Source of the DNA: Candidatus Zixiibacteriota bacterium
GTDB taxonomy: Bacteria; Zixibacteria; MSB-5A5; GN15; FEB-12
DNA: 64,000 nucleotides
Reading direction: 5' to 3'
Assembly (NCBI GenBank): GCA_036826635.1
Contig: DAISVY010000012.1
Location: 9,170 to 73,169, forward strand
A model generated the notes under the pieces. That model was not told where the DNA came from. It did not search any database and saw only the letters and a program-made list of their open reading frames with translations. Positions 1 through 64,000 of the stretch are shown piece by piece. The position numbers and the translations under genes are program-made. Numbering within the stretch: position 1 is the first letter of the stretch; the number at the start of each line of letters is the position of its first letter.

Positions 1-446
1 CTAACCAGCCATTGCTCCGAGAGATCGACTTCAACTCCTTCCTTCAGCTTGATAAGACACTCGAGCGGACCGATAGTGGAAAATGCCCAGCAACTTCCGC
101 AGCCCCCCTGGTTTCGACAGGGTGGCAGAGTAGTGGAATCGCGCCAGTCGAATCGAGCCGGGAGATCTTCGACACTGGTGGTCATAGAAACAAACCGGGC
201 ACGACCACGCCAATCCGGCGGCTCAACCATACCACAAATCTGCTCAAGAGGATATTGCGTCGCCGGATTGCTGTTAACCGTGAATGTCCAGCCCTCTTCG
301 CGAGCCCTCTGCTGAAGAGCGGCAATATCGTCCGCACTCAACTGGGCATAACAAAGCGAAGCCGACAGACAAATGGCCACTACGAGCACAAACAGAATAC
401 CGACGGTGGAAAGCGTACAAGGACCGGATCCTCGCTGGTGTGACAC
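1..446 (-). CDS. Papain-like (C1 family) cysteine peptidase, N-terminal part; the gene runs off the left edge of the window
   Basis: My own minus-strand translation. It is absent from the ORF track because no stop codon lies in the window. GTG at 446-444 sits 6 nt after AAGGAG. The product begins VSHQRGSGPCTLSTVGILFVLVVAICLSASLCYAQ (signal-like hydrophobic stretch) and continues to PARFDWRDSTTLPPCRNQGGCGSCWAFSTIGPLE, the canonical DWR / NQGxCGSCWAFS active-site cysteine block of papain-family enzymes. Confidence 0.75.
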   Translation of the reverse strand, partial: MSHQRGSGPCTLSTVGILFVLVVAICLSASLCYAQLSADDIAALQQRAREEGWTFTVNSNPATQYPLEQICGMVEPPDWRGRARFVSMTTSVEDLPARFDWRDSTTLPPCRNQGGCGSCWAFSTIGPLECLIKLKEGVEVDLSEQWLV

Positions 447-811
447 GACAAGCTCCTTTCAAAACGCCGACGAGACGGAGACAAATCTTTTCGGAAGGAT
501 ACGCTAATTCACCATTCCCGTTGTGCCGTCACGGCTTGCTCCGGATGAACCGGCGTTGTCGCCCCCGAGACAGAAGAAAAAACAAGCCAACACCTTGAGC
601 CACGACGCAGTAACCACTCTGCATTCACCGCTTGCGGCGTGATTTGCCAGGCCTCAATATCTCCCCTGATGCGGCGAATCGCCAGGAGACGGCTCTTTTA
701 CGACGACCGCCACAATCAACGTGTCTGCTTATTATATCGGCCATAAAGACGTCCCGTGCTGTTCAATAATTGAACAGTGTCCTGCTCATACCAACGAACC
801 GGGGCGTTGTG

Positions 812-854
812 ACAAAAACAAGACCCGGTGGTAGCTGTTGGCCCCACCGGGTCT
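812..854 (-). terminator. Rho-independent terminator after the metallopeptidase gene
   Basis: An 11-bp perfect stem, AGACCCGGTGG (821-831) / CCACCGGGTCT (844-854), with a 12-nt loop. On the minus strand it is followed by TGTTTTTGT (820-812). It lies 32 nt downstream of the stop at 886. Confidence 0.65.
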
Positions 855-885
855 CGGACATTACCGCTATAGATTGGCGCGAAAC

Positions 886-3800
886 TTATTTCAACAACAC
901 CATTTTCCTGGTATCAGTGAACGTTCCCGCCTGAATTCGATACAGATAAACACCACTGGCATAAGAACCGGCATCCCACTCGACACGGTGGTAGCCGGCC
1001 GGAAGATTCTCATCCAGTAACGTGGCGACTTTCTGCCCCAGCACGTTAAACACATCCAGACGGACGTTCGCCGGCTCCGGCAGGCTGAATTGAATATCGG
1101 TAACCGGGTTGAACGGGTTGGGATAGTTCTGTTCAAGCGCGAAACGATCCGGGAGCAGTTCGGCCGCGAGTTCCTCGATATCCTCCGACTTGAACAACAC
1201 GTTGGGTGTTTCGAGCGGGATAACCCCCGCGGCTATGAGTTCATTCCGCGAAATTTTAAGAACGTTCTCGCATTGGGAGTAATCACCGCTCCGGTGCAAA
1301 CGCGAGAAGTACGTGATGGCCTGACTGACGGTAGCACCATCGGCGCTGACTTCGGTAAGCTGGCTGAGATAGCCGGCGGCGATATTGAGCATAGCGGTCA
1401 GGAGACCCCGTTGCGATTTAAGTTCGGTGCTGACCTCAGGCATAGTGACTTCAATACCGGGACGAGGATTACCGTCTATCAGCGTCGAGAAAACATTGAT
1501 GCACTTCAGAGCACGGGGTGAATCACCGACATAGGTCACGTCGCTAATACCGATGGCGTGCTCGTCTCCGCGATTGCAGAAACACTCGAAAATGGTCTGG
1601 CCATACTCGTCGATATCAGCCCCGGCCAGTCCCCCCGGAATCGACGCCCCGCCTTGGATCGCCATTAATTGGGTTCGCCACCAGGCCAGATCACGCGCCC
1701 GCTGGAGAGATTCATCCGAAAGACCAAAATGGGCTTCAACGGGCAGGCCATTGGCCACCACGTGAGTGACGGTGTCGGTATAGGCCGTGAACCCGGTCGG
1801 CACTTTCATCTTTACGTCGTACTCACCCTTGCTCAGAGGCTGTACCGAATAATAGCCATACTCATCGGTGAAAGTCGTGGCAAAGGGCTGACCCATATCG
1901 TCAATGACGTCGATACGTACGCCCCGGGCGCCGGTCAAGCTGGCGAAATCGGCGTTGACAAGATTATGCGGGCCATCGACCACCACGTAGCCCGAAAGAG
2001 CCGAGGTCTCGATACCCTTGGCCCCGACCACCAGCGCATAGGGATAATCTCCGGAAGGAACATCGACCGCCGCCACGACTATTTCCCATTCACCGGGCAT
2101 GGCAGCCGGGATGGAAACATGCATGGGTGGGCTGGTCGTCTGCCACTCACCGTAGAGATTGCCGAAGGGGTCGTAAAGAGCCAGATACAGCTCGCTGCCA
2201 CCCCAGTTGAGCAGAATCTCCAAGTCGTGGGCTATCTCTTCTATCTGCAAGGCGAAAGACGCCGTACCGCCGGGATTTATGGTGCGGAGATCCTCAAGAA
2301 TAGGTCCATACTCCTCCGGCAGCATAGCGGCTGTTTCTCTGAGCAAATCGACCACGACCAGGTCATCAATCAGCCAGTAATTACCCTCATCGTGAATGAG
2401 CACGTAAGCGATGTTGTCACCGGAGACAGTCATCGAGTTCATGGTGTTGGTCCAGAGATTGCCCGGCCCCTGATCGGAGTCGATCAGGTTGTCGGAAGCA
2501 TCGTAGGCCTCGATGTGGTGATTATTGTAGCTGCTGTAAAGAATACTGATCGACTTGGTCGTGGCACCGGTGAAGTTGATGCGGCCCCAACCCTGGTTGA
2601 CACCGAGCCAGGCGAAGAAATTCCCGTGGCAGTAATAGGCCCCGGTACCGTACGGATAGACGTTGTAATTCCCGGTTCGAATGTCGCCGTAGACCCAGTC
2701 GTACCCGGCGGTGGTGATGAATTGCATACCGGGGATAGTGCTGGCGATAACGTGACCGTCGACCCCGTCCTCAAAATCCATCATGGCGATGTCACCGGAA
2801 ATGAGCAAATCAAAAGTCAGCGGACCGGTCAACAACTGCGCACCGACCAGACCCGGATAACCGTTGTACCATAGTTCCGCCCGATACTTGTAGATTCCTG
2901 CGACATAATCGTGAGCCAGGGAACTTTGACTAAGTATATAATCGGCGGTAAAAGTACGAGTCGCTGAAGCATCCAGTTTGCCTCCCTGAAGGGCACCGAA
3001 ATCGATATCACCAGCCACCAGAGGTGTAACTGTCCGTTCTACCAGTTCATTCGCCGATGTCAATATCTTAACAACCAGGAACGGATAGAAAAGATTGGAC
3101 GACGACGGGTTTTGCACATCGGCCGTAATAGATATGTGGTCGCCTACGGAAGCCGTTTTCGGATTAATATTGTTGGGGAAATTCGCAGACGGTTCTTCGG
3201 AGCGTTTCACAACTGATATCGTGTATTGCCCATTGGCCGTAGCTTGCCCTTTACGACGAATGACAAAAGTACAGTTATCCATAAGACCGCTGATGTACGT
3301 GTGGCGTCCGCCCACGCGCGGATTACCGGAAGCTGTATTGATACGCCACAGGTCATTATCGTGCAGCAGTATCACCGTGGAGTCGCTGTTCGGATCAACC
3401 CACACCTCGGACTCCAGAGTAAATCCGGAACTTAAATAGGATGTCCGAACGTAGTTTGCCGCCCAGGCGTTTTCAACCGGCGACGGAGCGGTGGTGCCTC
3501 CCCCGATTATGACCGGCGAGCCCCCGACCGGGATCAGTGTCTCGGAGTATTCCGGCTCGACCTCGATATCAATGTGATCGTATTGATACAGCGAATTGAT
3601 ATTGTCATCGTCGAGGTAGTTGGCAACAGTCCAGTTATCGAAGACAGTTTCGAAATTCGCGCTCTGCCCAATGTCCGAAAGAGCCTGGTTGATCCCGCCA
3701 ATGCCGTTACTGTTTTCGTGGAAAATCGCCGCTACCGTGGCTTGGCCACCATATTTCTCATGTATATACAAAAAGAAAGTGAAAGTGCACCCATACAGTC

Positions 3801-4632
3801 GCAGATTGGCCGTAAGATCGGCAGAGTATGCTGTCCAGGTAAGATTAACATCCGGATGCGATTCAAAATAGGGAACCTTATCATGCCCGAAGTCATCGCC
3901 GAACACCAGAAACTCGGCATACTGCGCGATGCCTTCCTTTACCCAAAGATCGTCGTCAGGATCTTCGGTTACTTCGAGCATATGACAGAACTCATGAGCC
4001 GTCGTGCTCTTCACATCATCATCGTCGGCCGTAACGTTCACATACACGACGTCTATGTCATTGCTGTTGGGATCGCTTGAGCTTTGATCGATTGGATTGA
4101 AATAGCCCAACACCGAACCTTGCAAGTCCGCGAGGAAAATAAGTACTCTCTCGTATCCGTCATGATCGGGTGGTGTACCAAGATTGTTTGGCCCTGAAAC
4201 TTCCACCTGGTAGATCAACCCGAGGGCCTCCCGCAATCGATTCTGTCGAGTTTCACTGAAACTCTCACCATCCTCAAGATACACTGCAAAGTGATCCGTC
4301 ATAAACAGCCGGTCGAAATCGGCCTGGTAATACGTGTCGGTGTCAAAATTGTACAGCCACTGGTCATCCAAATTTCCCGGGGGATCGGCCAGTATTTTCG
4401 TCTCAGCCGGTTCGTATACGAAATCTTCCGGCCATCCGAGCATCGGAGTACCGCATACTTTCACGGATACCGGTCTCGCTTCTGTAACAGACCGATTCGT
4501 GTCGCCCTGGTCTCGGGTCTCGACCTCCATCCCGAGTGCGGAACCGACGATCAATGACATAACCAGACCCAGAACAAGAGTACTGATGATGGCAATAGGC
4601 AAGGTGTGTTTGGTACTTTGGCGTTTCTTCAT
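886..4632 (-). CDS. Secreted multidomain zinc metallopeptidase (HExxH...E, gluzincin-like) with a T9SS type-A C-terminal sorting domain
   Basis: 1248-aa ORF; ATG at 4632 preceded by GGAGGGGAG. N-terminal hydrophobic signal/anchor (IAIISTLVLGLVMSLIVGSALG). HEFCH at nt 3996-3982, with EGIAQYAE 16 residues after the second His. A carboxypeptidase-regulatory-like stretch (GYVVVDG...YGYYSV...GEYDVKM). The last 80 aa (nt 889-1128), LEQNYPNPFNPVTDIQFSLP...SGVYLYRIQAG...KMVLLK, match the Por/T9SS sorting-domain pattern. Confidence 0.8.
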   Translation of the reverse strand: MKKRQSTKHTLPIAIISTLVLGLVMSLIVGSALGMEVETRDQGDTNRSVTEARPVSVKVCGTPMLGWPEDFVYEPAETKILADPPGNLDDQWLYNFDTDTYYQADFDRLFMTDHFAVYLEDGESFSETRQNRLREALGLIYQVEVSGPNNLGTPPDHDGYERVLIFLADLQGSVLGYFNPIDQSSSDPNSNDIDVVYVNVTADDDDVKSTTAHEFCHMLEVTEDPDDDLWVKEGIAQYAEFLVFGDDFGHDKVPYFESHPDVNLTWTAYSADLTANLRLYGCTFTFFLYIHEKYGGQATVAAIFHENSNGIGGINQALSDIGQSANFETVFDNWTVANYLDDDNINSLYQYDHIDIEVEPEYSETLIPVGGSPVIIGGGTTAPSPVENAWAANYVRTSYLSSGFTLESEVWVDPNSDSTVILLHDNDLWRINTASGNPRVGGRHTYISGLMDNCTFVIRRKGQATANGQYTISVVKRSEEPSANFPNNINPKTASVGDHISITADVQNPSSSNLFYPFLVVKILTSANELVERTVTPLVAGDIDFGALQGGKLDASATRTFTADYILSQSSLAHDYVAGIYKYRAELWYNGYPGLVGAQLLTGPLTFDLLISGDIAMMDFEDGVDGHVIASTIPGMQFITTAGYDWVYGDIRTGNYNVYPYGTGAYYCHGNFFAWLGVNQGWGRINFTGATTKSISILYSSYNNHHIEAYDASDNLIDSDQGPGNLWTNTMNSMTVSGDNIAYVLIHDEGNYWLIDDLVVVDLLRETAAMLPEEYGPILEDLRTINPGGTASFALQIEEIAHDLEILLNWGGSELYLALYDPFGNLYGEWQTTSPPMHVSIPAAMPGEWEIVVAAVDVPSGDYPYALVVGAKGIETSALSGYVVVDGPHNLVNADFASLTGARGVRIDVIDDMGQPFATTFTDEYGYYSVQPLSKGEYDVKMKVPTGFTAYTDTVTHVVANGLPVEAHFGLSDESLQRARDLAWWRTQLMAIQGGASIPGGLAGADIDEYGQTIFECFCNRGDEHAIGISDVTYVGDSPRALKCINVFSTLIDGNPRPGIEVTMPEVSTELKSQRGLLTAMLNIAAGYLSQLTEVSADGATVSQAITYFSRLHRSGDYSQCENVLKISRNELIAAGVIPLETPNVLFKSEDIEELAAELLPDRFALEQNYPNPFNPVTDIQFSLPEPANVRLDVFNVLGQKVATLLDENLPAGYHRVEWDAGSYASGVYLYRIQAGTFTDTRKMVLLK

Positions 4633-4941
4633 ACTCCCCTCCGAATTGATATGTGTTGGTTACCCCACCCTCGTCACCGCGAACGGAGATGGGCCGCATG
4701 TATGACGTATATGGTCTGAATTGAACGGATTAACACAATCCGATTGTGAATTACCCGATTCGTCCATTACCGCCAGCAAACCTGCCACCGACCAATCCGC
4801 AGAAATCAAAACAGATACCACCACCGGTCGGCGGTTAACCTACAGTCCAAGTTGCATTTTACACATGTAATCCAGCCCGGGAATCCGGGTGTGCTCACTG
4901 AATTATCGCCAATATACCCGAAGTCTACTTACAAATCAAGC

Positions 4942-4960
4942 CAAAAACCCGTGCCGGGTG
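4942..4960 (-). terminator. Weak candidate terminator after dpaL
   Basis: On the minus strand, ACCCG-GCA-CGGGT (5-bp stem, 3-nt loop) followed by TTTTT, about 50 nt downstream of the stop at 5010. The stem is short. Confidence 0.3.
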
Positions 4961-5009
4961 CGGCTTAACGCTTTTTTCACACCCCCGCGGGGAATCAAGT
5001 TCTCTCGGG

Positions 5010-6191
5010 TCAGGTGCGGAGTTTTATGATGTTTTTGAAGCTCGTCGGGTCGGTATCGCCTTCCGTATTCAACAGAAGAACGGTTGAATCACGGCCAAGT
5101 CCAAGTTGCTCACGAGCTTCCCGCAGACGGGGTAGTTCGCACAGCGCCAACAACGCCCCCAAACCGGCCGCCCCGGATTCACCCGACACGATGCGGGGAT
5201 CATCCCCCCCGGGATAATAGTAAGCCCGAATCGCCTGACGACAGAAATCATCGGAGATACTCACAAAAAAATCAAAACCCGCTCTGATCAGAGGCCAGGC
5301 CACCGGCGAGGGCGTTCCGCAATTGAGCCCGGCCATGATGGAGTCCAGACGGCCATGAAAAACATGTGGCTGTCCGTCGACCGAACGAGCGGATTCCAGC
5401 AGACAAGCCGCTTCGGTCGGTTCAACTGACACAAGTTTCACGCGATGGGACCGACCGAAAGAATTGTAATACCATGAAGCGGCGGCAGCCAATGCCCCCA
5501 CCCCGCCCGGGACAAAAACGACGTCAATATCCGAACAAAGCGATGCGATATCGTCAATCTCCCGAAACAAAGTCGTATAACCGGCCATGATCCAACGAGG
5601 GATTTTTTCATATCCCGGCCATGAAGTATCCGAAATAATTTGCCAACCGTTCTTCCCCGCCTCAGCCGCCGCCAAGGCCACGGCTCGGTCATAATCGCCG
5701 TCGGCTATCACCACTCTGGCGCCTTCGGCTCGGATGCTCTCAACGCGGTCCGGGACTGAACCGGCGGGCATATAAATAACGGCGCGCTGCTTTAGCTTTC
5801 GAGCAATCCAGGCAACACCTCGACCATGGTTACCGTCGGTAGCGGTACAGAACGTCAGTTCATTTTCGGACAGGGTGTCACCCCCGCTGTAAAATAATGT
5901 GGCCGCCGGCAGCTCTTTGCCCCGGAACGCCCGAACAAAGCGATAAACAGCATACGACGCCCCCAGCGCCTTGAACGCCTTCAGACCGAAACGATGACTT
6001 TCGTCCTTGACCAACAGGCACCCGATCCCGAGACGGTCGGCCAGTGACGGCAATGATATCAGTGGAGTCGGCGCATATTCGGGCAAGGAGCGATGCAGTT
6101 CAAGCACATCACCGGCCCGGAAAACACGGCGGGAAGATTCGTCCCAATCGGGATTTATCTGCCGATAGCGGTTGAAACAATACTGGCACAT
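5010..6191 (-). CDS. dpaL: Diaminopropionate ammonia-lyase (PLP-dependent)
   Basis: Blocks I recognise from E. coli YgeX/DpaL: KDESHRFGLKAFKALG, TATDGNHGRGVAW, SWPGYEKIPRWIMAGY, SGESGAAGLGAL, NTEGDTD. I chose the ATG at 6191 (GGAAGG 7 nt upstream). The ORF-track start at 6206 is a GTG five codons further up. Confidence 0.85.
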   Translation of the reverse strand: MCQYCFNRYRQINPDWDESSRRVFRAGDVLELHRSLPEYAPTPLISLPSLADRLGIGCLLVKDESHRFGLKAFKALGASYAVYRFVRAFRGKELPAATLFYSGGDTLSENELTFCTATDGNHGRGVAWIARKLKQRAVIYMPAGSVPDRVESIRAEGARVVIADGDYDRAVALAAAEAGKNGWQIISDTSWPGYEKIPRWIMAGYTTLFREIDDIASLCSDIDVVFVPGGVGALAAAASWYYNSFGRSHRVKLVSVEPTEAACLLESARSVDGQPHVFHGRLDSIMAGLNCGTPSPVAWPLIRAGFDFFVSISDDFCRQAIRAYYYPGGDDPRIVSGESGAAGLGALLALCELPRLREAREQLGLGRDSTVLLLNTEGDTDPTSFKNIIKLRT

Positions 6192-6343
6192 GACCGGGCC
6201 TTCCACGGACTAACGCGAAGATTTATATACCGTCAACTTACGCAACAATCCCCCGACGGGAAAGAGCCTTGTTCAAATGACGTTGACTCCGAGCGTCCGA
6301 AGGGTTAGTATCCGACATAACACTGATGACTTGGGAGGCGATA

Positions 6344-7918
6344 ATGACATCTATCAGAGTGACCGTAATTCTCCTGGCGCTGGCCGCACTCGCAATCTTC
6401 GGGTGGAACTGTTCTCCGACATCGGATTATCCGCCGGACGTAGCGGCCGCACTCAAGAAGGCCGGGGGTAACCGCAAGGAGCTTAAAAAAGTCCTTACTC
6501 ATTACGTCTCACAAGGCGATACGCTGAAACTCAAGGCGGCCTTTTACCTGATCGGCAACATGGAAGACCACTGCTACGTTACCTACGCTTTACAGGACAG
6601 CAGCGGCCAGGAGTTACCGTTCAACATCCTTGACTATCCCGATTTCGACTCGCTACTGGCCGCCGTGGACAGTCTGGAAAAACAGTACGGCGAAATCGAT
6701 TTCGAACGCAAGGTCAGAGTGAACGACTTGGACAGCATCACGGCAGATTACCTGATAGAGCAGATCGACTACGCTTTTCGAGCCTGGCGCGAGAGACCCT
6801 GGGCACGGCAGACCTCTTTCGAATGTTTCTGCGACTATGTTCTCCCTTACCGGGGAAGCAACGAACCGCTGGAATCATGGCGAAGCATCTTCTGGGATAA
6901 ATATAACGGAATCGTCGATAGTATGGTCGACTCTCTTGATCCCATGGAGGCGGCGCGGCTGATCAACAATGACGTGCGCTCGTGGTTCAAATTCGACCGC
7001 CGGTATTATTTCCACCCGACCGACCAGGGCGCGTCGGAAATGATGAAGACCCACATGGGACGTTGCGAGGACATGACCAACCTGACCATCTATGCCCTGC
7101 GGGCCAACGGTCTGGCGGTGACAAGCGACTACACGCCTCATTGGGCCAACGCCGGTAACAACCACGCCTGGAATGCTATCATCACCCCCGAAGATAAAGC
7201 CGTACCTTTCATGGGGGCGGAGGCCAACCCCGGCGAGTATCAACTGCGATACAAGATGGCCAAAGCCTATCGCAAAATGTTCGGAAAACAAAAAGAAAAC
7301 CTCGCTTTTCAGGACAACAAACAGGAGAAGACACCGGCCTGGCTGTCCGGGAAAAGCTACCGGGACGTAACCGCGGATTATGTCGACGCCCGCGACGTGA
7401 CGGTTGAATTCGATAAGCCGGTTCCCGATTCGGTCAACATAGCTTACCTGTGCGTTTTCAATTCGGGTAAGTGGCGGGCCATCCACTGGGGCAGAATCAA
7501 AGACAACCGGGCCGTTTTCAGTGATATGGGTCCGGATATCGCGTACCTTCCGGCCCTGTACCTGAACGAGGAAATCGTCCCCTGGGGTGCACCGTTCATA
7601 CTCGATGGCGACGGTCAGACACACCCCCTCCGCGCGGATACGACCAACACGACATCGGGGCGTCTGACTTCCATCACCCAGCCGGAACAGGCCAGCTCCA
7701 CCGACGGAGTGAAAGAAGTATTGCTCACCGATAGCGTGGAATACGAATTGTCGTACTGGAACGACAGTTGGTGCCCGATTGGCAAAGCCGTGGTCAAGAA
7801 CGGACACCTCAAATTCGAAAACATACCGGTCGGCGGCCTATACTGGCTGGTAGCGGTCGACGGTGACCAGGAAGAGCGGATTTTCACGCTGGACAACAAC
7901 CGCCAGGTCTGGTGGTAA
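6344..7918 (+). CDS. Transglutaminase-like (Cys-His-Asp core) lipoprotein
   Basis: MGRCEDMTNLTIYALRANGL...NHAWNAI resembles the transglutaminase-core Cys and His blocks. The ATG at 6344 has GGGAGG 5 nt upstream and gives MTSIRVTVILLALAALAIFGWNC, a lipoprotein-like signal ending in Cys. The track start at 6326 is an alternative. Confidence 0.65.
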   Translation: MTSIRVTVILLALAALAIFGWNCSPTSDYPPDVAAALKKAGGNRKELKKVLTHYVSQGDTLKLKAAFYLIGNMEDHCYVTYALQDSSGQELPFNILDYPDFDSLLAAVDSLEKQYGEIDFERKVRVNDLDSITADYLIEQIDYAFRAWRERPWARQTSFECFCDYVLPYRGSNEPLESWRSIFWDKYNGIVDSMVDSLDPMEAARLINNDVRSWFKFDRRYYFHPTDQGASEMMKTHMGRCEDMTNLTIYALRANGLAVTSDYTPHWANAGNNHAWNAIITPEDKAVPFMGAEANPGEYQLRYKMAKAYRKMFGKQKENLAFQDNKQEKTPAWLSGKSYRDVTADYVDARDVTVEFDKPVPDSVNIAYLCVFNSGKWRAIHWGRIKDNRAVFSDMGPDIAYLPALYLNEEIVPWGAPFILDGDGQTHPLRADTTNTTSGRLTSITQPEQASSTDGVKEVLLTDSVEYELSYWNDSWCPIGKAVVKNGHLKFENIPVGGLYWLVAVDGDQEERIFTLDNNRQVWW

Positions 7919-9162
7919 TGACCACTCGCTCGGTGATCGTGGTCGGCGCCGGGGCGGCCGGTCTGATGGCTGCGGGAAGTGCTGTCCGGGCAGGCGGTGA
8001 AGTTATCCTGCTGGAGAAAACAAACCGGCCTGCCCGCAAGCTTACCATCACCGGAAAAGGTCGTTGCAACCTTACCAATGTTGCACCTCTGACCGAATTC
8101 ATCGGTCATTTCGGGGACAACGGCAAATTCCTCCGCCAGGCCCTAACACATTTCTTCAGTCATGACCTGGTATCTTTTCTGGGGGAATTAGGACTGGAAA
8201 CCATTACCGAAAGAGGCGGTCGGGTTTTTCCCGCCAGCGAACGCGCCGAGGACGTAACCGAAACACTCATGCAATGGGTACGTGCCGAAGGTGTCCGGAT
8301 CAAAACAGGCCGAGGTGTCGGGAAACTCGTCGTCGAAGAAAACCGGATACGCGGTGTAACCGATACAACCGGGGCCTTCCTGCCGGCCGATGCGGTAATA
8401 GTTGCCACCGGAGGCGCATCGTATCCGGCCACGGGATCGACCGGCGACGGCTACCGCATGGCACATGAAGTCGGCCACTCCGTGGTTCCGATCCGTCCGG
8501 CTCTGGTCCCGGTCAATACCGAAGGGGATATCGCAGCTCGATTGCAGGGACTCAGCCTGCGCAATGTCACCGCCCGGATTATAATCGACGGCAGAAAAAA
8601 GGCCGAGGCTTTCGGTGAAATGCTCTTCACGCATTTCGGTCTCTCCGGCCCGATCATCCTCACGCTGAGTCGTGTCATGGTTGATGCCCTGCGTTCGGGA
8701 TTGCCGGTGGCGGTATCGCTCGATCTCAAACCGGCCCTGAATGAAGAGAAACTCGACGCCCGGCTTCTTCGCGATTTCAGCACTCACGGAAGTCGTCAAT
8801 TTCATACCCTTCTTAAAGACCTGCTGCCAAGCAAACTGATTCCCGTATGTCTCGATTTGATCGGCATAACCCCCGACCAAACCGCCAGTCAGATAACAGC
8901 GAGCGAGCGTCGACAATTGCGGCAATGGCTGAAGGATTTCCGTCTCAACGTAATTTCACACCGATCTTTCGACGAAGCCATCATTACGGCCGGGGGCGTA
9001 TCGCTTAAAGAAGTCGATCCGCGCACGATGCAGTCGCGCCTCGTTCGAGACCTGTATTTCGCGGGGGAAGTTCTGGATATTGACGGCGACACCGGCGGTT
9101 ACAATCTTCAGGCCGCTTTTTCGACCGGCTGGCTGGCCGGTCAATCGGCGGGAGCAGGTTGA
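7918..9162 (+). CDS. HI0933/BaiN-family NAD(P)/FAD-dependent oxidoreductase
   Basis: VIVVGAGAAGLMAAG dinucleotide-binding motif, TGKGRCNLTN, and the C-terminal GDTGGYNLQAAFSTG block typical of the HI0933-like family. The ATG overlaps the upstream stop (TAATG). The track start at 7912 is a GTG two codons upstream. Confidence 0.8.
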   Translation: MTTRSVIVVGAGAAGLMAAGSAVRAGGEVILLEKTNRPARKLTITGKGRCNLTNVAPLTEFIGHFGDNGKFLRQALTHFFSHDLVSFLGELGLETITERGGRVFPASERAEDVTETLMQWVRAEGVRIKTGRGVGKLVVEENRIRGVTDTTGAFLPADAVIVATGGASYPATGSTGDGYRMAHEVGHSVVPIRPALVPVNTEGDIAARLQGLSLRNVTARIIIDGRKKAEAFGEMLFTHFGLSGPIILTLSRVMVDALRSGLPVAVSLDLKPALNEEKLDARLLRDFSTHGSRQFHTLLKDLLPSKLIPVCLDLIGITPDQTASQITASERRQLRQWLKDFRLNVISHRSFDEAIITAGGVSLKEVDPRTMQSRLVRDLYFAGEVLDIDGDTGGYNLQAAFSTGWLAGQSAGAG

Positions 9163-9264
9163 AACGCGTCCGGGAGAACTTATACCACCTTTCCCGGAAC
9201 AGCTCATCGAACCGACGGCCATCAATCCGACTAACATCGTAAAAAAAGTCCGCCAAAAAACGGG

Positions 9265-9293
9265 TTGCCGCGACGGCGACAGATGGTTATATA
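9265..9293 (+). promoter_or_regulatory. Candidate sigma70-like promoter for the ior-buk-ptb operon
   Basis: TTGCCG, then 17 nt, then TATATA, ending 77 nt upstream of the iorA ATG. Pattern match only, and promoter consensus in this lineage is unknown. Confidence 0.3.
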
Positions 9294-9369
9294 CGATAAA
9301 TAACCTGCACCTCCTTTGAGGTGTATCAAAAAGATACTTGGACTATGTTTTAACACGTTGTGAGTTAAC

Positions 9370-11151
9370 ATGAAAGAATTACTCTCAGGAAACGAAGCGG
9401 TGGCGCGAGGAACACTGGAAGCCGGCGTTGAAATGGCTGTCGGCTATCCCGGGACACCTTCCACTGAAATACTGGAGACCGTCGCCGCACGCTATCCCTC
9501 CGTTTATGCCCAGTGGTCACCGAACGAAAAAGTCGCTTTCGAGGTTGGCATCGGGGCCTCCCTCGGTGGATCTCGCGCTCTGATTACGATGAAACATGTC
9601 GGTCTGAATGTTGCGGCCGACCCCTTTATGACTTTCGCCTATACCGGCGTCAACGGCGGCCTGGTGGTGGTTTCGGCCGACGATCCGGAGATGCACTCGT
9701 CACAGAACGAACAGGACAACCGGATATTCGCCAAATTCGCCAACGTCCCTTTCCTCTCCCCTGCCGACAGCCAGGAATGCCGTGACATGCTTCTGGAAGC
9801 CTACAAGATGTCCGAGGAATACGATACGCCGGTCATGCTTCACATGGAAACCCGTATCTCACATTCCAAGGGCGTGGTTAACACGGACGAACCGGTGGAA
9901 CCGCCGCAAAGAAAATTCGCCAGGGATCCGCGCAAGTACGTGATGATACCCGGATACGCACGCGGTCGGCACGTGGTTGTCAACGAACGTCTGGAAAAAT
10001 TAAAAAAACTGGCCGAAGAAACTCCGCTGAACGTGCTGGAAGAAAACGGATCGGACATCGGAATCATCACCGGGGGAGTATCGTACCAGTATGCCAAGGA
10101 AGTCGCCCCGGATTTTGATTACCTTAAGATAGGTCTCGGTTTTCCGCTTCCGCTCAGGAAAATCGAGGCTTTTGTCAAGAAACACAAGAAAGTGATCGTG
10201 GTCGAGGAACTCGAACCGTTCTACGAGGATATGATTCGGGCCGCCGGGATCGAAGTGGAGGGCAAAAAATACTTCGGCAATCTCGGCGAATACTCACCGC
10301 AGCGCGTGGAAGCCGGTCTCAAGGAAGCCGGGGTACTCTCGACCATCAAAGCTACGGAGATTCCCCCCGTCGAACAAATGTTCCCTCGCCCGCCGGTCCT
10401 CTGCCCCGGCTGTCCGCACAGGGGTGTGTTCATGGCCCTGAAAAAACTCAAGGTCGCCGTCACCGGTGATATCGGCTGCTATACGCTCGGTGTTCTGGAA
10501 CCGTTGAACGCCCTGGACTCCTGCATTTGCATGGGCGCGTCAATAGGCAACGCCATAGGTATGGAAAAAGTACAGGGTTCGGAAAAAGGCGTTGTGGCCG
10601 TAATCGGAGACAGTACGTTCTTCCATTCCGGTATTACGGGTCTGGTTGACGCCGTGTACAACAAGAGTAACGTGACGGTTATCATTCTGGATAACCGCGC
10701 TACGGCCATGACCGGCGGACAACAGCACCCGGCCACCGGCAAGACACTCATGGGCGACGACGCCGGTGTCGTTAACATAGAAAAGCTGGTAACGGCCATC
10801 GGTATCAAGAACTACCGAAATATCGATCCCTACGACTACGAAGCGACGATTAAAGCGATTCAGGAAGAGATCGGCAACCCCGGTCCTTCGGTTATCGTAA
10901 CCTCGCGGCCGTGCGTGCTGATGCCCAAACGCATCATGGACGAACCCTATGTGGTCGATCCGGAACTCTGCATCGCCTGTGGGGCTTGCTTCCGCATATC
11001 CTGCCCGGCCATTGCAGCCTCACACGAGACCAACGAAAAGGGCCACGCCAAGGCAATTATCGATGAGACCATGTGCACCGGCTGCACCCTGTGTTCACAG
11101 ATTTGCCCGGTCGAAGCAATTGTACTCAAGAGCCAGTACGTAAAAGAGTAG
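9370..11151 (+). CDS. iorA: Indolepyruvate:ferredoxin oxidoreductase, alpha subunit
   Basis: 593 aa. N-terminus MKELLSGNEAVARG...GYPGTPSTEI, a TPP-binding block GDSTFFHSG...ILDN, and two C-terminal ferredoxin-type motifs, CIACGACFRISCP and CTGCTLCSQICP. It is followed directly by an iorB-like gene. Confidence 0.85.
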   Translation: MKELLSGNEAVARGTLEAGVEMAVGYPGTPSTEILETVAARYPSVYAQWSPNEKVAFEVGIGASLGGSRALITMKHVGLNVAADPFMTFAYTGVNGGLVVVSADDPEMHSSQNEQDNRIFAKFANVPFLSPADSQECRDMLLEAYKMSEEYDTPVMLHMETRISHSKGVVNTDEPVEPPQRKFARDPRKYVMIPGYARGRHVVVNERLEKLKKLAEETPLNVLEENGSDIGIITGGVSYQYAKEVAPDFDYLKIGLGFPLPLRKIEAFVKKHKKVIVVEELEPFYEDMIRAAGIEVEGKKYFGNLGEYSPQRVEAGLKEAGVLSTIKATEIPPVEQMFPRPPVLCPGCPHRGVFMALKKLKVAVTGDIGCYTLGVLEPLNALDSCICMGASIGNAIGMEKVQGSEKGVVAVIGDSTFFHSGITGLVDAVYNKSNVTVIILDNRATAMTGGQQHPATGKTLMGDDAGVVNIEKLVTAIGIKNYRNIDPYDYEATIKAIQEEIGNPGPSVIVTSRPCVLMPKRIMDEPYVVDPELCIACGACFRISCPAIAASHETNEKGHAKAIIDETMCTGCTLCSQICPVEAIVLKSQYVKE

Positions 11152-11161
11152 GTGATTTACC

Positions 11162-11764
11162 ATGCAAGATAACAAATTCGACATACTGATAGTGGGAGTC
11201 GGCGGACAAGGCGTACTCCTGGCCTCGGAGATCATCTCCGAAGTCGCTATGAAGGCCGGCTTTGACGTGAAGAAATCGGAAATTCACGGCATGTCGCAAC
11301 GCGGTGGCGTCGTATCATCACACGTCAAGATCGGTTCCAGGGTTTATGCGCCCACGATACAGCGAGGACAGGCGGATTTTATCATGTCATTCGAGCAAGC
11401 CGAAGGCCTGCGGGCCATCGACTGGATGCATAAAGACGGCGTGGCAATCATCTCTCGCACCGAGATCGTACCGGCTATCGTGACGTCTTCAAAGCAATAC
11501 ACCTATCCCGAAGATGCTATGGAGCAGTTGCGCAAAAAGGCGGAAAAGGTCATTCCCGTCGACGCTGATGCCATAGCCCGCGAGCTGGGCAATCCGCGCC
11601 TGGTCAATACGATTCTCCTCGGCACACTTTCCAACTTCCTGCCGTTCGAACAGGAACAATGGTTCGAGGTGATGAAGTCCAGAATAAAAGCCAAATTCGT
11701 CGACATTAACCTGAAAGCTTTTGAACGCGGCCGTGAAATCAAGCTGACGGCCACGAGTGCTTGA
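11162..11764 (+). CDS. iorB: Indolepyruvate:ferredoxin oxidoreductase, beta subunit
   Basis: 200 aa. ILIVGVGGQGVLLAS...HGMSQRGG matches the gamma/IorB-type domain of 2-oxoacid:ferredoxin oxidoreductases. It starts 10 nt after iorA. Confidence 0.85.
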   Translation: MQDNKFDILIVGVGGQGVLLASEIISEVAMKAGFDVKKSEIHGMSQRGGVVSSHVKIGSRVYAPTIQRGQADFIMSFEQAEGLRAIDWMHKDGVAIISRTEIVPAIVTSSKQYTYPEDAMEQLRKKAEKVIPVDADAIARELGNPRLVNTILLGTLSNFLPFEQEQWFEVMKSRIKAKFVDINLKAFERGREIKLTATSA

Positions 11765-11775
11765 GAGACTGATCT

Positions 11776-12843
11776 ATGGCCGAGTTAATACTGACAATCA
11801 ATCCGGGGTCAACTTCAACCAAGCTGGCCCTGTTCGACGGCGATAAACGGATAGCCGAAAAACAAATACGCCACGACACAGACAAGCTGCGAACCTTCGA
11901 CCTGGTAATTGATCAGTTTGCGTATCGCATGGAAGCAATTGATACCTGGATCGATTCTCTGCAATTCGACCGACAGGAAATGAAACTGGTAGTCGGACGG
12001 GGAGCTCCGCTCCGACCGCTCGAAGGTGGCTCCTACGAAATCACCGCTCTTATGCTGGAAGACCTTCGGACCTCCAGGTACTCTAATCACGCTTCCAACC
12101 TTGGGGCGATAATCGCCCGTCATCTCGGAGAGCGTTACGGGGTCCCTTCGATGATATCCGATCCCGTTACCGTGGACAACTTCACCGCCATCGCCCGGGT
12201 CAGCGGAGTTCCGGAGATAGAGCGCAAGTGCCGGGTACATGCCCTGAATATAAAAGAAGTCTGTCGGCGCGAGGCCATTAAGCGGGGCAGGAAACTCGAC
12301 GAGCTGAATTTCGTTGCGGTTCACATGGGCGGCGGTGTGTCAGTGGCCGCTATCGAGAAAGGACGGTTCATCGACGCCAACGACGCTCTCCTGGGCATGG
12401 GACCATTCACTCCCGAGCGGACCGGAGCCCTGCCTGTCGGCGACCTGGCGAGATTATGCTATTCGGGCAAATACACCGAAAAGGAAATGCTCAACAAGCT
12501 GGTTCATAAATCCGGCCTGATAGCATACCTCGGTTCTTCGGACCTCCGTGAGATCGAGAAAATGATCGACCGGGGCGATGATAAGGCGCTGTTGTATTTC
12601 AACGCCATGGCGTACCAGATTGCCAAAGAAATCGGGGCCGCGGCCACTGTTCTGAAAGGTGATTTTGAAACTATCATACTCACCGGCGGCATGGCCAATT
12701 CTCAACGCCTTGCCGATGAGATCACCACACGGGTATCATTTATAAAAGAAGTGACGGTGGTTGCCGGGGAATTCGAAATGGAAGCTCTGGCGGCGGCGGG
12801 GCGGCGTTTCATTAGCGGCGAAGAATCATTGAAACCATACTGA
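11776..12843 (+). CDS. buk: Butyrate (short/branched-chain acyl) kinase
   Basis: 355 aa. ILTINPGSTSTKLALF N-terminal ASKHA motif, VAVHMGGGVSVAA, and ILTGGMANS. Confidence 0.85.
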   Translation: MAELILTINPGSTSTKLALFDGDKRIAEKQIRHDTDKLRTFDLVIDQFAYRMEAIDTWIDSLQFDRQEMKLVVGRGAPLRPLEGGSYEITALMLEDLRTSRYSNHASNLGAIIARHLGERYGVPSMISDPVTVDNFTAIARVSGVPEIERKCRVHALNIKEVCRREAIKRGRKLDELNFVAVHMGGGVSVAAIEKGRFIDANDALLGMGPFTPERTGALPVGDLARLCYSGKYTEKEMLNKLVHKSGLIAYLGSSDLREIEKMIDRGDDKALLYFNAMAYQIAKEIGAAATVLKGDFETIILTGGMANSQRLADEITTRVSFIKEVTVVAGEFEMEALAAAGRRFISGEESLKPY

Positions 12844-12853
12844 AGGACTTCTC

Positions 12854-13819
12854 GTGGAACCGCTCATGCACAAGAAGCCCATCCATTCGTCCGACCAGTT
12901 AATCGAACGCGCCGTAGACATCGCTAAAGAAGGACGCAGAAAAACCGTGGCGGTGGCGGCGGCCCAGGATATCGACGTCATCGGTGCCGTTTCCCAGGCG
13001 CACAACGACGGTTTCATTAACGGCATTCTGGTCGGCGACCGGGCGAAAATCGAGCAATTGGCTGGGGAAAACAACCTCGACATTTCGGCTCTGTCTCTTA
13101 TCGATGAGCCGGACCCGATCAAAGCCGCCCACGCGGCCGCGGGGCTCGTGGTTGACCGCAAGGCCGACGCTATCATGAAAGGTTTCCTGCCCACTTCAGC
13201 CCTGTTAAAAGTAATTCTCGACAAAAAATACGGCCTGCGCGGCACCGATACGTTGTCACACTGCGCCGTGCTCGACATTCCCGGCCGCAGCAAGATGCTG
13301 AATTTCACCGACGGTGGCATGGTCGTCAAACCGGATTCCGACCAGAAATATCAGATATTGGAAAACGCCGTATTGGTCGGTCGCGCTCTGGGACTGTCAC
13401 CGGTCAAAGTAGCCGTGTCGGCCGCGGCCGATAAACCGTCGATAAAAGTGCCTCACACCGTCTCGGATATCGACACCGTAATACCTGCAGCTCGGGAGCG
13501 CCTCAAGGACGTGATCATTCAGGGACCACTCTCGCTTGATCTCGCCGCTTCGAGAAAAGTCGCCGAAAGATGCAGCAACGTCGGTCAGGTCGTCGGGGAT
13601 GCGGACATATACCTGGTCGATTCAATCGAGGAAGCCAATATCATCGCCAAATCCTTGGTCCAGTTTGCCGATGCCGTTTTTGCGGGGGTCATCGTGGGAG
13701 CACGTGTGCCGGTGTCATTGGTTTCACGCACCGATACGGTAAAAAACAAGAAGGCCTCGCTCGCACTGGCGTGTGTGATCGCCGACTATTATGCACGGAA
13801 CAACACTTGGGAGAGTTAG
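12854..13819 (+). CDS. ptb: Phosphate butyryltransferase / phosphotransacylase (PTA_PTB family), copy 1
   Basis: 321 aa. Family-typical blocks: AVAAAQD...GILVGD, ADAIMKG, LNFTDGGMVV, GPLSLDLA, VGDADIYLVDSIEEANI, GARVPVSLVSRTD. GTG start with AAGGA 6 nt upstream. Confidence 0.8.
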   Translation: MEPLMHKKPIHSSDQLIERAVDIAKEGRRKTVAVAAAQDIDVIGAVSQAHNDGFINGILVGDRAKIEQLAGENNLDISALSLIDEPDPIKAAHAAAGLVVDRKADAIMKGFLPTSALLKVILDKKYGLRGTDTLSHCAVLDIPGRSKMLNFTDGGMVVKPDSDQKYQILENAVLVGRALGLSPVKVAVSAAADKPSIKVPHTVSDIDTVIPAARERLKDVIIQGPLSLDLAASRKVAERCSNVGQVVGDADIYLVDSIEEANIIAKSLVQFADAVFAGVIVGARVPVSLVSRTDTVKNKKASLALACVIADYYARNNTWES

Positions 13820-13821
13820 TC

Positions 13822-14757
13822 GTGTTACCGGAAATCGACATTCCTGAAGTACACACTTACGAAGCCATAGTGCAGCGGGCTCGGGACAAAGCGCGGAGAA
13901 AAACGCCACAGGCCGTAATCGCTCCGACGCCCGACCCCACAACCATGCAGGCCATCGCTCACGCCGCCTCGGAGAAGATCATTGCTCCGATTTTCGTAGC
14001 CGACAGAGAGCTTCTTTTACGTCAGGCCGACGAACTCGGTATCGCCGTGGACAACTTCACCGTCGTAAACAAACCGGACAACGACGCGGCCGTGATCGAA
14101 GCGGCCGGTATGGTCAAATCCAAAGAAGCTGACTTCATCGTCCAGGGCCACATGGCCGCGTTGCGCATGCTGCACATATTGTTCACCGAAGATTGTGGCT
14201 TCCGACTGCGCGGCAGGACAATCTCCCACGTGGCCGTGCTCAAACCCCGCAAGTATCCCAAGCTGTTGTTGCTGACCGACGGTGCTGTCGTGGTTCAACC
14301 GGACCTGAAGACCAAGATCAACCTGATCGGCAACCTGGTCTTCGTCTCGGAGCGTATCGGCGTGCCCAACCCCCGCATAGCCGTCATAGGGGCGGTGGAA
14401 GTGGTCTATCCTCAGATGGCAGCCACCGTGGACGCCGCGGTGCTGGCCAAAATGGCCGAGCGAAAACAGATCAAGGGGGCCCGCGTCGACGGTCCGCTCT
14501 CCTTTGATGTCGCTATCGATATGTTCGCCGCTCATTCCAAGGGCATAACACAATCGGAAGTGGCCGGTCAGGCCGATGGCATGGTCACATCAACTATCGA
14601 AGTCGCCAACGGCGTGTACAATGCAATGGCTCTCTACGGGCAAAGCCAAAGCGGCAGCGTGGTAGTCGGCGGCTGCGCACCACTTACAATCAACTTCCGT
14701 CCCGACAACGAAGAAGCCCGTTTCAACTCGATCATCCTGGCCGCCCTGACCTGCTGA
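13822..14757 (+). CDS. Second PTA_PTB-family phosphotransacylase paralog
   Basis: Same family layout: QAVIAPTPD, ADFIVQGH, LLLTDGAVVV, DGPLSFDVA, GQADGMVTSTIEVANG. I start it at the GTG at 13822, 2 nt after the ptb stop. The 395-aa track ORF (from 13570) has an implausible Arg/Gly-rich N-terminus that overlaps ptb in another frame. Confidence 0.7.
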   Translation: MLPEIDIPEVHTYEAIVQRARDKARRKTPQAVIAPTPDPTTMQAIAHAASEKIIAPIFVADRELLLRQADELGIAVDNFTVVNKPDNDAAVIEAAGMVKSKEADFIVQGHMAALRMLHILFTEDCGFRLRGRTISHVAVLKPRKYPKLLLLTDGAVVVQPDLKTKINLIGNLVFVSERIGVPNPRIAVIGAVEVVYPQMAATVDAAVLAKMAERKQIKGARVDGPLSFDVAIDMFAAHSKGITQSEVAGQADGMVTSTIEVANGVYNAMALYGQSQSGSVVVGGCAPLTINFRPDNEEARFNSIILAALTC

Positions 14758-14949
14758 ATTTTCGAGGCCGCTCTTCTTTCACTCACGGCATAAGCATGTC
14801 CGGCTAAAATTGTTCGGCCAACCGAGCCACGCAGATCAGTTTTTCCGTATCCCGATGACAGGTGCGACGTTCGAAATTGTCGTAGACGTACGGCCTCGGC
14901 TTCTCCATCCGATCTTACCTCCACGTTTATATCATCGCATAATGAAATA

Positions 14950-15645
14950 CTACCCGGTGGTTCCTGCTATGCGCCGGACAGCATCGGCCAGACCTTTGAT
15001 ACCGTCCAGTTCCAGATCGGCGGCTTCTGCCGGTATCCTCGGCTGCTGGTGTTTGTGAATGCCCATTCGCACCAGAATAGTCCGCATACCCAATTGGCGG
15101 GCGGGAATAATATCCTTGTCGATACGATCACCGACCATGATACATTCACCGGCCTCAATGCCCATAGCCCCGATGATTTGTTCGAAATAGCGCGGGTCCG
15201 GCTTGGTCAGATCAAAATCATCCTGAGTCAACCGCCACGAAAAGAAATCCAGAAGTGAATATTGACCGAGTGTATCCAGAAGCTCCCCCCCGTACTGCCC
15301 GGCAATACCGATTTTGAACCGTTGGCTGATAACTCGCAACTCCGGCTCAAGATCGGCGTGCGGCACCAGCGGCGGACAAGTGGCCAGATACAATTCGCGA
15401 TGCCGACCCCTGAGCCGTTCGAACACCTCGCGATCGGGTTTCAAATGTTTCCACAGAATGAACTGATAGACACTGGGACAATACGAAGCAACAGCCTCTT
15501 CCATGTCCTGCCAATACGTTCGCTGAGAGTATCCCGGCACACAATCCGAAAGAAGCCGTGATACAATCTCGGCATGTCGGGCTTCCTGGGGTGACTCATC
15601 GACAATAACACCCCCGGCATCAAGCAGAACTGTCGAAACGGGCAT
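14950..15645 (-). CDS. HAD-superfamily hydrolase
   Basis: N-terminal VLLDAGGVIVDES and C-terminal MVGDRIDKDIIPARQLGMRTILV (HAD motif IV-like). ATG at 15645 has GGAG 6 nt upstream. The track start at 15684 is an alternative. Confidence 0.65.
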   Translation of the reverse strand: MPVSTVLLDAGGVIVDESPQEARHAEIVSRLLSDCVPGYSQRTYWQDMEEAVASYCPSVYQFILWKHLKPDREVFERLRGRHRELYLATCPPLVPHADLEPELRVISQRFKIGIAGQYGGELLDTLGQYSLLDFFSWRLTQDDFDLTKPDPRYFEQIIGAMGIEAGECIMVGDRIDKDIIPARQLGMRTILVRMGIHKHQQPRIPAEAADLELDGIKGLADAVRRIAGTTG

Positions 15646-15881
15646 TGTTTTCTCCGATATGGCGACCGCCGTACCACCCGGCATCGCAACAAATATAACG
15701 GGTCGAACGAACGAGACCGATTTTCAAGTTCAAGATCGGTGTAACATATGGCCGGTGCAACCCAATTTTATACTTGCTCTCGCCGAGGGACAGGTACTAT
15801 CGTTCTTTCGGTGAGAATTGCGGGCAAGGACACAATAAACATGGATATTAACAAGAAGCACAAATCAAGGAAGGTACAACT

Positions 15882-16982
15882 ATGAAAAAAACTCTTATTG
15901 CAGTCATGGTGTTGATGCTGCTGGGCAGTGTTGCCTCGGTAACCGCAGCGGAAACGACTGTCCACGGAACGGTGTTTGCCCACTGGTATTGGGATACATC
16001 GGAAGATGCCAACGATGCCAACGCATTCGAACTGGGACGTACTTACATCACGGTCAAGTCGAAACTGTCCGATTATACCAGCGCCCGAATCACCACCGAC
16101 CTTCGCACCACCGATTTCGATGACAACGAACGATACAATGTCATTGTCAAGTACGGTTACTTCGATTGGTCTCCGGCTTTTACGAAGGGCAAGGGCATGG
16201 TTCGGTTCGGTTTGCAGCCCACGATGTATCTTGACTACCAACAGAAGGCATGGGGACGTCGCTATATCAACAAAGTGGTCGGCGACCTGGCCGGTTTCCT
16301 CACAACGTCCGATCTCGGTGCTTCGATTCACGCCAAACTGGGTGAAGAGGGAAAACTGGGGACTATCATTGCGGCCGTGTACAACGGAACATCTTACTCG
16401 GACCTTGAGGAGATAAACAAGCAGAAGGATTTCAACGGCGTAGTGATGTTCAAGCCGCTCTATAACAACCCCGATTTCGCCGAAGTTACCCTTCTCGGTC
16501 AGATCTATTACGGTGTTCAGAATCGTCGTATCGGCACTTACATCGAAGAAGTCGAAAGCGTGCTGGATACGATTGAATACAAAGCCTCGGATTATACGAG
16601 AATGCTGCTGTCTTTCGGTGGCTTGTTCGCTTACAAACACACCGCCAATCTGGGTGTTGACATCAACTTCAACACTCTCGGCCAGGGCGACGGCGTCGAT
16701 GATCTCAAGCAGAGTGCGATGTCGTTCTTCGGCACCGTGTATCTGGATGAACTCCTGCCGTCGGTCACCGCGCTCAGGACTCTCGATCTGTTCGGCCGGG
16801 TAGACCTGTCCGATCCTGACACCGACACCGACGACGACGGCAACACACTGATTATCGCCGGGGTCGAATGCGCACCGGTCAAGGGATTCAAGGCCTCGCT
16901 TAACGTCCGCTCGACGAGTTATCAGGCTGAAGGGGTGGACTCGGAGACCGAGGTGTTTCTTAACACGCTCATTGAATTCTGA
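15882..16982 (+). CDS. Putative outer-membrane porin-like beta-barrel protein
   Basis: Signal peptide MKKTLIAVMVLMLLGSVASVTAAE, alternating amphipathic strands rich in Y/G/T/D, and a C-terminal ...FLNTLIEF ending in Phe, as in many OMPs. AAGGAAGG RBS. Confidence 0.55.
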   Translation: MKKTLIAVMVLMLLGSVASVTAAETTVHGTVFAHWYWDTSEDANDANAFELGRTYITVKSKLSDYTSARITTDLRTTDFDDNERYNVIVKYGYFDWSPAFTKGKGMVRFGLQPTMYLDYQQKAWGRRYINKVVGDLAGFLTTSDLGASIHAKLGEEGKLGTIIAAVYNGTSYSDLEEINKQKDFNGVVMFKPLYNNPDFAEVTLLGQIYYGVQNRRIGTYIEEVESVLDTIEYKASDYTRMLLSFGGLFAYKHTANLGVDINFNTLGQGDGVDDLKQSAMSFFGTVYLDELLPSVTALRTLDLFGRVDLSDPDTDTDDDGNTLIIAGVECAPVKGFKASLNVRSTSYQAEGVDSETEVFLNTLIEF

Positions 16983-17028
16983 TCATATCCGAATCCCATT
17001 CGGATCTCAGGGATACATTAACGGAAGG

Positions 17029-17060
17029 AGAGGAGTCAAAAGGCTCCTCTCTTTTTGTTA
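17029..17060 (+). terminator. Rho-independent terminator after the porin-like gene
   Basis: Stem GAGAGGAG (17029-17036) / CTCCTCTC (17045-17052) with an 8-nt loop, followed by TTTTTGTT. Confidence 0.7.
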
Positions 17061-17156
17061 TCATGAGCGGGGATGTCATCCCCCTTGCCATTCGGACCAC
17101 TCGTGATATATTAGCTATAGCATTGGCCGCGGATCCGAACGACAAAAGAGGGACAG

Positions 17157-19304
17157 ATGTCAGAGGCTACTCACATCGCCGCAATCGCAGACGAACTCAA
17201 ACTGAACCGCAAGCAGGTACAGGCCACACTGGTCCTGCTGGATGATGACGCCACGGTACCGTTCATCGCTCGCTATCGCAAAGAGGCTACCGGGAGTCTT
17301 GACGAGGTACAGATCACGGCCATACGGGACCGCATCAAGCAACTCCGGGAGCTGGACAAGCGTCGCGAGGTCATCCTTAACTCGTTACAAGAACGCGACT
17401 TACTAACGGATGAGCTGGGCGAAAAAATCGCCGCCGCCACGACTATGGCGGAACTGGAAGATATTTATCTCCCCTTCCGGCCAAAACGCCGCACCCGGGC
17501 CACTATCGCTCGGGATCGGGGGCTGGAACCGCTGGCCGAGGTTATCTTCGCCCAGGATAACATCGATCCTCTGCTTGAAGCCAAGGCCTTTGTCAACCCC
17601 GAAAAAGAAGTCGCTACGATTGATGACGCTCTTAGCGGAGCACGGGACATAATCGCCGAATGGGTCAACGAGGACGGTGACGCCCGGCGGCAGATTCGCG
17701 AGCTTTTCGCCACCCGAGCGTCTATTCGCTCCCGGGTTATCCCCGGTAAAGAGGACGAAGGATCCAAGTATTCCGATTATTTCGACTGGGAAGAGCCACT
17801 AAACAGAATCCCTTCGCACCGCCTTTTGGCTATGCGGCGAGGCGAGGCGGAGTTGATTCTTTCATTGAAGATAGAGCCGCCCGTCGAAGACGCTCTGGCT
17901 GTTCTGGAGAAGATTTTCGTAATGAGTCACAACGCAGCCTCGGAACAGGTCCGTCAGGCGGTTCATGACAGCTACAAGCGACTTCTTGCCCCGGCCATGG
18001 AAACCGAAGTGCGCTCCGAAACCAAAACACAGGCCGATACCGAAGCTATCCGGGTTTTCTGTGACAATCTGCGAGAACTGCTCATGCATCCTCCGCTGGG
18101 ACGTCGCCGGGTGCTGGCTATCGATCCGGGTTTTCGCACCGGTTGCAAGGTCGTTTGTCTCGACCGTCAGGGTAAACTGGAACATCACACGACTATCTTC
18201 CCGCACAAATCAGAGGCCGAGCGCCGTAACGCGGCAAGCGAAATTAAAGCCCTGTGCGACAAGTTCCGCATCAACGTTATCGCCGTCGGCAACGGCACGG
18301 CGGGTCGGGAAACCGAAACATTCGTGCGCGAACTGGACCTGCCCGGTCACATAACAATCGAGATGGTCGATGAATCCGGGGCGTCGGTTTACTCGGCTTC
18401 GGAAATCGCGCGCGAGGAGTTTCCCAATCAGGATGTCACCGTGCGAGGGTCGGTATCTATCGGGCGTCGCCTGATGGATCCGCTGGCGGAGTTGGTCAAA
18501 ATTGATCCCAAGTCTATCGGCGTGGGTCAGTATCAACACGACGTCGACCAGTCGTCGCTCCGCCAGGGTCTCGACGATACGGTCATGAGCTGTGTCAACT
18601 CCGTCGGGGTCGAAGTCAACACGGCCAGCAAACAACTGCTCACTTATGTCTCGGGGCTGGGACCGCAACTGGCCCAGAATATCGTCAGGCACCGCGACGA
18701 ACACGGGCCTTTCAAATCCCGCAAGGCCCTGACGAAAGTTTCTCGCCTGGGGCCGAAAGCCTTCGAACAAGCCGCCGGTTTTCTTCGCATCGCCGACGCC
18801 AAAGACCCGCTCGACCGCAGTGCGGTGCATCCGGAGAGCTACGGCGTGGTTAACGCCATGGCCGCCGACCTCGGTTGTACGGTCGACCAGTTGATGCAGG
18901 ATGATATTCTGCGCGATAAAATCCGACTCGATCAATACGTATCGGACCGGGTAGGTCTGCCCACCCTTCACGATATCATGCAGGAGTTGGCCAAACCGGG
19001 GCGTGACCCACGGGCGGAATATCAGCCTTTCAGTTTCGAGGAATCGGTCCGAAGTATGGACGATCTCAAGGTCGGCATGAAACTCCCCGGAATAGTCACC
19101 AATGTGACGGCGTTCGGGGCTTTTGTCGATATCGGCGTGCACCAGGACGGGCTGGTACATATCAGCGAACTGGCCGACCGATTCGTGAAAAACCCCGGTG
19201 ACGTGGTCAAAGTCCGCCAGCGCGTATCCGTTACCGTTTTGGACGTCGACCCCGACCGCAAGCGCATATCTCTTTCAATGCGTCGGGACCGGCCGTCGGA
19301 ATAG
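17157..19304 (+). CDS. tex: Tex-family RNA-binding transcription accessory protein
   Basis: 715 aa. N-terminal ...VPFIARYRKEATGSLDE, YqgF-like RVLAIDPGFRTGCKV, helix-hairpin-helix region, and a C-terminal S1 domain (GMKLPGIVTNVTAFGAFVDIGVHQDGLVHISEL). Confidence 0.9.
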   Translation: MSEATHIAAIADELKLNRKQVQATLVLLDDDATVPFIARYRKEATGSLDEVQITAIRDRIKQLRELDKRREVILNSLQERDLLTDELGEKIAAATTMAELEDIYLPFRPKRRTRATIARDRGLEPLAEVIFAQDNIDPLLEAKAFVNPEKEVATIDDALSGARDIIAEWVNEDGDARRQIRELFATRASIRSRVIPGKEDEGSKYSDYFDWEEPLNRIPSHRLLAMRRGEAELILSLKIEPPVEDALAVLEKIFVMSHNAASEQVRQAVHDSYKRLLAPAMETEVRSETKTQADTEAIRVFCDNLRELLMHPPLGRRRVLAIDPGFRTGCKVVCLDRQGKLEHHTTIFPHKSEAERRNAASEIKALCDKFRINVIAVGNGTAGRETETFVRELDLPGHITIEMVDESGASVYSASEIAREEFPNQDVTVRGSVSIGRRLMDPLAELVKIDPKSIGVGQYQHDVDQSSLRQGLDDTVMSCVNSVGVEVNTASKQLLTYVSGLGPQLAQNIVRHRDEHGPFKSRKALTKVSRLGPKAFEQAAGFLRIADAKDPLDRSAVHPESYGVVNAMAADLGCTVDQLMQDDILRDKIRLDQYVSDRVGLPTLHDIMQELAKPGRDPRAEYQPFSFEESVRSMDDLKVGMKLPGIVTNVTAFGAFVDIGVHQDGLVHISELADRFVKNPGDVVKVRQRVSVTVLDVDPDRKRISLSMRRDRPSE

Positions 19305-19331
19305 GACACGGTCCCGCACGATCATCCATTT

Positions 19332-21818
19332 TTACCCGTCACTGCCGACCGGTTCGGCGCTTTCGCGCGGCGGGGCGTTTTTCACGTACTGGTCAAGCCA
19401 CCGACAGGTTTCCCAGAGCAGATGCATAACCGATTCACGCGCCTGGTAGCTGTGACTCTCGCTCGGCAGCATGACCAGCCGGACGGTCGCCCCCAGACCT
19501 TTGAGAGCGTCGAAAAACCGTTCGCTCTGCAGCGGATAGGTGCCGGAGTTGTTATCGGCGTCGCCGTGAACAAGCAGAATCGGTTCGTCTATTTTGTCGG
19601 CGTGCATAAACGGAGACATAGTGAAATAAACTTCCGGAGCCTCCCAGAATGTACGGTCTTCCGACTGAAAACCGAACGGTGTGAGAGTCCGATTGTAAGC
19701 ACCGCTTCGCGCCAGACCCGCCCGGAACAAATCGGAATAAGCCAGCAGGTTGGCCGTCATGAAAGCACCGTAAGAATGGCCGCCGATAGCAATACGGTCG
19801 GGATCGGCCACCCCGCGACGCACCACCTCGTCAACGGCCGCCTGAGCACTGCTGACGAGTTGTTCGATAAAGCTGTCGTTCGGTTCCACGTCTCCCTCGC
19901 CGACCACCGGCATGGAAGGATCGTCCAGCACGGCATATCCCTGCATGAGAAAAATCACCGGCGACCACCAGCCCACCCGCACAAAACGATACGGTGAGTC
20001 CTTGACCTGCCCGGCCGCGTCGGCGCTCTTATACTCTTCGGGGTAAGCCCACATCACCATCGGCAGCGGGCCGTCATCGGGAGAATAACCGGGCGGAAGA
20101 TAAAGAGTACCCGTCAACTGTAACCCGTCGGCGCGCTCGTAACGGATCAATTCCTTCTGCACATCGGCCAACTGGGGCGTCGGGTGCGGGAAAAACGTCA
20201 ACTGATCAATTTGACCGGTCTTCAGGTCCCGGAGAAAGTAGTTGGGAGGTTCACTGACCGATTCCCGCCGCGTTACCAACAGACCTTTCCGGGCATCAAT
20301 CAGACGCACGGGGCTTTCATAGTAAGGCTCACTGGAACGGAAAAGACGCTCGGTTTTGCCCGTTTTCAGATCCAACTCATCCAGAAACGGCCGATCACCT
20401 TCGGGCGAAGCTCCGTTACCGCGGTAGAACAGCTTACGGCCCTTATCCGCGGTCTGAAGCACCCACGTGTTCCGATCTGTCCGTTGGGTCATCGGGGTCC
20501 CGGGATCATTATAGCGATCTTCCCAGGAGTAATCATGAATCAACCGCGGGGCTGCTTCCGGTTTCCCCGGGGCAACAGCCCAAACGCGCTCCCGGCGTGT
20601 CTTCCACCACCATTCATCCACGAGAGCCGTATTGTCACTCCCCCAGGTAACCCCACCACAACGAAGCGCCAGAGTAATAAGCGGTGTCGGTGCCTCGTCG
20701 AACGGTGCCTTGAGCATGAAAATGCGATCCCGCTGTTCGGCTTCGGCCCCGGCGTCTCCGCCATCCATGGCTTCGGCCCAGCATAATGTCGCATCGGCGT
20801 CAGCTCTCCAGCCGATTTCGCGGCGGCCGGTACGCACCGATCCGTATGCTATCGGTATTTGATCGGCCAGCGGCTGATCGACGATTTCGAAAACCGGTTT
20901 ACCATTCATATCCCAGACTTCGCTCTTCAGCGGAAAGCGGGAGGCCGGCACGGTATACGAGTAGGGACGATGGGTTGTCTCCACCAAAAGATATTCCCCG
21001 TCCGGCGAGGGACCGGCAAAACTGATCAACGCCGGCTCACCCAGAGGGGTAACCTCACCTTCGAGGGTAATCCGCACGAGCTGAGAGGTCATATAATACT
21101 CGAACAGCGCCTCGTCATAGGGATTCTCGAGCAGGTCCTGATATGTCCGGGTGGGGGCTTTGCGCCCGATATTTTCCTGCACAACGGGACCCGACGGAAC
21201 CAGCGATTCGGTGGGTGGAGCACCACGATCCGGCGGAATAATCTTGGCTATAAGAATGTGTTTGTCGGAGACCCATTCATAGATATTGCCGGAGGCTCCG
21301 TTGAGGATCACATCAGCCAGTCGATTTGCCGCTGCCGTTTTCATATCCAGCAACCATAATTCCAGCGCGTCGGCCGTGGTAACCACAAAAGAAACGTACT
21401 TGCCGTCCGCCGACCAGCCCACGTCGCTTATACGCGGACGGTCGGGAAGACCGGTCACTTGTTTTTCACTGCCGTCGGATATTTTTCTGATGGTCAGGCC
21501 ATTGTAATACCAGCCTCGACTCGGCCCGTTGGTGCGGGGGTTAATGCGACTTCCCGCCAAACGCAACTCCGGCTGTGAGACCTCCTCTATCGACGGAAGT
21601 CCGGGGCGATCCAGAAGCAACATCCACTCGTTGTCGGGACTCATAGAAGCCACGGGCGTATAGGGAGCATCAATGAGGTCGGCCACCGCCTTGGGCGGCA
21701 TCATGTAAGGCTGAGCCGACTGGCCCGTTACCAACGGACAACATAGCAGCAACAGCGCAATCGTCAGGGTTAAAGATACTGTTATCTCACGTCCTCTTGA
21801 GGGAAACAGACTGTTCAT
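19332..21818 (-). CDS. S9-family serine peptidase (prolyl oligopeptidase/dipeptidyl peptidase type), secreted
   Basis: 828 aa. Signal-like N-terminus, a long beta-propeller-type region, and a C-terminal alpha/beta-hydrolase domain with GGHSYGAFM (GxSxG), VHGDADNN and PSESHSY as a candidate Ser/Asp/His triad. Confidence 0.85.
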   Translation of the reverse strand: MNSLFPSRGREITVSLTLTIALLLLCCPLVTGQSAQPYMMPPKAVADLIDAPYTPVASMSPDNEWMLLLDRPGLPSIEEVSQPELRLAGSRINPRTNGPSRGWYYNGLTIRKISDGSEKQVTGLPDRPRISDVGWSADGKYVSFVVTTADALELWLLDMKTAAANRLADVILNGASGNIYEWVSDKHILIAKIIPPDRGAPPTESLVPSGPVVQENIGRKAPTRTYQDLLENPYDEALFEYYMTSQLVRITLEGEVTPLGEPALISFAGPSPDGEYLLVETTHRPYSYTVPASRFPLKSEVWDMNGKPVFEIVDQPLADQIPIAYGSVRTGRREIGWRADADATLCWAEAMDGGDAGAEAEQRDRIFMLKAPFDEAPTPLITLALRCGGVTWGSDNTALVDEWWWKTRRERVWAVAPGKPEAAPRLIHDYSWEDRYNDPGTPMTQRTDRNTWVLQTADKGRKLFYRGNGASPEGDRPFLDELDLKTGKTERLFRSSEPYYESPVRLIDARKGLLVTRRESVSEPPNYFLRDLKTGQIDQLTFFPHPTPQLADVQKELIRYERADGLQLTGTLYLPPGYSPDDGPLPMVMWAYPEEYKSADAAGQVKDSPYRFVRVGWWSPVIFLMQGYAVLDDPSMPVVGEGDVEPNDSFIEQLVSSAQAAVDEVVRRGVADPDRIAIGGHSYGAFMTANLLAYSDLFRAGLARSGAYNRTLTPFGFQSEDRTFWEAPEVYFTMSPFMHADKIDEPILLVHGDADNNSGTYPLQSERFFDALKGLGATVRLVMLPSESHSYQARESVMHLLWETCRWLDQYVKNAPPRESAEPVGSDG

Positions 21819-21972
21819 GCTTTGAATCTCCGTTTTCAGGTATAGGTTCTATCTTCGATACAGAATAAAAAACGAGCATAATTCCGTTTTGTTTCAATAC
21901 GATAGACCATGTCAGCAATAGTGACAAGTTTATTCTTGAACCGCGGCTGAACGTGTTGACGATTTGCCCACC

Positions 21973-22004
21973 CAAAAATACAGCCGACCCGTTCGAGTCG
22001 GCTG
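21973..22004 (-). terminator. Rho-independent terminator after rnfB
   Basis: Stem CAGCCGAC (21981-21988) / GTCGGCTG (21997-22004) with an 8-nt loop. On the minus strand it is followed by TATTTTTGG. It lies 26 nt after the rnfB stop. Confidence 0.7.
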
Positions 22005-22029
22005 CAGCAATCGCCTTTGTACTCAATAC

Positions 22030-22890
22030 TTATTTCAAAGCATCCGAGGTGGAAGAAGCGGTATGTCGTTCCGGGGGACGGTCGTCATGGAACAACAACA
22101 GGCAGTTGTTGGGACAGGCCTCAAGACACTCGCCGCAGAGAGTGCATTTCTCCGCATTGAAAACCGGGAAATTGCGTGCGTCATCCCAGGTTACGGCTTC
22201 GTACTGACAGACATTCATACACTTCTTGCAGTGCAGACAACCGTGGGGTCCCCGACCCCGGCCCGGGATATTCTTCTGCGCATCGTAACTGCACAACAGA
22301 ACAACTTTGCTGTTCTCAGGCACGAGATGGATAATTCCGCGAGGGCATTCCTTGACGCACAAACCGCAACCGGTACATTTCGCCGGATCGACCACGGCCA
22401 CATCATTTTCCGGATCGATATGAATAGCCCCCTCGGGGCAAACTTCAACACAATCCCCCAACCCGAGACAACCGTAAGGACAACGCTTGTACCCCCCAAG
22501 CAACAGAGTCGCCGCTTTGCAGGTCTTAACACCGGAGTACTCGCCGATCCTCTCGCCATCGCCGCTGCAGGCCACCACCGCTTTGTTCCTCACGGCCGAG
22601 GCATCGATATCCAGATCGAGCATCTCCTTCAAAGCGGCCAGCATCTTCGGACTCTGCATAACGCCGGGACACGGAGAATTGATAAACACCTGCTTGTCCT
22701 CGGCCAGCGCCTGCGCATAGGCAAAACAGCCCGGATAACCGCAGGCTCCGCAGTTGGCGGCGGGCAGATTGGCCGAGATCTTCTCGATTTTCTTGAACGA
22801 CTCGGGCTCGGCCGGCAAAACGCGGTAAGCAATGTAAATGGCCAATCCGCAGATCAACCCGATTGATGTCAAAAGCGCAACAACTACCAT
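22030..22890 (-). CDS. rnfB: Rnf complex subunit B (polyferredoxin)
   Basis: N-terminal TM helix, then CGACGYPGCFAYA, and several CxxCxxCxxxCP ferredoxin motifs (CTGCGLCVKECP, CTLCGECLEACP). Confidence 0.85.
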   Translation of the reverse strand: MVVVALLTSIGLICGLAIYIAYRVLPAEPESFKKIEKISANLPAANCGACGYPGCFAYAQALAEDKQVFINSPCPGVMQSPKMLAALKEMLDLDIDASAVRNKAVVACSGDGERIGEYSGVKTCKAATLLLGGYKRCPYGCLGLGDCVEVCPEGAIHIDPENDVAVVDPAKCTGCGLCVKECPRGIIHLVPENSKVVLLCSYDAQKNIPGRGRGPHGCLHCKKCMNVCQYEAVTWDDARNFPVFNAEKCTLCGECLEACPNNCLLLFHDDRPPERHTASSTSDALK

Positions 22891-22914
22891 ACTATCACAC
22901 CGTCCGATTAACGA

Positions 22915-23133
22915 CTAACCCGAATTTCTGTTGTTAGCCCGTACCTTTGCCTGCACCGTGACGGGACATCGCCCCGGATGAGCACAATCCCGACAGCCGT
23001 GCTGCAAGTTATCACCCATGTCGTTATGGGCACCACCGGAGGTCTTCTCCTGCAAGACACTGCTGCCACCCAGCCAGAGAATCACGCCACACAACACGAG
23101 TATCGCGGTCACGAGCAGAACTCCCGTCAACAT
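22915..23133 (-). CDS. Small (72 aa) single-TM, Cys/His-rich membrane protein inside the rnf operon
   Basis: ATG at 23133 with GGAGGA 6 nt upstream. Product: MLTGVLLVTAILVLCGVILWLGG (TM helix), then ...HNDMGDNLQHGCRDCAHPGRCP. It fills an otherwise unexplained 274-nt gap between rnfA and rnfB. The longer track ORF (to 23190) would overlap rnfA. Confidence 0.55.
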   Translation of the reverse strand: MLTGVLLVTAILVLCGVILWLGGSSVLQEKTSGGAHNDMGDNLQHGCRDCAHPGRCPVTVQAKVRANNRNSG

Positions 23134-23164
23134 ATTCCGTCCTCCGGCTTCTCCCGACTCGACC

Positions 23165-23740
23165 TCACACCATTCCGCTGAAACCCACAAAGGCCAGGGC
23201 CAGCAGCGCCGCCGTAATGTAGGCTATCGGCAGACCTTTCATACATCGCGGACAATCGCACAATTCCAGCTTCTCGCGAATGCCCGACATAATCAGCAGC
23301 ACCATGGTGAACCCCACACCGCCGCCAAAGGCGCTGACGAGGCTCTCCAAAATCGTATATTCTTCCTGGGCGTTGATCAGCGTCACCCCGAGAACGGCAC
23401 AATTGGTCGTTATCAGCGGCAGGAAAATCCCCAGGGCATTATACAGCTTTATGTTCGTCCGCTTGATCGCCAGTTCCGTTATCTGCACCAGCGAAGCAAT
23501 CACCAGGATATAGGTGACGATGTTCATGAACTGAACGTTATATGGAATAAGAACCAAACGATCAATAATGGCCGTGGCGAACGACGCAATCAGCATGACC
23601 AAAGTGACAGCAATACCCATGCTGAGAGCGTTGGAGGTATCCTTGGACACGCCGAAGAACGGACACAGGCCGAGGAACTTGGCCAGCACCATATTATTGA
23701 TGATGGCCATGACGACGAATATCGTAAGCAGACTACTCAT
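23165..23740 (-). CDS. rnfA: Rnf complex subunit A
   Basis: 191 aa, six-TM protein. NNMVLAKFLGLCPFFGVS and LPLITTNCAVLGV match RnfA/NqrE-family blocks. Confidence 0.9.
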   Translation of the reverse strand: MSSLLTIFVVMAIINNMVLAKFLGLCPFFGVSKDTSNALSMGIAVTLVMLIASFATAIIDRLVLIPYNVQFMNIVTYILVIASLVQITELAIKRTNIKLYNALGIFLPLITTNCAVLGVTLINAQEEYTILESLVSAFGGGVGFTMVLLIMSGIREKLELCDCPRCMKGLPIAYITAALLALAFVGFSGMV

Positions 23741-24374
23741 TCTTGATCACCCCCACGCGCCGGAACAGCGCCAGCAACAAACCAATAACCAAAAAGGCCC
23801 CGGGTGAGAGCACAAAGAAGAACAACGGGTGATCCGCCAGCCCGGGAATGGAGAACAACTTGACACCGAAGGTCGACAGGCTGCCGCTGCCGAGCAGTTC
23901 CCGGAACAGCGCAATCAGCACCAGTGCGATAGTAAACCCGACACCGATACCAAGAGCATCGCTTATCGACATCGCCACGGAATTCTTCGAGGCAAACACT
24001 TCCGCCCGCCCCAGAATCACACAGTTGACCACTATCAGTGAAAGGTAAATCCCCAGAGACTCGTAAAGAGGCGGGAAATAGGCTTCAAAGACAAGGCTTA
24101 CGATAGTCACAAAAGTGGCAATAATCACGATAAAGACCGGAATCCTTACCATGTTGGGAATAATCCGCCGCATCATGGCTATAATGATATTGGCACATAG
24201 CAGCACGAATATAACACCGGCTCCCATACCGATGGCGTTATCCACACTCGAGGTTACCGCAAGCGTGGGACACAGTCCCAGAGTGAGTACGAATACCGGG
24301 TTGGATATTACCAACCCCTTCGTGAATTCCTTCCAGAACCGTTTTCCGAAACTTTCGTTTTGGTTCTTACTCAA
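23733..24374 (-). CDS. rnfE: Rnf complex subunit E
   Basis: 213 aa. NPVFVLTLGLCPTLAVTSS and LSLIVVNCVILGRAE match RnfE/NqrD-family blocks. TTG start as in the track; 8-nt overlap with rnfA. Confidence 0.88.
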   Translation of the reverse strand: MSKNQNESFGKRFWKEFTKGLVISNPVFVLTLGLCPTLAVTSSVDNAIGMGAGVIFVLLCANIIIAMMRRIIPNMVRIPVFIVIIATFVTIVSLVFEAYFPPLYESLGIYLSLIVVNCVILGRAEVFASKNSVAMSISDALGIGVGFTIALVLIALFRELLGSGSLSTFGVKLFSIPGLADHPLFFFVLSPGAFLVIGLLLALFRRVGVIKNE

Positions 24375-24396
24375 AGTCCGAGAGCTTTCTGTACAA

Positions 24397-24993
24397 TCAG
24401 TTCTTTGTCCCGGCCGGGGCTATTTCTCCCGACTCTGGCTGTTCGCTCTGTTTCAGCTTTATATATTCTATCTTCTCGGTCATCATCGTCCTTACGGCAT
24501 TCGTTACCGCCCGGGAACTGATAGTCGCCCCCGAGATAGCGTCTATCTTGCCGCCTTCCTTGCTCAGCGCCACGTCGTCCAGAGACAACCCCCGATATTG
24601 ACTCCGGAATGCCTCCTCTTTCACCTTGTCTCCCAGACCCGGCGTTTCGGTGTGAGCCAGTACGGCCACATCCTTGATAATAAAATCAGCCGTCATACCG
24701 ACCAGCAGCCGAATATCCCCGCCATATCCTTTGCCATTGCCCAGCAGAGCATAACCGACAATGGCGGAATCGCACCGAATCGTATAGATATCGTTCTCGA
24801 AACCGTAATCGGTCATCTCGGGGAAAAGACTGACCAGCAGGGCCTTGACATTGGCCTCGCGCGCCTGTTGGATTTTCGGTTCCGTTACACCGTAGACACT
24901 CATCAATATGGCTACCGAAAGGAGCACAACGAGAGTAAGGAAAACAACGGCGTATATTCTGTTCTCGACTATGTTTTTCAGCATTGTCGTCAT
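24397..24993 (-). CDS. rnfG: Rnf complex subunit G (FMN-binding)
   Basis: 198 aa. N-terminal TM anchor, HTETPGLGDK, and the flavinylation-type motif DAISGATISSRAV. Confidence 0.85.
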   Translation of the reverse strand: MTTMLKNIVENRIYAVVFLTLVVLLSVAILMSVYGVTEPKIQQAREANVKALLVSLFPEMTDYGFENDIYTIRCDSAIVGYALLGNGKGYGGDIRLLVGMTADFIIKDVAVLAHTETPGLGDKVKEEAFRSQYRGLSLDDVALSKEGGKIDAISGATISSRAVTNAVRTMMTEKIEYIKLKQSEQPESGEIAPAGTKN

Positions 24994-24997
24994 CCGC

Positions 24998-25966
24998 CTA
25001 CATTTTGGCCGCCTTCACCTTCTGATAACCGAAGGGGCGAGGTCTGATGTGCTTATCGATAAGAGGCGTAACACAGTTCATCAGGAGTATGGAAAAACAA
25101 ACCCCCTCCGGCATGCCTCCGAAATTGCGAATCAAAACCACGAGCACCCCGGCGCCGATCCCGAATATGATCCGGCCGCGACCGGTCACCGGCGAGGTGA
25201 CATAATCGGTAGCCATAAACAGCGCCCCGAGCAGCAGTCCCCCGGCCAACAGGTGAAAAATCACATCCTGACCCAGAATGGCCGAACCCAGAGCCACCGT
25301 ACCGACATAGAACAGGGGGATTCTCCAGTCAATCGCTCTTGTTACAAGCAAGATAAGGCCCCCGATAATAACGAAAAGGGCCGAGGTTTCACCTATCGAG
25401 CCCCCCACATTACCGATCAACAGATTCCAATACAGATCAACCTTATCACCGGTGAAAACAAAGCTGCTGTTCAACGGGGTCGCCGTCGAAACCGCATCGA
25501 AAGTAAACCCGGTCGGGGCTACCCAGGTGGTCATCTCACCGGCGAAACAGACCGTCAGAAAAGCCCGGCCAGCCAGAGCCGGATTGAATATGTTGCAGCC
25601 CAGTCCGCCGAAAGCCTCCTTGGCCACGGCGATGGAGAAGATCGTCCCGAGAGCCGCCATCCAGAGCGGCAAAGTGGGCGGAAGCACGAGCGCCAGCAAC
25701 AAGCCGGTAATAACAGCACTGCCGTCCATAACAAAGGGCCGTTTGCGCCACTTCTTGATCAGCCACTCCGTGATTACCGCCGTCGCGACGCAGACTATTA
25801 CGGACAAAGCCGCATAGTAACCGAAAAAGTAAATGCCGGCGCCCGTAGGAAACAGCAAAGCGATTACGACAAGGTACATGAGTTTGCTGACGGAAGTACC
25901 CTGCCATATGTGCGGAGCCCGCAGGATGAGCAGCTTATCTCTATATTCCGAAGCTCTGTCTACCAT
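24998..25966 (-). CDS. rnfD: Rnf complex subunit D
   Basis: 322 aa polytopic protein with NqrB/RnfD-type blocks: FNPALAGRAF, DAVSTATPL, GETSAL, and FMATDYVTSP. Confidence 0.9.
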   Translation of the reverse strand: MVDRASEYRDKLLILRAPHIWQGTSVSKLMYLVVIALLFPTGAGIYFFGYYAALSVIVCVATAVITEWLIKKWRKRPFVMDGSAVITGLLLALVLPPTLPLWMAALGTIFSIAVAKEAFGGLGCNIFNPALAGRAFLTVCFAGEMTTWVAPTGFTFDAVSTATPLNSSFVFTGDKVDLYWNLLIGNVGGSIGETSALFVIIGGLILLVTRAIDWRIPLFYVGTVALGSAILGQDVIFHLLAGGLLLGALFMATDYVTSPVTGRGRIIFGIGAGVLVVLIRNFGGMPEGVCFSILLMNCVTPLIDKHIRPRPFGYQKVKAAKM

Positions 25967-26023
25967 AATCCGTGGTCCGTTCCGAGGATTTCTTTAACCG
26001 TCGGAACCCTCAGATAGCCTTTC

Positions 26024-27388
26024 TTATTTCTTTCCTTTTTTGGCCAGCACACTCTTGGCCGTCTTTACATATTGCACGGCCGCTATATTGGCCGGGCAGG
26101 CATAGGCACAGGTGCCGCACTCGATACAATCGGCAATGAAGTAATCCTCACAAGCCTCGTACCGTCCGGCCTTAACGTTGCGCACGAACATCAGCGGCAT
26201 GAGATTCATGGGACAAGCCTGCACACATCGACCGCAATTGATGCAGTTTCCTTCTTCGGCGGGCCGGCTTTCCCTGACCAGAATACAGTTAACCGCTTTC
26301 GTAACGGGATAGGTCGGGTCGGCAATAGCCACCCCCATCATCGGCCCACCGGTGACGATTTCATTGGCTTTTCCAATCGGACCGCCACAGTAGTCGATAA
26401 GAGACTGGATAGGCACCCCCATGCGAACCAGCAGGTTTTTCGGCTCTTTAACCGCCCCGGTAACCGTAACCAGACGCTCGATCAGCGGTCGGCCTTCAAC
26501 CACACCCTCCCATACAACCTTGGCGGTAGTGACATTACTGACGACCACACCGACATCCATGGGCAGTCCGCCGATAGGCACTTCCCGCCCCAGGATTGTC
26601 TTAATGAGAGTTTTTTCCGCTCCCATGGGGTATTTGGACTCAAGCGAGACCACCGTAAACTTGTCGGCGAACCCCATTTCCCCGATCAGTTTGACCATAT
26701 TGTCGATAGCGTCCGGTTTGTTGTCCTCGATACCGATGTATACCTCACGCGGATTCAGCAATTTGTATATAATGTACAAGCCAAGAAGCACCTCGCGTCC
26801 GTTTTCGACAAGGGTGCGGTGATCCGACGTGATAAAAGGCTCGCACTCGCAGCCATTAAGAATCAGCGTATCTATCTTTTTATCCGGCGGCGGCGACAGT
26901 TTGATATGAGTCGGGAAAGTTGCTCCGCCCAAACCGACCGCTCCCGACTCGCGAACCCGCTTTATAACCTCATCCCGGGGAAGCTTATCAATAGCGCTCA
27001 GGACCTGCGACAGACTGTCGGTATCGTCGATTCCGGGCAAACGGTTCAGCTCGACCCATTCGTCTTTACCGTCGGAAGTTATCTCCAAAGCATCAATAAT
27101 CCGACTGTTCACCGGGCTGACATACTTCACCAACTTGCTGACCTTCCCCGAAACGGGCGAATGCAGCGGCACCGAGACGAAAGCATCGGACTCAGCGATC
27201 TTCTGTCCCGTTTTGACCTCTTCCCCCCGCTTTACCAGCGGCGTACACGGTGCCCCGATATTCTGGTTAAGCGGAATGAGGACCTTCTCCGGAAGAGGGA
27301 ATTTCTCGGTTGCGCTGGCGGCGGTCAGTTTGTTTTCCGGCAAATGGCGCCCTTTGAAAGCGCTTTTTTTCTTAATCGCCACAGTCAT
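26024..27388 (-). CDS. rnfC: Rnf complex subunit C
   Basis: IPLNQNIGAPCTPLVKRGEEVKTGQKIAE, GLGGATFPTHIKL, LILNGCECEPFITSDHR, and two 4Fe-4S motifs (CINCGRCVQACP, CIECGTCAYACP). I chose the ATG at 27388. The track start at 27403 is a TTG five codons upstream. Confidence 0.9.
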   Translation of the reverse strand: MTVAIKKKSAFKGRHLPENKLTAASATEKFPLPEKVLIPLNQNIGAPCTPLVKRGEEVKTGQKIAESDAFVSVPLHSPVSGKVSKLVKYVSPVNSRIIDALEITSDGKDEWVELNRLPGIDDTDSLSQVLSAIDKLPRDEVIKRVRESGAVGLGGATFPTHIKLSPPPDKKIDTLILNGCECEPFITSDHRTLVENGREVLLGLYIIYKLLNPREVYIGIEDNKPDAIDNMVKLIGEMGFADKFTVVSLESKYPMGAEKTLIKTILGREVPIGGLPMDVGVVVSNVTTAKVVWEGVVEGRPLIERLVTVTGAVKEPKNLLVRMGVPIQSLIDYCGGPIGKANEIVTGGPMMGVAIADPTYPVTKAVNCILVRESRPAEEGNCINCGRCVQACPMNLMPLMFVRNVKAGRYEACEDYFIADCIECGTCAYACPANIAAVQYVKTAKSVLAKKGKK

Positions 27389-27922
27389 AGTTTTGTTGCC
27401 CAACCTTGCCTTATTCTGTTCTGCAACGGTCCTGCTTTTCCGCGACAGTCCGAGCCACTTCTGCCCGACAGATTAAAAGCATCCGGCCGGGGCGGTTCAA
27501 TCCCGAGGCCGTGCTTTCCGCCGAACAGGCTATACTCGTACAGGGGAGATAAGTGCGGCCCGGTATCAGACGATGCATTACCATAATCATTACTACCCCG
27601 GTGCTCTTAAGCTTTTTGACTTCGAGCTCCCGTCTGCCGGTCACAGTACATTCGCGGGCAGTCACTCAGGTGACGTGCAGGCTTCCGTGGCCAAGTTTGG
27701 CCAATATAACGGACAATAAAAAGATTCCAAGTATTTTCTTCCATATTGTTATCTGCCATATCCGAATAGTGTTTATGCACTTACCTTCCGTCCGGTTAAA
27801 CCGCCGGTTTATCTCTCGTTGGCAGTTCCGCGACATCTCGCAACTTACCGACCCGGCGAGCGGTCAGATAAGTTAAAAACAACACCGGTTTTTCAGGAGC
27901 AATGGATTTCGTAGTTGTATTT

Positions 27923-27960
27923 CCTCCCTGTTTTCCACACCTTTCCACACCATAGGGAGG
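27923..27960. promoter_or_regulatory. Candidate regulatory element upstream of the efflux operon: an inverted repeat enclosing a perfect tandem 10-bp direct repeat
   Basis: CCTCCCT (27923-27929) and AGGGAGG (27954-27960) flank TTTCCACACC TTTCCACACC (27932-27941 and 27942-27951). The element ends about 80 nt upstream of the ABC ATPase start at 28039. Confidence 0.35.
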
Positions 27961-28038
27961 GAATGTACGCCTAATAGGATTTGTCTAATGGCATGTATTG
28001 TGGCAAGCTGAGATACCACAGGCAAAGAAAGGGCAGAA

Positions 28039-28950
28039 TTGCAGATTTCGATAAGCGGCCTCACCAAACGCTACCCCGGAGGTAAATATGCCATCAGGGA
28101 TATTGATCTGAACATCGGCAGCGGCATGTTCGGACTTCTCGGCCCCAATGGCGCCGGCAAAACCACCCTGATGCGAATTCTGGTCACGATGCTCAAACCG
28201 ACCACCGGGCAGGTTCTGGTCGACGGGATGGACCTGCAGAAACACCGCCGCCAGATTCGCAAGATGGTCGGGTACCTGCCGCAGGATTTCAGCACGTTTT
28301 CGAAACTGGCCGTCTGGGAATTTCTGGATTACGCCGGATCGCTCAGCGGTCTGCGCAATCGCAAAGAGCGTTCGGCCCAGGTGGACCGACTGCTCGACAG
28401 CGTGGGGCTTTTTGACGTCCGTGACCGACGAGCCGACAAGTTATCGGGCGGCATGAAGCGACGCCTCGGGATCGCCCAGACTTTGGTGGGTGATCCCAAA
28501 ATCATGGTCGTCGACGAGCCTACGGTCGGTCTTGATCCTCAGGAGAGACTGCGCTTTCGCAACCTCATGGCCGACCTGACCCGACAGGACATCATCATCA
28601 TTCTGTCCACCCATATCGTGGGTGATATTTCTTCAACCTGTACCGACATGGCCCTTCTGAACACGGGCAAGATCGTATTCAACGGTCCGCCTACCGATCT
28701 GGTGACAGCCGCCAAAGGACGGGTATGGAAAGTCTCCGCTTCGGATCAGGAATTAGACAACCTCAAGGAACGTTACCCGGTTATATCGACCGTACCTGCC
28801 GAGCACGGATATGAAGTTCGACTGGTCGCCGATGAAGTCGCCGGCAAAGCGGCCGAACCGGTGGAACCGAACCTGGAAGATGCGTACATTCTATACATGC
28901 AATCGGTCGGCTACGATGTCGATCTGGAGGCAGGAGTCAACGAATGGTAA
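28039..28950 (+). CDS. ABC transporter ATP-binding protein (ABC-2/DrrA-like type)
   Basis: Walker A GPNGAGKTT, Q-loop YLPQD, signature LSGGMKRRLGIA, Walker B IMVVDEPTVGLD, H-loop STHIV. TTG start as in the track. Confidence 0.88.
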   Translation: MQISISGLTKRYPGGKYAIRDIDLNIGSGMFGLLGPNGAGKTTLMRILVTMLKPTTGQVLVDGMDLQKHRRQIRKMVGYLPQDFSTFSKLAVWEFLDYAGSLSGLRNRKERSAQVDRLLDSVGLFDVRDRRADKLSGGMKRRLGIAQTLVGDPKIMVVDEPTVGLDPQERLRFRNLMADLTRQDIIIILSTHIVGDISSTCTDMALLNTGKIVFNGPPTDLVTAAKGRVWKVSASDQELDNLKERYPVISTVPAEHGYEVRLVADEVAGKAAEPVEPNLEDAYILYMQSVGYDVDLEAGVNEW

Positions 28951-28971
28951 TCGGACAAGGAGTTCCCGTTC

Positions 28972-31900
28972 ATGGTTGATCTTTGGGCCGTATGGTGTGT
29001 TGCTCGCTACGAAGCCAAACTGCTTTTTCGCTCGTGGGCTTTTCGAATTTTTACGATACTCGGCCTGACTATTCTCGTTTTTATGAACATTGGGCTGGGA
29101 ACCTCCATCGGGAGCTCTCCCTTCTTCTTTCATTCCTTTGCAGGCTCACTGCCGCTGACCAACATAAAACTGCTCAACATATACCAGGGAATAATTGCGG
29201 CCTTCCTGGCGACGGAATTCATCAAGCGTGACCGGCGCCACGACTCCACGCAGGTCGTTCTGGCTCGTTCGTTTTCGAATGTCGATTATATCCTCGGCAA
29301 AGTCATCGGTATCCTGGCTGTCTTTGCGGTCCTGAACATTCTGGTCCTGGCTTTCGGCTTTGTCATCCACGCTTTCTTCTCGTCCTCGCCGTTTGCCTGG
29401 CAACCTTATATTCTTTACCCGCTGTTGATAAGTCTGCCGACGCTGGTATTCATAATCGGAGTTTCCTTCGTACTGATCACGTTGCTTCGCAGTCAGGCTA
29501 TCGTGTTCGTTATAATGCTGGGGTATTCGCTGCTCGTACTCATTCTTCTCGGCCCCAAGCTCTTCTGCATATTCGACAGTTACGCTTTTTACCAACCGCT
29601 GGTCTACTCCGACTTTATCGGACTGGGCAACACGGGCGAGGTGCTTCTGCTGCGCGGGGCATATCTGCTTGTCGGTATCGGGCTGATTTCACTGACAGCC
29701 CTTACTCTGAAGCGTCTGCCGCAGTCACAAACCGGCAATGTCCTCGCCGGCGCACTGGCCGTGGTCTGCTTTGCAACGTCCCTGATTCTGGGAACGGTTT
29801 ATATGCACGATCACTATGCCCAGCGTGATTTTCGGGAACAGCTTAGAAATACCAGCGCCGCCGTGGTGGAAATACCCACCGTCATGGTTACCGACTGCAA
29901 TCTGGAAATAGAACACGAAGGGACCGTTATCACCGGCAAAGCTTCTCTGGCTGCGGTCAATCACAGCCAGCAACCGCTGGATTCTTTGCTGTTCACTCTC
30001 AATCCCGGTTTGGAAGTGTCCAAAGTCACGTCGGCCACCGGCGATGTCGCTTTCACCCGCAACCGGCACCTTCTCTGGATAAAACCCGACGCCGCTCTGC
30101 TTCCCGATGACTCCGTTGCTCTTACAATCGTATACAGCGGGCGGGTGGACAGCCGGTATTGTTATCTGGATATCGATGACGAACGGGTGGAAGGCTATTA
30201 CCAACTGTGGCTGTACTCCATACCCAAGCAATACGTACAAAGCGAGACAGACTGCGTTCAACTTACACCGGAAGCCGGATGGTATCCGATTGCGAGCCTC
30301 TCCCCCGGCACGGCTTTCCCCGCCGCCACGACCCGCGACTACGCTCATTATTCTCTCAGAGTCACGGTAGACGAAGAATTGACAGCCATATCGCAAGGTC
30401 AAACCGAGATTGAGCAAACCGACGGCAACAAGACATACACTTTTCGGGAAACGTCCCGGCTGCCCCAGATTTCTCTGACGATAGGTCGCTATGACCGACG
30501 CGAGATAGTGGTCGACAGTATTGTTTATTCGCTGTACACGTTGCCGGGGCACGATTTCTTCAGCCCTTATTTCGATCAGATAACCGACACCCTGCCTCAT
30601 CTGATCCGGGATTTGAAAAACGAATATGAAACGGCTCTCGGTTTCGAATATCCCTATGACAAACTTGACCTGGTCGAGGTACCCCTTCAGTTTTATAGTT
30701 GTCGGCGTCTCTGGACCACCGCTCAGGAAATGGTCCAGCCGCAAATAGTGTTTATCCCGGAGTCGGGGACGCTGTGCGCCGGGGTCGATTTCCAACAGAT
30801 GAAACGCCGCGATGAACACCGGCAGGAGCGAGCCAATCAGGCCGATAGCCCCCTGGAAATTCAGGCCCGATATTTCGCGAGTTTTGCCCGCACGGACCTT
30901 CTCGGTCTGGAAGGCAGTGGCTGGAGTGTAAGAAATAATCCGAACATCGAACCGCGCATGGAGATATTCCCGAACTTCATATCATATGCCAGTCAGGTAT
31001 CTTCGGCCCGGTGTCCGGTTCTTAACTACGCTTTCGAGGCCTATTTCAAAGATAAGGTAACCGTGCCGGAAGACCCGCACTGGCGCTCATGGCTCGGTTT
31101 GACCGATGTCGAACGCGCCAATCTGATCCTGCAAAAACAACCGCTGGTCAACGTAATCAGTGACTCCGAGCTTGAGCCGGGCACTATTGCCAACGTCCTG
31201 GAAGCCAAAGGCGGTTACCTGCTGACCATACTGGAGGCGCGAGTCGGCGAAGAAACCTTCACCTCGGCCATAGCCGATTTCCTGACCGAACACCGCTTCC
31301 GGAACATTCACGAAGAGGACCTCGACGCATTCGCCGCAAGCCTCGGGCAGGACAATCTGGCCGCCATCATAGACGCCTGGTACCGCGACACTCTCCTGCC
31401 GGGTTATCTCATAGATGACATAGAGAGCTATGGCGTGGTCGATGGCGAACGCACGCGCACCCAGTTCAAATGTCGCCTGACCAATCCCACGACTGTCGAC
31501 GGCGTGGTAGCGCTGACCCTTCGCTACCGCATGCAGCGTGGCGGCGGTATGGGTTGGTGGATGCGCATGGAAAATGACGCAGACTTCTCACAGAAATTGC
31601 TTATACCGGCGATGTCCAGTCGTTACGTCGGCCTGGTGCTGGATGACCCTCTGGCCGAGATGACTATTGACACGTACGTTTCGCAAAACATTCCGTCACT
31701 GGTATCTCACCATTTCCGGGATCAAGACCTTCGCCAGGGAGCACAACCGTACAGCGGCGACTCGCTGGTATCCCTCGGCGACACCTCGCCGACCGAAGAA
31801 GGGCTGGTGGTTGACAACGAGGACAGCGGCTTCGAAATAATGAGTCACACCGAAGAGAGCTGGTTGCGTACCGCTCTGCTTAGCTTGTTCGGAGTGAAAA

Positions 31901-32346
31901 GTTCCGACGATCCGTACGTTGGTTTCAACGCCTGGCGACCGCCCAGCAACTGGAGCGCCACCACCGACAACCAATTTTTCGGACGGTTTATCCATTCCGC
32001 TTATTACAAGAAATCAGGCGATGGTGACAGCAAAGCCGCGTGGAACACCCGGATAGACCAGGCGGGCGATTATGACGTCTACTACTACTGTGAGGGCCAG
32101 ACACACAGGCCACCGATGTTCCGGCGACCCGAACCGGGCAGACGTATGGATAGTGGCGAGAAACATTTCCTGGTATACCACGAAGACGGAGTAGAAGAAA
32201 TATCCCTGGACCTGAACGGTGTGGATGACGGCTGGAATCATCTGGGAACATTCAGACTGGCCGAAGGGGCCAACCGCATCGAACTGACGGATCAAAACGA
32301 ACTGGAATACGTCACCGCCGACGCCGTCAAGTGGGTCAGGCACTGA
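28972..32346 (+). CDS. ABC-2-type permease fused to an M1-aminopeptidase-like ectodomain (no HExxH) and a golvesin-like C-terminal domain
   Basis: 1124 aa. Residues 1 to about 300 contain 6-7 hydrophobic helices. From about residue 310 there is an M1 N-terminal beta-sandwich-like region (CNLEIEHEGTVITGKASLAAVN...LLFTLNPGLEV) and a catalytic-domain-like KLDLVEVPLQF, but no GAMEN or HExxH anywhere in the ORF. The last 140 aa or so (...AWNTRIDQAGDYDVYYY...GWNHLGTFRLAEGANRIELTD...VTADAVKWV) resemble golvesin/Xly C-terminal domains. Confidence 0.7.
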   Translation: MVDLWAVWCVARYEAKLLFRSWAFRIFTILGLTILVFMNIGLGTSIGSSPFFFHSFAGSLPLTNIKLLNIYQGIIAAFLATEFIKRDRRHDSTQVVLARSFSNVDYILGKVIGILAVFAVLNILVLAFGFVIHAFFSSSPFAWQPYILYPLLISLPTLVFIIGVSFVLITLLRSQAIVFVIMLGYSLLVLILLGPKLFCIFDSYAFYQPLVYSDFIGLGNTGEVLLLRGAYLLVGIGLISLTALTLKRLPQSQTGNVLAGALAVVCFATSLILGTVYMHDHYAQRDFREQLRNTSAAVVEIPTVMVTDCNLEIEHEGTVITGKASLAAVNHSQQPLDSLLFTLNPGLEVSKVTSATGDVAFTRNRHLLWIKPDAALLPDDSVALTIVYSGRVDSRYCYLDIDDERVEGYYQLWLYSIPKQYVQSETDCVQLTPEAGWYPIASLSPGTAFPAATTRDYAHYSLRVTVDEELTAISQGQTEIEQTDGNKTYTFRETSRLPQISLTIGRYDRREIVVDSIVYSLYTLPGHDFFSPYFDQITDTLPHLIRDLKNEYETALGFEYPYDKLDLVEVPLQFYSCRRLWTTAQEMVQPQIVFIPESGTLCAGVDFQQMKRRDEHRQERANQADSPLEIQARYFASFARTDLLGLEGSGWSVRNNPNIEPRMEIFPNFISYASQVSSARCPVLNYAFEAYFKDKVTVPEDPHWRSWLGLTDVERANLILQKQPLVNVISDSELEPGTIANVLEAKGGYLLTILEARVGEETFTSAIADFLTEHRFRNIHEEDLDAFAASLGQDNLAAIIDAWYRDTLLPGYLIDDIESYGVVDGERTRTQFKCRLTNPTTVDGVVALTLRYRMQRGGGMGWWMRMENDADFSQKLLIPAMSSRYVGLVLDDPLAEMTIDTYVSQNIPSLVSHHFRDQDLRQGAQPYSGDSLVSLGDTSPTEEGLVVDNEDSGFEIMSHTEESWLRTALLSLFGVKSSDDPYVGFNAWRPPSNWSATTDNQFFGRFIHSAYYKKSGDGDSKAAWNTRIDQAGDYDVYYYCEGQTHRPPMFRRPEPGRRMDSGEKHFLVYHEDGVEEISLDLNGVDDGWNHLGTFRLAEGANRIELTDQNELEYVTADAVKWVRH

Positions 32347-32361
32347 TACAAAAGGACCGCT

Positions 32362-33894
32362 ATGACACGTGTCTTCATTTCCGAAAAACGCCGGAGCGCA
32401 ACAGATCACACTTTCCAAAGTCAGAAGGGCCGGATCGGTGCGGTTTGCCTGTGGCTGCTTGTCGCAACAGCCTTTCTTGTCGTTCCCGGACGTCTGTCGG
32501 CCGAACAATTAACTCTCGAAGAGGCCCTTCAGATCGCCTTCGAGAAGAGCCCGACCATGCAACAGTCAGCCTTGAATCTGAAGATGAGCGAGAGTAACCT
32601 CAAGGCTCAGCAGGCGTCACTCAAATCGCAACTCAGTCTGACCCTCACCCCATACCAATACTCCAAGGACCGAGTTTTCAGCAACCTGGTTTCAGCCTAC
32701 AACTCCGAGGAACAAACCCGCAGCGCCGCCCAGTTTTCGATAGTCCAACCCATCAAGTGGACCGATGGCACCCTCAGCATATCGGAGACGGTCGACCGCC
32801 GGGAAGCCTCCAGCGATTATACCGGAAGCTACAAACAGACAAGTTACAGCAACACTCTCCAGTTGACCTTTTCGCAGCCGCTGTTCACCTACAACCGAAC
32901 GCAATTGAACCTGAAGGAACTCAAGCTGGCTCTCGAGAACGCCGAACTCAGTTTCGCGATCCAAAAGCTGAGCATCGAGAAACAAGTCACCCAAGAGTTT
33001 CTGGACCTCTACCTGAATCAGCGCAGTGTTGAAATTTCCCAGGAAGAACTGGACAATGCCAACGAGAGCTATGAGATAATCGAAAGCAAGGTCAACGCCG
33101 GGATTTCCGCTCCCGAAGAGTTGTATCAGGCCGAGCTTACCCGGGCCGACAGCCGGGGAACACTTCAGACCAATCGGACCACTCTGGATAACTCTCTCGA
33201 CAATTTCAAGATGTTGCTGGGCCTGCCGCTGGAAACCGAAATCGAGGCTATCGCCGACGTGCAGAAACTCCTGGTCGATGTCGACCTGGCCAAAGCCGTT
33301 AACCACGGCCTGCAATACCGCATGGAACTCCGCCAGCATGATATCGCCATTCAGAACGCCATGTGGGATCTTACACAAACCGGCGCCGACAACGAATTCA
33401 AGGGAGAGATCAACCTTTCTTACGGCCTGACCGGCACCGACGACGAATTCAACAACATCTACGATTCCCCCAGCCAGACGCATTCGGTGGAACTCAGTTT
33501 CAACATCCCGCTCTTCGACTGGGGCCAGAAAAGACATCGCTTAGATGCGAGCGAAGCCCAGGTGGAGAGCCAGCGTGTCTCGGCCGAGGAAGAACAAAAA
33601 CAAGTCATGTACGAAATTCGTGAGGCTTTCCGAAGCCTGCAGAATCAGCAAACGCAAATAGAAATCGCCGAGCAAAACGTTCGTAACGCCCGACTTACTT
33701 ATGAGATAAACCTCGAACGTTATCGTAACGGCGATCTGTCGTCCAAAGATATCAGCTTCTATCAAACCCAGCTTTCGCAGCAGCAGTTGAGCGAGGTACA
33801 GGCATTGATCAATTATAAAATATCCCTGCTTGACCTGAAGATTCGCTCGCTTTGGGATTTCGAAAACAACGTACCCGTATTGGGGCAGGAATAG
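32362..33894 (+). CDS. TolC-family outer-membrane efflux protein
   Basis: 510 aa. Signal-like N-terminus, LTLEEALQIAFEKSPTMQQ opening typical of OEP proteins, two coiled-coil/barrel repeats, and NLERYRNGDLSSKDI. Confidence 0.85.
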   Translation: MTRVFISEKRRSATDHTFQSQKGRIGAVCLWLLVATAFLVVPGRLSAEQLTLEEALQIAFEKSPTMQQSALNLKMSESNLKAQQASLKSQLSLTLTPYQYSKDRVFSNLVSAYNSEEQTRSAAQFSIVQPIKWTDGTLSISETVDRREASSDYTGSYKQTSYSNTLQLTFSQPLFTYNRTQLNLKELKLALENAELSFAIQKLSIEKQVTQEFLDLYLNQRSVEISQEELDNANESYEIIESKVNAGISAPEELYQAELTRADSRGTLQTNRTTLDNSLDNFKMLLGLPLETEIEAIADVQKLLVDVDLAKAVNHGLQYRMELRQHDIAIQNAMWDLTQTGADNEFKGEINLSYGLTGTDDEFNNIYDSPSQTHSVELSFNIPLFDWGQKRHRLDASEAQVESQRVSAEEEQKQVMYEIREAFRSLQNQQTQIEIAEQNVRNARLTYEINLERYRNGDLSSKDISFYQTQLSQQQLSEVQALINYKISLLDLKIRSLWDFENNVPVLGQE

Positions 33895-33904
33895 GAGAAA
33901 ACGC

Positions 33905-34963
33905 ATGAGACGCTGGCAAACTTCACTCATGCTGTGTGTTACCATAACCGTCATGGCGGGCTGCGGTGACCAGGGTCCGGATATTGACATCGAATCCTCG
34001 ATACCGGTGCGGGTCGAGGAAGTAACAGCCGGTCCCATGAAGGAGTATGCCTTCGCTACCGGCACCCTGGTAGCGGCCGAGGAAGCGACACTCGACGTCC
34101 AGCAATCCGGATACTACCATTTGCAAACCAACCCGCGCACCGGCACCACGTTTGCCATGGGAGATCAGGTCCGAAAAGGGGACACGATCATTACACTCCA
34201 AAACGCCGAATTCGAAAACCAGGTGGCGATTGATTCCAAGAAACTCAATCACGAAATCTCCGAACGTGAATTCGAAAAACAAAAAGGCCTCTACGAAAAA
34301 GGCGGCGTGACGATGCGTGAATTGGCCGACGCGGAACAGTCGTTTATCGATGCCCGCTACGCATACGAAAACGCCAAGCTGCAACTGGCCAAATTGCAGA
34401 TCGTGGCCCCGTTCGACGGCATACTGGTCGATCTGCCTTTCTACAGCCCGGGCCAGTTGGTTGAATCCGACGCTACCATGGCCCAGATAATGGATTACAG
34501 ACACCTGTATGCGGAAGTTACACTGCCGGGGAAAGAGATGGAGCGCGTCGAGCGTGGTCAGACGGCCATCGTCACCAACTACGCCGACCCGCTTGACACT
34601 CTCACCGGCCAGGTTACGCAGGTGTCACCGACACTGGACCCCGACAACCGCATGTTCAAACTGACGCTTGAGATAGATAACGACAGCCTCTCTTTCCGCC
34701 CCGGCATGTTCGCCAAAATAGATATAGTCGTCGAAGAACGCGATTCCACGCTGGTCATCCCCAAGGATATCATCCAGGAACGCCACGGCGCCCAAACCGT
34801 GTTCGTGGTAGACAAAGGGATAGCGGTCGAGCGACGTATCGAGACAGGCCTGTCCAACCGTGAGCAGGTAGAAGTTGTCAACGGTCTGGAAGCCGGTGAC
34901 CGACTCGTCGTTGAGGGTTTCGAGACCCTGCGTCATCGCTCCAAGGTCAAGGTAACCAAGTAA
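33905..34963 (+). CDS. Efflux RND periplasmic adaptor (membrane-fusion protein), lipoprotein
   Basis: Lipobox-like VTITVMAGC; alpha-hairpin region (YENAKLQLAKLQIVAPFDGIL); beta-barrel/MP domains (RPGMFAKIDIVV...VFVV...VERRIETG). AGGAG RBS. Confidence 0.85.
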   Translation: MRRWQTSLMLCVTITVMAGCGDQGPDIDIESSIPVRVEEVTAGPMKEYAFATGTLVAAEEATLDVQQSGYYHLQTNPRTGTTFAMGDQVRKGDTIITLQNAEFENQVAIDSKKLNHEISEREFEKQKGLYEKGGVTMRELADAEQSFIDARYAYENAKLQLAKLQIVAPFDGILVDLPFYSPGQLVESDATMAQIMDYRHLYAEVTLPGKEMERVERGQTAIVTNYADPLDTLTGQVTQVSPTLDPDNRMFKLTLEIDNDSLSFRPGMFAKIDIVVEERDSTLVIPKDIIQERHGAQTVFVVDKGIAVERRIETGLSNREQVEVVNGLEAGDRLVVEGFETLRHRSKVKVTK

Positions 34964-34982
34964 CCGACGGGCGGAATTCGAC

Positions 34983-37900
34983 ATGTATAAGCTGGCTCGC
35001 TTTTCCGTTAAATATCCCACCACCGTTCTCATGGTGGTCCTGGCCGTTATCCTTCTCGGTTACATTTCGTTCAGCCGTCTGGGCGTCGACCTCTTCCCCG
35101 ACCTCAACAGCCCTCGTCTTTTCATCGAGATCGAAGCCGGTGAACGCCCGCCGGAGGAAATGGAGCAGCAGTTCGTCACCCAGATGGAAGCGGTAGCGGC
35201 CCGCGGAAACGGCGTGATCAATGTTTCTTCCATCTCTCGGGTCGGACAGGCGCTTCTGACGGTTGAATACACGTGGCAGACCGACATGGACGCAGCTTTT
35301 CTGGACCTTCAGAAACTGGTCGCCGATTTCACTCAGAACAGCGAGGCCGACGAGATAACCGTCTCCGAACATGATCCCAACGCCGACCCCGTGGTGGTAG
35401 CGGTCTTTTCGCACCCTGAGATCGACGATCTGGACAAACTGCGCCAGACAGCCGAAAACATTATTCGCAACGAACTGATCCGTCTCCCGGACGTGGCGGC
35501 GGTGGATATCGTCGGGGCTCGTGAGCGGGAAGTTGAAATCCTGACCGATCCCTACACGCTGGAAGCACACGGATTGACCGCCTCGCAACTCGCTTCAACC
35601 ATAAGCAGCGCCAATCGCAACATGTCGGGCGGTTCAATCGTGGAAATGGGCATTCGTTATGTCCTGCGCGGGGTGGGAGAATTCACTTCCGAAGACGACA
35701 TCCGTAATCTGATCGTCGCCTACGAAACGCAAGAAGAGACCGGACAACCGCTCAAACGCATCCCCACGTATCTGCGGGAAGTGGCGGAAGTACACACCGT
35801 CCTGAGTGAACCGGAGAATATCGTACGCTATAACGGCCAACGCTGTCTGGCTCTTGAAGTGTTCCGGGAAGCACGGGCCAATACGGTCGATGCGGCTGCC
35901 AGTACCGTTGAGCAACTGGAAAAACTGGGGCGTTCGTTGCCGGGGTATGAACTTCGCGTGATTCAGAATCAGGCCGGTTTTATCAAGTCGGCCATCACCG
36001 AAGTCGAAGAAACCGGACTGATCGGCATTATCCTGGCCGTGTTGGTGTTGTACCTTTTTCTCCGTCGCATCGGCGTCACCGTGATCATCAGTCTGGCCAT
36101 TCCGATTTCCATTATAGCAACTTTCAACCTGATGTTCTTCAATGACCTTTCTCTGAACATCATGACTTTGGGAGGCCTGGCGCTTGGCGCCGGCATGCTT
36201 GTCGATAACGCCATTGTCGTAATGGAAAACGTGTTCCGACATCTCGAAGAAGGCAAACCGCTTACCGAAGCAGCCGTATTGGGAGCCGGCGAAGTCGGCG
36301 GAGCTATCACCAGTTCCACCCTTACCACCGTCGTCGTGTTTCTCCCCATCGTTTATCTGCACGGGGCGGCGGGCGAACTCTTCCGCGACCAGGCCTGGAC
36401 TGTCGCCTATTCGCTGATCTCTTCCCTCTTCGTGGCCCTGGCCGTGATTCCCATGCTCTGCTCGCGCCTGTTGAAACGCGGGAATCGAAGCGTCCCCACC
36501 AGTTCCGTCAGTTTCCCCGGCTATGGCAGATTCCTGCAAAAAATCTTAAAGCGACGCGGCTTAGTCATTACGGCGAGCCTGGTGCTGGTAATCTTAACCG
36601 CCCTGTTAATTCCGACCATCGGCAGCGAATTCATGCCTCGCGCCGACCAGGGCGATTTGTATATCAATCTGACCCTGCCCGAGGGTACCAGTCTCGAACG
36701 CACCGAGGGAACCGTGCGTAATCTCGAAGCCGTCATAGACCAGAAGTACGGCTCACAACTCAGCAATATATATTCGCGAGTGGGACCATCAGGGACATCG
36801 ACAAGTGAGCTTGAAGCGCTCAGTGACGAAAACAGCGCCGTGATGTACCTGACACCGGCTGTCGACAGCGACCTGCCCACCGACGAACTCGCCGCCGGCA
36901 TTGAACGCGAACTGGAAAAACTGCCCGACGTGGAATCGCAACTGACGGTGCAACAAACGGCCCTGCAATCAATCCTGGGGACCAGCTCCGCCCCTCTGGT
37001 AGTGGAGATAAAAGGCAAAGAACTCGACGAACTTTCGCGGCTGACCGACAGCGTATACGCCCGCCTGTCCCCGATGAGTGAACTGGCCAATATCGAGACG
37101 AGCTTCGAGCAGGGCCGCCCGGAAATCGATATCGTTGTGGATCGAACGGTGGCCACCCAATTTTCTCTCACCGTCGAAGAAGTGGGTTCGCAGGTACACG
37201 ATATTCTCTCCGGCACCGAAAGCGGAGAAATGGAAATCAATGGTGAATACGCCGACATCATTGTCCGCGGCCCGGATGTGTCACTAACCGAACTGGCCGG
37301 CATCATGCTGGAGACCTCATCGGATCGCCGTGTCAGACTGGACGAGGTAGCTCGACTGGTCCCGGCTGTCTCCCCCCGCGAAATCAACCGCAATAACCAG
37401 ACAAGGGTAGCCACGGTGAGCGCCAGCCTGGTTGGCGACGCGCCTTTCGACAAGGTAGCAACAGCCGTCAAAAAAGCCATCGCCGACGTGCCGCTCCCGC
37501 AGCAGTATTCGTTCGCCGTAACCGGCGAGGAAGAGCTTCGGCAGGAAGCCTTCGGCAATCTGGAATTCGCCCTGCTTCTGGCCGTCATACTGGTGTACAT
37601 GGTCATGGCCGCTCAGTTCGAATCGCTCCTGCACCCGTTCGTAATTCTTCTGACCATTCCGCTGGCCGGGGTGGGCGCCGTGCTGCTTCTGCTCATTCTC
37701 GGCATGCCGCTGAATATCATGTCTTTCATCGGTATGATCATGCTGGCCGGTATAGCCGTAAACGACTCGATCATCCTGGTGGACCGCATAAACCAAAATC
37801 GCCGGGGCGGACAGGATCTCGACAAGGCCATCATCAACGCCGGTCAGACGCGTATCCGACCGATCATCATGACCAGCGTTACGACTATTTTGGCGCTGCT

Positions 37901-38078
37901 GCCGCTCACCATCGGTCTCGGTGAAGGGGCATCATTGCGGGCTCCCATGGCGGTGGCGGTTATCGGCGGGCTGATCACTTCAACCGCCCTGACCCTGGCC
38001 GTCATACCGACGGTATATCACCTTCTGGCCGGTAAAGTACGGATTGAAACGGAGTCCACCACCCGGGCGCAGATATGA
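34983..38078 (+). CDS. RND (AcrB/HAE-type) efflux permease
   Basis: 1031 aa with a 12-TM, two-large-loop layout. Family blocks: ALGAGMLVDNAIVVMENV, MLAGIAVNDSIILVD, GQTRIRPIIMTSVTTILALLPL. Confidence 0.9.
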   Translation: MYKLARFSVKYPTTVLMVVLAVILLGYISFSRLGVDLFPDLNSPRLFIEIEAGERPPEEMEQQFVTQMEAVAARGNGVINVSSISRVGQALLTVEYTWQTDMDAAFLDLQKLVADFTQNSEADEITVSEHDPNADPVVVAVFSHPEIDDLDKLRQTAENIIRNELIRLPDVAAVDIVGAREREVEILTDPYTLEAHGLTASQLASTISSANRNMSGGSIVEMGIRYVLRGVGEFTSEDDIRNLIVAYETQEETGQPLKRIPTYLREVAEVHTVLSEPENIVRYNGQRCLALEVFREARANTVDAAASTVEQLEKLGRSLPGYELRVIQNQAGFIKSAITEVEETGLIGIILAVLVLYLFLRRIGVTVIISLAIPISIIATFNLMFFNDLSLNIMTLGGLALGAGMLVDNAIVVMENVFRHLEEGKPLTEAAVLGAGEVGGAITSSTLTTVVVFLPIVYLHGAAGELFRDQAWTVAYSLISSLFVALAVIPMLCSRLLKRGNRSVPTSSVSFPGYGRFLQKILKRRGLVITASLVLVILTALLIPTIGSEFMPRADQGDLYINLTLPEGTSLERTEGTVRNLEAVIDQKYGSQLSNIYSRVGPSGTSTSELEALSDENSAVMYLTPAVDSDLPTDELAAGIERELEKLPDVESQLTVQQTALQSILGTSSAPLVVEIKGKELDELSRLTDSVYARLSPMSELANIETSFEQGRPEIDIVVDRTVATQFSLTVEEVGSQVHDILSGTESGEMEINGEYADIIVRGPDVSLTELAGIMLETSSDRRVRLDEVARLVPAVSPREINRNNQTRVATVSASLVGDAPFDKVATAVKKAIADVPLPQQYSFAVTGEEELRQEAFGNLEFALLLAVILVYMVMAAQFESLLHPFVILLTIPLAGVGAVLLLLILGMPLNIMSFIGMIMLAGIAVNDSIILVDRINQNRRGGQDLDKAIINAGQTRIRPIIMTSVTTILALLPLTIGLGEGASLRAPMAVAVIGGLITSTALTLAVIPTVYHLLAGKVRIETESTTRAQI

Positions 38079-41000
38079 TTGAACGCATTATCAGACGGCC
38101 GATTCTCGTGGCCATGATAATCATCGGGCTTTGCCTGCTGGGTGTCGTTTCGTATACCAAACTGCCCGTGGAGCTCATCCCCTATACGGAACTGCCGATG
38201 CTGGTCGTGCAGGTAAGCACCGCGCTCGACGCCGATCCCGACTACGTGGAAAAACACGCCATCATCCCGCTCGAAAGTGCTATTGCCGGACTCGAAGATA
38301 TCGAGAGCATCGAATCGTACATCGATCGCCGTCGCGCCATTATCTTTGTTTATTACCATCAAAATTCCGATGCCAAATACGCCTATCTCAAGCTTCAGGA
38401 ACGGGTCGAAAGCGCCCGCTCGTTATTGGGTGACGACTTCTACGCCAGCGTCCTGAAAATCGACACCGAACAACTTTCCAATCAATTCATGTCACTGCAG
38501 GCCAGAGGCGAGGGTGATCTCGATCAGATACGGGAAGTGGTGGACGAAGAAATAACCGAAGAGCTGGAGAAAATAGACGGTATCGCCAGTGTTGCCGTCT
38601 ACGGCGGTCGACAGCACTCTATCGAAGTCGTTCTCGACGAAGGAGCATTGCGCTCGCACAATATCACCGCTTCCCAGGTTTCTTCCAAAATCAGCGGCGG
38701 GACTGCCGACCGCCAGTATCTGGGCCAGGCTATCGAAGGGAACAAGCAGTATTTCGTCAACCTGACCGCCGACTATACGGCTGTTCCGGCCCTTGAGGAT
38801 ATTGTCATCAAGGAAGAAGGTCCGGTTCTTCTCAAACACGTGGCCACGATCATCGACGGCGGCGCGGAAGAAGAGACAATTTCCCGCGTCAATGGTATGG
38901 AATCGATTTCCATTTCGCTTGTCCGTGATCAACAAGCCAACCTTCTCAGCCTTTCTCGCGAGACACGCCGGGAGATCGAGCACCTGAATAAAAAAGTGGC
39001 AGCCACCGGGGTGGAACTGGTCATTCAAAGCGACTCGGCCGAAGAGATCGAAGAGAATATAGAAGTCATCAAGATGCTGGCCCTTATAGGCGGCCTGCTG
39101 GCGGTGGTGGTTCTGTGGTTGTTTCTCCGCAATCTTCCCCTGGTTCTGGTAGTGGCGGCATCGATACCGATATCGGTACTCATATCGTTGAATTTCTTCT
39201 ACGCCTTCGACATCACGATCAACACCCTCACGCTGGTGGGTATAGCTATCGCCATCGGCATGCTCATCGACAACAGCGTCGTTGTCCTGGAGAACATTCA
39301 CCGCAAAGTGGCCCACGGCAATACCCCCTATCGGGCGGTCGTGGACGGAACCCACGAGGTCTGGCGGGCGGTATCGGCGGCCACTCTTACCACCGTCTGC
39401 GTCTTCGTCCCGTTCATCTTCTCCAACAGTTTTCTGGTTAAGACATTAGGCCGACACGTCGGCATATCGATTATCTCGACTCTCCTGGTGTCACTTGGCG
39501 TGGCTTTCGTCCTGATACCTCCCGCGACTTATTATTTCCTCTCTCGCAAGAAAGGCCGGGTGGAATCTTTCAACGTCATATCTCAGAAGAACCGACTACA
39601 GCAAATCTATACCCTGTTGCTCAAGTCGTGCCTGAGATTCCCGGCCCGAACACTGATTGTCAGTGTGGTGGTTTTCTTCGCCAGTGTGCTTATCTGTCTG
39701 GCCGTAAGTATCAACGTCCCCGAGGAAGTGGAACTGGACGAATTCAATCTCTACGCCACCATGCCGTCCGGGACAACACTGGCCACGGCCGACGAGCAGG
39801 TTAAAGAGATGGATCAGCGGTTGAGTGATATCGCCGAGCTCAAAGAACGTCGGGCCAACATCGAAGAAGACAACATCGTGTTTACGTTCGAGCTGAAGGA
39901 AGACTACGAAGATATCGCCCGGCGTAATCTCAGCGAGGTCAAGGACGAAGTGCTCGAGAAACTTTCCAACGCCTATCCCCTGATCGACTTCACATATGAG
40001 GAACCGGCTTCCGACGTCCGTTTCCGGGGCGGTGGCGGCGGCGGTCAGGGCATGCGCGGTTTCACTCGTTTGCTCGGTATCGGCACATCCGAGGAGAGCG
40101 TCGTTATTCGGGGACAGGATTTGGGGATGCTGCGCTCCATCGCCGAAGACGTTCGTTATAACCTCGATAACCTGGAAACCATCAAGAGCACGCAACTTTC
40201 GGTTACCGAACACGATCCCGGCATAGATCTGCTGCTTGATCAGTCGGCCATGCGTCATTTCAACGTCGGGTCGGCCAATATCATCGCCGAACTGTCCGGT
40301 TTTCAAAGCGAGGTTTCCTCGGGAGTAACGCTCAAACGCGGGACCGACGAAATAGATATCATCCTCAAAAAGAACGAACTGGAAGACAAAACTTCCGACG
40401 ATCTCAGAGAACTTGAGGTGGCCGGAGGCGACGGCGGCACGGTGCCGATAGTACAACTCGCACGATTCCTTTACACCAGCGGCACGTCCAACATCAACCG
40501 CGTAAATCAGGAAAAAGAAGTTTCGGTCGTTTATCGCTTTGAGGATGATGTCGAAAGTTCCAAACCGTTACTGGAAAACGCTCGCCTCACCGTGGACGAA
40601 ATAGCGGCCGGAATAAGCCCGCCGTCGGGAGTGGCCATCGAGGTGGTCCACGACGAGACCGATCTCTCGGAGTTCTATTTTCTCATTTTCGCGGCCGTGA
40701 TTCTTATATACATGATTCTGGCCTCGGTTTTCGAGTCTTTAGCTACCCCGCTGGTCATCATGTTCACTATCCCGCTGGCCACCATCGGTGCCCTTTGGGG
40801 ACTGATTCTGACCGGCAACTCGATCCTTAACGCCAATTCGATCATCGGCCTGTTTATCCTTCTTGGGGTGGTGGTCAACAACGGCATTATTCTGATCGAT
40901 TATTCGCGTCTGCTTCGCCGGCAACGCATGCGCCCGGGCAGGGCCTTGATCACCGCCGGACAGGCACGAATCAGACCGATCCTCATCACCGCCATCACCA

Positions 41001-42772
41001 CCGTGCTGGCCATGCTGCCACTGGCTATGGGCAAGGCCGAGTACGTGGCCAAAATCGGAGCACCTTTCGCTATCGTCGTCATTGGCGGACTGAGTTTCGG
41101 TACGCTGTTCACACTACTGTTAATTCCGACAGTATCCTTCGGAACCGATAATGCCATGGCCTGGTGGCGACAGTTGAGCGGCCGCAACAAAGCAATCCAG
41201 ACAGCGGTTCTGATCATCGGCGTATTCCTTATTTACAAGAATATCGACTCGTTCCTCTGGCAAATGGTCGACCTGATCGCTCTTCTGGCCGTCATCCCGG
41301 CCTTTACGTATTTCACCCAGACGAGCCTGCGACGAAGCCGTCGAGCCATTATCCCGACCGGCGATTCCATTACCATCACCATCCGCAACGTCGTCAAGGT
41401 CTACGACGATTTCTCCCGGTTCGTCCGCGAATGGCGCAAAGGGGAACGCCAGCATCAGCATGGCTCACCCGATGAACCGGTAAAGAACCGTGACCTGCTG
41501 CTTACCCGGATGTGGCAGCTTCCCCTGTATGTTTTCCTGTTCTACTTTACATATTTGTATCTGGAGAGCGGGTTCTGGATTTTCGTCTTCTCGGTCGTGT
41601 TTTACATCTATTCGCTTAATCTCTGGCGACCGCTGTTGCTGACGAGTGGAATATCAACCGGGAAGTGGCGATGGCCTCGAACACGCCGGTGGTTGTACAA
41701 ACTGATTTTCTGGCTGGGCCCGTTGCTCAATCTGATCTGGTTCAAACTTACCTGGTCCGGTCTGGCGCTGGTCATTGTTCTGGGATTTGCCTGGTATCTG
41801 GCGGCCTTGACTTACAACACTTCATCGCGCCTCTATCGGAAGCGGATCGATATCAATCGTCTTACCGGACGATTCGTCAGGATTCGCAAATTCTTCTATC
41901 GACTGGTCAAAGCCACGCCTCTGATCGGAAAACGCCGGGTTCCGTTTGTCGCTCTGAATCAGGTGTCAATGGAGATCGGCAGCGGCATGTTCGGACTTGT
42001 CGGTCCCAACGGGGCAGGCAAAACAACGCTCATGCGGGTTATTTGCGGGATTCTTCCGCCGGCTCGCGGCACGGTAAAAATCAATGGTATCGATCTGGTC
42101 AAACAACGCGAGGAACTTCAGTCGCTCATCGGCTACCTGCCACAGGAATTCGGCACCTACGAGAATATGACAGCTTACCAGTTTCTGGATTACCAGGCGC
42201 TTCTGAAAGGCCAGTGGAATGACCGACAGCGGCGGGAAACGGTAGAGAAAGCTATTCATTCGGTCCATCTCGAGGACAGCCGCAACACGAAAATAAAGTC
42301 TTTCTCCGGAGGCATGAAACAGCGCGTCGGTATCGCCCAGACGCTGTTGCACCTGCCGCGTATTATGGTGGTGGACGAACCGACCGCAGGACTGGACCCG
42401 CGCGAACGGATTCGGTTCAGGAACCTTCTGTCGGAACTGGCGCGGGACCGCGTTGTTATTTTCTCGACTCACATCATTGAAGACATCTCCAGCAGTTGCA
42501 GCCGACTGGCCGTGCTGGATGATGGTGCGGTCAAATTCCTGGGCTCTCCCAGGGAAATGGTGGAACTGACCAGAGGCTATGTCTGGCAGGCCCAGATAGC
42601 CCGGGAGCAGTTCGAAAAAGTACGGAACAACCTGCGGATAGTGCACCACATGCGCGACGGCGATCTTATCAGAGTAAGGGTACTCGCGTCCAAACAGCCG
42701 CTGACCGAAGCTATCGAGGTAACCCCGACGCTGGAGGATTCGTACCTTTGGTTACTGAATCAACAAGGGTAG
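38075..42772 (+). CDS. RND efflux permease fused C-terminally to extra TM helices and an ABC ATPase domain (hybrid RND-NBD protein)
   Basis: An uninterrupted 1565-codon ORF; ATGA overlap with the preceding RND gene. Residues 1 to about 1030 are a complete RND layout (IAIGMLIDNSVVVLENI, LLGVVVNNGIILID, GQARIRPILITAITTVLAMLPL). Residues about 1040-1095 add two more hydrophobic helices. Residues 1099-1565 form an ABC NBD: ITITIRNVVKVYDD, then a 176-aa insertion, then Walker A GPNGAGKTT (nt 42002-42028), YLPQE, SGGMKQRVGIA, MVVDEPTAGLD and STHII. Confidence 0.8.
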   Translation: MIERIIRRPILVAMIIIGLCLLGVVSYTKLPVELIPYTELPMLVVQVSTALDADPDYVEKHAIIPLESAIAGLEDIESIESYIDRRRAIIFVYYHQNSDAKYAYLKLQERVESARSLLGDDFYASVLKIDTEQLSNQFMSLQARGEGDLDQIREVVDEEITEELEKIDGIASVAVYGGRQHSIEVVLDEGALRSHNITASQVSSKISGGTADRQYLGQAIEGNKQYFVNLTADYTAVPALEDIVIKEEGPVLLKHVATIIDGGAEEETISRVNGMESISISLVRDQQANLLSLSRETRREIEHLNKKVAATGVELVIQSDSAEEIEENIEVIKMLALIGGLLAVVVLWLFLRNLPLVLVVAASIPISVLISLNFFYAFDITINTLTLVGIAIAIGMLIDNSVVVLENIHRKVAHGNTPYRAVVDGTHEVWRAVSAATLTTVCVFVPFIFSNSFLVKTLGRHVGISIISTLLVSLGVAFVLIPPATYYFLSRKKGRVESFNVISQKNRLQQIYTLLLKSCLRFPARTLIVSVVVFFASVLICLAVSINVPEEVELDEFNLYATMPSGTTLATADEQVKEMDQRLSDIAELKERRANIEEDNIVFTFELKEDYEDIARRNLSEVKDEVLEKLSNAYPLIDFTYEEPASDVRFRGGGGGGQGMRGFTRLLGIGTSEESVVIRGQDLGMLRSIAEDVRYNLDNLETIKSTQLSVTEHDPGIDLLLDQSAMRHFNVGSANIIAELSGFQSEVSSGVTLKRGTDEIDIILKKNELEDKTSDDLRELEVAGGDGGTVPIVQLARFLYTSGTSNINRVNQEKEVSVVYRFEDDVESSKPLLENARLTVDEIAAGISPPSGVAIEVVHDETDLSEFYFLIFAAVILIYMILASVFESLATPLVIMFTIPLATIGALWGLILTGNSILNANSIIGLFILLGVVVNNGIILIDYSRLLRRQRMRPGRALITAGQARIRPILITAITTVLAMLPLAMGKAEYVAKIGAPFAIVVIGGLSFGTLFTLLLIPTVSFGTDNAMAWWRQLSGRNKAIQTAVLIIGVFLIYKNIDSFLWQMVDLIALLAVIPAFTYFTQTSLRRSRRAIIPTGDSITITIRNVVKVYDDFSRFVREWRKGERQHQHGSPDEPVKNRDLLLTRMWQLPLYVFLFYFTYLYLESGFWIFVFSVVFYIYSLNLWRPLLLTSGISTGKWRWPRTRRWLYKLIFWLGPLLNLIWFKLTWSGLALVIVLGFAWYLAALTYNTSSRLYRKRIDINRLTGRFVRIRKFFYRLVKATPLIGKRRVPFVALNQVSMEIGSGMFGLVGPNGAGKTTLMRVICGILPPARGTVKINGIDLVKQREELQSLIGYLPQEFGTYENMTAYQFLDYQALLKGQWNDRQRRETVEKAIHSVHLEDSRNTKIKSFSGGMKQRVGIAQTLLHLPRIMVVDEPTAGLDPRERIRFRNLLSELARDRVVIFSTHIIEDISSSCSRLAVLDDGAVKFLGSPREMVELTRGYVWQAQIAREQFEKVRNNLRIVHHMRDGDLIRVRVLASKQPLTEAIEVTPTLEDSYLWLLNQQG

Positions 42773-42776
42773 CGTT

Positions 42777-43523
42777 ATGATACAGTCGACGACATCTTCC
42801 CCCGCCTCACAAACGAGCCTTCTCTCCGGTCTTCGGAGTCTGGTAGCTTTCTTCCGGTACAACGCCACTCACGTTTTCGCGGGGAAATTCATCTATTTCC
42901 TGGCCCTGGGGATCGGGATTTTCATTCTCGTGACGGTAATATACGTTTTGGACAGCAGCACCCCGCCGGATGCCGAGGCCATTTACTACTTTCTTTTGGT
43001 CCCGGGGGTATTGTTGATTTTCTATCCGTCGGCCTATTCCATTCAGAGCGACGTCGACAGCCGCATGATAGAAACGCTCTTCGGTATTCCCGACTACCGT
43101 TACAAAGTCTGGCTGGCCCGAAACATCACCATGTATCTGGTCGTGACCGCCCTGCTGTTTTTACTGGCGTTGTTTTGCCGACTGACGATGGCCGATTTTT
43201 CGATATGGTCAATGTCGTTTCAACTCCTGTTCCCGGTGGCGTTCATCGGCAGTCTGGCGTTTATGACCGCAACCATCACGCGCAGCGGCAACGGCACCGC
43301 CGTCATCATGGTGATAATCCTTCTTGTCTTCTGGATTGCCGCCGAACCGCTCGAGGGCAGCCGCTGGAATCTGTTTCACAACCCCTTCACTCAGGTGGAT
43401 CAGTTCGAGACTTTTTTGTGGGCGGAGACGACGCTTTATAACCGCATTTACCTGCTGACAGGTGCGGCTGTGGCCACCATGTTCGGTCTGCTGCGTCTGC
43501 AACGTCGCGAGAAATTGATCTGA
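42777..43523 (+). CDS. ABC-2-like six-TM permease
   Basis: 248 aa with about six hydrophobic helices. It starts 4 nt after the NBD-bearing gene, and its size and position match the membrane partner of an ABC-2 ATPase. I saw no diagnostic motif. Confidence 0.5.
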   Translation: MIQSTTSSPASQTSLLSGLRSLVAFFRYNATHVFAGKFIYFLALGIGIFILVTVIYVLDSSTPPDAEAIYYFLLVPGVLLIFYPSAYSIQSDVDSRMIETLFGIPDYRYKVWLARNITMYLVVTALLFLLALFCRLTMADFSIWSMSFQLLFPVAFIGSLAFMTATITRSGNGTAVIMVIILLVFWIAAEPLEGSRWNLFHNPFTQVDQFETFLWAETTLYNRIYLLTGAAVATMFGLLRLQRREKLI

Positions 43524-43544
43524 TACGCCCGGGAAACCGGATCG

Positions 43545-45206
43545 TCAGGCTTCCGGGTGCAGAGGAAAACGAAAGACGAAAGTTGTTCCCTGACCCGGTT
43601 CGCTGTTTATATCGACCTCGGCCCGGTGGTTGCTGATAATCTTCGCACAGATAACCAACCCGTAACCATGTCCCGTTTCCTTCGTCGTCAGATGAAATTT
43701 GAAAAGCTTCTTCTTGACTTCCGGAGTGATCCCCGAACCGTTATCGGAAATGGACAGGAGAACGGTGTCCCCTTCGACACTTGTCTTGACTTCGATATGA
43801 CCGTCGGGACGCCGGGTTTCGGCGACGGCATCAGCGGCGTTGTTGAGCACATTAAGTAACAGTTGTGCTATCTGATCGGTGTCCATTTCGAAAGACGGCA
43901 AGTTCGGCTCGAGGTCGGTCGAGATCGACACCCGCGTGAACTTTTTCTGCACCAATACGAAGGACAGCACATCGGTGACCGTGGAATTCAGACTGGCGAT
44001 GCTCTTGCATGCCTCCAGCCGGGTGTAGTCGGTCAAACCGGCCGTGTAGCGTTCCATCTTGCCGACATGGGATTTCAGCTTCTCGAGCGAGTTGGCCACT
44101 TTATCCATATTGCCCCGCGCCATAGCCATCTGGGCCAGTTCTACCCCGCCCAGAATGAGAGCCAGGAAGTTATTCAACTCGTGGGCGATGGACGAGGCCA
44201 TTACGCCCTTGTCGGCGAATTTTTCGAGGTCGAACAGCTTTTGCTCGTTCTCTTTTTGCGCCGTGACATCGTCCAGCGTAAAAACGAGATCGGATTCGCG
44301 TTCGTCGCGACGTTCAATAGAAGAAAACCGGACGTTATATATTCGCTCGAATTCGGGCCCTTTGGCCACCTGATTTTCTATGAAACTGCTGTGAGTTCCG
44401 GCCCGGGTTTTAAGTAACCGCCGCCCCCAACCGGGGAAAGCGTACTCGGGGAAAACGCTGTCCAGCGGCTGTCCGATAACCGAGTCGAAATCGGACACGT
44501 TGGGCAGACAGTCCCGAAGAATGCTCATACCGGCACTGTTCACTTTCTTGAGAGTATAGTCCTGCTCTCCGAAAACGAAAACACCCTGCCTGACGCTGTC
44601 CAGAATTTCCAGATACCATGCGTTCAGGCCCCGCATCTGCGTAATCAAAAAAGAATTGGCGATAAACGGCGCACTGGCGTTGGCAAGCGTACTCAACAAC
44701 TCAAGTTCACTGTCAGCCAGCGGCTTGTGGCTGATCTTCTCCCCCAGTCCGATCACGCCCCAATACCATTCCCCGTGGATCAGCGGAACCAGTACCTGAA
44801 CACCCGTTTCCTTCAGTCTCGCCAGGATTCGCTGAGCGTCATCCGGCAAATCTTCCCGATCAAAACAACATGGCCGGGGATCGGCCAGGAAATATTCGGA
44901 CAATTCCAATTGCTGACAATCCAGCCCTATTCCGGCAGCATCCTGAAAATGGCCGGTTCCGGAACAGATAGGCGGGCTGGCGCCGGCTTCCGGGTTGCGC
45001 ACCACGGCAATGACATCAGCCACGGAGAACTGCCCGGAAACGGTGAGAACCAACTGGTCGAGAAGACAACGGTAATCCGGTTTTTTTGAAAACTGCTCGG
45101 TTAGTTCGGCCAGCGCGTTGAGCGCCATGGCTTCAATATCCACCGAGGCCCGACGACGAACTGTCGCGGCACTCTCGTTCCGGACTGAATCTGTAATCTG
45201 TGACAT
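43545..45206 (-). CDS. Cytoplasmic GAF/PAS sensor histidine kinase
   Basis: 553 aa with no obvious TM segment. GAF-like N-terminal half, a PAS-like middle region, H-box SSIAHELNNFLALILGG, N box LLNVLNNAADA, G boxes DNGSGI and GHGYGL, and GQGTTFVFRFP. Confidence 0.85.
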   Translation of the reverse strand: MSQITDSVRNESAATVRRRASVDIEAMALNALAELTEQFSKKPDYRCLLDQLVLTVSGQFSVADVIAVVRNPEAGASPPICSGTGHFQDAAGIGLDCQQLELSEYFLADPRPCCFDREDLPDDAQRILARLKETGVQVLVPLIHGEWYWGVIGLGEKISHKPLADSELELLSTLANASAPFIANSFLITQMRGLNAWYLEILDSVRQGVFVFGEQDYTLKKVNSAGMSILRDCLPNVSDFDSVIGQPLDSVFPEYAFPGWGRRLLKTRAGTHSSFIENQVAKGPEFERIYNVRFSSIERRDERESDLVFTLDDVTAQKENEQKLFDLEKFADKGVMASSIAHELNNFLALILGGVELAQMAMARGNMDKVANSLEKLKSHVGKMERYTAGLTDYTRLEACKSIASLNSTVTDVLSFVLVQKKFTRVSISTDLEPNLPSFEMDTDQIAQLLLNVLNNAADAVAETRRPDGHIEVKTSVEGDTVLLSISDNGSGITPEVKKKLFKFHLTTKETGHGYGLVICAKIISNHRAEVDINSEPGQGTTFVFRFPLHPEA

Positions 45207-45209
45207 ATG

Positions 45210-45581
45210 CTAATACGTTATGCCGCACATGGCGGCCGCTTCCTTTTCATCGGATCGAATCGTGAGATAATCGGCCAGATCGAGCACCTCAAGAATATGC
45301 CGGATATGATCGGACACGTTGCACAAGACTATATCGCCGCCCCGCTCGCGAAAAGACTGGACAGTGCCAAGTATAGAACCAACCCCGGCCGATGACAAAA
45401 ACTCGAGGCGAGCCATATCGATGATGACGTACTTGTAACCTTTTTTCTCTCCGGTCGATATAATCTTGACCATCTCATGAGCGTTTTGATTGTCCAAAAC
45501 CGGTCCGGGGTCCACAACTACCGTATCGTCCCGCAAAACACGCTCTTTTATCTCTTCGTACCCCATCCTTATTGGCTCCAT
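45210..45581 (-). CDS. STAS-domain protein (anti-sigma-factor antagonist, SpoIIAA/RsbV-like)
   Basis: 123 aa. IIDMARLEFLSSAGVGSILG contains the conserved phosphorylatable Ser context. Also GGDIVLCNVSDHIRHILEVLDLADYLTI. Confidence 0.8.
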   Translation of the reverse strand: MEPIRMGYEEIKERVLRDDTVVVDPGPVLDNQNAHEMVKIISTGEKKGYKYVIIDMARLEFLSSAGVGSILGTVQSFRERGGDIVLCNVSDHIRHILEVLDLADYLTIRSDEKEAAAMCGITY

Positions 45582-46333
45582 TTCTTCTCGAGAGTAAGTT
45601 CGTTCATGGTCCCGTCCTTGCGACGATACGAAATGCGGTCAACGAGTCTGCTTAACATAGGCAGTCCAAAACCCCGTTTTTGACCACTTTTAGCCGAGGC
45701 CACAACATCCAGGTCCATCGAACGAGAAGTTGGATCAAACGGAATCCCGGGATCGGTGAAGGTCAAGACCATCATTTCATCGTAAGGACTGACCGTGAAA
45801 ACGATTTCGTCACCGACTTCCAGAGCGGCATAGCTCTGAATGTTAGTTGTCACCTCATAAAAAACCGTCCGCAGTTCGAACTCCAGAACCTCGGAGAGCC
45901 CCATATCCGAGAGAAAACTCCGAAATCTCATCCTGGCTCGCGCTATGCTGTCAACATCAGCATGGAAACGATCCTGATAAGTCTCCTCAAAATGATTTTG
46001 CTTCCGGCAACGGCCGCCGACATTCAGAGATCCCGTAGCATCTTCCTCGGGAAAGAATTCCCTGAGATCCAACGCCTGAAGGACCCGCATAAGACCCCGC
46101 GAGGCCGCTTTGAGCTTAAGGGGTACCCCGGCCGAATGACAAGTTTCGTAAAGTTGCCAGAGAATTCCCACCTGACGCGACTTGACATGGGCCAGTTTTG
46201 AGCAATCCAGAATTATAGCAGGAGGTTTCTGTCCCAGTAGTTTCGCCAGTTCTTCCTCAAAGGCAGCCATTCCCGTAACTGACATATCCCTGGGAACCTC
46301 TATTGTCACTTCCCCTTTTGTACTAGTTTGCAT
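45569..46333 (-). CDS. STAS domain fused to an RsbW/SpoIIAB-like serine kinase (HATPase) domain
   Basis: The N-terminal ~110 aa are STAS-like (ILDCSKLAHVKSRQVGILWQL...LKLKAASRGLMRVLQALDL). The C-terminal half is an anti-sigma kinase fold (ELRTVFYEVTTNIQSYA, FTDPGIPFDP, GFGLPMLSRLVD). ATG at 46333 is preceded by GAGAGGG. The track start at 46360 is an alternative. Confidence 0.7.
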   Translation of the reverse strand: MQTSTKGEVTIEVPRDMSVTGMAAFEEELAKLLGQKPPAIILDCSKLAHVKSRQVGILWQLYETCHSAGVPLKLKAASRGLMRVLQALDLREFFPEEDATGSLNVGGRCRKQNHFEETYQDRFHADVDSIARARMRFRSFLSDMGLSEVLEFELRTVFYEVTTNIQSYAALEVGDEIVFTVSPYDEMMVLTFTDPGIPFDPTSRSMDLDVVASAKSGQKRGFGLPMLSRLVDRISYRRKDGTMNELTLEKKWSQ

Positions 46334-47921
46334 GTACCCTCTCTTCATTCCTGTCAACATTTATATCGACTGAAAGCCCTTTCCACTTCATGGCCAGAAG
46401 CGTAATATCGTCGTATTGTGGTGCCGAACCGACGAAATCCCGGTGCCGGTCAAGAGTTTGACTGACCAGTCGGGGCGGATCCAGATCTTTGTAATCGCTT
46501 ACTATCTCTATAAATCTGTCCATACCAAACTCGTCGGCCGCTTCGTTCTGAGCTTCATTGACTCCGTCCGAATACTGAATAAGCCAATCGCCGCTGTTAA
46601 GCATCACATGTGCTTCTTCTATCCGTCGGGCAAAAGGTTCGGGTGGCATCATTCCCAAGGGATAGCCCCTGGTTTTTATCAATTCGGTCCGACCGCTCAG
46701 TCCGTCGATTCGAATCAGCGGGTTGTGTCCGGCTGACGCAAAATCGAACCGGCCCGATTTCTTATTCAAAAGACCGAAGAACATCGTCACGAACATCCCC
46801 TTCTTGATGTTCTGCAGTAACTCGCTGTTGACCTCCGAAAGCAGCCGGCCCGGTGTCCGGATCGAACGCGAAACCTGCCGCACGATATCACGGGTAAGAA
46901 GCATGACCAGCATACCCGGAAGCGACTTGCCTGACACGTCGGCTACGAGAAAACCAAGCTGCTCATCATCGAAATTGATGAAATCATAATAATCGCCGCC
47001 GACCTCCCGGGCGCTGTGATAGGAACCGGCAAACTCGAAATCCGACGCCGAAGGATAGGCACGCGGCAGGATATTGGCCTGGATTTCATGGGCGATTTCC
47101 AATTCTCGAGAAATGCGCTCGTTCTGTATCTTCTCCTGCTGAGCGCTCTGTAAGCGCGATCCCATAACCCGGAGAGTCTCCGCCAGATAGCCAAACTCGT
47201 TCTTACTGGTCACGGGAATATCCAGGGTCATATTATCTACCGAAACGTGCCGCAATTTATCGGTGATGATGCTGACCGGACGCAGTTTCCGATGCAGCAA
47301 CACCATGCCCACGATCATCCCCACCAGAACCATGAACAGAGTAGTGGAAGCCACGGCAATCACGGACGCCCGCCGCGCATCGGTGATCTCACGAACTGAA
47401 GAGGCCAGCCCCAGCCGGCCCAGCAGAATACCGTTTTCGACAATCGGCGTGGTAATATAGATCGTATCCCCGCGCTGGGCGAATCTCTCGTTTTCATGCA
47501 GAATCTCGCCGAAGTGTCCTTCGGGCGGCTCGGACATCTCGGCTTTGGAGATAACCTGTTTCAGATCGGTATGAGCCAGAAAGACCCGATCGGTACCGGC
47601 AATACCGGCCCAGTAAATATCGGGGTTGTCGACAGCGAGTTTCTTGCAAATGTTGTTAAGCAGCAAAGCATCCGGTTCGCCGGACGAAATGATATGCTTG
47701 CCCGCCATACCTGAAAAAGATCGGGCCTGAACCAGGAGTTTCTCAGCTACACTGCGAGTAACGGTGCCGACGAATTTATCGGTAATAACATAGCCGGTAA
47801 CAGCCATCAGGGCGAGAATCAGCAACGAAATATATAAGGAGAACTCAAACCGAATCGATTTGCGAAAATTTCTGGCTTCGGGCCAACTTGCCACCGGGCG
47901 GCCGGGCTCACTGTTGCTCAT
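46323..47921 (-). CDS. Membrane sensor PP2C phosphatase (SpoIIE/RsbU family) with periplasmic domain and HAMP
   Basis: 532 aa. TM1 (FSLYISLLILALMAVTGYVI), an extracytoplasmic region of about 150 aa, TM2, a HAMP-like linker, then PP2C blocks EIAHEIQANILP, GGDYYDF, VADVSGKSLPG, SDGVNEA. Confidence 0.85.
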   Translation of the reverse strand: MSNSEPGRPVASWPEARNFRKSIRFEFSLYISLLILALMAVTGYVITDKFVGTVTRSVAEKLLVQARSFSGMAGKHIISSGEPDALLLNNICKKLAVDNPDIYWAGIAGTDRVFLAHTDLKQVISKAEMSEPPEGHFGEILHENERFAQRGDTIYITTPIVENGILLGRLGLASSVREITDARRASVIAVASTTLFMVLVGMIVGMVLLHRKLRPVSIITDKLRHVSVDNMTLDIPVTSKNEFGYLAETLRVMGSRLQSAQQEKIQNERISRELEIAHEIQANILPRAYPSASDFEFAGSYHSAREVGGDYYDFINFDDEQLGFLVADVSGKSLPGMLVMLLTRDIVRQVSRSIRTPGRLLSEVNSELLQNIKKGMFVTMFFGLLNKKSGRFDFASAGHNPLIRIDGLSGRTELIKTRGYPLGMMPPEPFARRIEEAHVMLNSGDWLIQYSDGVNEAQNEAADEFGMDRFIEIVSDYKDLDPPRLVSQTLDRHRDFVGSAPQYDDITLLAMKWKGLSVDINVDRNEERVHAN

Positions 47922-49923
47922 AGGAAAGCTCTCTCAGTTTCAGAATCTCGGTTTCGGTGCGTTTGATGTAATCCTGAATAGCCTCGTTATCGGGATCAAG
48001 TCGGGCGGCCTTTTTCCATGTGGCCACGGCTTCCTGCAATTGGTTCTTTCCGTACAGTTCGATACCGACAAACTTATAGGCGTTGATCAAGTACTTTCGC
48101 ACCGACTGATAATCCGGCGCCAGACGTTCGACCCTCTCCCAGTTGGCAATTGCTTCACCCAGACGGCCGTTCTCAAAGGCGTCCTGCGCCGCCTTGTTGA
48201 CTCCTTCTATTTCTTTGCGCAATTCATCGCTAAGCACCACGGCTGTTTTGGGCGCAACCGCAACCGTATCAACCGACGGCTTGTGCATATCGTCCAGAAT
48301 CCGACGGCGCAGATCCAGACACCATTGGTGATCCGGGAAAAGAACCAAGGCCGAATCGACCGTCGCCAGGGCGGTTTTGAAGTTCTCGCCTACGAAAGCC
48401 ACCGAGGCTGTTTCGCGCAGGTGTTCGAATTCAACCCGCTTGATAGCCAACCGGACACTGGCGTTTTCATCGGCGAATTGACGGAGGCTCCGAACGAGTT
48501 CAAGGGCATCATCCACGTATCCATAGCTCAGAAGCGAATCGATATCCCACAGGCGTTCTCTTATCAGCTCGTCTTTGGCCACCGTCCGTTCGATAGCGGC
48601 ATCAGCCTGTTCCAGAATCCTTTGAGCCTGTTCCGAATTGGAAACGTCAGACAAAGCCAGATCGGCAAAATGCCGAGCGCCGAGGTAGTCCTTCCGGGCC
48701 AGCCGTTCCTGCGCCGACTTCAGATTCTTATCAAAGCGACCGACTCGTTCGGCCCGGTCAAGCCGCTCATGGGCTGTAAGGACCATCTCATAAATGGCGG
48801 TCGTGTCCATGTCATTACCGCGCGCCAGGAACAAGGCCCGATCAAGCATGGTGGCGGCCTGCACCAGATCTCCTTTATCAAGAAGCTCCCGGCCACGATC
48901 CACCAACTGCCCGACTGTCTGACGGTTGCGCTCGCCCAGCCGCGTGTTCATCAAATCGTTGAATTGCGACTCTCTCTCCCGGGTCCGGGCCAGCCGCCGT
49001 TCATTTACGGGTGTTCCGAAAGAAGTCGTCAGAGTGAACATATGCAGACTGCCGAGATCACGATCCACAAGGGCGTAATCGAACCTTAGCAGCTTATACT
49101 GTAAACCGACACCGAACGACAACTTGCCCTCACGGACACCACCGCGCAGATGGAGAAGCTCTTTGAAACTATACTCGACCCCGACAGCCAACCGGGGATC
49201 GATATCTTCTATCTTGGTAAGTCGGGCACAGAGCGTAGCCTCCTGTCCCCAGTCGGCCCCGGGCACCAACCCAAGCGCAACCCCCAGATCGAAACTGGTC
49301 GGATACTCGACCGTCTCTTCCGACAGCTTCATCCCGGGTTTCAACAGATTGCGACCTTCCGCGGTCACGATAAGGTGATCAAAAAACGTCGAGCCAAAAG
49401 CAAACCTGCGACTGACCGACAAAGCCATACCGGGCGACGAAGTCGCCGTGTAATCGTCGATAGAATGATGCTCCAGAGACAGGCTCATCCCGACAGCATA
49501 ACCGGCGATGAATCGTCCATAGGCAAGATTAAATCCGAGCCGGTTGTCGTCGGTCTCCCCCAGCAGAAGATTACCGGCGTCTCGCTTTTCTATCCCGCTG
49601 ACACCGAGCCGGAAAATACCCAAACCGAAAACACCGTAGTCAAGCGTGGGAATGGCTATGCCCAGATACTGGTAAGCAACATCGGAATCATACAACGTAC
49701 TGTGGAAACCGCCGAATTCATACTGTTGGGCATCAGCCAGTCGCGAGGCATTCCAGAACGGGGCCGTAGTGGCGTCACTTACGGAAAGAGCCGCCCCGCC
49801 CAGTGAGAGCTCACGAGCCCCGGCACCGAAACTGAACGGTGATTGCGTACCACCGTCGTCGGCCGCCATAGAAACGCCGAAGCTCAGCAAGACCACGAGT
49901 ATGATTGATCCAAGTCGCCTCAT
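47908..49923 (-). CDS. Outer-membrane beta-barrel-like domain (PorQ/PorV-like pattern) fused to a C-terminal TPR array
   Basis: 671 aa. Signal peptide. Residues about 25-305 have GARELSLGGAALSV...APFWNASRLA and alternating beta-strand periodicity ending ...SLHMFTLTTSF. Residues about 330-671 are helical TPR-like repeats (GRLGEAIANWERVERLAPDYQ..., LQEAVATWKKAARLDPDN). ATGA overlap with the giant gene's stop. Confidence 0.6.
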   Translation of the reverse strand: MRRLGSIILVVLLSFGVSMAADDGGTQSPFSFGAGARELSLGGAALSVSDATTAPFWNASRLADAQQYEFGGFHSTLYDSDVAYQYLGIAIPTLDYGVFGLGIFRLGVSGIEKRDAGNLLLGETDDNRLGFNLAYGRFIAGYAVGMSLSLEHHSIDDYTATSSPGMALSVSRRFAFGSTFFDHLIVTAEGRNLLKPGMKLSEETVEYPTSFDLGVALGLVPGADWGQEATLCARLTKIEDIDPRLAVGVEYSFKELLHLRGGVREGKLSFGVGLQYKLLRFDYALVDRDLGSLHMFTLTTSFGTPVNERRLARTRERESQFNDLMNTRLGERNRQTVGQLVDRGRELLDKGDLVQAATMLDRALFLARGNDMDTTAIYEMVLTAHERLDRAERVGRFDKNLKSAQERLARKDYLGARHFADLALSDVSNSEQAQRILEQADAAIERTVAKDELIRERLWDIDSLLSYGYVDDALELVRSLRQFADENASVRLAIKRVEFEHLRETASVAFVGENFKTALATVDSALVLFPDHQWCLDLRRRILDDMHKPSVDTVAVAPKTAVVLSDELRKEIEGVNKAAQDAFENGRLGEAIANWERVERLAPDYQSVRKYLINAYKFVGIELYGKNQLQEAVATWKKAARLDPDNEAIQDYIKRTETEILKLRELSYEQQ

Positions 49924-52900
49924 CGTATTATCGCAATCTTTCGCTTATGCTCTTCGGTCCGTCCCGAAACATAATGCGCCGTTATCCGGCAGAAGTATGT
50001 CCCCGGAACAACATCACAACCCGCGTCATTGTCGCCCGACCAGATATCCGTCTGCTGCGACCCGGCTTCGCGGAAAGCATTCTCGGCTACCGTTTTCACC
50101 GCTTCGCCGGTAATCGAGAACAACTCAATATCCACATGGGCATCTTCGGACAACACGTACCCGATAGTGGTAGCACCGTCCTGAGCCGGGTTGAACGGGT
50201 TGGGATAATTCGTAAATGATTGCCCCAGGCTGGCCTCGGTGATCGATATCTCGGTACCGTACAGCGGGTATGACGTGCCGCTCTCCAAAACCGGATATAT
50301 CGCGGTTGCCATGTTTTTGTCCGCAATGTCGAACGAAGTGGAGTCCTCGAAGAGAATCAGATAATCACCCCGACGAGCGTCATCTCGTACGTCACAAACA
50401 ACGCTTACCGGCACCGTTCCCCCGGAAGAGACATCGTAACCGCCGTCGATGGTAAACAGCAAGGTATCACCGTTCAGAACCGAATCGGTGGCGACAACCT
50501 CGTCATCGAACACCAGATGTACGGCCCGGAAAATCTCCGCACCCGCACCGGCCTCAAGATGATCGCTGTATCGCCGGACAACTTTCCCCTGCCAGGAAGC
50601 GACGACCAGATCGCCTTCAAGCGTGGGGCTGTCATATTCCAGATCGCCGGAGAAAACGATCAATCCGGTTTGACCGGCACAAGTAAGTTGAACAGGGGCG
50701 GTAACGGTTGACAACACCGGTCGCCCGGCCGGCTGGAAGATATCCGTTTCTTCCGTTCTGAAGGGGAAACCGTCGGCACACCCGTCGGCCACCTCTATGC
50801 CGGGGCTCCGCGTAGTATCGCTGGCGTCACGCACCGTGATAGCCGGGGAAGCCGATATCTCAAGGACAAAATTATCATACGGCACGTCGGCCTCGATATC
50901 GCCGTACAAACCGACCGTGACACTGTCGCCGGGGTTAAGCAATACACCTTCGGTGCCCATTTCAAACGTAACCGCACCGATCAACGGCTCGATAAACGAC
51001 TGGTAAGTGACAGGAGCATCGCCAATCGATATTCCTACCCGGTCAAAGAGAAATTCCGGGCGCAACATAGTACCATCGGCATCAAGCACGGATACGAGAA
51101 TGTCACCGATACGCACCGATGAATAGTCCGTGGTGAACGGATAAACCAGCGCCAGTTCCATAAGAACCAGAGAATCAACCCCGCCGACAACGGCCGCAGA
51201 CAGCGGAGCCGTAACACAAAGCTGCGGTGCCCCGGCCGGATATCGCAATTGTGTCCAGCCGGTTCTAATGGGGAAAACATCACCGGTCGCAAGCATCGTA
51301 TCAGGAGAAACCTGAAGCGGTGAACCGGAGCTCAGATCGCGGACGGTGAAGCAGGTACTGTCGGTTATAAGCAGCGAAAAACCATCCAGGGAAGTCTCCT
51401 CGACCAGCGACAAAATAATCGTAAGCGAGTCAATCTCACCGGCGCTGAGTGTAAGCGGTGAAGTCAGGGATAAGTTAACATGGGTCGAGTCGGTCCTGAA
51501 ATCGGCCACATGTCCCACCACCACCTGTTGTCTGAGAGCACTGGCACTTTGCAAAATCGCCGCCGCTTCCACGGGATCACCGGCCAAATCGGCAAGGCAG
51601 AAAGACAGACCGGAAAGCTGAATCTGCGAGGTCCCGACATCGCCTCCGTGGCGGAACCTGAGCATAACGGCTTCGACTCCATTCTGCCCGTAGTTTGCGG
51701 TCGAACCGAGCAGCGATACGGAAGAAGTTGCCAGCGCCTGTGACGGATCGTCCAGACGGCACGAGGCCGTTCTGAGCGGAAAACTTACGGCCGGATTAAT
51801 AGAAACCGGCAACAGCGTATTAGCATCCACGAGCACGGTCGAGGCGGCACTCTCCAGAGCCAGGGCAAAACTGGAAGCCGACGCGGCACTGTCGATGCTC
51901 ACGATAAGCATAAGATTCGAAGACTTGCCCGGAGCAATTAGAACAGGCTCCGTGAAGGTCAGCAACAAATCGGACGTATGAGGAACTTCTTCGACCGCCG
52001 CCACTATAACATACCCGGCCGCTATTACCACCCGGCTAAGAGCTTCATCCGCCGCCTGGGGTGTACCAAAACCGTCTTCAACCCGCAGGACCAGACTGTC
52101 CAACCGCAAATCGGCTCCGGTTGCGGCCGTGTCCGGGTGCGTGATGGCTATACTCATCGGGAACACGCTTGACTGCCCCCGGGTGACCGAGGTCGGCATG
52201 GAATTGATAAGCTCGACCAGTACGTCCGCGGGGGATGTCTGGATATGGACCGCTGATGTCTGGATCACCGCGGATGAATCGGGCAAAGACTCGGCAACGG
52301 CACGCAACTGCCAGGATACTTCACCGGGCTGAAGAGCCGTATAATAGAAGACGAACTCGGCCGATGTACCGCTGGACACGGCGACCGGTCCGCTGGCGCT
52401 GCTGTCAAAAACGACCAGCTCGGAATCGCTTATTCCGACGACCTGAGCTTGCACATCGTCAATCTGAATCGGCAGCAGGTTAGTCGCGTTGAAATGCACC
52501 GCGATAGTCTGCCCCACCGAATAACTTTCCGCCAAAGGCTCATAACCGGCCCGCAGACTGGAATTAGATATCGTGAATCGGTTTTCACCGCTCAGAGCGG
52601 CGTCATGAGGTCCGTCGTTGGCCGAAGCATACTGACAGCCGTTTATCGGAATTTCACCCTGGAACTCCGCCCCGGGAGCGGCTGAAGCGGCCACATCGCC
52701 CACCACGAATAATACCGGCGGGGTACTGTTAACAGCCAGATCAAGCGTTGTTATGTTCCACTCTGTCCCGGTATAGGTAAACGTACCCAGCAACAGGTCA
52801 CTTGAACTCCAATCCTCACTGGCATCGTTGTCTTTCCATAATTCCAGCGAGGAAATATCACTGGTATCCGCATCCGCCAGATTGGCCAGCCTCAAAGATT

Positions 52901-55900
52901 GCAGAAAATCCGTTTGGTCACCGTTAAAGGCCGGACGGAATGAGAAGAGAGTGACCGAAGTATCCCCCGGGCTGAGCGTTCGCGCCGGGAGATCCCGTAC
53001 ATTATACTGCGCTGCAATTGAACCATCGACCACAAGATAAGCACCGCTGGTGAGCGGAAGGTCACCGTTGATATTAACCGGCGAGGAGAAAATGATATCG
53101 TCCTGCCGCGGGACAACCACGGCCAGACTGTCGGAGTCTATCACGTTCTGCGGCACGTCGACCAGTACCCAGAAATACAGCAACGATTCCGGAGGCAGGG
53201 CAATGTTCAAACCGGAGAGTTGCAATTCTCCATCGTAGAAACTGGCACTGGCGGCCAGCGGATCACCGTCAAGCAAACGATTGTTGTCGGCGTCGTAGTA
53301 CAACGACACCTGCCCGACCTCATAGTCGGCAAACGACATAGTCGATACCGAGCGCGTGGTGTTGGTCAGACGAAGGGTTTGCAGCGTCTGTTCCTGACCG
53401 ACATAACCATTATAAAGAGCAAAAGTGAGAATGACATTCTCAGCGCTGCCCGGCAACACGTTGACCGAAGAAGCCGGTATGGAAATAACCGTGATCCGGT
53501 CCGAAGGCAAAACAAGATGGGCCGAGGGATTGCTCAGCGCAACGTCGTCGGGTCCGATGGTCCCGGAAAGGTACTCTATCCCCTGACGCGGTATCCGGAA
53601 CTGCAGGGTCCCGCCCTTAAACTGACCGCTGCCGATACTCGCCGTTACGATCATTCGATTGTGCAGTGCGTTAAGCGGCCAGGACAGCTCGGCGAGGGTC
53701 CAGGATAATCCGTTGTATACAAACTGCCCTACCAGTTCTTCATCACCATCGAAACCGTCGGCGGCGGCATCAAACCACAACCGCAGACTCATCAGATCGC
53801 TTGATTCCTCGAAAGTACCGATATTAACCAGGGTTATCTGCTTGAGATGCCCGACTGCATACCCGTCCCGTGGCAACTCGATATCGAGTACCGGCTCAAC
53901 AGTACAACCGCCGAACAGCGTAGAGCCTTCCACCTCGTTCACGGTCACGGCCGCCGAGGGAAAAGCATCAACGGTGAAATCATCGGGATTGGTTACGGGG
54001 AATACCCCGGTGACACGTTCGCCATCGGAAGTATACACATCGGTGCTGTCGTCGATGGAGATATTGATGCGGTTGCCGTTTTTGGCATTGGCGAGACTGA
54101 TCGCCGCCACGACCGACAGGCTCAGCGAATCTCCGACTCCGCCAATAGTGAACCCGTCCGTCACAAACACCGCCCGACCGTCAGAGACCAACGCCGAAGC
54201 TACCAGCGTATCCGCCGCCCCTATGGCCATCGGATTTCCGTCCAGGTCCGCGTACAACATGAGGCTGTCGATCTGGCTGTCCAGTTGGGATTGATCGGCA
54301 CCGTCAGGATCGGCGGCTACCAACTGACAAAGAAGACTGTCCACAGACACCGAATTGGCGTAACTGTTTTTCAACCGCAGACACATAATGGGATCACTGT
54401 ATTCCCCCGGCGTCAGGCGATGATCCAAAAGAGGCAGATTCGCTACGGTAAGTGCCTGTTCCGTCTGAATCGAAATCGTATCGGCCGGTTCCAGAACAAT
54501 GTCAATCGGACCGTCGTTACCGGACGACATCCGAACCCCCTCAATCGGCACTTCAAAGGCCACCGTGGCACCCTGAACCGGGTAAGCAGCCAGACCCGCG
54601 GCCAGATAAAAACGAGTCAGCGTGTCCGTCATGACCGTCGATAACCCGCTGAGTGTCCATTGACTGCCCGTGAAACTCAACTCGCCGAGACGTGTTTCCT
54701 CGGCAGAGCCTCCCCAGACACCATTGCCATCGTCAACGTAAAGCACCAGCGAATCGATATCATCGACCTGAGCTGTCCCCATATTGGTTACGGTGAATAC
54801 ATTGAGTTCGTCGGCAGCGTAACCGTTGCGGGGGACATCGAGAATCATGACGTTGTACACCGTATCGCCGGGGGACATAATCTCTACTCCGGTCGAAACA
54901 ACGCCATACTGAGCGGCAATGGAACCGTCGAACACGGCATAGCCGAGCGAATTGGCGGTATCCGGTCCCACCACTGTGGTAGCATCCGCGGTCGTTATAT
55001 CCGTAGCGGTAAAGAGCTCCAAATCAATTGAGTCGCCGTCACGAGGATACATTCCGGCGGTTACCGTAACGAGCAGGGTCCTTCCGGAATCCGGACCGAT
55101 AGTCAGCGGTCCCAGCGGCAAATTGACAACGGCGGTATCGTAAACCGCGGTCACCAGCAGGCTGTCACTGCCGCTCAGTAGTGAATCGTTGTCGATATCA
55201 AGGTACAGAGCAATCGAATCGACATTCGACAGCCGTTGTTCGGCCGTACCCACCCCGCGTGAAGCGTCGCGCACGGTCAGATCGGTTACGGTTTTGGCGT
55301 GATCGAAGTAGTTCTCGATACGGAAAGCCAGCACCACAGCATCCGCCTGATTCGGTCGCAACCGGCTTTGTCCCAGGGCAATGGTGGTCAGGTGCAGTTC
55401 ATCCACCTGAATGGTACCGCTGGAATCGGCAATATCTCTTATGTTGCTGGTGGCGCGTATCTGACCGTTGCCGGGACGGCTGGCGATAAACAGCCCGGTA
55501 GTGTCGATGCTGCCGATCCGCCCGACCGAACGCCAGGTAATTTCTCCGGCCGAGGTCACGTTGCTGTCGGCATCATAACCGGTCACGCTAAACTGTACCG
55601 AGTCGCCCAGACTTACGGCAGCCGTATCCGGCGAGACAACGATTCTGACCAGTTCGCCCGACACAACTTCCAGGTAAGCGCTTGAATCCGTCACGCCCAG
55701 GTCGGAAGAAACCGTCACCTGCCCCGTACCCGTAGTCGTGGCCTCGAAAAGACCGTCGGTACCAATCGTCCCCAGAGACGCGGTCAGATCCCAGGTAATA
55801 GTCCCCATATCTCGCTGATTATCATCAGCGTCATAACCCAGTACTTCATACTGAAGCGTGGAATCGGCGGACACAATGGCCGAGTCGGGCGATATTGCCA

Positions 55901-58900
55901 AACGAGCCAGGTCACCGACTACAACTTCAAGGTAGGCACTTGAATCGACCGCGCCCAGATTGGACGAGGCCGTCACCTGCCCGGTCCCAACCGTCGTAGC
56001 TTCGAAAAGACCATCGGTATCAATTGTCCCCAGAGACGCGGTCAAATTCCAGGTAATAGTTCCCGGATGGCGTTCGTTGCCATCGGCGTCATAGCCCACC
56101 ACCTCGTACTGAAGCGTAGAATCGGCGGACAGGATAGCCGAGTCCGGTGAAATAGTGATACTGGCCAGTTCGCCCGGTACCACTTTAAGGTAAGCGCTCG
56201 AATCCGTCACCCCCAGATCGGAGGAGGCCGTCACCTGCCCCGTACCCGTAGTCGTGGCTTCGAAAAGACCATCGGTACCAATCGTCCCCAGAGACGCGGT
56301 CAGATCCCAGGTGATCGTACCCGCATTCCGTTCGTTGCCGTCGGCGTCATAGCCGAGGACTTCATACTGAAGAGTGGAATCAGTCGAAACGACCGCCGAA
56401 TCGGGTAAGACAACAAGGTAACTCAGCGACCCGACAGTTACCACAATCGGTCCGACCGTATCAGCCAGACCGCCGCCGGAAGCTACTATCCATCCGCTTC
56501 CAACGGTAGTCGGGGAAAACAATCCGCCGGTCGAAATCGTGCCGATATCCCCCAGAACCGACCAGGCAGGGACCACGGCGGGAACGCTCTGGTTGCCGTC
56601 GGCATCGAGCGACTTCACGTAGAATTGCAGCGAGCTGTCGGTGGTGAGGGTAGCCGAAGTCGGAGACACCGACAACTTAGCGGGATGACCTGCCGTACAG
56701 GTAATCACGCCCGTACTATCGATAATCGTCGGCGAAGAGCGAGCGACAACACGCCCCGTTCCCGGTTTGGTGAGAATCATGGTCGTGGAAGTACCGACCG
56801 AATCGGACAGATGACCAATACCATCGGCCCCGATAAGGAACCACGAAACCGAGACATCGCCCAACTCCCACCAGAGATCGCTATAACCGCGCGCATACAA
56901 AACTGTCGTGTCATTGTCCGTAGCAAGGGTGGTATCACCCACCACCGTACCATCTTCAAGCTGGATTTGTACGTGCGTAAAGAAATTCGATACATGAACG
57001 CGGGCCGAGTCACTCAGGCCGCCATGGTCGGCCACAACCCAGTACCAACCGTAAACAACCCCTGCTTTGTATAAGCCGGTCCCGGACACGCTGCCGCTGA
57101 CATCGGAAGTGCTCCAGGTTACGGTACTCGTGAGGCCGCTGACCAGGTTAGAGTCGCTGTCCTTACCCGTAGCTGAGAACTGAACCGAATCCAGTCGGTG
57201 AATCGTTACTTCTTCCGGGGTAACCCGAAGCGTTACCGGATCGCCGGGAATGACCCAAATAGTGTCGGTGGTATCGACCGGTCCGAGATCACTGGAAACC
57301 CGAATGAAACCCACCCCCGCCGTCTGCGCCTCGAAGAGCCCGGTCGCGTCGATCAAACCGATCCCGTCTATGACCTGCCACGTCAGGCTACCGTGTTCGG
57401 ACACCTCGTTGCCGTTAGCGTCGTAGCCGGTCACGCTGAACTGACGGGTAGAATCGGCCGAGACCGTATCGCGGTCGGGGGTAATGGCCAGACTGACCAT
57501 GCTGCCGGACACAACTTCCAGGAATATGGTTGAATCCGTCAGCCCAAGGCTGGTATCGCTTACCACTATTCGACCCGAGCCTGACAAATCAGGAGTAAAA
57601 AGACCGGTGGCATCGATTGAACCGGTGGCGAACGTATGCGTCCAGACCGGGTTATCCACCGCCACCGTATCCCCTTCGTTGTTCACCGCCACTATCTCGA
57701 ACTGGTAGGTGGAATCGGCAAACAGGGAATCGTATTCCGGGACGATTTCAAAACTGCTTATTCCGGCGATTTCGTGAGCGCCCATATCCGGGGCGGTACC
57801 CAGATAGGTATAACCCAGATCCATACCGGCGTCGACAGCCGGAGAATTGGAGGCCAGCCTGAAATCACTGGCCGCCGTATCCATGAAAAGCGGGTCGGCC
57901 GATATTCCTCCGGCCGAATCGACCGGACCGTCGTAATGACCGTTGGCATTATCCCAAAGGTCATTGAAACCGCAGACGTTGTCGACATCGGCGTGGATAC
58001 CCTTGTCGTTCCAGGCAATGATGTTATTGAAGGCGCGCAATGTCTGGACACTGGATTGACACTCTATACCATTCCTGTCACAAAGGACTATCGTATTTCC
58101 ATATAACCGATTGTTCTCACCGGCATCGCGGTTATTGATACCCTGACTATTACACCGGGCGACGATGTTGCGGAGTATGAGATTGGCACTCCCTTCCAAC
58201 TGAAGGCCATCCTTGCCGACCTCGTGAATATAGCAATCCGAAATCCGACAGGAGTCTCCCTGCAGCATTATCCCGTCTTCGTTGCCGGCGGTTATCTCCA
58301 GCCCTTCCAGAAAGACATGATCACTATCGATGACGATAACGTTGTCTACTACCTCGTCACCGTCAATGAGCACCGAAGCATTCTCGTAGGCCCGGTATAT
58401 AATCGGAAAAGCGGCGGTTCCGTCGGTGTGGAAAGACAGCGACGTCGACAACACGTACGTACCGGCAAGGATGTTGACGGTATCCCCCGGTTGCAGAGTC
58501 GCCGTAATCTCGCCGTTATCGATTGACGCCCAGGCATCGGCGATACTCAATCCGTCGTTACCGTCGTCACCGACTGGACTGACATAAAAAGCCCGGCCGC
58601 CCGCATATTCCACGGCTCCGATATCGGGAGCGTTGCCGGTGTAAGCATCCCCGATATCAATACCGGCATCAATGACCGGAGATGTCGCCTGCACACTGAA
58701 ATCACCCGAGGCGGGATCGACGAAAAGCGGGTCGACATAGATACTCCCGGCCGAATCGGTGGCACCACCGCCGTAGTCACTGGTCGTGTTGTTCCAGAAG
58801 CAATTGAAGGCGCAAACATTACCCGACAGAGCGTCAAACCCCAGGTTGTTACCGGAAAACACGTTGTTTATGGCCCGGCCCGTGACAACTGTCGACCGGA

Positions 58901-59498
58901 TATAAAGACCTCTCAACCCGTTGCCGTGGAATACGTTGTTGTAATGCTCGTTGTATTCACCGGTAGGATCGTTGTCTAATCCCGATTCGCTGTTGAACGC
59001 AAATACGTTCCTCTTGAAGCAATTGTAACTTCCGTGGACATAAATGCCGTCCGCCCCGTTGTTGTGCACGTAACAATCGGAAATCACGCAAGAGTCGGAT
59101 TCGACAAACATCCCCTGTATCTGGGAATTGTAAATGTTCAGCCTTTCAAGCCTGGTGAATTTCCCTTCCATGGAAACGGGCGCGAATGCCTGCCAGTTAC
59201 CGTTAAGATAAGACCAGGCGGTATCGTCGCCGCGATAGACAATCGGGTCCGCAGCCGTACCATCGGTTATCAGGCGCATCGTCCCGGCGAGCACATACGT
59301 ACCCGGCAGAACATACACCGTATCTCCGGGTACAAGCACACCGGTCTGATCACCGTTATCGAGCGACAACCAGGCGCTTTCCGAAGAGAGCCCATCGTCG
59401 AAATCGTTCCCGGTCGGGGAGACATAATAAGTAGTAGCTCCGACGCTCCGGACCAGAACGGCAGAAATGAAAAATACGACGAGGAATGCTTTGCGCAT
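49920..59498 (-). CDS. Giant (3192 aa) T9SS-sorted surface protein: 2 parallel beta-helix modules, 9 Ig-like (Big_2-type) domains, about 1730 aa of unassigned repeat modules, and a C-terminal sorting domain
   Basis: Signal peptide MRKAFLVVFFISAVLVRSVGA. Residues 23-577 hold two paralogous right-handed beta-helix/DUF1565-like modules (YYVSPTGND..., FYVSPVGDD...). Residues 578-1365 are nine ~86-aa Ig-like domains. Residues 1366-3096 are repeated ~155-170-aa modules with no family I can name. Residues 3097-3192, NYPNPFNPAQDGATTIGYVL...PGTYFCRI...KIAIIR, form the sorting domain (nt 49923-50210). Confidence 0.85.
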   Translation of the reverse strand: MRKAFLVVFFISAVLVRSVGATTYYVSPTGNDFDDGLSSESAWLSLDNGDQTGVLVPGDTVYVLPGTYVLAGTMRLITDGTAADPIVYRGDDTAWSYLNGNWQAFAPVSMEGKFTRLERLNIYNSQIQGMFVESDSCVISDCYVHNNGADGIYVHGSYNCFKRNVFAFNSESGLDNDPTGEYNEHYNNVFHGNGLRGLYIRSTVVTGRAINNVFSGNNLGFDALSGNVCAFNCFWNNTTSDYGGGATDSAGSIYVDPLFVDPASGDFSVQATSPVIDAGIDIGDAYTGNAPDIGAVEYAGGRAFYVSPVGDDGNDGLSIADAWASIDNGEITATLQPGDTVNILAGTYVLSTSLSFHTDGTAAFPIIYRAYENASVLIDGDEVVDNVIVIDSDHVFLEGLEITAGNEDGIMLQGDSCRISDCYIHEVGKDGLQLEGSANLILRNIVARCNSQGINNRDAGENNRLYGNTIVLCDRNGIECQSSVQTLRAFNNIIAWNDKGIHADVDNVCGFNDLWDNANGHYDGPVDSAGGISADPLFMDTAASDFRLASNSPAVDAGMDLGYTYLGTAPDMGAHEIAGISSFEIVPEYDSLFADSTYQFEIVAVNNEGDTVAVDNPVWTHTFATGSIDATGLFTPDLSGSGRIVVSDTSLGLTDSTIFLEVVSGSMVSLAITPDRDTVSADSTRQFSVTGYDANGNEVSEHGSLTWQVIDGIGLIDATGLFEAQTAGVGFIRVSSDLGPVDTTDTIWVIPGDPVTLRVTPEEVTIHRLDSVQFSATGKDSDSNLVSGLTSTVTWSTSDVSGSVSGTGLYKAGVVYGWYWVVADHGGLSDSARVHVSNFFTHVQIQLEDGTVVGDTTLATDNDTTVLYARGYSDLWWELGDVSVSWFLIGADGIGHLSDSVGTSTTMILTKPGTGRVVARSSPTIIDSTGVITCTAGHPAKLSVSPTSATLTTDSSLQFYVKSLDADGNQSVPAVVPAWSVLGDIGTISTGGLFSPTTVGSGWIVASGGGLADTVGPIVVTVGSLSYLVVLPDSAVVSTDSTLQYEVLGYDADGNERNAGTITWDLTASLGTIGTDGLFEATTTGTGQVTASSDLGVTDSSAYLKVVPGELASITISPDSAILSADSTLQYEVVGYDADGNERHPGTITWNLTASLGTIDTDGLFEATTVGTGQVTASSNLGAVDSSAYLEVVVGDLARLAISPDSAIVSADSTLQYEVLGYDADDNQRDMGTITWDLTASLGTIGTDGLFEATTTGTGQVTVSSDLGVTDSSAYLEVVSGELVRIVVSPDTAAVSLGDSVQFSVTGYDADSNVTSAGEITWRSVGRIGSIDTTGLFIASRPGNGQIRATSNIRDIADSSGTIQVDELHLTTIALGQSRLRPNQADAVVLAFRIENYFDHAKTVTDLTVRDASRGVGTAEQRLSNVDSIALYLDIDNDSLLSGSDSLLVTAVYDTAVVNLPLGPLTIGPDSGRTLLVTVTAGMYPRDGDSIDLELFTATDITTADATTVVGPDTANSLGYAVFDGSIAAQYGVVSTGVEIMSPGDTVYNVMILDVPRNGYAADELNVFTVTNMGTAQVDDIDSLVLYVDDGNGVWGGSAEETRLGELSFTGSQWTLSGLSTVMTDTLTRFYLAAGLAAYPVQGATVAFEVPIEGVRMSSGNDGPIDIVLEPADTISIQTEQALTVANLPLLDHRLTPGEYSDPIMCLRLKNSYANSVSVDSLLCQLVAADPDGADQSQLDSQIDSLMLYADLDGNPMAIGAADTLVASALVSDGRAVFVTDGFTIGGVGDSLSLSVVAAISLANAKNGNRINISIDDSTDVYTSDGERVTGVFPVTNPDDFTVDAFPSAAVTVNEVEGSTLFGGCTVEPVLDIELPRDGYAVGHLKQITLVNIGTFEESSDLMSLRLWFDAAADGFDGDEELVGQFVYNGLSWTLAELSWPLNALHNRMIVTASIGSGQFKGGTLQFRIPRQGIEYLSGTIGPDDVALSNPSAHLVLPSDRITVISIPASSVNVLPGSAENVILTFALYNGYVGQEQTLQTLRLTNTTRSVSTMSFADYEVGQVSLYYDADNNRLLDGDPLAASASFYDGELQLSGLNIALPPESLLYFWVLVDVPQNVIDSDSLAVVVPRQDDIIFSSPVNINGDLPLTSGAYLVVDGSIAAQYNVRDLPARTLSPGDTSVTLFSFRPAFNGDQTDFLQSLRLANLADADTSDISSLELWKDNDASEDWSSSDLLLGTFTYTGTEWNITTLDLAVNSTPPVLFVVGDVAASAAPGAEFQGEIPINGCQYASANDGPHDAALSGENRFTISNSSLRAGYEPLAESYSVGQTIAVHFNATNLLPIQIDDVQAQVVGISDSELVVFDSSASGPVAVSSGTSAEFVFYYTALQPGEVSWQLRAVAESLPDSSAVIQTSAVHIQTSPADVLVELINSMPTSVTRGQSSVFPMSIAITHPDTAATGADLRLDSLVLRVEDGFGTPQAADEALSRVVIAAGYVIVAAVEEVPHTSDLLLTFTEPVLIAPGKSSNLMLIVSIDSAASASSFALALESAASTVLVDANTLLPVSINPAVSFPLRTASCRLDDPSQALATSSVSLLGSTANYGQNGVEAVMLRFRHGGDVGTSQIQLSGLSFCLADLAGDPVEAAAILQSASALRQQVVVGHVADFRTDSTHVNLSLTSPLTLSAGEIDSLTIILSLVEETSLDGFSLLITDSTCFTVRDLSSGSPLQVSPDTMLATGDVFPIRTGWTQLRYPAGAPQLCVTAPLSAAVVGGVDSLVLMELALVYPFTTDYSSVRIGDILVSVLDADGTMLRPEFLFDRVGISIGDAPVTYQSFIEPLIGAVTFEMGTEGVLLNPGDSVTVGLYGDIEADVPYDNFVLEISASPAITVRDASDTTRSPGIEVADGCADGFPFRTEETDIFQPAGRPVLSTVTAPVQLTCAGQTGLIVFSGDLEYDSPTLEGDLVVASWQGKVVRRYSDHLEAGAGAEIFRAVHLVFDDEVVATDSVLNGDTLLFTIDGGYDVSSGGTVPVSVVCDVRDDARRGDYLILFEDSTSFDIADKNMATAIYPVLESGTSYPLYGTEISITEASLGQSFTNYPNPFNPAQDGATTIGYVLSEDAHVDIELFSITGEAVKTVAENAFREAGSQQTDIWSGDNDAGCDVVPGTYFCRITAHYVSGRTEEHKRKIAIIR
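50211..55403 (-). repeat. Unassigned repeat-module region of the giant protein (about ten modules of 155-170 aa)
   Basis: A recurrent skeleton is visible in the translation, e.g. L.FTV(T/L)N.G...(D/S)DI.SL.L(Y/W).D...LG.(F/L).(F/Y).G..W.(L/I)...F.(I/V)P..G.....NDGP.D in modules 2, 4 and 6. Modules 1, 3 and 5 carry a second subtype (..(F/L).(I/L).N.(F/Y)......SI.LY.D.D.N). Confidence 0.6.
55404..57767 (-). repeat. Coding tandem array of nine Ig-like (Big_2-type) domains
   Basis: Units of 86, 87, 86, 99, 86, 86, 86, 86 and 86 aa. They share ...SPD...V..(A)DST.QF.V.GYDA.GN......TW....G.ID..GLF.A...G.G.V...S. Confidence 0.75.
55662..56435 (-). repeat. Three highly similar 258-bp (86-aa) tandem units (Ig domains 6-8)
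   Basis: The anchor GTCACCTG recurs at 55714, 55972 and 56230, an exact 258-nt period. Long identical runs include CGAAAAGACC.TCGGTA.CAAT.GTCCCCAGAGACGCGGTCA. The proteins differ at only a few positions (DSTLQYEV(L/V)GYDAD(G/D)N(E/Q)R...GLFEATT(T/V)GTGQVT). Confidence 0.85.
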
Positions 59499-59779
59499 GC
59501 TGAAAATCCGGACCTCTTTATTTCCTTTGATTATCGGTCGATTCCCGCAAAACCTAAACCGTCCATCTCGTTACGCGAGATTACGACAGACCAGAAAAAA
59601 AGACTGAAATAACCCCGAAGACCTCAAAGGCCGAGTTACTGACAAAACTTCCAATAATCCACACAACCGATTGGCGAACAATACGTTAGGGCATTAACGT
59701 ACGCCTCTTGACCACCCTTGAAAAAAGTCGTAGCTTGCTTTGGTAAAAAAGCACCCTGTACACATTTGCGGAGATCCCG

Positions 59780-61222
59780 ATGAAAGATAAACTCAAGGAG
59801 TGCATAGGACTTCTGAAGGCTAAGGGCGTCGACTATGCCGATTGCCGTTTCGTACGCCGTCAGAAAGAATCCGTGCGGGCGTCCGATGGTCGGGTCGATT
59901 CACTGGCCCGAAACCTGGATGTTGGAGTCGGCATCAGGGTATTGACCGGCGGTTCGTGGGGATTCGCGGCCAGTGCCAACCTGACAGCGGCCGAGTTGAA
60001 GAAAACGGCCAACAGAGCACTACAGATTGCCAGAGCCTCGGCCATTATCAAACATGAACCGGTGGTCCTGGCCGAACAGGAAGCGTATATCGACCACTAC
60101 CGCTCCGACTGCAAGGTTGATCCTTTTGAAGTATCGTCGGATGTAAAGATCGACCTGCTACTGAAAACATGCGAAATCCTGATGAAATCCAAAAAGATCA
60201 AAACCGCCGAAGCATCAATGGATTTCTTCAAAACCAACAAGCTGTTCGTTTCGTCCGAAGGAGCGGAGATCGAACAGGACATCATCGAATCCGGCGGTGG
60301 CTATAGCGCCGTGGCGTTCGACGGTGGCCACGCCCAAAAGCGTTCCTATCCCAACTCCTTCGGTGGTGATTTCATGACCCGCGGCTATGAGTTCATCGAG
60401 GAATTGAATTTTCTCGACCACGCCGAGCGGGTGCGCGAGGAAGCTATCGCCCTGCTGACGGCACCGCCCTGCCCCGAGGAAGAAACGACGATCATCATCA
60501 GCGCTCCGCAGATGGCCCTGCAGGTGCATGAATCATGCGGCCACCCGGTCGAGCTGGACCGCGCTCTCGGGACCGAAATTTCACTGGCCGGAGGCTCGTT
60601 CATGACCATCGACAAACTGAACAAGCTTCAGTACGGCTCGAAGATCGTGAATATCACGGCCGACGCAACCTCGCCGGGCGGACTGGGAACGTTCGGTTAT
60701 GACGACGAGGGGGTAAAGGCTCAGCGAACACCGATTATCAAAAACGGACTTTTTGTCGGCTATTTGACCAGCCGCGAGACAGCCCCGATAATAAAGCAAC
60801 GCTCGAACGGAACGATGCGGGCCGACGGCTGGAATCGCCTGCCGATCATCCGTATGACCAACATCAATCTGGAACCGGGTACGTGGGAGCTGAAAGATCT
60901 GATCGCCGACACGAAGAAGGGGATATTCTTCGACCTGAACAAGAGTTGGTCAATCGATGACCGCCGTCTCAATTTCCAGTTCGGCGTGGAAGCCGCCTGG
61001 GAAATAAAGAACGGCAAGCTCGGTCGGATGTTCAAAAATGCAACCTACACGGGCATTACGCCCGAATTCTGGAATTCCTGCGACGCTGTCTGCAACAAAA
61101 ACCACTGGCACATCTGGGGAGTACCGAACTGCGGCAAAGGTGAACCGATGCAGACGGCCCATGTGGCCCACGGCGCGGCCCCGGCTCGTTTTCACAAAGT
61201 GAAAGTGGGGGTGACGAAATGA
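59780..61222 (+). CDS. tldD: TldD-family zinc metalloprotease
   Basis: 480 aa. Metal-binding motif HESCGHPVELD (HExxxH), GSWGFA, and a C-terminal GxC...AHVAHGAAP-type region, paired with a PmbA-like gene. Confidence 0.85.
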   Translation: MKDKLKECIGLLKAKGVDYADCRFVRRQKESVRASDGRVDSLARNLDVGVGIRVLTGGSWGFAASANLTAAELKKTANRALQIARASAIIKHEPVVLAEQEAYIDHYRSDCKVDPFEVSSDVKIDLLLKTCEILMKSKKIKTAEASMDFFKTNKLFVSSEGAEIEQDIIESGGGYSAVAFDGGHAQKRSYPNSFGGDFMTRGYEFIEELNFLDHAERVREEAIALLTAPPCPEEETTIIISAPQMALQVHESCGHPVELDRALGTEISLAGGSFMTIDKLNKLQYGSKIVNITADATSPGGLGTFGYDDEGVKAQRTPIIKNGLFVGYLTSRETAPIIKQRSNGTMRADGWNRLPIIRMTNINLEPGTWELKDLIADTKKGIFFDLNKSWSIDDRRLNFQFGVEAAWEIKNGKLGRMFKNATYTGITPEFWNSCDAVCNKNHWHIWGVPNCGKGEPMQTAHVAHGAAPARFHKVKVGVTK

Positions 61223-62571
61223 TCGGCAAAGAAAAACTATTCGCCCAACTCGAAAAAGTCCTGGCCTCATCCCGGGCCGATCAGACCGAAATAGTCTATG
61301 TCGGCAGCGAATCCGGCCTGACCCGCTACGCCAATTCACACATTCACCAGAACGTATTTCAGGACAACCACCAAGTTTATTTCCGTTCGGTTCTGGGTAA
61401 GCGTGTCGGTGTAGCCTCGACCAACTCTCTCGTACCGGCAGACCTGAAAAAAACGCTGGGTGATTCGATTGAAATCGCACGGCAACAACCGGAAAACCCG
61501 ACTTTCCCCGGACTTCCCAAGCCGGCCAGATACAAAGACATCGATACTTTCGATCCCGACACGGCGCGTTACACGCCGAAGGATCGGGCCAAAATCGTCA
61601 AGCGGATCGTGACCGAAGCCGCTCGAAAGAAATTTACCGCCGCCGGTTCTTTTGCCACCACCTCCGGTGAGATTGCAGTCCTTAATTCTCTGGGCTTGCA
61701 GGCATACCAGCCGGTGACTTCGGCCTCGGTCAACATGATCGTCATGTCCGATACTTCGTCGGGTTACGCTTCCGGCACGGCACGGCGGGCCGGTGATCTT
61801 AACATCTCCGCCATGGCCAAAAGAGCCGTGCAGAAGTGCGACTTGTCACAGAACCCCGAACAAATCGAACCGGGAGAATACGAGGTCCTGCTGGAGCCGC
61901 CCGCTGTAGCCGAAATGCTGGAGTGGCTCAATTTCGTCGGCTTCGGTTCCAAACCGTTCCTGCAAAAGATGTCGTTCCTTTCGGGCAAGATCGGCAAAAA
62001 GATCACTTCGGAAAAAGTCAGCATCTACGACGACGGTCTGGATCTCCGTTCGATAGCTTTCCCCTTCGATTTCGAGGGTGTCCCGAAAAAGAAAGTCTAC
62101 TTCATCAAAAACGGGATAGCCAAAGGCGTGGTGTACGACACCATAGCAGCCCTCAAGAATAAAACCAGGTCGACCGGCCACGCCGTTCTCCCGGACGAGC
62201 GCGATGAAGGAGCGTTAGGCTTCAACATCGCCATGGCCCCCGGCACGGTCAGACGAGACCGGATGATATCAAAAGTGAAAAACGGTATTCTGGTCACGCG
62301 TTTTCACTATCTCAACGGACTTATCGATCCGCGGAATTCGGTTCTTACGGGCATGACACGCGACGGCACGTTTCTCGTTGAGAACGGTGAGATCAAGTGT
62401 GGTCTGAAGAACCTTCGGTTCACCGACTCCTTCGCCCGGGCTTTCAAATCGGTGATAGCCATGTCTCGTGAGAGGGAATGTATCGAGTCGTGGTGGAGCG
62501 CGATCGGTTGTATCACGGTCCCGGCCGTGCATCTCAAATCGTTCCGTTTTTCCGGCAAGACCGATTTCTGA
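61219..62571 (+). CDS. pmbA: PmbA/TldE-family protein (TldD partner, no HExxxH)
   Basis: 450 aa. TldD/PmbA-fold blocks: FDFEGVPKKKV.FIKNGI, VTRFHYLNG, and FLVENGEIK. ATGA overlap with tldD. Confidence 0.8.
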   Translation: MIGKEKLFAQLEKVLASSRADQTEIVYVGSESGLTRYANSHIHQNVFQDNHQVYFRSVLGKRVGVASTNSLVPADLKKTLGDSIEIARQQPENPTFPGLPKPARYKDIDTFDPDTARYTPKDRAKIVKRIVTEAARKKFTAAGSFATTSGEIAVLNSLGLQAYQPVTSASVNMIVMSDTSSGYASGTARRAGDLNISAMAKRAVQKCDLSQNPEQIEPGEYEVLLEPPAVAEMLEWLNFVGFGSKPFLQKMSFLSGKIGKKITSEKVSIYDDGLDLRSIAFPFDFEGVPKKKVYFIKNGIAKGVVYDTIAALKNKTRSTGHAVLPDERDEGALGFNIAMAPGTVRRDRMISKVKNGILVTRFHYLNGLIDPRNSVLTGMTRDGTFLVENGEIKCGLKNLRFTDSFARAFKSVIAMSRERECIESWWSAIGCITVPAVHLKSFRFSGKTDF

Positions 62572-62581
62572 TCAAACAAAA

Positions 62582-62617
62582 GGCCGGGCTCTTAAAATGA
62601 GTCCGGCCTGTCGATAT
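62582..62617 (-). terminator. Hairpin terminator between convergent genes (T-run on the minus strand; may act in both directions)
   Basis: GGCCGGGCTC (62591-62600) / GAGTCCGGCC (62608-62617), 9 of 10 bp paired, with a 7-nt loop. The minus strand continues TTTTGTTTG. It lies between the pmbA stop (62571) and the 62635 stop. Confidence 0.55.
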
Positions 62618-62634
62618 CGCTTTAATCTTCCGAA

Positions 62635-63492
62635 TCATTCAAGCGGGGCGTTTTTCAAGTGAATCAGTAATTCGATATATCGGTCTTTCAATGCCACACG
62701 TCCATACTCACCGTTGAAATCCTTGAAGGCGAAGCCGTCTTTCCATTTGCGAGTTACCTGCAGTTCTCGGTCGAGGTTCTTTACCAGATGTGCATAAGCC
62801 TCCTCGGCTTTCTTCGTCCCGGGGTACGGCACCAGTATGCAGGTGTAACTGATATTGCTGTCGGCATAATCGGCGACCACACCGAACGCTCTGCCTTCCA
62901 GACTCAGGATGTCTCCCGACCCGAACGTATAAATCGGCTGCAGACTGTAGCGACCGCGAATAATCGATTCCGAACCCGGCACCAAATTGCGCTGAGACAA
63001 TTTACCAAAAAGCGTAATCGGTACACCCTCGGGGATTTTTTCCAAAGTGATATTCGCCATCGTTACCATCACGGGCAAAAGCGCGTCGTCACCGATGAAA
63101 CTGTTCACCTGTATGAAATACCGGTTCTTGACAATGGTAAGTTGCGAACTGCTTCCCGTATTGCGGGCATTGATTCCTTCAACCGGCTTTTCCTTACCGC
63201 ACTTCATCAGGTAAATACCCAGGGCTCCTTCGGGGCTGTCCATCTGATAAATCTCAAGATCTATTTCCTGCTCTCCCCTGGCGTAGCGCTGGACAACCAA
63301 TTGCTCGAAGCCGAACTCCAGAAACAACTCCGCACCGCCGTCGATATGACCGTAGAGATCGCTGCCCGCGAACTTTACCCTCTCACCCGAACGTTTCCAG
63401 CCGTCATAAAAATCATCAGGGGGAATAACCGGCCGGGCGGCGACATAACCAGCCATAAATAACACGACGCAAATACAAATCAGTCTTTTCAT
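62635..63492 (-). CDS. Secreted hypothetical protein
   Basis: 285 aa. Signal peptide MKRLICICVVLFMAGYVAARP, and a coding-like composition with no stops. The motif DLYGHIDGGAELFLEFGF recalls an uncharacterised domain family that I cannot name with confidence. Confidence 0.5.
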   Translation of the reverse strand: MKRLICICVVLFMAGYVAARPVIPPDDFYDGWKRSGERVKFAGSDLYGHIDGGAELFLEFGFEQLVVQRYARGEQEIDLEIYQMDSPEGALGIYLMKCGKEKPVEGINARNTGSSSQLTIVKNRYFIQVNSFIGDDALLPVMVTMANITLEKIPEGVPITLFGKLSQRNLVPGSESIIRGRYSLQPIYTFGSGDILSLEGRAFGVVADYADSNISYTCILVPYPGTKKAEEAYAHLVKNLDRELQVTRKWKDGFAFKDFNGEYGRVALKDRYIELLIHLKNAPLE

Positions 63493-63519
63493 GTCTTTCT
63501 TATCTCACCAATCTAACAG

Positions 63520-64000
63520 TTATACTCTCAAATGTCGGATCTTCTCCGGATCAACCACGCCCAAACCGAGACGCTCGGCATAGCGCAGATAATCGGTAAA
63601 TATGGGATGCTCGTTCACCTTTACTTCCATGCTTTTACGCTTTTCGACCATCAGATTGTGGCAAACCATATCGAGAGCGAAAGGATCGGTGGCGAAGAAA
63701 AGGCGATTGTAAATATACGCCGCGTCGGCCAGGGCCATCGGTCCGCCGTCGTACTGCGCGCGAAGACCATCGGTGACATTAAGCACCATCTTATCGCGAA
63801 TACACGGAAAAGCCAGCACCTCGGTGCAAACGTCGAAAAACAGCGGTTGGTGCAACCGACCGGTGTTGCATATGGCTCCGTAGCTGACGTTTTTGGTGGC
63901 CATGGAAATACCGTTGCCGGTGTTTTTGAAAACTGGCACGTTGATAATCTTGGTTAATTTTTGTGTCAACAGCTTGCCGAAATACGAATACTTGCCGTTG
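63520..64000 (-). CDS. DUF362-like protein, C-terminal part; the gene starts beyond the right edge
   Basis: The reading frame stays open to nt 64000 (upstream residues ...NGKYSYFGKLLTQKL), so the track's TTG start at 63969 is not the true start. PVFKNTGNGISMATKNVSYG...LNVTDGLRAQYDGGP...FFATDPFALD resembles DUF362 family blocks. Confidence 0.55.
   Translation of the reverse strand, partial: NGKYSYFGKLLTQKLTKIINVPVFKNTGNGISMATKNVSYGAICNTGRLHQPLFFDVCTEVLAFPCIRDKMVLNVTDGLRAQYDGGPMALADAAYIYNRLFFATDPFALDMVCHNLMVEKRKSMEVKVNEHPIFTDYLRYAERLGLGVVDPEKIRHLRV

Follow-up and report, generated by a model that had tools for sequence, protein, structure and literature searches.

A conserved six-gene block of Zixibacteria encodes a giant surface protein together with a PorV-like barrel, a partner-switching module and a histidine kinase

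Six tightly packed minus-strand genes occur at positions 43545-59498 of the window (the whole 64-kb stretch of DNA analysed here, which belongs to a 74-kb contig). They encode, in this order, a giant secreted protein, a PorV-like barrel with a TPR domain, a membrane PP2C phosphatase, a STAS-kinase fusion, a stand-alone STAS protein and a GAF-PAS histidine kinase, and neighbouring genes either overlap (by 4, 14 and 11 nt) or lie 2-3 nt apart (Table 1). All six open reading frames of the preliminary description were found where it had placed them, with matching domain contents. Re-reading the sequence also returned the ATGA overlap of 4 nt between the giant and barrel genes, the 14-nt overlap between the barrel and PP2C genes, the overlap of about 11 nt between the PP2C and STAS-kinase genes and the 3-nt gap between the STAS and histidine kinase genes. 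The figure of 11 nt applies to the Met10 start of the STAS-kinase, which is favoured by the alignment of homologues, the gene caller and an upstream GAGAGGG (Shine-Dalgarno-like), the longest open reading frame giving 38 nt. The junction between the STAS-kinase and STAS genes was revised: the 13-nt overlap first described holds for Met1 of the STAS protein, and a 2-nt gap, obtained with the Met6 start seen in relatives and in the public gene call, is likelier.

Table 1. Positions in the window of the six genes, of their parts and of the upstream region
Feature	Position (nt)	Strand	Size or residues	Remarks
Giant secreted protein	49920-59498	-	3192 aa	ORF and Pfam
258-nt tandem repeat inside giant gene	55658-56381
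Giant C-terminal domain	49923..50210	-	aa 3097-3192	T9SS type-A-like; motifs NYPNPFNP ... GTYFCRI ... RKIAIIR
PorV-like barrel-TPR	47908-49923	-	671 aa	NCBIfam, AF2, Foldseek
Barrel part	49018-49833	-	aa ~31-302
TPR arm	47911-49017	-	aa 303-671	all-helical, ~365 aa
TM-HAMP-PP2C phosphatase, SpoIIE family	46323-47921	-	532 aa	Pfam
Extracytoplasmic domain of phosphatase	47364-47777	-	aa 49-186	between TM1 (aa ~25-48) and TM2 (aa ~187-210); HAMP follows
PP2C/SpoIIE catalytic domain	46377-47054	-	aa ~290-515
STAS+HATPase_c_2 fusion	45569-46333 (Met10) or to 46360 (longest ORF)	-	254 aa from Met10	Pfam
N-terminal STAS of fusion	46034-46333	-
Serine kinase of fusion	45572-45991	-
Stand-alone STAS	45210-45566 (Met6) or to 45581 (Met1)	-	118 aa or 123 aa	Pfam, TIGR00377
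GAF-PAS histidine kinase	43545-45206	-	553 aa	HisKA+HATPase_c; Pfam, NCBIfam
GAF-PAS head	44247-45206	-	aa 1-320
Transmitter	43548-44246	-	aa 321-553
Upstream intergenic region	59499..59779	-	281 nt	between giant gene and divergent tldD/pmbA pair

The block promoter is presumed to lie in the 281-nt upstream region, in which no promoter element was identified. The numbers of terminator-like hairpins in 42500-60500 (24 vs 19.3 +/- 4.5 in shuffles) and of sigma-70-like promoter matches (16 vs 11.2 +/- 3.2 expected) are both at the chance level, and are uninformative either way. Rfam returned no match in the whole window, nor in the upstream region at a permissive threshold, and hence no riboswitch or leader. 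The AtoS and ZraS kinases pair with NtrC-type regulators, and because the core of the histidine kinase resembles them we considered a sigma-54 promoter; a single GG-N10-GC match occurs 63 nt 5' of the giant gene, the upstream regions of 12 relatives hold no similar conserved site, and the candidate was rejected.

The giant protein starts with a signal peptide, contains two right-handed beta-helix regions as well as Big_2 Ig-like repeats, and ends in a sorting-type domain (Pfam: Beta_helix, 5.8e-18; Big_2, 1.3e-16; NosD; DUF5123); about 1500 of its residues have no family match. A PDB search with this protein gave no match. Its N-terminus, MRKAFLVVFFISAVLVRSVGA|TTYYV, was judged by eye from the translation to be a Sec signal peptide, and the orthologues, which occupy the same position in relatives and measure 2588-3612 aa, start alike. 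The tail scores 18.9 bits against TIGR04183 (below the cut-off of 23), PF18962 was not reported, and matches were obtained to the C-terminal parts of the models of a T9SS-dependent M6-like protease (3e-7) and PorU (3e-5). That the giant protein is a T9SS-type cargo, as the preliminary description had claimed, is supported by the alignment of its last 96 residues (33% identity, E = 1e-11) with the PF18962-positive tail of another protein of the same window, ORF 886-4632. The two tails share NYPNPFNP ... K(I/M)xxx(K/R) ends, and the presence of this second protein suggests that the organism uses such a sorting signal. The C-terminal domain of the giant protein is better conserved (mean identity of 61%) than the preceding 204 residues (38%; 21 loci), and a faint match to FlgD_ig occurs in the orthologues. 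No T9SS core gene (SprA/Sov, PorK/L/M/N, PorU/V) was found in the scanned ORFs of the window.

The product of the second gene had been described as a barrel-TPR protein, and its barrel turned out to be PorV-like, with a FadL-like fold. It matches the NCBIfam models PorV_fam (NF033709; aa 32-302, E = 4e-18, 66 bits, below the curated cut-off of 90) and PorV2 (7e-14), and in the PDB profile search it matches PorV (6h3i_F, 9e-4). In the AF2 model (pLDDT of 86.3), strands span residues 68-302 and helices residues 306-668, and the best PDB matches by Foldseek are the PorV chains of the T9SS translocon, 8gl6_F from F. johnsoniae (6.4e-11) and 6h3i_F (2.5e-9), at TM scores of 0.63-0.65, followed by FadL. 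The termini of outer-membrane barrels are periplasmic, and for this reason we place the TPR arm in the periplasm.

The phosphatase (Pfam: SpoIIE, 6.7e-41; HAMP, 9e-4) has two hydrophobic segments, and its PDB relatives are RssB, SiaA (6k4e, 3e-8) and Rv1364c. Its metal-binding residues D310, D313, D328, D452, D504 and D505 are invariant in 21 loci, as are 17 residues of the extracytoplasmic domain, including W104, H117, R67 and K75. The NCBIfam models WalK, AtoS and CreC match the sensor part; the extracytoplasmic domain matches nothing in Pfam, even at E = 10, or among the PDB profiles, and a search of limited sensitivity for this domain in other architectures returned only partial orthologues of the same phosphatase. 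The domain gives a Cache-like impression, for which we make no claim.

The next protein combines a divergent N-terminal STAS, a disordered linker and a serine kinase of the RsbW/SpoIIAB type (Pfam: STAS, 7e-8; HATPase_c_2, 1.9e-15), and its PDB profile matches are SpoIIAA, TM1442, RsbW and SpoIIAB. In its AF2 model (pTM of 0.58) both domains fold, the linker is disordered and there is no confident docking of the STAS on the kinase; Foldseek relates the kinase domain to SpoIIAB/RsbW (TM scores of 0.74-0.85) and the fused STAS to RsbV-type STAS proteins (0.6-0.73). Among 149 representatives, the kinase residues E160, N164 and G223 are present in all, G196 in 148, G221 in 146 and D194 in 140, while the fused STAS, which lacks the DSSG context, has Ser52 in 144 and His54 in 133. 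The free STAS (Pfam STAS, 4.8e-17) passes the anti-sigma-antagonist model TIGR00377 with 58.4 bits (cut-off of 53.45), and nine aligned loci keep its motif LEF[LI]SSAGVGS, in which one Leu/Ile position varies and which holds a serine at the position of Ser58 in SpoIIAA. Thus, the PP2C phosphatase, the fused kinase and the free STAS keep all catalytic and acceptor residues, and are predicted to be intact. The block encodes no RsbR-like sensor-STAS protein and its kinase carries a STAS at the N-terminus, which is not the stressosome (RsbR/RsbS/RsbT) design.

The histidine kinase is soluble, and matches HATPase_c (1.5e-24) and HisKA (2.4e-5) in Pfam, an AtoS-like model in NCBIfam (1.3e-45), and ZraS (to 2.4e-48) and FixL in the PDB profile search. 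The residues H342, N452, N456, D488, G490, G492, G512, G514 and G516 are invariant in 25 orthologues, 17 of which match GAF_2, 10 PAS_7 and 7 Response_reg. The protein is a mosaic. All loci have an orthologous GAF-PAS head (33-42% identity, E of 1e-46 to 1e-80), while the transmitter core is either 60-66% or only 22-28% identical; the divergent type, which has a canonical receiver and, in some members, an extra PAS domain, branches from within the tree of the other cassette genes. Since the head is orthologous everywhere while the transmitter has been swapped, the head is the part that the cassette keeps. The kinase had been termed an orphan, and indeed no regulator adjoins it, but the term does not fit the group of relatives (the 7 orthologues above) in which a receiver is fused to the kinase.

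We examined the conservation of the block by HMM annotation of a fetched set of 54 related loci, about 30 of them non-redundant (a locus added later, L055, is a second copy of the contig of the window itself). These loci, at 30-60% protein identity, belong mostly to Zixibacteria or GN15. All loci whose contig reaches far enough carry these six genes, with order and strand unchanged. The giant/barrel junction measures -4 in 30 of 34 loci, the barrel/PP2C junction -14 or -11 in 34 of 37, and the PP2C/STAS-kinase junction -11 in 24 of 34, and the medians of the two following junctions are +2 (STAS-kinase/STAS) and +4 (STAS/histidine kinase). The flanks differ between clades (heme synthesis, MarR with RND, RelA with glycosyltransferases, tldD), no seventh gene, regulator or sigma factor is conserved at either flank beyond close relatives, and the sole break seen in the block is an IS insertion (L042). 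Such a gene arrangement is far beyond chance. As the overlaps are kept and the flanking genes exchanged, the six genes form one inherited unit, which bears out the linkage put forward in the preliminary description, and they very likely make up a single functional and transcriptional unit. The barrel-TPR family (259 clusters at E <= 1e-5; 658-675 aa among the 120 members listed) and the STAS-kinase family (184 full-length representatives at E <= 1e-30) are of similar size, as predicted by one copy of each per cassette. The cassette is typical of Zixibacteria, and it is possible, at slightly less than even odds, that it builds a surface organelle with an attached signalling line.

The absence of a sigma factor and of a response regulator from the block and the window, as stated in the preliminary description, was confirmed by Pfam analysis of the 36 large ORFs of the window (the six block genes and 30 others), which include no sigma factor, and by a six-frame HMM scan of the whole window, which detected no receiver domain. 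No GGDEF protein was found in the cassette or among the scanned ORFs of the window. In the annotated flanks of relatives (part of which were scanned for sigma families), neither a sigma factor nor a separate receiver protein was found, with two exceptions: a clade-specific convergent ECF sigma factor with its own zf-HC2 anti-sigma, and an unrelated two-component pair in L026. We also compared the distance matrices of 11 domain segments from 21 loci by partial correlations. The parts of the module correlate at r of 0.5-0.8 with no pair standing out (TPR vs PP2C sensor, 0.39; TPR vs kinase, 0.40), and the pairing of STAS/kinase with the GAF-PAS head is not singled out, the test being not discriminating. 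It was the zero correlation of the histidine kinase core in this test that led to the mosaic described above.

From these data, we propose as the best reading, with a probability of roughly 45%, that the cassette operates as a trans-envelope relay with the histidine kinase, and not a sigma factor, as its end point; we infer the input and target of this relay from domain content and conservation. The barrel would probably be the dedicated carrier or anchor of the giant protein, because its gene adjoins that of the giant protein with the conserved ATGA overlap, and, in the manner of PorV and SprF with their cargo, it would bind the conserved C-terminal domain of this protein. In the periplasm, the TPR arm may meet the extracytoplasmic domain of the phosphatase, so that the phosphatase activity would respond, via HAMP, to whether the giant protein is loaded, under tension or in contact. 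That the input comes in this way from the carrier and its TPR arm rather than from a small ligand is a tentative suggestion, which may well prove wrong. The phosphatase and the fused kinase would then set the phosphorylation of the free STAS, and possibly also that of Ser52 of the fused STAS, and the partner switch would free no sigma factor; instead, it would bind or release the GAF-PAS head of the adjacent histidine kinase. We favour the kinase as the target because this head is retained in all lineages despite the exchange of the transmitter, and we judge the chances evenly balanced that the switch acts on this neighbouring kinase and not on a sigma factor. The histidine kinase might in turn act on an unlinked response regulator, or on its own receiver domain in the hybrid lineages. 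The full chain, i.e., a sensor of cargo state or surface contact running from the TPR arm of the carrier to the PP2C phosphatase and to a STAS switch that gates the kinase via its GAF-PAS head, is rather unlikely to hold in its entirety.

RsbW-type kinases usually hold sigma factors, and the partner switch of the block could thus be of the classical kind and act at a distance, with the fused kinase as the anti-sigma for a sigma factor encoded elsewhere and the histidine kinase as an independent regulator that shares the operon. By both sequence and fold, SpoIIAB, RsbW and UsfX, all sigma binders, come nearest to the kinase domain, the free STAS is of the anti-sigma-antagonist type, the 64 kb inspected are a part of the genome, and the Rsb genes of Chlamydia are not adjacent to their sigma target (PMC11619594). 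We nevertheless regard this possibility as somewhat improbable, considering that no sigma gene is linked to the block in about 30 loci with differing flanks, and that the kinase with the GAF-PAS head is always the next gene and keeps its head through the transmitter swap, which would be odd for a passenger. As to the input, the extracytoplasmic domain of the phosphatase might sense a small periplasmic or environmental ligand, in which case the cascade would set the expression or display of the giant protein and the TPR arm would serve only in secretion or anchoring. This proposal, which we consider unlikely, accounts for the TM-sensor-TM-HAMP layout, a standard design of ligand sensors (Cache-type domains and the chlamydial RsbU have been proposed to sense in this way), for the WalK, AtoS and CreC matches that cover the sensor part, and for the invariant sensor residues, which would suit a binding pocket; furthermore, TPR proteins are ordinary T9SS parts, as exemplified by SprE/PorW (PMC10994853). 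However, the sensor domain matches no known ligand-binding family and, within the sensitivity of the search, was found only in orthologues of this phosphatase, and a general nutrient sensor would leave unexplained the strict family-wide coupling to the giant and barrel genes.

The signal might also travel from the inside out. GAF and PAS domains are common binders of cytoplasmic metabolites. The GAF-PAS kinase and the switch could read the metabolic state and act post-translationally, via the phosphatase and the TPR arm, on the secretion, release or anchoring of the giant protein, in line with the Bordetella BtrU/BtrV/BtrW proteins, which control type III secretion itself, not a sigma factor (PMC7498569). 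The HAMP-linked PP2C phosphatases suit outside-in signalling, however, and a histidine kinase needs a receiver; as the phosphatase, the kinase fusion and the STAS all lack one, the histidine kinase has no evident route into the switch, which makes this direction very improbable. Lastly, the cargo/carrier pair and the signalling module could have no functional connection, having been joined in an ancestral operon and kept by inertia, and the domain distance matrices, with no specific co-evolution signal, agree with this. Yet the neighbours are fully reshuffled at 30-60% identity while the gene order, the strand and the overlaps of 4, 14 and 11 nt persist in about 30 lineages, with the IS insertion as the sole break; inertia alone rarely preserves such a linkage, and we find a mere coincidence of the two halves scarcely credible.

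The preferred reading, a relay from the carrier to the histidine kinase, combines elements with known counterparts. A giant T9SS cargo encoded beside its own outer-membrane carrier is a known pattern, as in SprB/SprF (PMC12635249), encoded by sprCDBF in Flavobacterium johnsoniae. SprF keeps its cargo on the surface and connects to the inner machinery by a periplasmic C-terminal extension (PMC12635249, PMC10994853), but it is a PorP/SprF family member whose cargo has a C-terminal domain of type B, whereas the barrel of the cassette has the PorV fold and the tail of the giant protein is type-A-like. The tail of SprF is short, with a twin-cysteine motif that is disulfide-bonded to GldK, in contrast to the TPR arm of the cassette barrel, and the spr operon has no signalling genes. 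PorV, the best structural match of the barrel in spite of a weak sequence similarity, is a general carrier of type-A cargo, whereas the cassette barrel adds a large helical domain and adjoins one particular cargo.

The preliminary description presents a sigma factor as the normal end point of partner switching, which makes the cassette look more surprising than it is, since sigma-less outputs are documented in SiaABCD, in SypE/SypA and BtrUVW (PMC8256260, PMC7498569), and in the Vibrio stressosome, where an Rsb module is followed by two-component proteins (PMC9237108). In SiaABCD of Pseudomonas aeruginosa, as proposed for the cassette, a small STAS-like protein whose phosphorylation depends on a kinase and a phosphatase switches partners; there it controls a non-sigma enzyme, the diguanylate cyclase SiaD, and surface behaviour (PMC7647112), and SiaA is, like the cassette phosphatase, a membrane HAMP-PP2C protein. 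However, the output there is a GGDEF protein and here presumably the histidine kinase, SiaB carries no fused STAS domain, SiaC is of the DUF1987 type and the operon has no secretion cargo or outer-membrane protein, so that only the phosphatase architecture is shared. Loci of the Vibrio vulnificus type (RsbR-S-T-X, then D1 and D2) also couple STAS, kinase and PP2C proteins to two-component proteins, and their kinase has been proposed to act on the downstream sensor kinase, an interaction not demonstrated there either (PMC9237108). They differ from the cassette by a globin-sensor RsbR that forms a large STAS scaffold, where the cassette has one free and one kinase-fused STAS, and by a soluble feedback PP2C, where the cassette has a membrane sensor. 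The Bordetella BtrU/BtrV/BtrW trio is tied to a secretion system by a sigma-free mechanism that is unknown (PMC7498569, PMC8256260), but the system is type III, and the genes form a regulatory locus, not a cargo operon, with neither histidine kinase nor outer-membrane partner. The chlamydial RsbU resembles the cassette phosphatase in being a membrane PP2C protein with a periplasmic sensor (PMC11619594; preprint 10.1101/2022.05.13.491914), the target of RsbU-RsbV-RsbW being a sigma factor, unlike the output proposed here. Switch components are fused in one chain in Rv1364c of Mycobacterium tuberculosis (PDB 3ke6) as in the STAS-kinase of the cassette, but that protein is cytoplasmic and arranges its phosphatase, kinase and STAS parts in another order along the chain.

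Partner switches without a sigma factor have thus been described, as have dedicated T9SS carriers, and it is their combination that is new. Our literature search found no paper joining Zixibacteria with type IX secretion, and nothing linking partner switching to T9SS beyond incidental citations; the wiring of a giant surface protein to cell signalling in one gene block, the workings of which are deduced here, has not been described before. If correct, it would be the first partner switch with a secretion-system carrier as its input and a two-component kinase as its output. What SypA, BtrV and the Vibrio stressosome act on is an open question, and here a candidate target, the GAF-PAS head, is encoded a median of 4 nt downstream in about 28 non-redundant loci. 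Being adjacent and having survived the kinase swap, this head makes the question of the target of a sigma-less switch testable with purified proteins. A PorV-fold barrel with a periplasmic arm of 365 residues beside a membrane sensor would be a signalling counterpart to the mechanical SprF-GldK link, in which the periplasmic tail of a carrier barrel connects inward (PMC12635249). Should the two halves be unconnected, the block would still provide a well-defined case, outside Bacteroidota, of a giant surface protein that is widely conserved and has a PorV-like carrier of its own. Zixibacteria are an uncultured phylum, and the cassette, which bears on their surface biology, is one of their widely conserved, unannotated gene blocks; in public records, its parts go by the names "hypothetical", "TPR protein" and "ATP-binding protein".

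The ORF listing and the translations confirmed six minus-strand genes, which encode a giant surface protein, a barrel-TPR protein, a PP2C phosphatase, a STAS-kinase fusion (the fusion), a separate small STAS protein (the free STAS) and a histidine kinase (see the table). As the preliminary description had proposed, these genes are chained by overlaps or minimal gaps: read from the sequence, the giant and barrel-TPR genes share an ATGA, the barrel-TPR and PP2C genes overlap by 14 nt, the PP2C and fusion genes overlap by 11 nt, and 3 nt separate the free STAS and kinase genes. The start of the fusion was placed at Met10 because its homologues, a public gene call and a Shine-Dalgarno-like GAGAGGG agree on it. 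The 13-nt overlap previously reported between the fusion and the free STAS is possible from Met1, but a start at Met6, hence a 2-nt gap, is more likely. The cassette is bordered by a 281-nt intergenic region at 59499-59779 followed by a divergent tldD/pmbA pair on its 5' side, and by a convergent membrane-protein ORF on its 3' side. Hairpin and promoter patterns around the cassette were as numerous as in shuffled sequence.

Features of the window and of related loci from other genomes or metagenomes (designated L), with their positions
Feature	Position	Strand	Length	Description
Six-gene cassette	43545-59498	minus
Giant		minus	3192 aa	Two right-handed beta-helix regions, Big_2 repeats, C-terminal sorting-type domain (family scans)
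Tandem repeat in giant gene	55658-56381		258 nt, 2.8 copies	78% matches; codes for repeated Big_2-type modules
Barrel-TPR		minus	671 aa	N-terminal 300 residues, weak PorV/PorQ model match; C-terminal TPR repeats; TPR arm, aa 303-671
PP2C phosphatase		minus	532 aa	Two hydrophobic segments, HAMP, SpoIIE/PP2C domain
PP2C extracytoplasmic domain	47364-47777	minus	aa 49-186	Between two membrane segments
Fusion		minus		STAS and HATPase_c_2 (family scans)
Ser52 of fusion	46178-46180			Position of SpoIIAA Ser58
Free STAS		minus	118-123 aa	Above anti-sigma-antagonist model cut-off
Histidine kinase		minus	553 aa	Soluble, HisKA/HATPase_c
Kinase transmitter	43548-44246	minus		Short class
Second T9SS-type cargo	886-4632	minus	1248 aa	Por_Secre_tail 33.7 bits, SdrD_B-like
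Oxidoreductase region	9370-14757			Indolepyruvate/pyruvate:ferredoxin oxidoreductase and butyrate-kinase-type genes
Rnf-type run	22030-27403	minus		RnfC, RnfD, FMN-binding subunit, Rnf-Nqr membrane subunit, RnfB-like ferredoxin
RND-ABC ORF	38075-42772	plus	1565 aa	Complete AcrB/RND pump (ACR_tran, aa 1-1019); ABC-transporter ATPase domain (aa 1294-1438)
ORF 3' of RND-ABC ORF	42777-43523	plus	248 aa	Multi-pass membrane protein, no family match
L001, ECF sigma region	12862-15706			Convergent ECF sigma directly 3' of kinase, with zf-HC2/TPR anti-sigma protein
L009, ECF sigma region	6201-8883			As L001
L028 and L029, ECF sigma region				As L001
L042, region 3' of STAS gene	13386-16138			No kinase
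L042, transposase ORF	14169-15242	minus		IS110-like

The preliminary description had suggested looking for this gene order in related genomes, where we found it to be kept. A word-indexed search with the fusion returned 14 matches, one of them named 'candidate division Zixibacteria', and on the contigs of seven of these matches all six genes recurred in unchanged order (7/7). Two further contigs, one of them of 3.84 Mb, presented this order again. A scan of species-representative genomes returned six loci, two of which lay on contigs already in the set; the four new ones came from Zixibacteriota and GN15 MAGs and from one 'Acidobacteriota'-labelled MAG. A metagenome scan added 35 loci. (Three loci bear the labels 'Acidobacteriota', 'Eisenbacteria' and 'Ignavibacteriaceae', which may reflect errors of binning and carry no weight here; the NCBI taxonomy places Zixiibacteriota within the FCB group and GN15 among the unplaced candidate phyla.) Annotation of all 54 loci with our own HMMs for the six families showed the order giant, barrel-TPR, PP2C, STAS-kinase, STAS and kinase on one strand in every sufficiently long locus, with a sole break in L042, where an IS110-like transposase occupies the place of the kinase. 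In L050, a gap of 237 nt precedes a truncated ORF with PAS. The junctions, measured in about 30 non-redundant loci, are about as tight as those of the window: the giant/barrel distance is -4 in 30 of 34 loci, barrel/PP2C is -14 or -11 in 34 of 37, PP2C/fusion is -11 in 24 of 34, and the medians are +2 for fusion/STAS and +4 for STAS/kinase. From the conservation of these overlapping stop and start codons, co-transcription and translational coupling of the cassette are very likely.

An exhaustive profile search returned 184 full-length fusion representatives (50%-identity clusters) at E <= 1e-30, all of about 250-260 aa, a family size comparable to that of the barrel-TPR protein (259 relatives at E <= 1e-5), although such counts vary with the clustering thresholds. 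The best 120 of these 259 relatives are all 658-675 aa long, with 46-58% identity. The genes neighbouring the cassette share no relation between clades. Together, the kept order, the changing flanks and the comparable family sizes identify the cassette as a discrete six-gene unit, passed on vertically.

The first half of the cassette appears to be a cargo and its carrier. A structure model of the barrel-TPR protein, built on a 48-sequence alignment (pLDDT 86.3), comprises strands at residues 68-302 and an unbroken helical region at 306-668. In the PDB, the barrel is structurally closest to the PorV chains in the T9SS translocon of F. johnsoniae (E 6.4e-11 and 2.5e-9; TM 0.63-0.65) and then to FadL, and a sequence profile also finds PorV (E 9e-4). 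Since the termini of such barrels as a general rule face the periplasm, the TPR arm would be periplasmic. From its fold and its adjacency to the giant, we infer that the barrel is the carrier of the giant. Published work describes PorV as the general carrier of type-A cargo, whereas type-B cargo such as SprB is served by its own carrier, SprF; the giant/barrel pair looks like a third solution, in which a barrel of PorV fold serves a single type-A-like giant and is endowed with a large periplasmic arm.

The orthologues of the giant range from 2588 to 3612 aa. Its CTD-like tail has a mean identity of 61%, versus 38% in the preceding 204 residues (21 loci), which is consistent with recognition by a specific partner. 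The TIGR04183 match of this tail falls slightly under the cut-off. In its last 96 residues, the giant resembles the tail of the second cargo of the window (33% identity, E = 1e-11), which passes PF18962, and both tails have the NYPNPFNP and terminal K/R motifs. This related tail indicates that the organism uses the sorting signal on other proteins, without an adjoining carrier.

The second half begins with a partner switch, the catalytic and acceptor residues of which are intact. All metal-binding aspartates of the phosphatase are invariant, and the PDB relatives of its catalytic part include SiaA and Rv1364c. Its extracytoplasmic domain equals the catalytic domain in conservation and includes 17 invariant residues; it matched no Pfam family and no PDB sequence, and a search with it returned only partial orthologues of the cassette phosphatase and no other architecture. 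The fusion is predicted to fold into two parts, a STAS domain and a kinase of the RsbW/SpoIIAB type, with a disordered linker between them. Among 149 representatives, the ATP-binding motifs of the kinase are essentially invariant, 144 have a serine at the position of Ser52, and 133 have a histidine two residues further; the motif reads V-T-S-S-H-I versus the canonical D-S-S-G-L-G, and Ser52 may be a cis-phosphorylation site. The free STAS is among the best conserved cassette proteins (44-62% identity to that of the window) and keeps the motif LEF[LI]SSAGVGS, in which a single Leu/Ile position varies. As the phosphatase, the fusion kinase and the free STAS all keep their conserved residues, the cassette holds a complete switch, plus a second STAS that is covalently attached.

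The main new evidence on the mechanism comes from the histidine kinase, which is a mosaic. When 25 orthologues were searched individually with Pfam, 17 showed GAF, 10 PAS and seven a receiver domain. A segment-by-segment comparison found the first 320 residues (GAF-PAS) to be orthologous throughout the loci (33-42% identity, E 1e-46 to 1e-80), whereas the transmitters fall into two classes: the short class, that of the window (60-66% identity), and a longer, hybrid class (22-28% identity; L003, L006, L007, L011, L021, L031, L035 and L041), which has a receiver domain of canonical type, in which the DD, D, S and K residues are present, and, in some members, an additional PAS. In a quick neighbour-joining tree of the barrel plus the phosphatase, without support values, the hybrid class is nested within short-class lineages; from this nesting, the transmitter appears to have been replaced by an unrelated core and the GAF-PAS head retained, which amounts to an exchange of one domain within a conserved operon. 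Such retention in the sixth gene is as expected if the head receives the signal of the switch, an interaction that it does not prove.

Hence, we propose the following pathway. By analogy with the established families, the barrel would carry and anchor the giant via the tail of the latter, the phosphatase and the kinase would together set the phosphorylation of STAS, and STAS devoid of phosphate would bind the kinase domain of the fusion. The genetic context suggests that the TPR arm may touch the sensor domain of the phosphatase and thereby make cargo loading or surface contact the input; that the switch may gate the GAF-PAS head; and that the kinase may then act on an unlinked regulator or on its own receiver. 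Alternatively, the input perceived by the phosphatase could be a small ligand, the switch could exert inside-out control of secretion, or the linkage of the two halves, so constantly kept in the loci, could be merely historical.

The target of the switch could also be a remote sigma factor. The preliminary description had seen no sigma factor or response regulator in the window, and this observation held: Pfam found neither in the 30 further large ORFs scanned outside the cassette, which encode metabolism, Rnf, peptidases, efflux pumps and the second T9SS-type cargo, and a receiver-domain HMM found no receiver domain in the six frames of the window. The convergent ECF sigma/anti-sigma pair that follows the kinase in one clade is missing in all remaining clades, and is therefore probably unrelated to the cassette. 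The accompanying premise that partner switching normally ends on a sigma factor makes this absence look more surprising than it is, as sigma-less switches are established: SiaABCD (PMC7647112), SypE/SypA and BtrUVW (PMC8256260, PMC7498569).

In Vibrio, Rsb modules are likewise followed by two-component proteins, and there, as in the cassette, the link to the kinase is a proposed one (PMC9237108). A giant cargo adjoining its dedicated T9SS carrier is also a known pattern (PMC12635249). Unlike all these systems, the cassette possesses a PorV-fold carrier with a TPR arm, a STAS-before-kinase fusion, an invariably present GAF-PAS kinase, and a single, tightly coupled operon that unites a cargo/carrier pair with a signalling chain. 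Our literature search returned no paper on type IX secretion in Zixibacteria, and partner switching and T9SS together only as incidental citations; the public annotations of the cassette proteins are generic. Considering these parallels, unmatched features, silent literature and generic annotations, we regard the cassette as a new combination of parts of known kinds, not as a new category.

Elsewhere in the window, the Rnf-type run, the oxidoreductase and the butyrate-kinase-type genes indicate, as far as gene content can tell, that the organism is an anaerobic fermenter. Finally, in the RND-ABC ORF, the pump continues in frame, through a stretch of about 270 aa that has additional hydrophobic segments, into the ATPase domain; the ORF reflects either a fusion of RND and ABC parts, which would be unusual, or a lost stop codon.

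Follow-up and report, generated by a model that had tools for sequence, protein, structure and literature searches.

A giant Zixibacteria protein with a chain of ten related modules in fixed order, encoded beside a PorV/PorQ-like barrel and signalling genes

In type IX secretion (T9SS), cargo is held on an adjacent dedicated barrel in the PorP-PG1035 and SprF-SprB systems (PMC9143113). The locus described here resembles SprB/SprF and PG1035/PorP in that a very large, repetitive, predicted surface protein with a putative T9SS-type C-terminal domain (CTD) is encoded immediately upstream of a predicted outer-membrane barrel of an accessory family (PMC9143113), and the presumed logic, with cargo bound to its own barrel, would be the same. 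The locus lies in a 64-kb stretch of DNA from a Candidatus Zixiibacteriota bacterium (the window), and its features are collected in Table 1. Zixibacteria and their relatives are uncultured yet widespread in sediments and soils, and to our knowledge their cell surfaces have hardly been described.

The giant protein is identical to library protein P0001. Its signal peptide precedes a pair of right-handed beta-helix domains, after which come a Big_2 array and a conserved core, A1-B1-A2-B2-A3-B3-Ig-C1-C2-C3-C4-CTD, with residues 1362-3095 as the module-bearing part. The Big_2 array, in which the last Pfam match ends at residue 1353, holds three recently duplicated 258-nt units, with direct DNA repeats of 76-82% identity at 55620-56405. 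Within the module region, DNA-level repetition was absent, which indicates that the module repeats are ancient. A preliminary description of the window had placed a repeat region at 50211-55403; this region is real and encodes residues 1366-3096 of the giant protein (ORF 49920-59498, minus strand), with module boundaries that span 50214-55415 overall.

Table 1. Features of the giant gene and its downstream neighbours, in window coordinates
Feature	Position (nt)	Residues	Strand	Basis or remark
Giant protein gene, 3192 aa	49920..59498		-	ORF list and translation, Pfam, NCBIfam
Sec-type signal peptide	59436-59498	1-21	-	read from sequence
Variable N-terminal head, two right-handed beta-helix domains	57765..59435	~22-578	-	Beta_helix, NosD, DUF5123 matches
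Big_2 Ig-like array	55416..57764	~579-1361	-	Big_2 matches
Module A1	54933..55415	1362-1522	-	repeat alignment, family profiles, pair model
Module B1	54459..54932	1523-1680	-	start DGSIAAQY, end SGNDGPID; pair model
Module A2	53973..54458	1681-1842	-	
Module B2	53499..53972	1843-2000	-	
Module A3	53031..53498	2001-2156	-	
Module B3	52557..53030	2157-2314	-	start DGSIAAQY, end SANDGPHD
108-aa Ig-type domain, DUF11/CARDB type	52233..52556	2315-2422	-	hhalign; AlphaFold model
Module C1, A-like	51747..52232	2423-2584	-	
Module C2, A-like	51237..51746	2585-2754	-	
Module C3, A-like	50742..51236	2755-2919	-	
Module C4, A-like	50214..50741	2920-3095	-	
CTD, resembles T9SS type A / FlgD-Ig sorting domain	49923..50213	3096-3192	-	
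Partner protein, 671 aa	47908..49923		-	signal peptide, PorV/PorQ-like outer-membrane barrel, helical/TPR extension with TPR matches
Membrane-bound HAMP-SpoIIE (PP2C) phosphatase, 532 aa	46323..47921		-	Pfam
STAS anti-sigma antagonist + RsbW-type kinase (HATPase_c_2) fusion, 263 aa	45569..46360		-	
Sensor histidine kinase, 553 aa	43545..45206		-	last gene of conserved cluster

The preliminary description had also proposed related modules of two subtypes, A and B, alternating as three pairs, and self-BLASTP, MAFFT and the family profiles all bear this out. Repeat detection, which had been suggested as a check, supported module homology: self-BLASTP of fragments gave offsets of ~317 and ~634 aa among residues 1362-1680, 1676-2000 and 1996-2316 (E down to 1e-14), and a second repeat set of ~165 aa was found at residues 2513/2676/2849. 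The three A-B pairs shared 41 invariant columns in the MAFFT alignment. When the modules were compared with each other as 76-sequence family profiles, A-A matches reached 99.9-100% (E 1e-33 to 1e-37), B-B matches 100% (E 1e-46 to 1e-51), A-B matches 98-99% (E 1e-13 to 1e-18) and C-C matches 99.6-99.9%. A1 and A2 matched the C modules at 87-97%, with A-C E values of 1e-6 to 3e-11; A3 was uneven (92% with C4, 4-66% with C1-C3) and the B-C match was weak. The 108-aa unit and the CTD were unrelated to the modules by the same profiles. At this level of comparison, A, B and C are shown to be homologous subtypes of one previously unannotated superfamily, present here as ten predicted modules of ~160 residues. 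The one Ig-like unit of ~110 aa and the four A-like modules that had been described ahead of the sorting domain were recovered as well. SIAAQY occurs exactly twice, as noted before, at residues 1526 and 2160 at the starts of B1 and B3. The proposed end motif F.(I/V)P..G......NDGP.D is approximate: it fits B1, but SGTIGPDD replaces NDGP.D in B2, and B3 reads F...IP.

No curated family could be assigned to the modules, in agreement with the earlier claim. Pfam (at E<=1) and NCBIfam gave no match in residues 1362-3095, a 41-sequence pair profile had 0 matches at E<=10 among 177,635 PDB sequences, and Pfam on the 41 orthologous pairs returned nothing beyond a weak BNR_assoc_N match in 1/41 (E 0.025). 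The loose likeness to CARDB that had been seen in the modules did not survive profile comparison. Against a DUF11/CARDB profile of 182 sequences, built from the heads of family members, hhalign gave 0.2-10% for all ten A, B and C modules (CARDB, PF07705; DUF11, PF01345), and only the small Ig unit matched (93%, E 2e-7, 76-104 columns). The membership of this unit in CARDB/DUF11 rests on the profile-profile comparison, as its single-sequence Pfam hmmscan gave no match. Big_2 (PF02368) was also rejected as an identity for the modules (hhalign <=2% against a Big_2 profile).

In the AlphaFold model of A1-B1, both domains are all-beta and their placement relative to each other is confident (pLDDT 95.4, pTM 0.86). 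Residues 2315-3192 were predicted as a chain of beta-sandwich domains (pLDDT 92.4), with a low-confidence inter-module geometry past the A-B pair (pTM 0.54). Together the models show a predicted all-beta fold for the modules. Foldseek neighbours of both models were generic beta-sandwiches only; single-module matches had TM <=0.4 and E ~1e-5 to 1e-6, and the best single-domain superpositions, 4fj6 and 9db6, covered ~185 columns at rmsd 5.3-5.5. In addition, an EF-hand-like D-x-D-x-D-x(6)-D loop (sought as a 12-residue stretch in which positions 1, 3 and 5 are Asp/Asn and position 12 is acidic) was found at position 73 of A1 in 43/76 orthologues versus 1% of shuffles, and in just 0-10/76 orthologues for the other modules. 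This putative acidic loop hints at calcium stabilisation of A1 and is only a lead.

The family has a fixed architecture, variable heads, a taxonomic range extending beyond Zixibacteria and conserved neighbours. It comprises 684 library representatives at E<=1e-3, with at least 287 representative clusters (50% identity) matching at E<=1e-30; among species-representative genomes, 190 relatives were confirmed. It occurs in Zixibacteria, and distant copies were found in MAGs labelled Krumholzibacteriota, Eisenbacteria and Latescibacteria. Each complete chromosome carried one locus, except CP070674.1 with two. In many genomes of Zixibacteria and their relatives, no other gene is as large as the giant gene. 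All 12 units stood in canonical order in 77 among the 150 representatives listed, the remainder being mostly fragments or variants in which the pairs number 2 or 4. Nearly all variants that reach the C-terminus kept Ig-C1-C4-CTD. The stretch past the third pair had a median of 876 aa and measured 848-882 aa in ~80 of 98 three-pair proteins, the shorter ones being truncated sequences. Module lengths had interquartile ranges of 0-6 aa at 28-42% identity. Pair 1 was 34-54% identical across species, compared to 26-30% between the pairs inside the giant protein. The N-terminal part, on the other hand, varied from 0 to 1900 aa among homologues, and their heads differed in content (DUF11, CARDB, Beta_helix/NosD, Big_2, He_PIG, CBM96 and several DUFs).

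The fixed number and order of the modules, their near-invariant lengths, the position-specific orthology and the variable heads suggest that the array serves as a structural scaffold and not for ligand binding. Our best explanation is that residues 1362-3095 probably form a conserved stalk or scaffold, which would hold out the variable heads of a surface protein anchored by T9SS. The preliminary description had suggested an adhesin or binding repeat, for which we found no direct support, the fixed architecture and variable heads favouring a scaffold. That the modules are ligand-binding units, carbohydrate-binding or adhesive, and the array a working adhesin instead of a stalk, is unlikely. Single-module Foldseek did give discoidin-type domains and the carbohydrate-binding domain found at the N-terminus of GH33 sialidases from Bacteroidetes (4fj6, 185 columns, rmsd 5.5), to which the single BNR_assoc_N match can be added, and another protein, P0062, consists of 17 B-like modules, as is often seen in binding repeats. 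However, these structural matches are generic, conservation in the modules falls mainly on motifs of Asp, Asn, Gly and Pro, some of which lie close to module ends, and each position has its own orthologues, unlike in expandable binding arrays. Moreover, the variation that specificity would demand sits in the N-terminal heads.

The CTD is the most conserved part of the family (mean identity 50%). It matched TIGR04183 over residues 3098-3174 with 18.9 bits against a curated cut-off of 23, and NCBIfam gave further matches to the C-terminal domains of a T9SS-dependent protease and PorU; FlgD_ig matches were obtained in 6/14 homologues. A type B CTD, as in SprB, was rejected because no type B model was among the NCBIfam matches at E<=1. 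Another protein in the window carries a bona fide T9SS type A domain (40.2 bits, above the cut-off), and no T9SS core gene was present within the 64 kb. The start codon of the partner gene overlaps the stop codon of the giant gene (ATGA). Its barrel (residues 32-302) matched NF033709 PorV_fam over profile positions 9-326 of 326 (E 4e-18, 66 bits, cut-off 90), with weaker matches to the PorV2 and PorQ models. A PorV/PorQ-like barrel fused to TPR lay directly downstream of the giant gene in 65/65 loci, where the start and stop codons typically overlap or abut.

For the stalk, we propose the following arrangement. The giant protein would be exported by Sec through its N-terminal signal peptide and cross the outer membrane by a type IX-like pathway recognising the CTD, which would then keep the protein at the surface, probably through the PorV/PorQ-like barrel of the overlapping downstream gene. 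A and B would alternate as three rigid pairs followed by the four A-like C modules, with one DUF11/CARDB-type Ig domain separating the two blocks, and this chain of fixed length may project the lineage-specific N-terminal head outward from the cell, the head of this protein being the two predicted beta-helix domains and the Big_2 array. The surface location, the anchoring through the barrel and the role as a stalk are what we infer from the locus.

The conserved signalling operon further downstream is the most intriguing part. The HAMP-PP2C phosphatase was kept in 59/59 loci, the STAS/kinase fusion in 43/56 (E<=1e-8) and the histidine kinase in 38/54. The N-terminus of the phosphatase is SiaA-like and WalK-like, with a sub-threshold match to the NCBIfam SiaA model (E 1e-8, 34 bits, cut-off 700). 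The five-gene synteny spans from Zixibacteria (35-52% identity) to L058, a MAG chromosome from outside Zixibacteria with a relative at 25% identity, in which the phosphatase orthologue bears a periplasmic sCache domain, the STAS/kinase fusion has a swapped domain order and the histidine kinase equivalent is a GAF histidine kinase. The position-specific conservation of every module across phyla, together with this dedicated operon, suggests that the core does more than extend, since a pure spacer would not obviously need them.

In an unlikely reading, the giant protein would serve as the outer arm of a sensing system that spans the envelope, in which a signal would pass from the surface via the PorV/Q-TPR protein to the periplasmic sensor of the HAMP-PP2C phosphatase and flip the STAS/kinase partner switch. 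The synteny kept as far as L058 despite the swapped domain order, the ~370-aa helical/TPR tail of the barrel, which should be periplasmic, and the phosphatase, which resembles SiaA and has a periplasmic Cache-type domain in L058, are in line with this. However, a physical chain of signalling is not shown by synteny alone, control of the surface protein's expression or secretion could be all that the signalling genes do, and no sigma factor, diguanylate cyclase or response regulator output component was seen in the cluster. We likewise give little weight to the five genes being a previously undescribed surface-sensing or regulated-adhesion system that spans the envelope of FCB candidate phyla, and consider it improbable that the module chain would be a mechanical or conformational transmission element whose state is reported across the outer membrane to the cytoplasmic partner switch. 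That the conserved core builds a surface layer or sheath by self-assembly, with the heads as its decoration, is very unlikely. T9SS-dependent S-layers exist, as in Tannerella, whose S-layer proteins are secreted by T9SS; the number of domains is constant throughout the phylum, genomes have one or two copies, and the generic chain-of-Ig matches include an archaeal S-layer protein (7ptp). However, this is a very large protein whose N-terminus is highly variable, the structure searches gave no specific match, nothing points to high expression, and a dedicated anchoring barrel or signalling operon is not known from S-layer loci.

The conserved stalk remains the reading that we prefer. The analysis defines an unannotated domain superfamily, for which three domain models (A, B and C) are to be built for annotators, and a fixed, phylum-spanning giant-gene architecture that goes together with a putative barrel of T9SS type and with a partner-switching module. 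The A-B pair is a confident two-domain target for structural biology. As a hypothesis, the locus offers a way in which these bacteria may present and regulate heads that bind or degrade polysaccharides. Should the signalling link hold, it would be a new case of cross-outer-membrane communication with a T9SS accessory barrel.

Compared to known domains, the modules share with CARDB/DUF11 E-set domains, which fill the heads of many family members, a predicted all-beta sandwich and an alternating hydrophobic strand ending in Asn-x-Gly, but A, B and C are ~50% longer, with a ~40-aa C-terminal extension that carries DGDxxD or NDGPxD motifs. Integrin alpha thigh/calf legs and the MG domains of alpha-2-macroglobulin/complement were among the better Foldseek matches. 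Like these, the core is made of diverged, position-specific beta-sandwiches in constant number rather than of an expandable array; the similarity is generic (TM 0.1-0.4), the sequences are unrelated, and the core lacks a thioester, bait or propeller element. For BNR_assoc_N, the N-terminal domain of GH33 sialidases, the structural fit is moderate, the sequence similarity is not significant and the sialidase context is absent here. In contrast to SprB/SprF and PG1035/PorP, the barrel is PorV/PorQ-like with a long TPR tail instead of PorP/SprF-like, the CTD is type-A-like or FlgD-Ig-like and not of type B as in SprB, the repeats have no relationship to those modules, the genes occur in Zixibacteria and allied candidate phyla instead of Bacteroidetes, and the cluster adds a partner-switching module and a histidine kinase. 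This part resembles SiaABCD, which controls aggregation, in its HAMP-PP2C phosphatase, RsbW-type kinase and STAS target; it differs in that kinase and STAS are fused, no diguanylate cyclase is present and the genes are linked to a T9SS cargo/barrel pair.

The module region lies within a single minus-strand open reading frame (ORF list and translation) encoding a giant protein of 3192 aa (table), and Pfam and NCBIfam recognised no domain in its residues 1362-3096. When 120-aa fragments were compared with the whole protein by BLASTP, collinear self-matches offset by ~317 and ~634 aa (E down to 1e-14) delimited three super-repeats, and a further repeat series was found closer to the C-terminus. 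The super-repeats can be aligned over their full length with 26-30% identity and 41 invariant columns, and each consists of an A and a B half, the alternating pairs proposed in the preliminary description. With the window's three copies alone, the A and B halves already matched each other in hhalign (92%, E 7e-7). Using family profiles of 76 sequences, we obtained probabilities of 99.9-100% for A-A (E 1e-33 to 1e-37), 100% for B-B (E 1e-46 to 1e-51), 98-99% for A-B (E 1e-13 to 1e-18) and 99.6-99.9% among the four later modules, C1-C4 (E 1e-24 to 1e-32). A1 and A2 matched the C modules at 87-97% (E 1e-6 to 3e-11), as expected if these are A-like, as had been noted; the matches of A3 were uneven (C4 92%, C1-C3 4-66%) and the B-C relationship was weak. 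The 108-aa Ig unit and the C-terminal domain (CTD) showed no relation to A, B or C in these profiles.

The start SIAAQY occurs exactly twice, opening B1 and B3 as reported, whereas the proposed C-terminal motif is exact in B1 and only loose in B2 and B3. The module region is free of DNA-level repeats and, since such repeats are confined to the Big_2 array, recent tandem duplication of the modules is ruled out. The array itself carries three tandem 258-nt units, a recent expansion adjoining an ancient, fixed module region. No further module copies were found elsewhere in the window. Based on the self-matches, profile scores, motifs and DNA-repeat check, the anatomy had been read correctly on every main point.

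Features of the window and of the related locus L058 (nt, nucleotide positions; aa, residues of the protein named)
Feature	Position	Strand	Basis or remark
Giant protein	49920-59498 nt	-	3192 aa
Modules of the preliminary description	50211-55403 nt	-	giant protein aa 1366-3096
Two right-handed beta-helix domains	giant protein aa ~30-560		Pfam/NCBIfam
Big_2 array	giant protein, up to aa 1353		Pfam/NCBIfam
Three Big_2 units of 258 nt (86 aa)	55620-56405 nt	-	76-82% DNA identity
Super-repeats	giant protein aa 1362-1680, 1676-2000, 1996-2316		BLASTP offsets
Further repeat series	giant protein, around aa 2513, 2676, 2849		BLASTP
Ig unit	giant protein aa 2315-2422		108 aa
T9SS type A / PorU-like sorting domain	giant protein aa 3096-3192, extreme C-terminus		sub-threshold Pfam/NCBIfam match
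STAS (anti-sigma antagonist)-kinase fusion	45569-46360 nt	-	
Kinase-STAS fusion	L058, 16047-17153 nt		
PMT_2-type membrane glycosyltransferase	L058, 276-1940 nt	+	dolichyl-phosphate-mannose protein mannosyltransferase-like
1248-aa protein	886-4632 nt	-	HExxH metalloprotease-like region (MXAN_6640 family)
1565-aa ORF	38075-42772 nt	+	ACR_tran aa 1-1019, ABC ATPase aa 1294-1438 (Pfam)
1124-aa ORF	28972-32346 nt	+	
530-aa ORF	6326-7918 nt	+	

The AlphaFold2 model of A1-B1 (41 orthologues; pLDDT 95.4, pTM 0.86) consists of two all-beta domains, each with ~7 main strands and a C-terminal extension of ~40 residues, and judging by the pTM the modelled pair looks like a rigid unit. Residues 2315-3192 (36 sequences; pLDDT 92.4, pTM 0.54) were modelled as six beta-sandwich domains in a row, and the domain limits in the model define Ig, C1-C4 and CTD. 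Foldseek searches of the PDB returned only generic tandem beta-sandwich proteins with TM <=0.4 (E ~1e-6 or weaker for the pair, down to ~1e-16 for the six-domain chain), among them integrin alpha legs, ClfB, RbmA, neuropilin b1b2, macroglobulin/complement MG domains, ciliary Ig-chain proteins and one S-layer protein. The best single-domain fit was the N-terminal carbohydrate-binding domain of Bacteroidetes sialidases (rmsd ~5.5 over 185 columns), and a BFVD structure search gave nothing specific.

Pfam found no family match in 41 orthologous A-B pairs, BNR_assoc_N appearing in one of them at E 0.025, and searching all PDB sequences with a profile gave no match at E<=10. When a DUF11/CARDB profile was derived from N-terminal heads within the family and compared by hhalign, none of the ten modules scored above 10%, so that the loose CARDB likeness suggested earlier was not upheld; the 108-aa unit, previously called Ig-like, scored 93% (E 2e-7). 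Together with Pfam on the orthologous pairs and an hhalign comparison with a Big_2 profile (at most 2%), this rules out CARDB, DUF11 and Big_2 as the identity of the modules, which have no assignable family, as had been stated. By these sequence comparisons, A, B and C are three subtypes of one unannotated superfamily, and the 108-aa unit is a DUF11/CARDB-type Ig domain of the ordinary kind. An EF-hand-like D-x-D-x-D-x(6)-D loop was present in 43 of 76 A1 modules, compared to 1% of shuffles. Because it is frequent in A1 only, calcium-binding loops are ruled out as a general module feature, and possible calcium stabilisation of A1 is a lead.

An exhaustive HMMER search with the three-pair profile matched 684 representatives at E<=1e-3, of which 287 also passed E<=1e-30, and ranked the window protein itself first. 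A word-indexed protein search with a 639-aa query gave none at E<=1e-3, which in view of the 684 reflects a limit of the index and not an absence of homologues. No gene on record was found with exactly the same product. Among the 150 representatives listed, 77 have the exact order A1-B1-A2-B2-A3-B3-Ig-C1-C2-C3-C4-CTD; the others are mostly contig-truncated fragments or carry two or four A-B pairs, and nearly all variants extending to the C-terminus keep Ig-C1-C4-CTD. One protein of 5134 aa from a Logan assembly (P0062) is made up of 17 B-like modules and has no A, C, Ig or CTD units, indicating that B is also a free-standing repeat in another architecture.

C-terminal to the third pair, the remaining stretch has a median length of 876 aa and measures 848-882 aa in ~80 of 98 three-pair proteins, shorter ones being truncated; N-terminal lengths span 0 to ~1900 aa. 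The length of each module varies little (interquartile ranges 0-6 residues), though identity is only 28-42%. The modules are position-specific orthologues, pair 1 sharing 34-54% identity across species compared to 26-30% between pairs within the protein. The heads vary and include DUF11 arrays, CARDB, beta-helix/NosD, Big_2, He_PIG, CBM96 and several DUFs. Such an architecture marks a fixed scaffold bearing exchangeable heads. The fixed order, steady lengths, position-specific orthologues and variable heads are unlike an expandable adhesin repeat, which argues against the adhesin or binding-repeat reading of the preliminary description; its observation was borne out and its interpretation only in part.

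The start codon of the next gene overlaps the stop codon of the giant gene. Its 671-aa product matched the whole PorV/PorQ profile at residues 32-302 (E 4e-18, under the curated cut-off), and the remaining ~370 residues are helical/TPR. Beyond it lie genes for a HAMP-SpoIIE (PP2C) phosphatase, for a fusion of STAS with an RsbW-type kinase and for a sensor histidine kinase. Considering only loci with enough downstream DNA, the barrel-TPR gene is directly 3' of the giant gene in 65/65 loci and the phosphatase gene is kept in 59/59, the fusion in 43/56 and the histidine kinase in 38/54 (the latter two at E<=1e-8). All five genes are present in L058, the locus of a 25%-identity relative, where the phosphatase bears a periplasmic sCache domain. 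The opposite orders of the two fusions (table) suggest independent fusions or a domain swap. The TldD/PmbA genes upstream of the giant gene are not conserved across loci. Directly upstream of the giant homologue, L058 has a PMT_2-type gene, found in this locus only, whose enzyme could glycosylate the surface protein.

In the best-supported reading, the modules make up a conserved stalk in a surface protein of the type IX kind. The giant protein would be exported by Sec, its CTD would be recognised for type IX-style secretion, and the protein may be retained on the co-encoded PorV/Q-like barrel, by analogy with PorP-PG1035 and SprF-SprB (PMC9143113). One rival is a sensing system that would link the periplasmic TPR tail of the barrel protein to the phosphatase. 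It stays alive because the strict position-specific conservation and the invariant signalling operon suggest a role for the core beyond holding the head away from the membrane. Ligand-binding modules and an S-layer-like assembly also remain as alternatives to the stalk.

Scanning one genome per GTDB species by C-terminal alignment seeded on the CTD motif, we found 190 relatives. Matches of 35-52% identity, the closest being 52%, are all Candidatus Zixiibacteriota/GN15 MAGs, some under other labels; those of 22-27% belong to MAGs with the labels Krumholzibacteriota, Eisenbacteria and Latescibacteria, plus a few others. A Zixibacteria genome lacking close representatives is therefore the most likely source of the window. 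Complete Zixibacteria chromosomes bearing the locus include CP070756.1, OY760907.1 and OY969724.1. The complete Zixibacteria chromosome CP070674.1 harbours two paralogous whole loci ~80 kb apart (L023 and L035), and both have a barrel-TPR gene and a phosphatase gene of their own. The only source name among ten homologue clusters was 'uncharacterized repeat protein (TIGR01451 family)', a name owed to the DUF11 domains of the head.

Elsewhere in the window, a bona fide T9SS type A sorting domain scores above the cut-off in the 1248-aa protein (TIGR04183, 40 bits), making this protein a probable second T9SS cargo; the sorting signal therefore seems to be in use in the organism. The 1565-aa ORF joins a complete AcrB/RND transporter to an ABC-transporter ATPase domain; it is either an unusual fusion or a pair of genes whose separating stop codon has been lost. 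Neither the 1124-aa ORF, located directly upstream of a TolC/RND-adaptor/AcrB efflux cluster, nor the 530-aa ORF had an NCBIfam match at E<=1e-5.

We found no relevant literature on Zixibacteria and T9SS, giant proteins in these phyla, or T9SS and partner switching. What is new here, with no description found of any of the three, is the domain superfamily, the fixed phylum-spanning architecture and the conserved five-gene cluster; the protein itself is of an already known kind, giant surface proteins that combine beta-sandwich domains with a T9SS-type tail.
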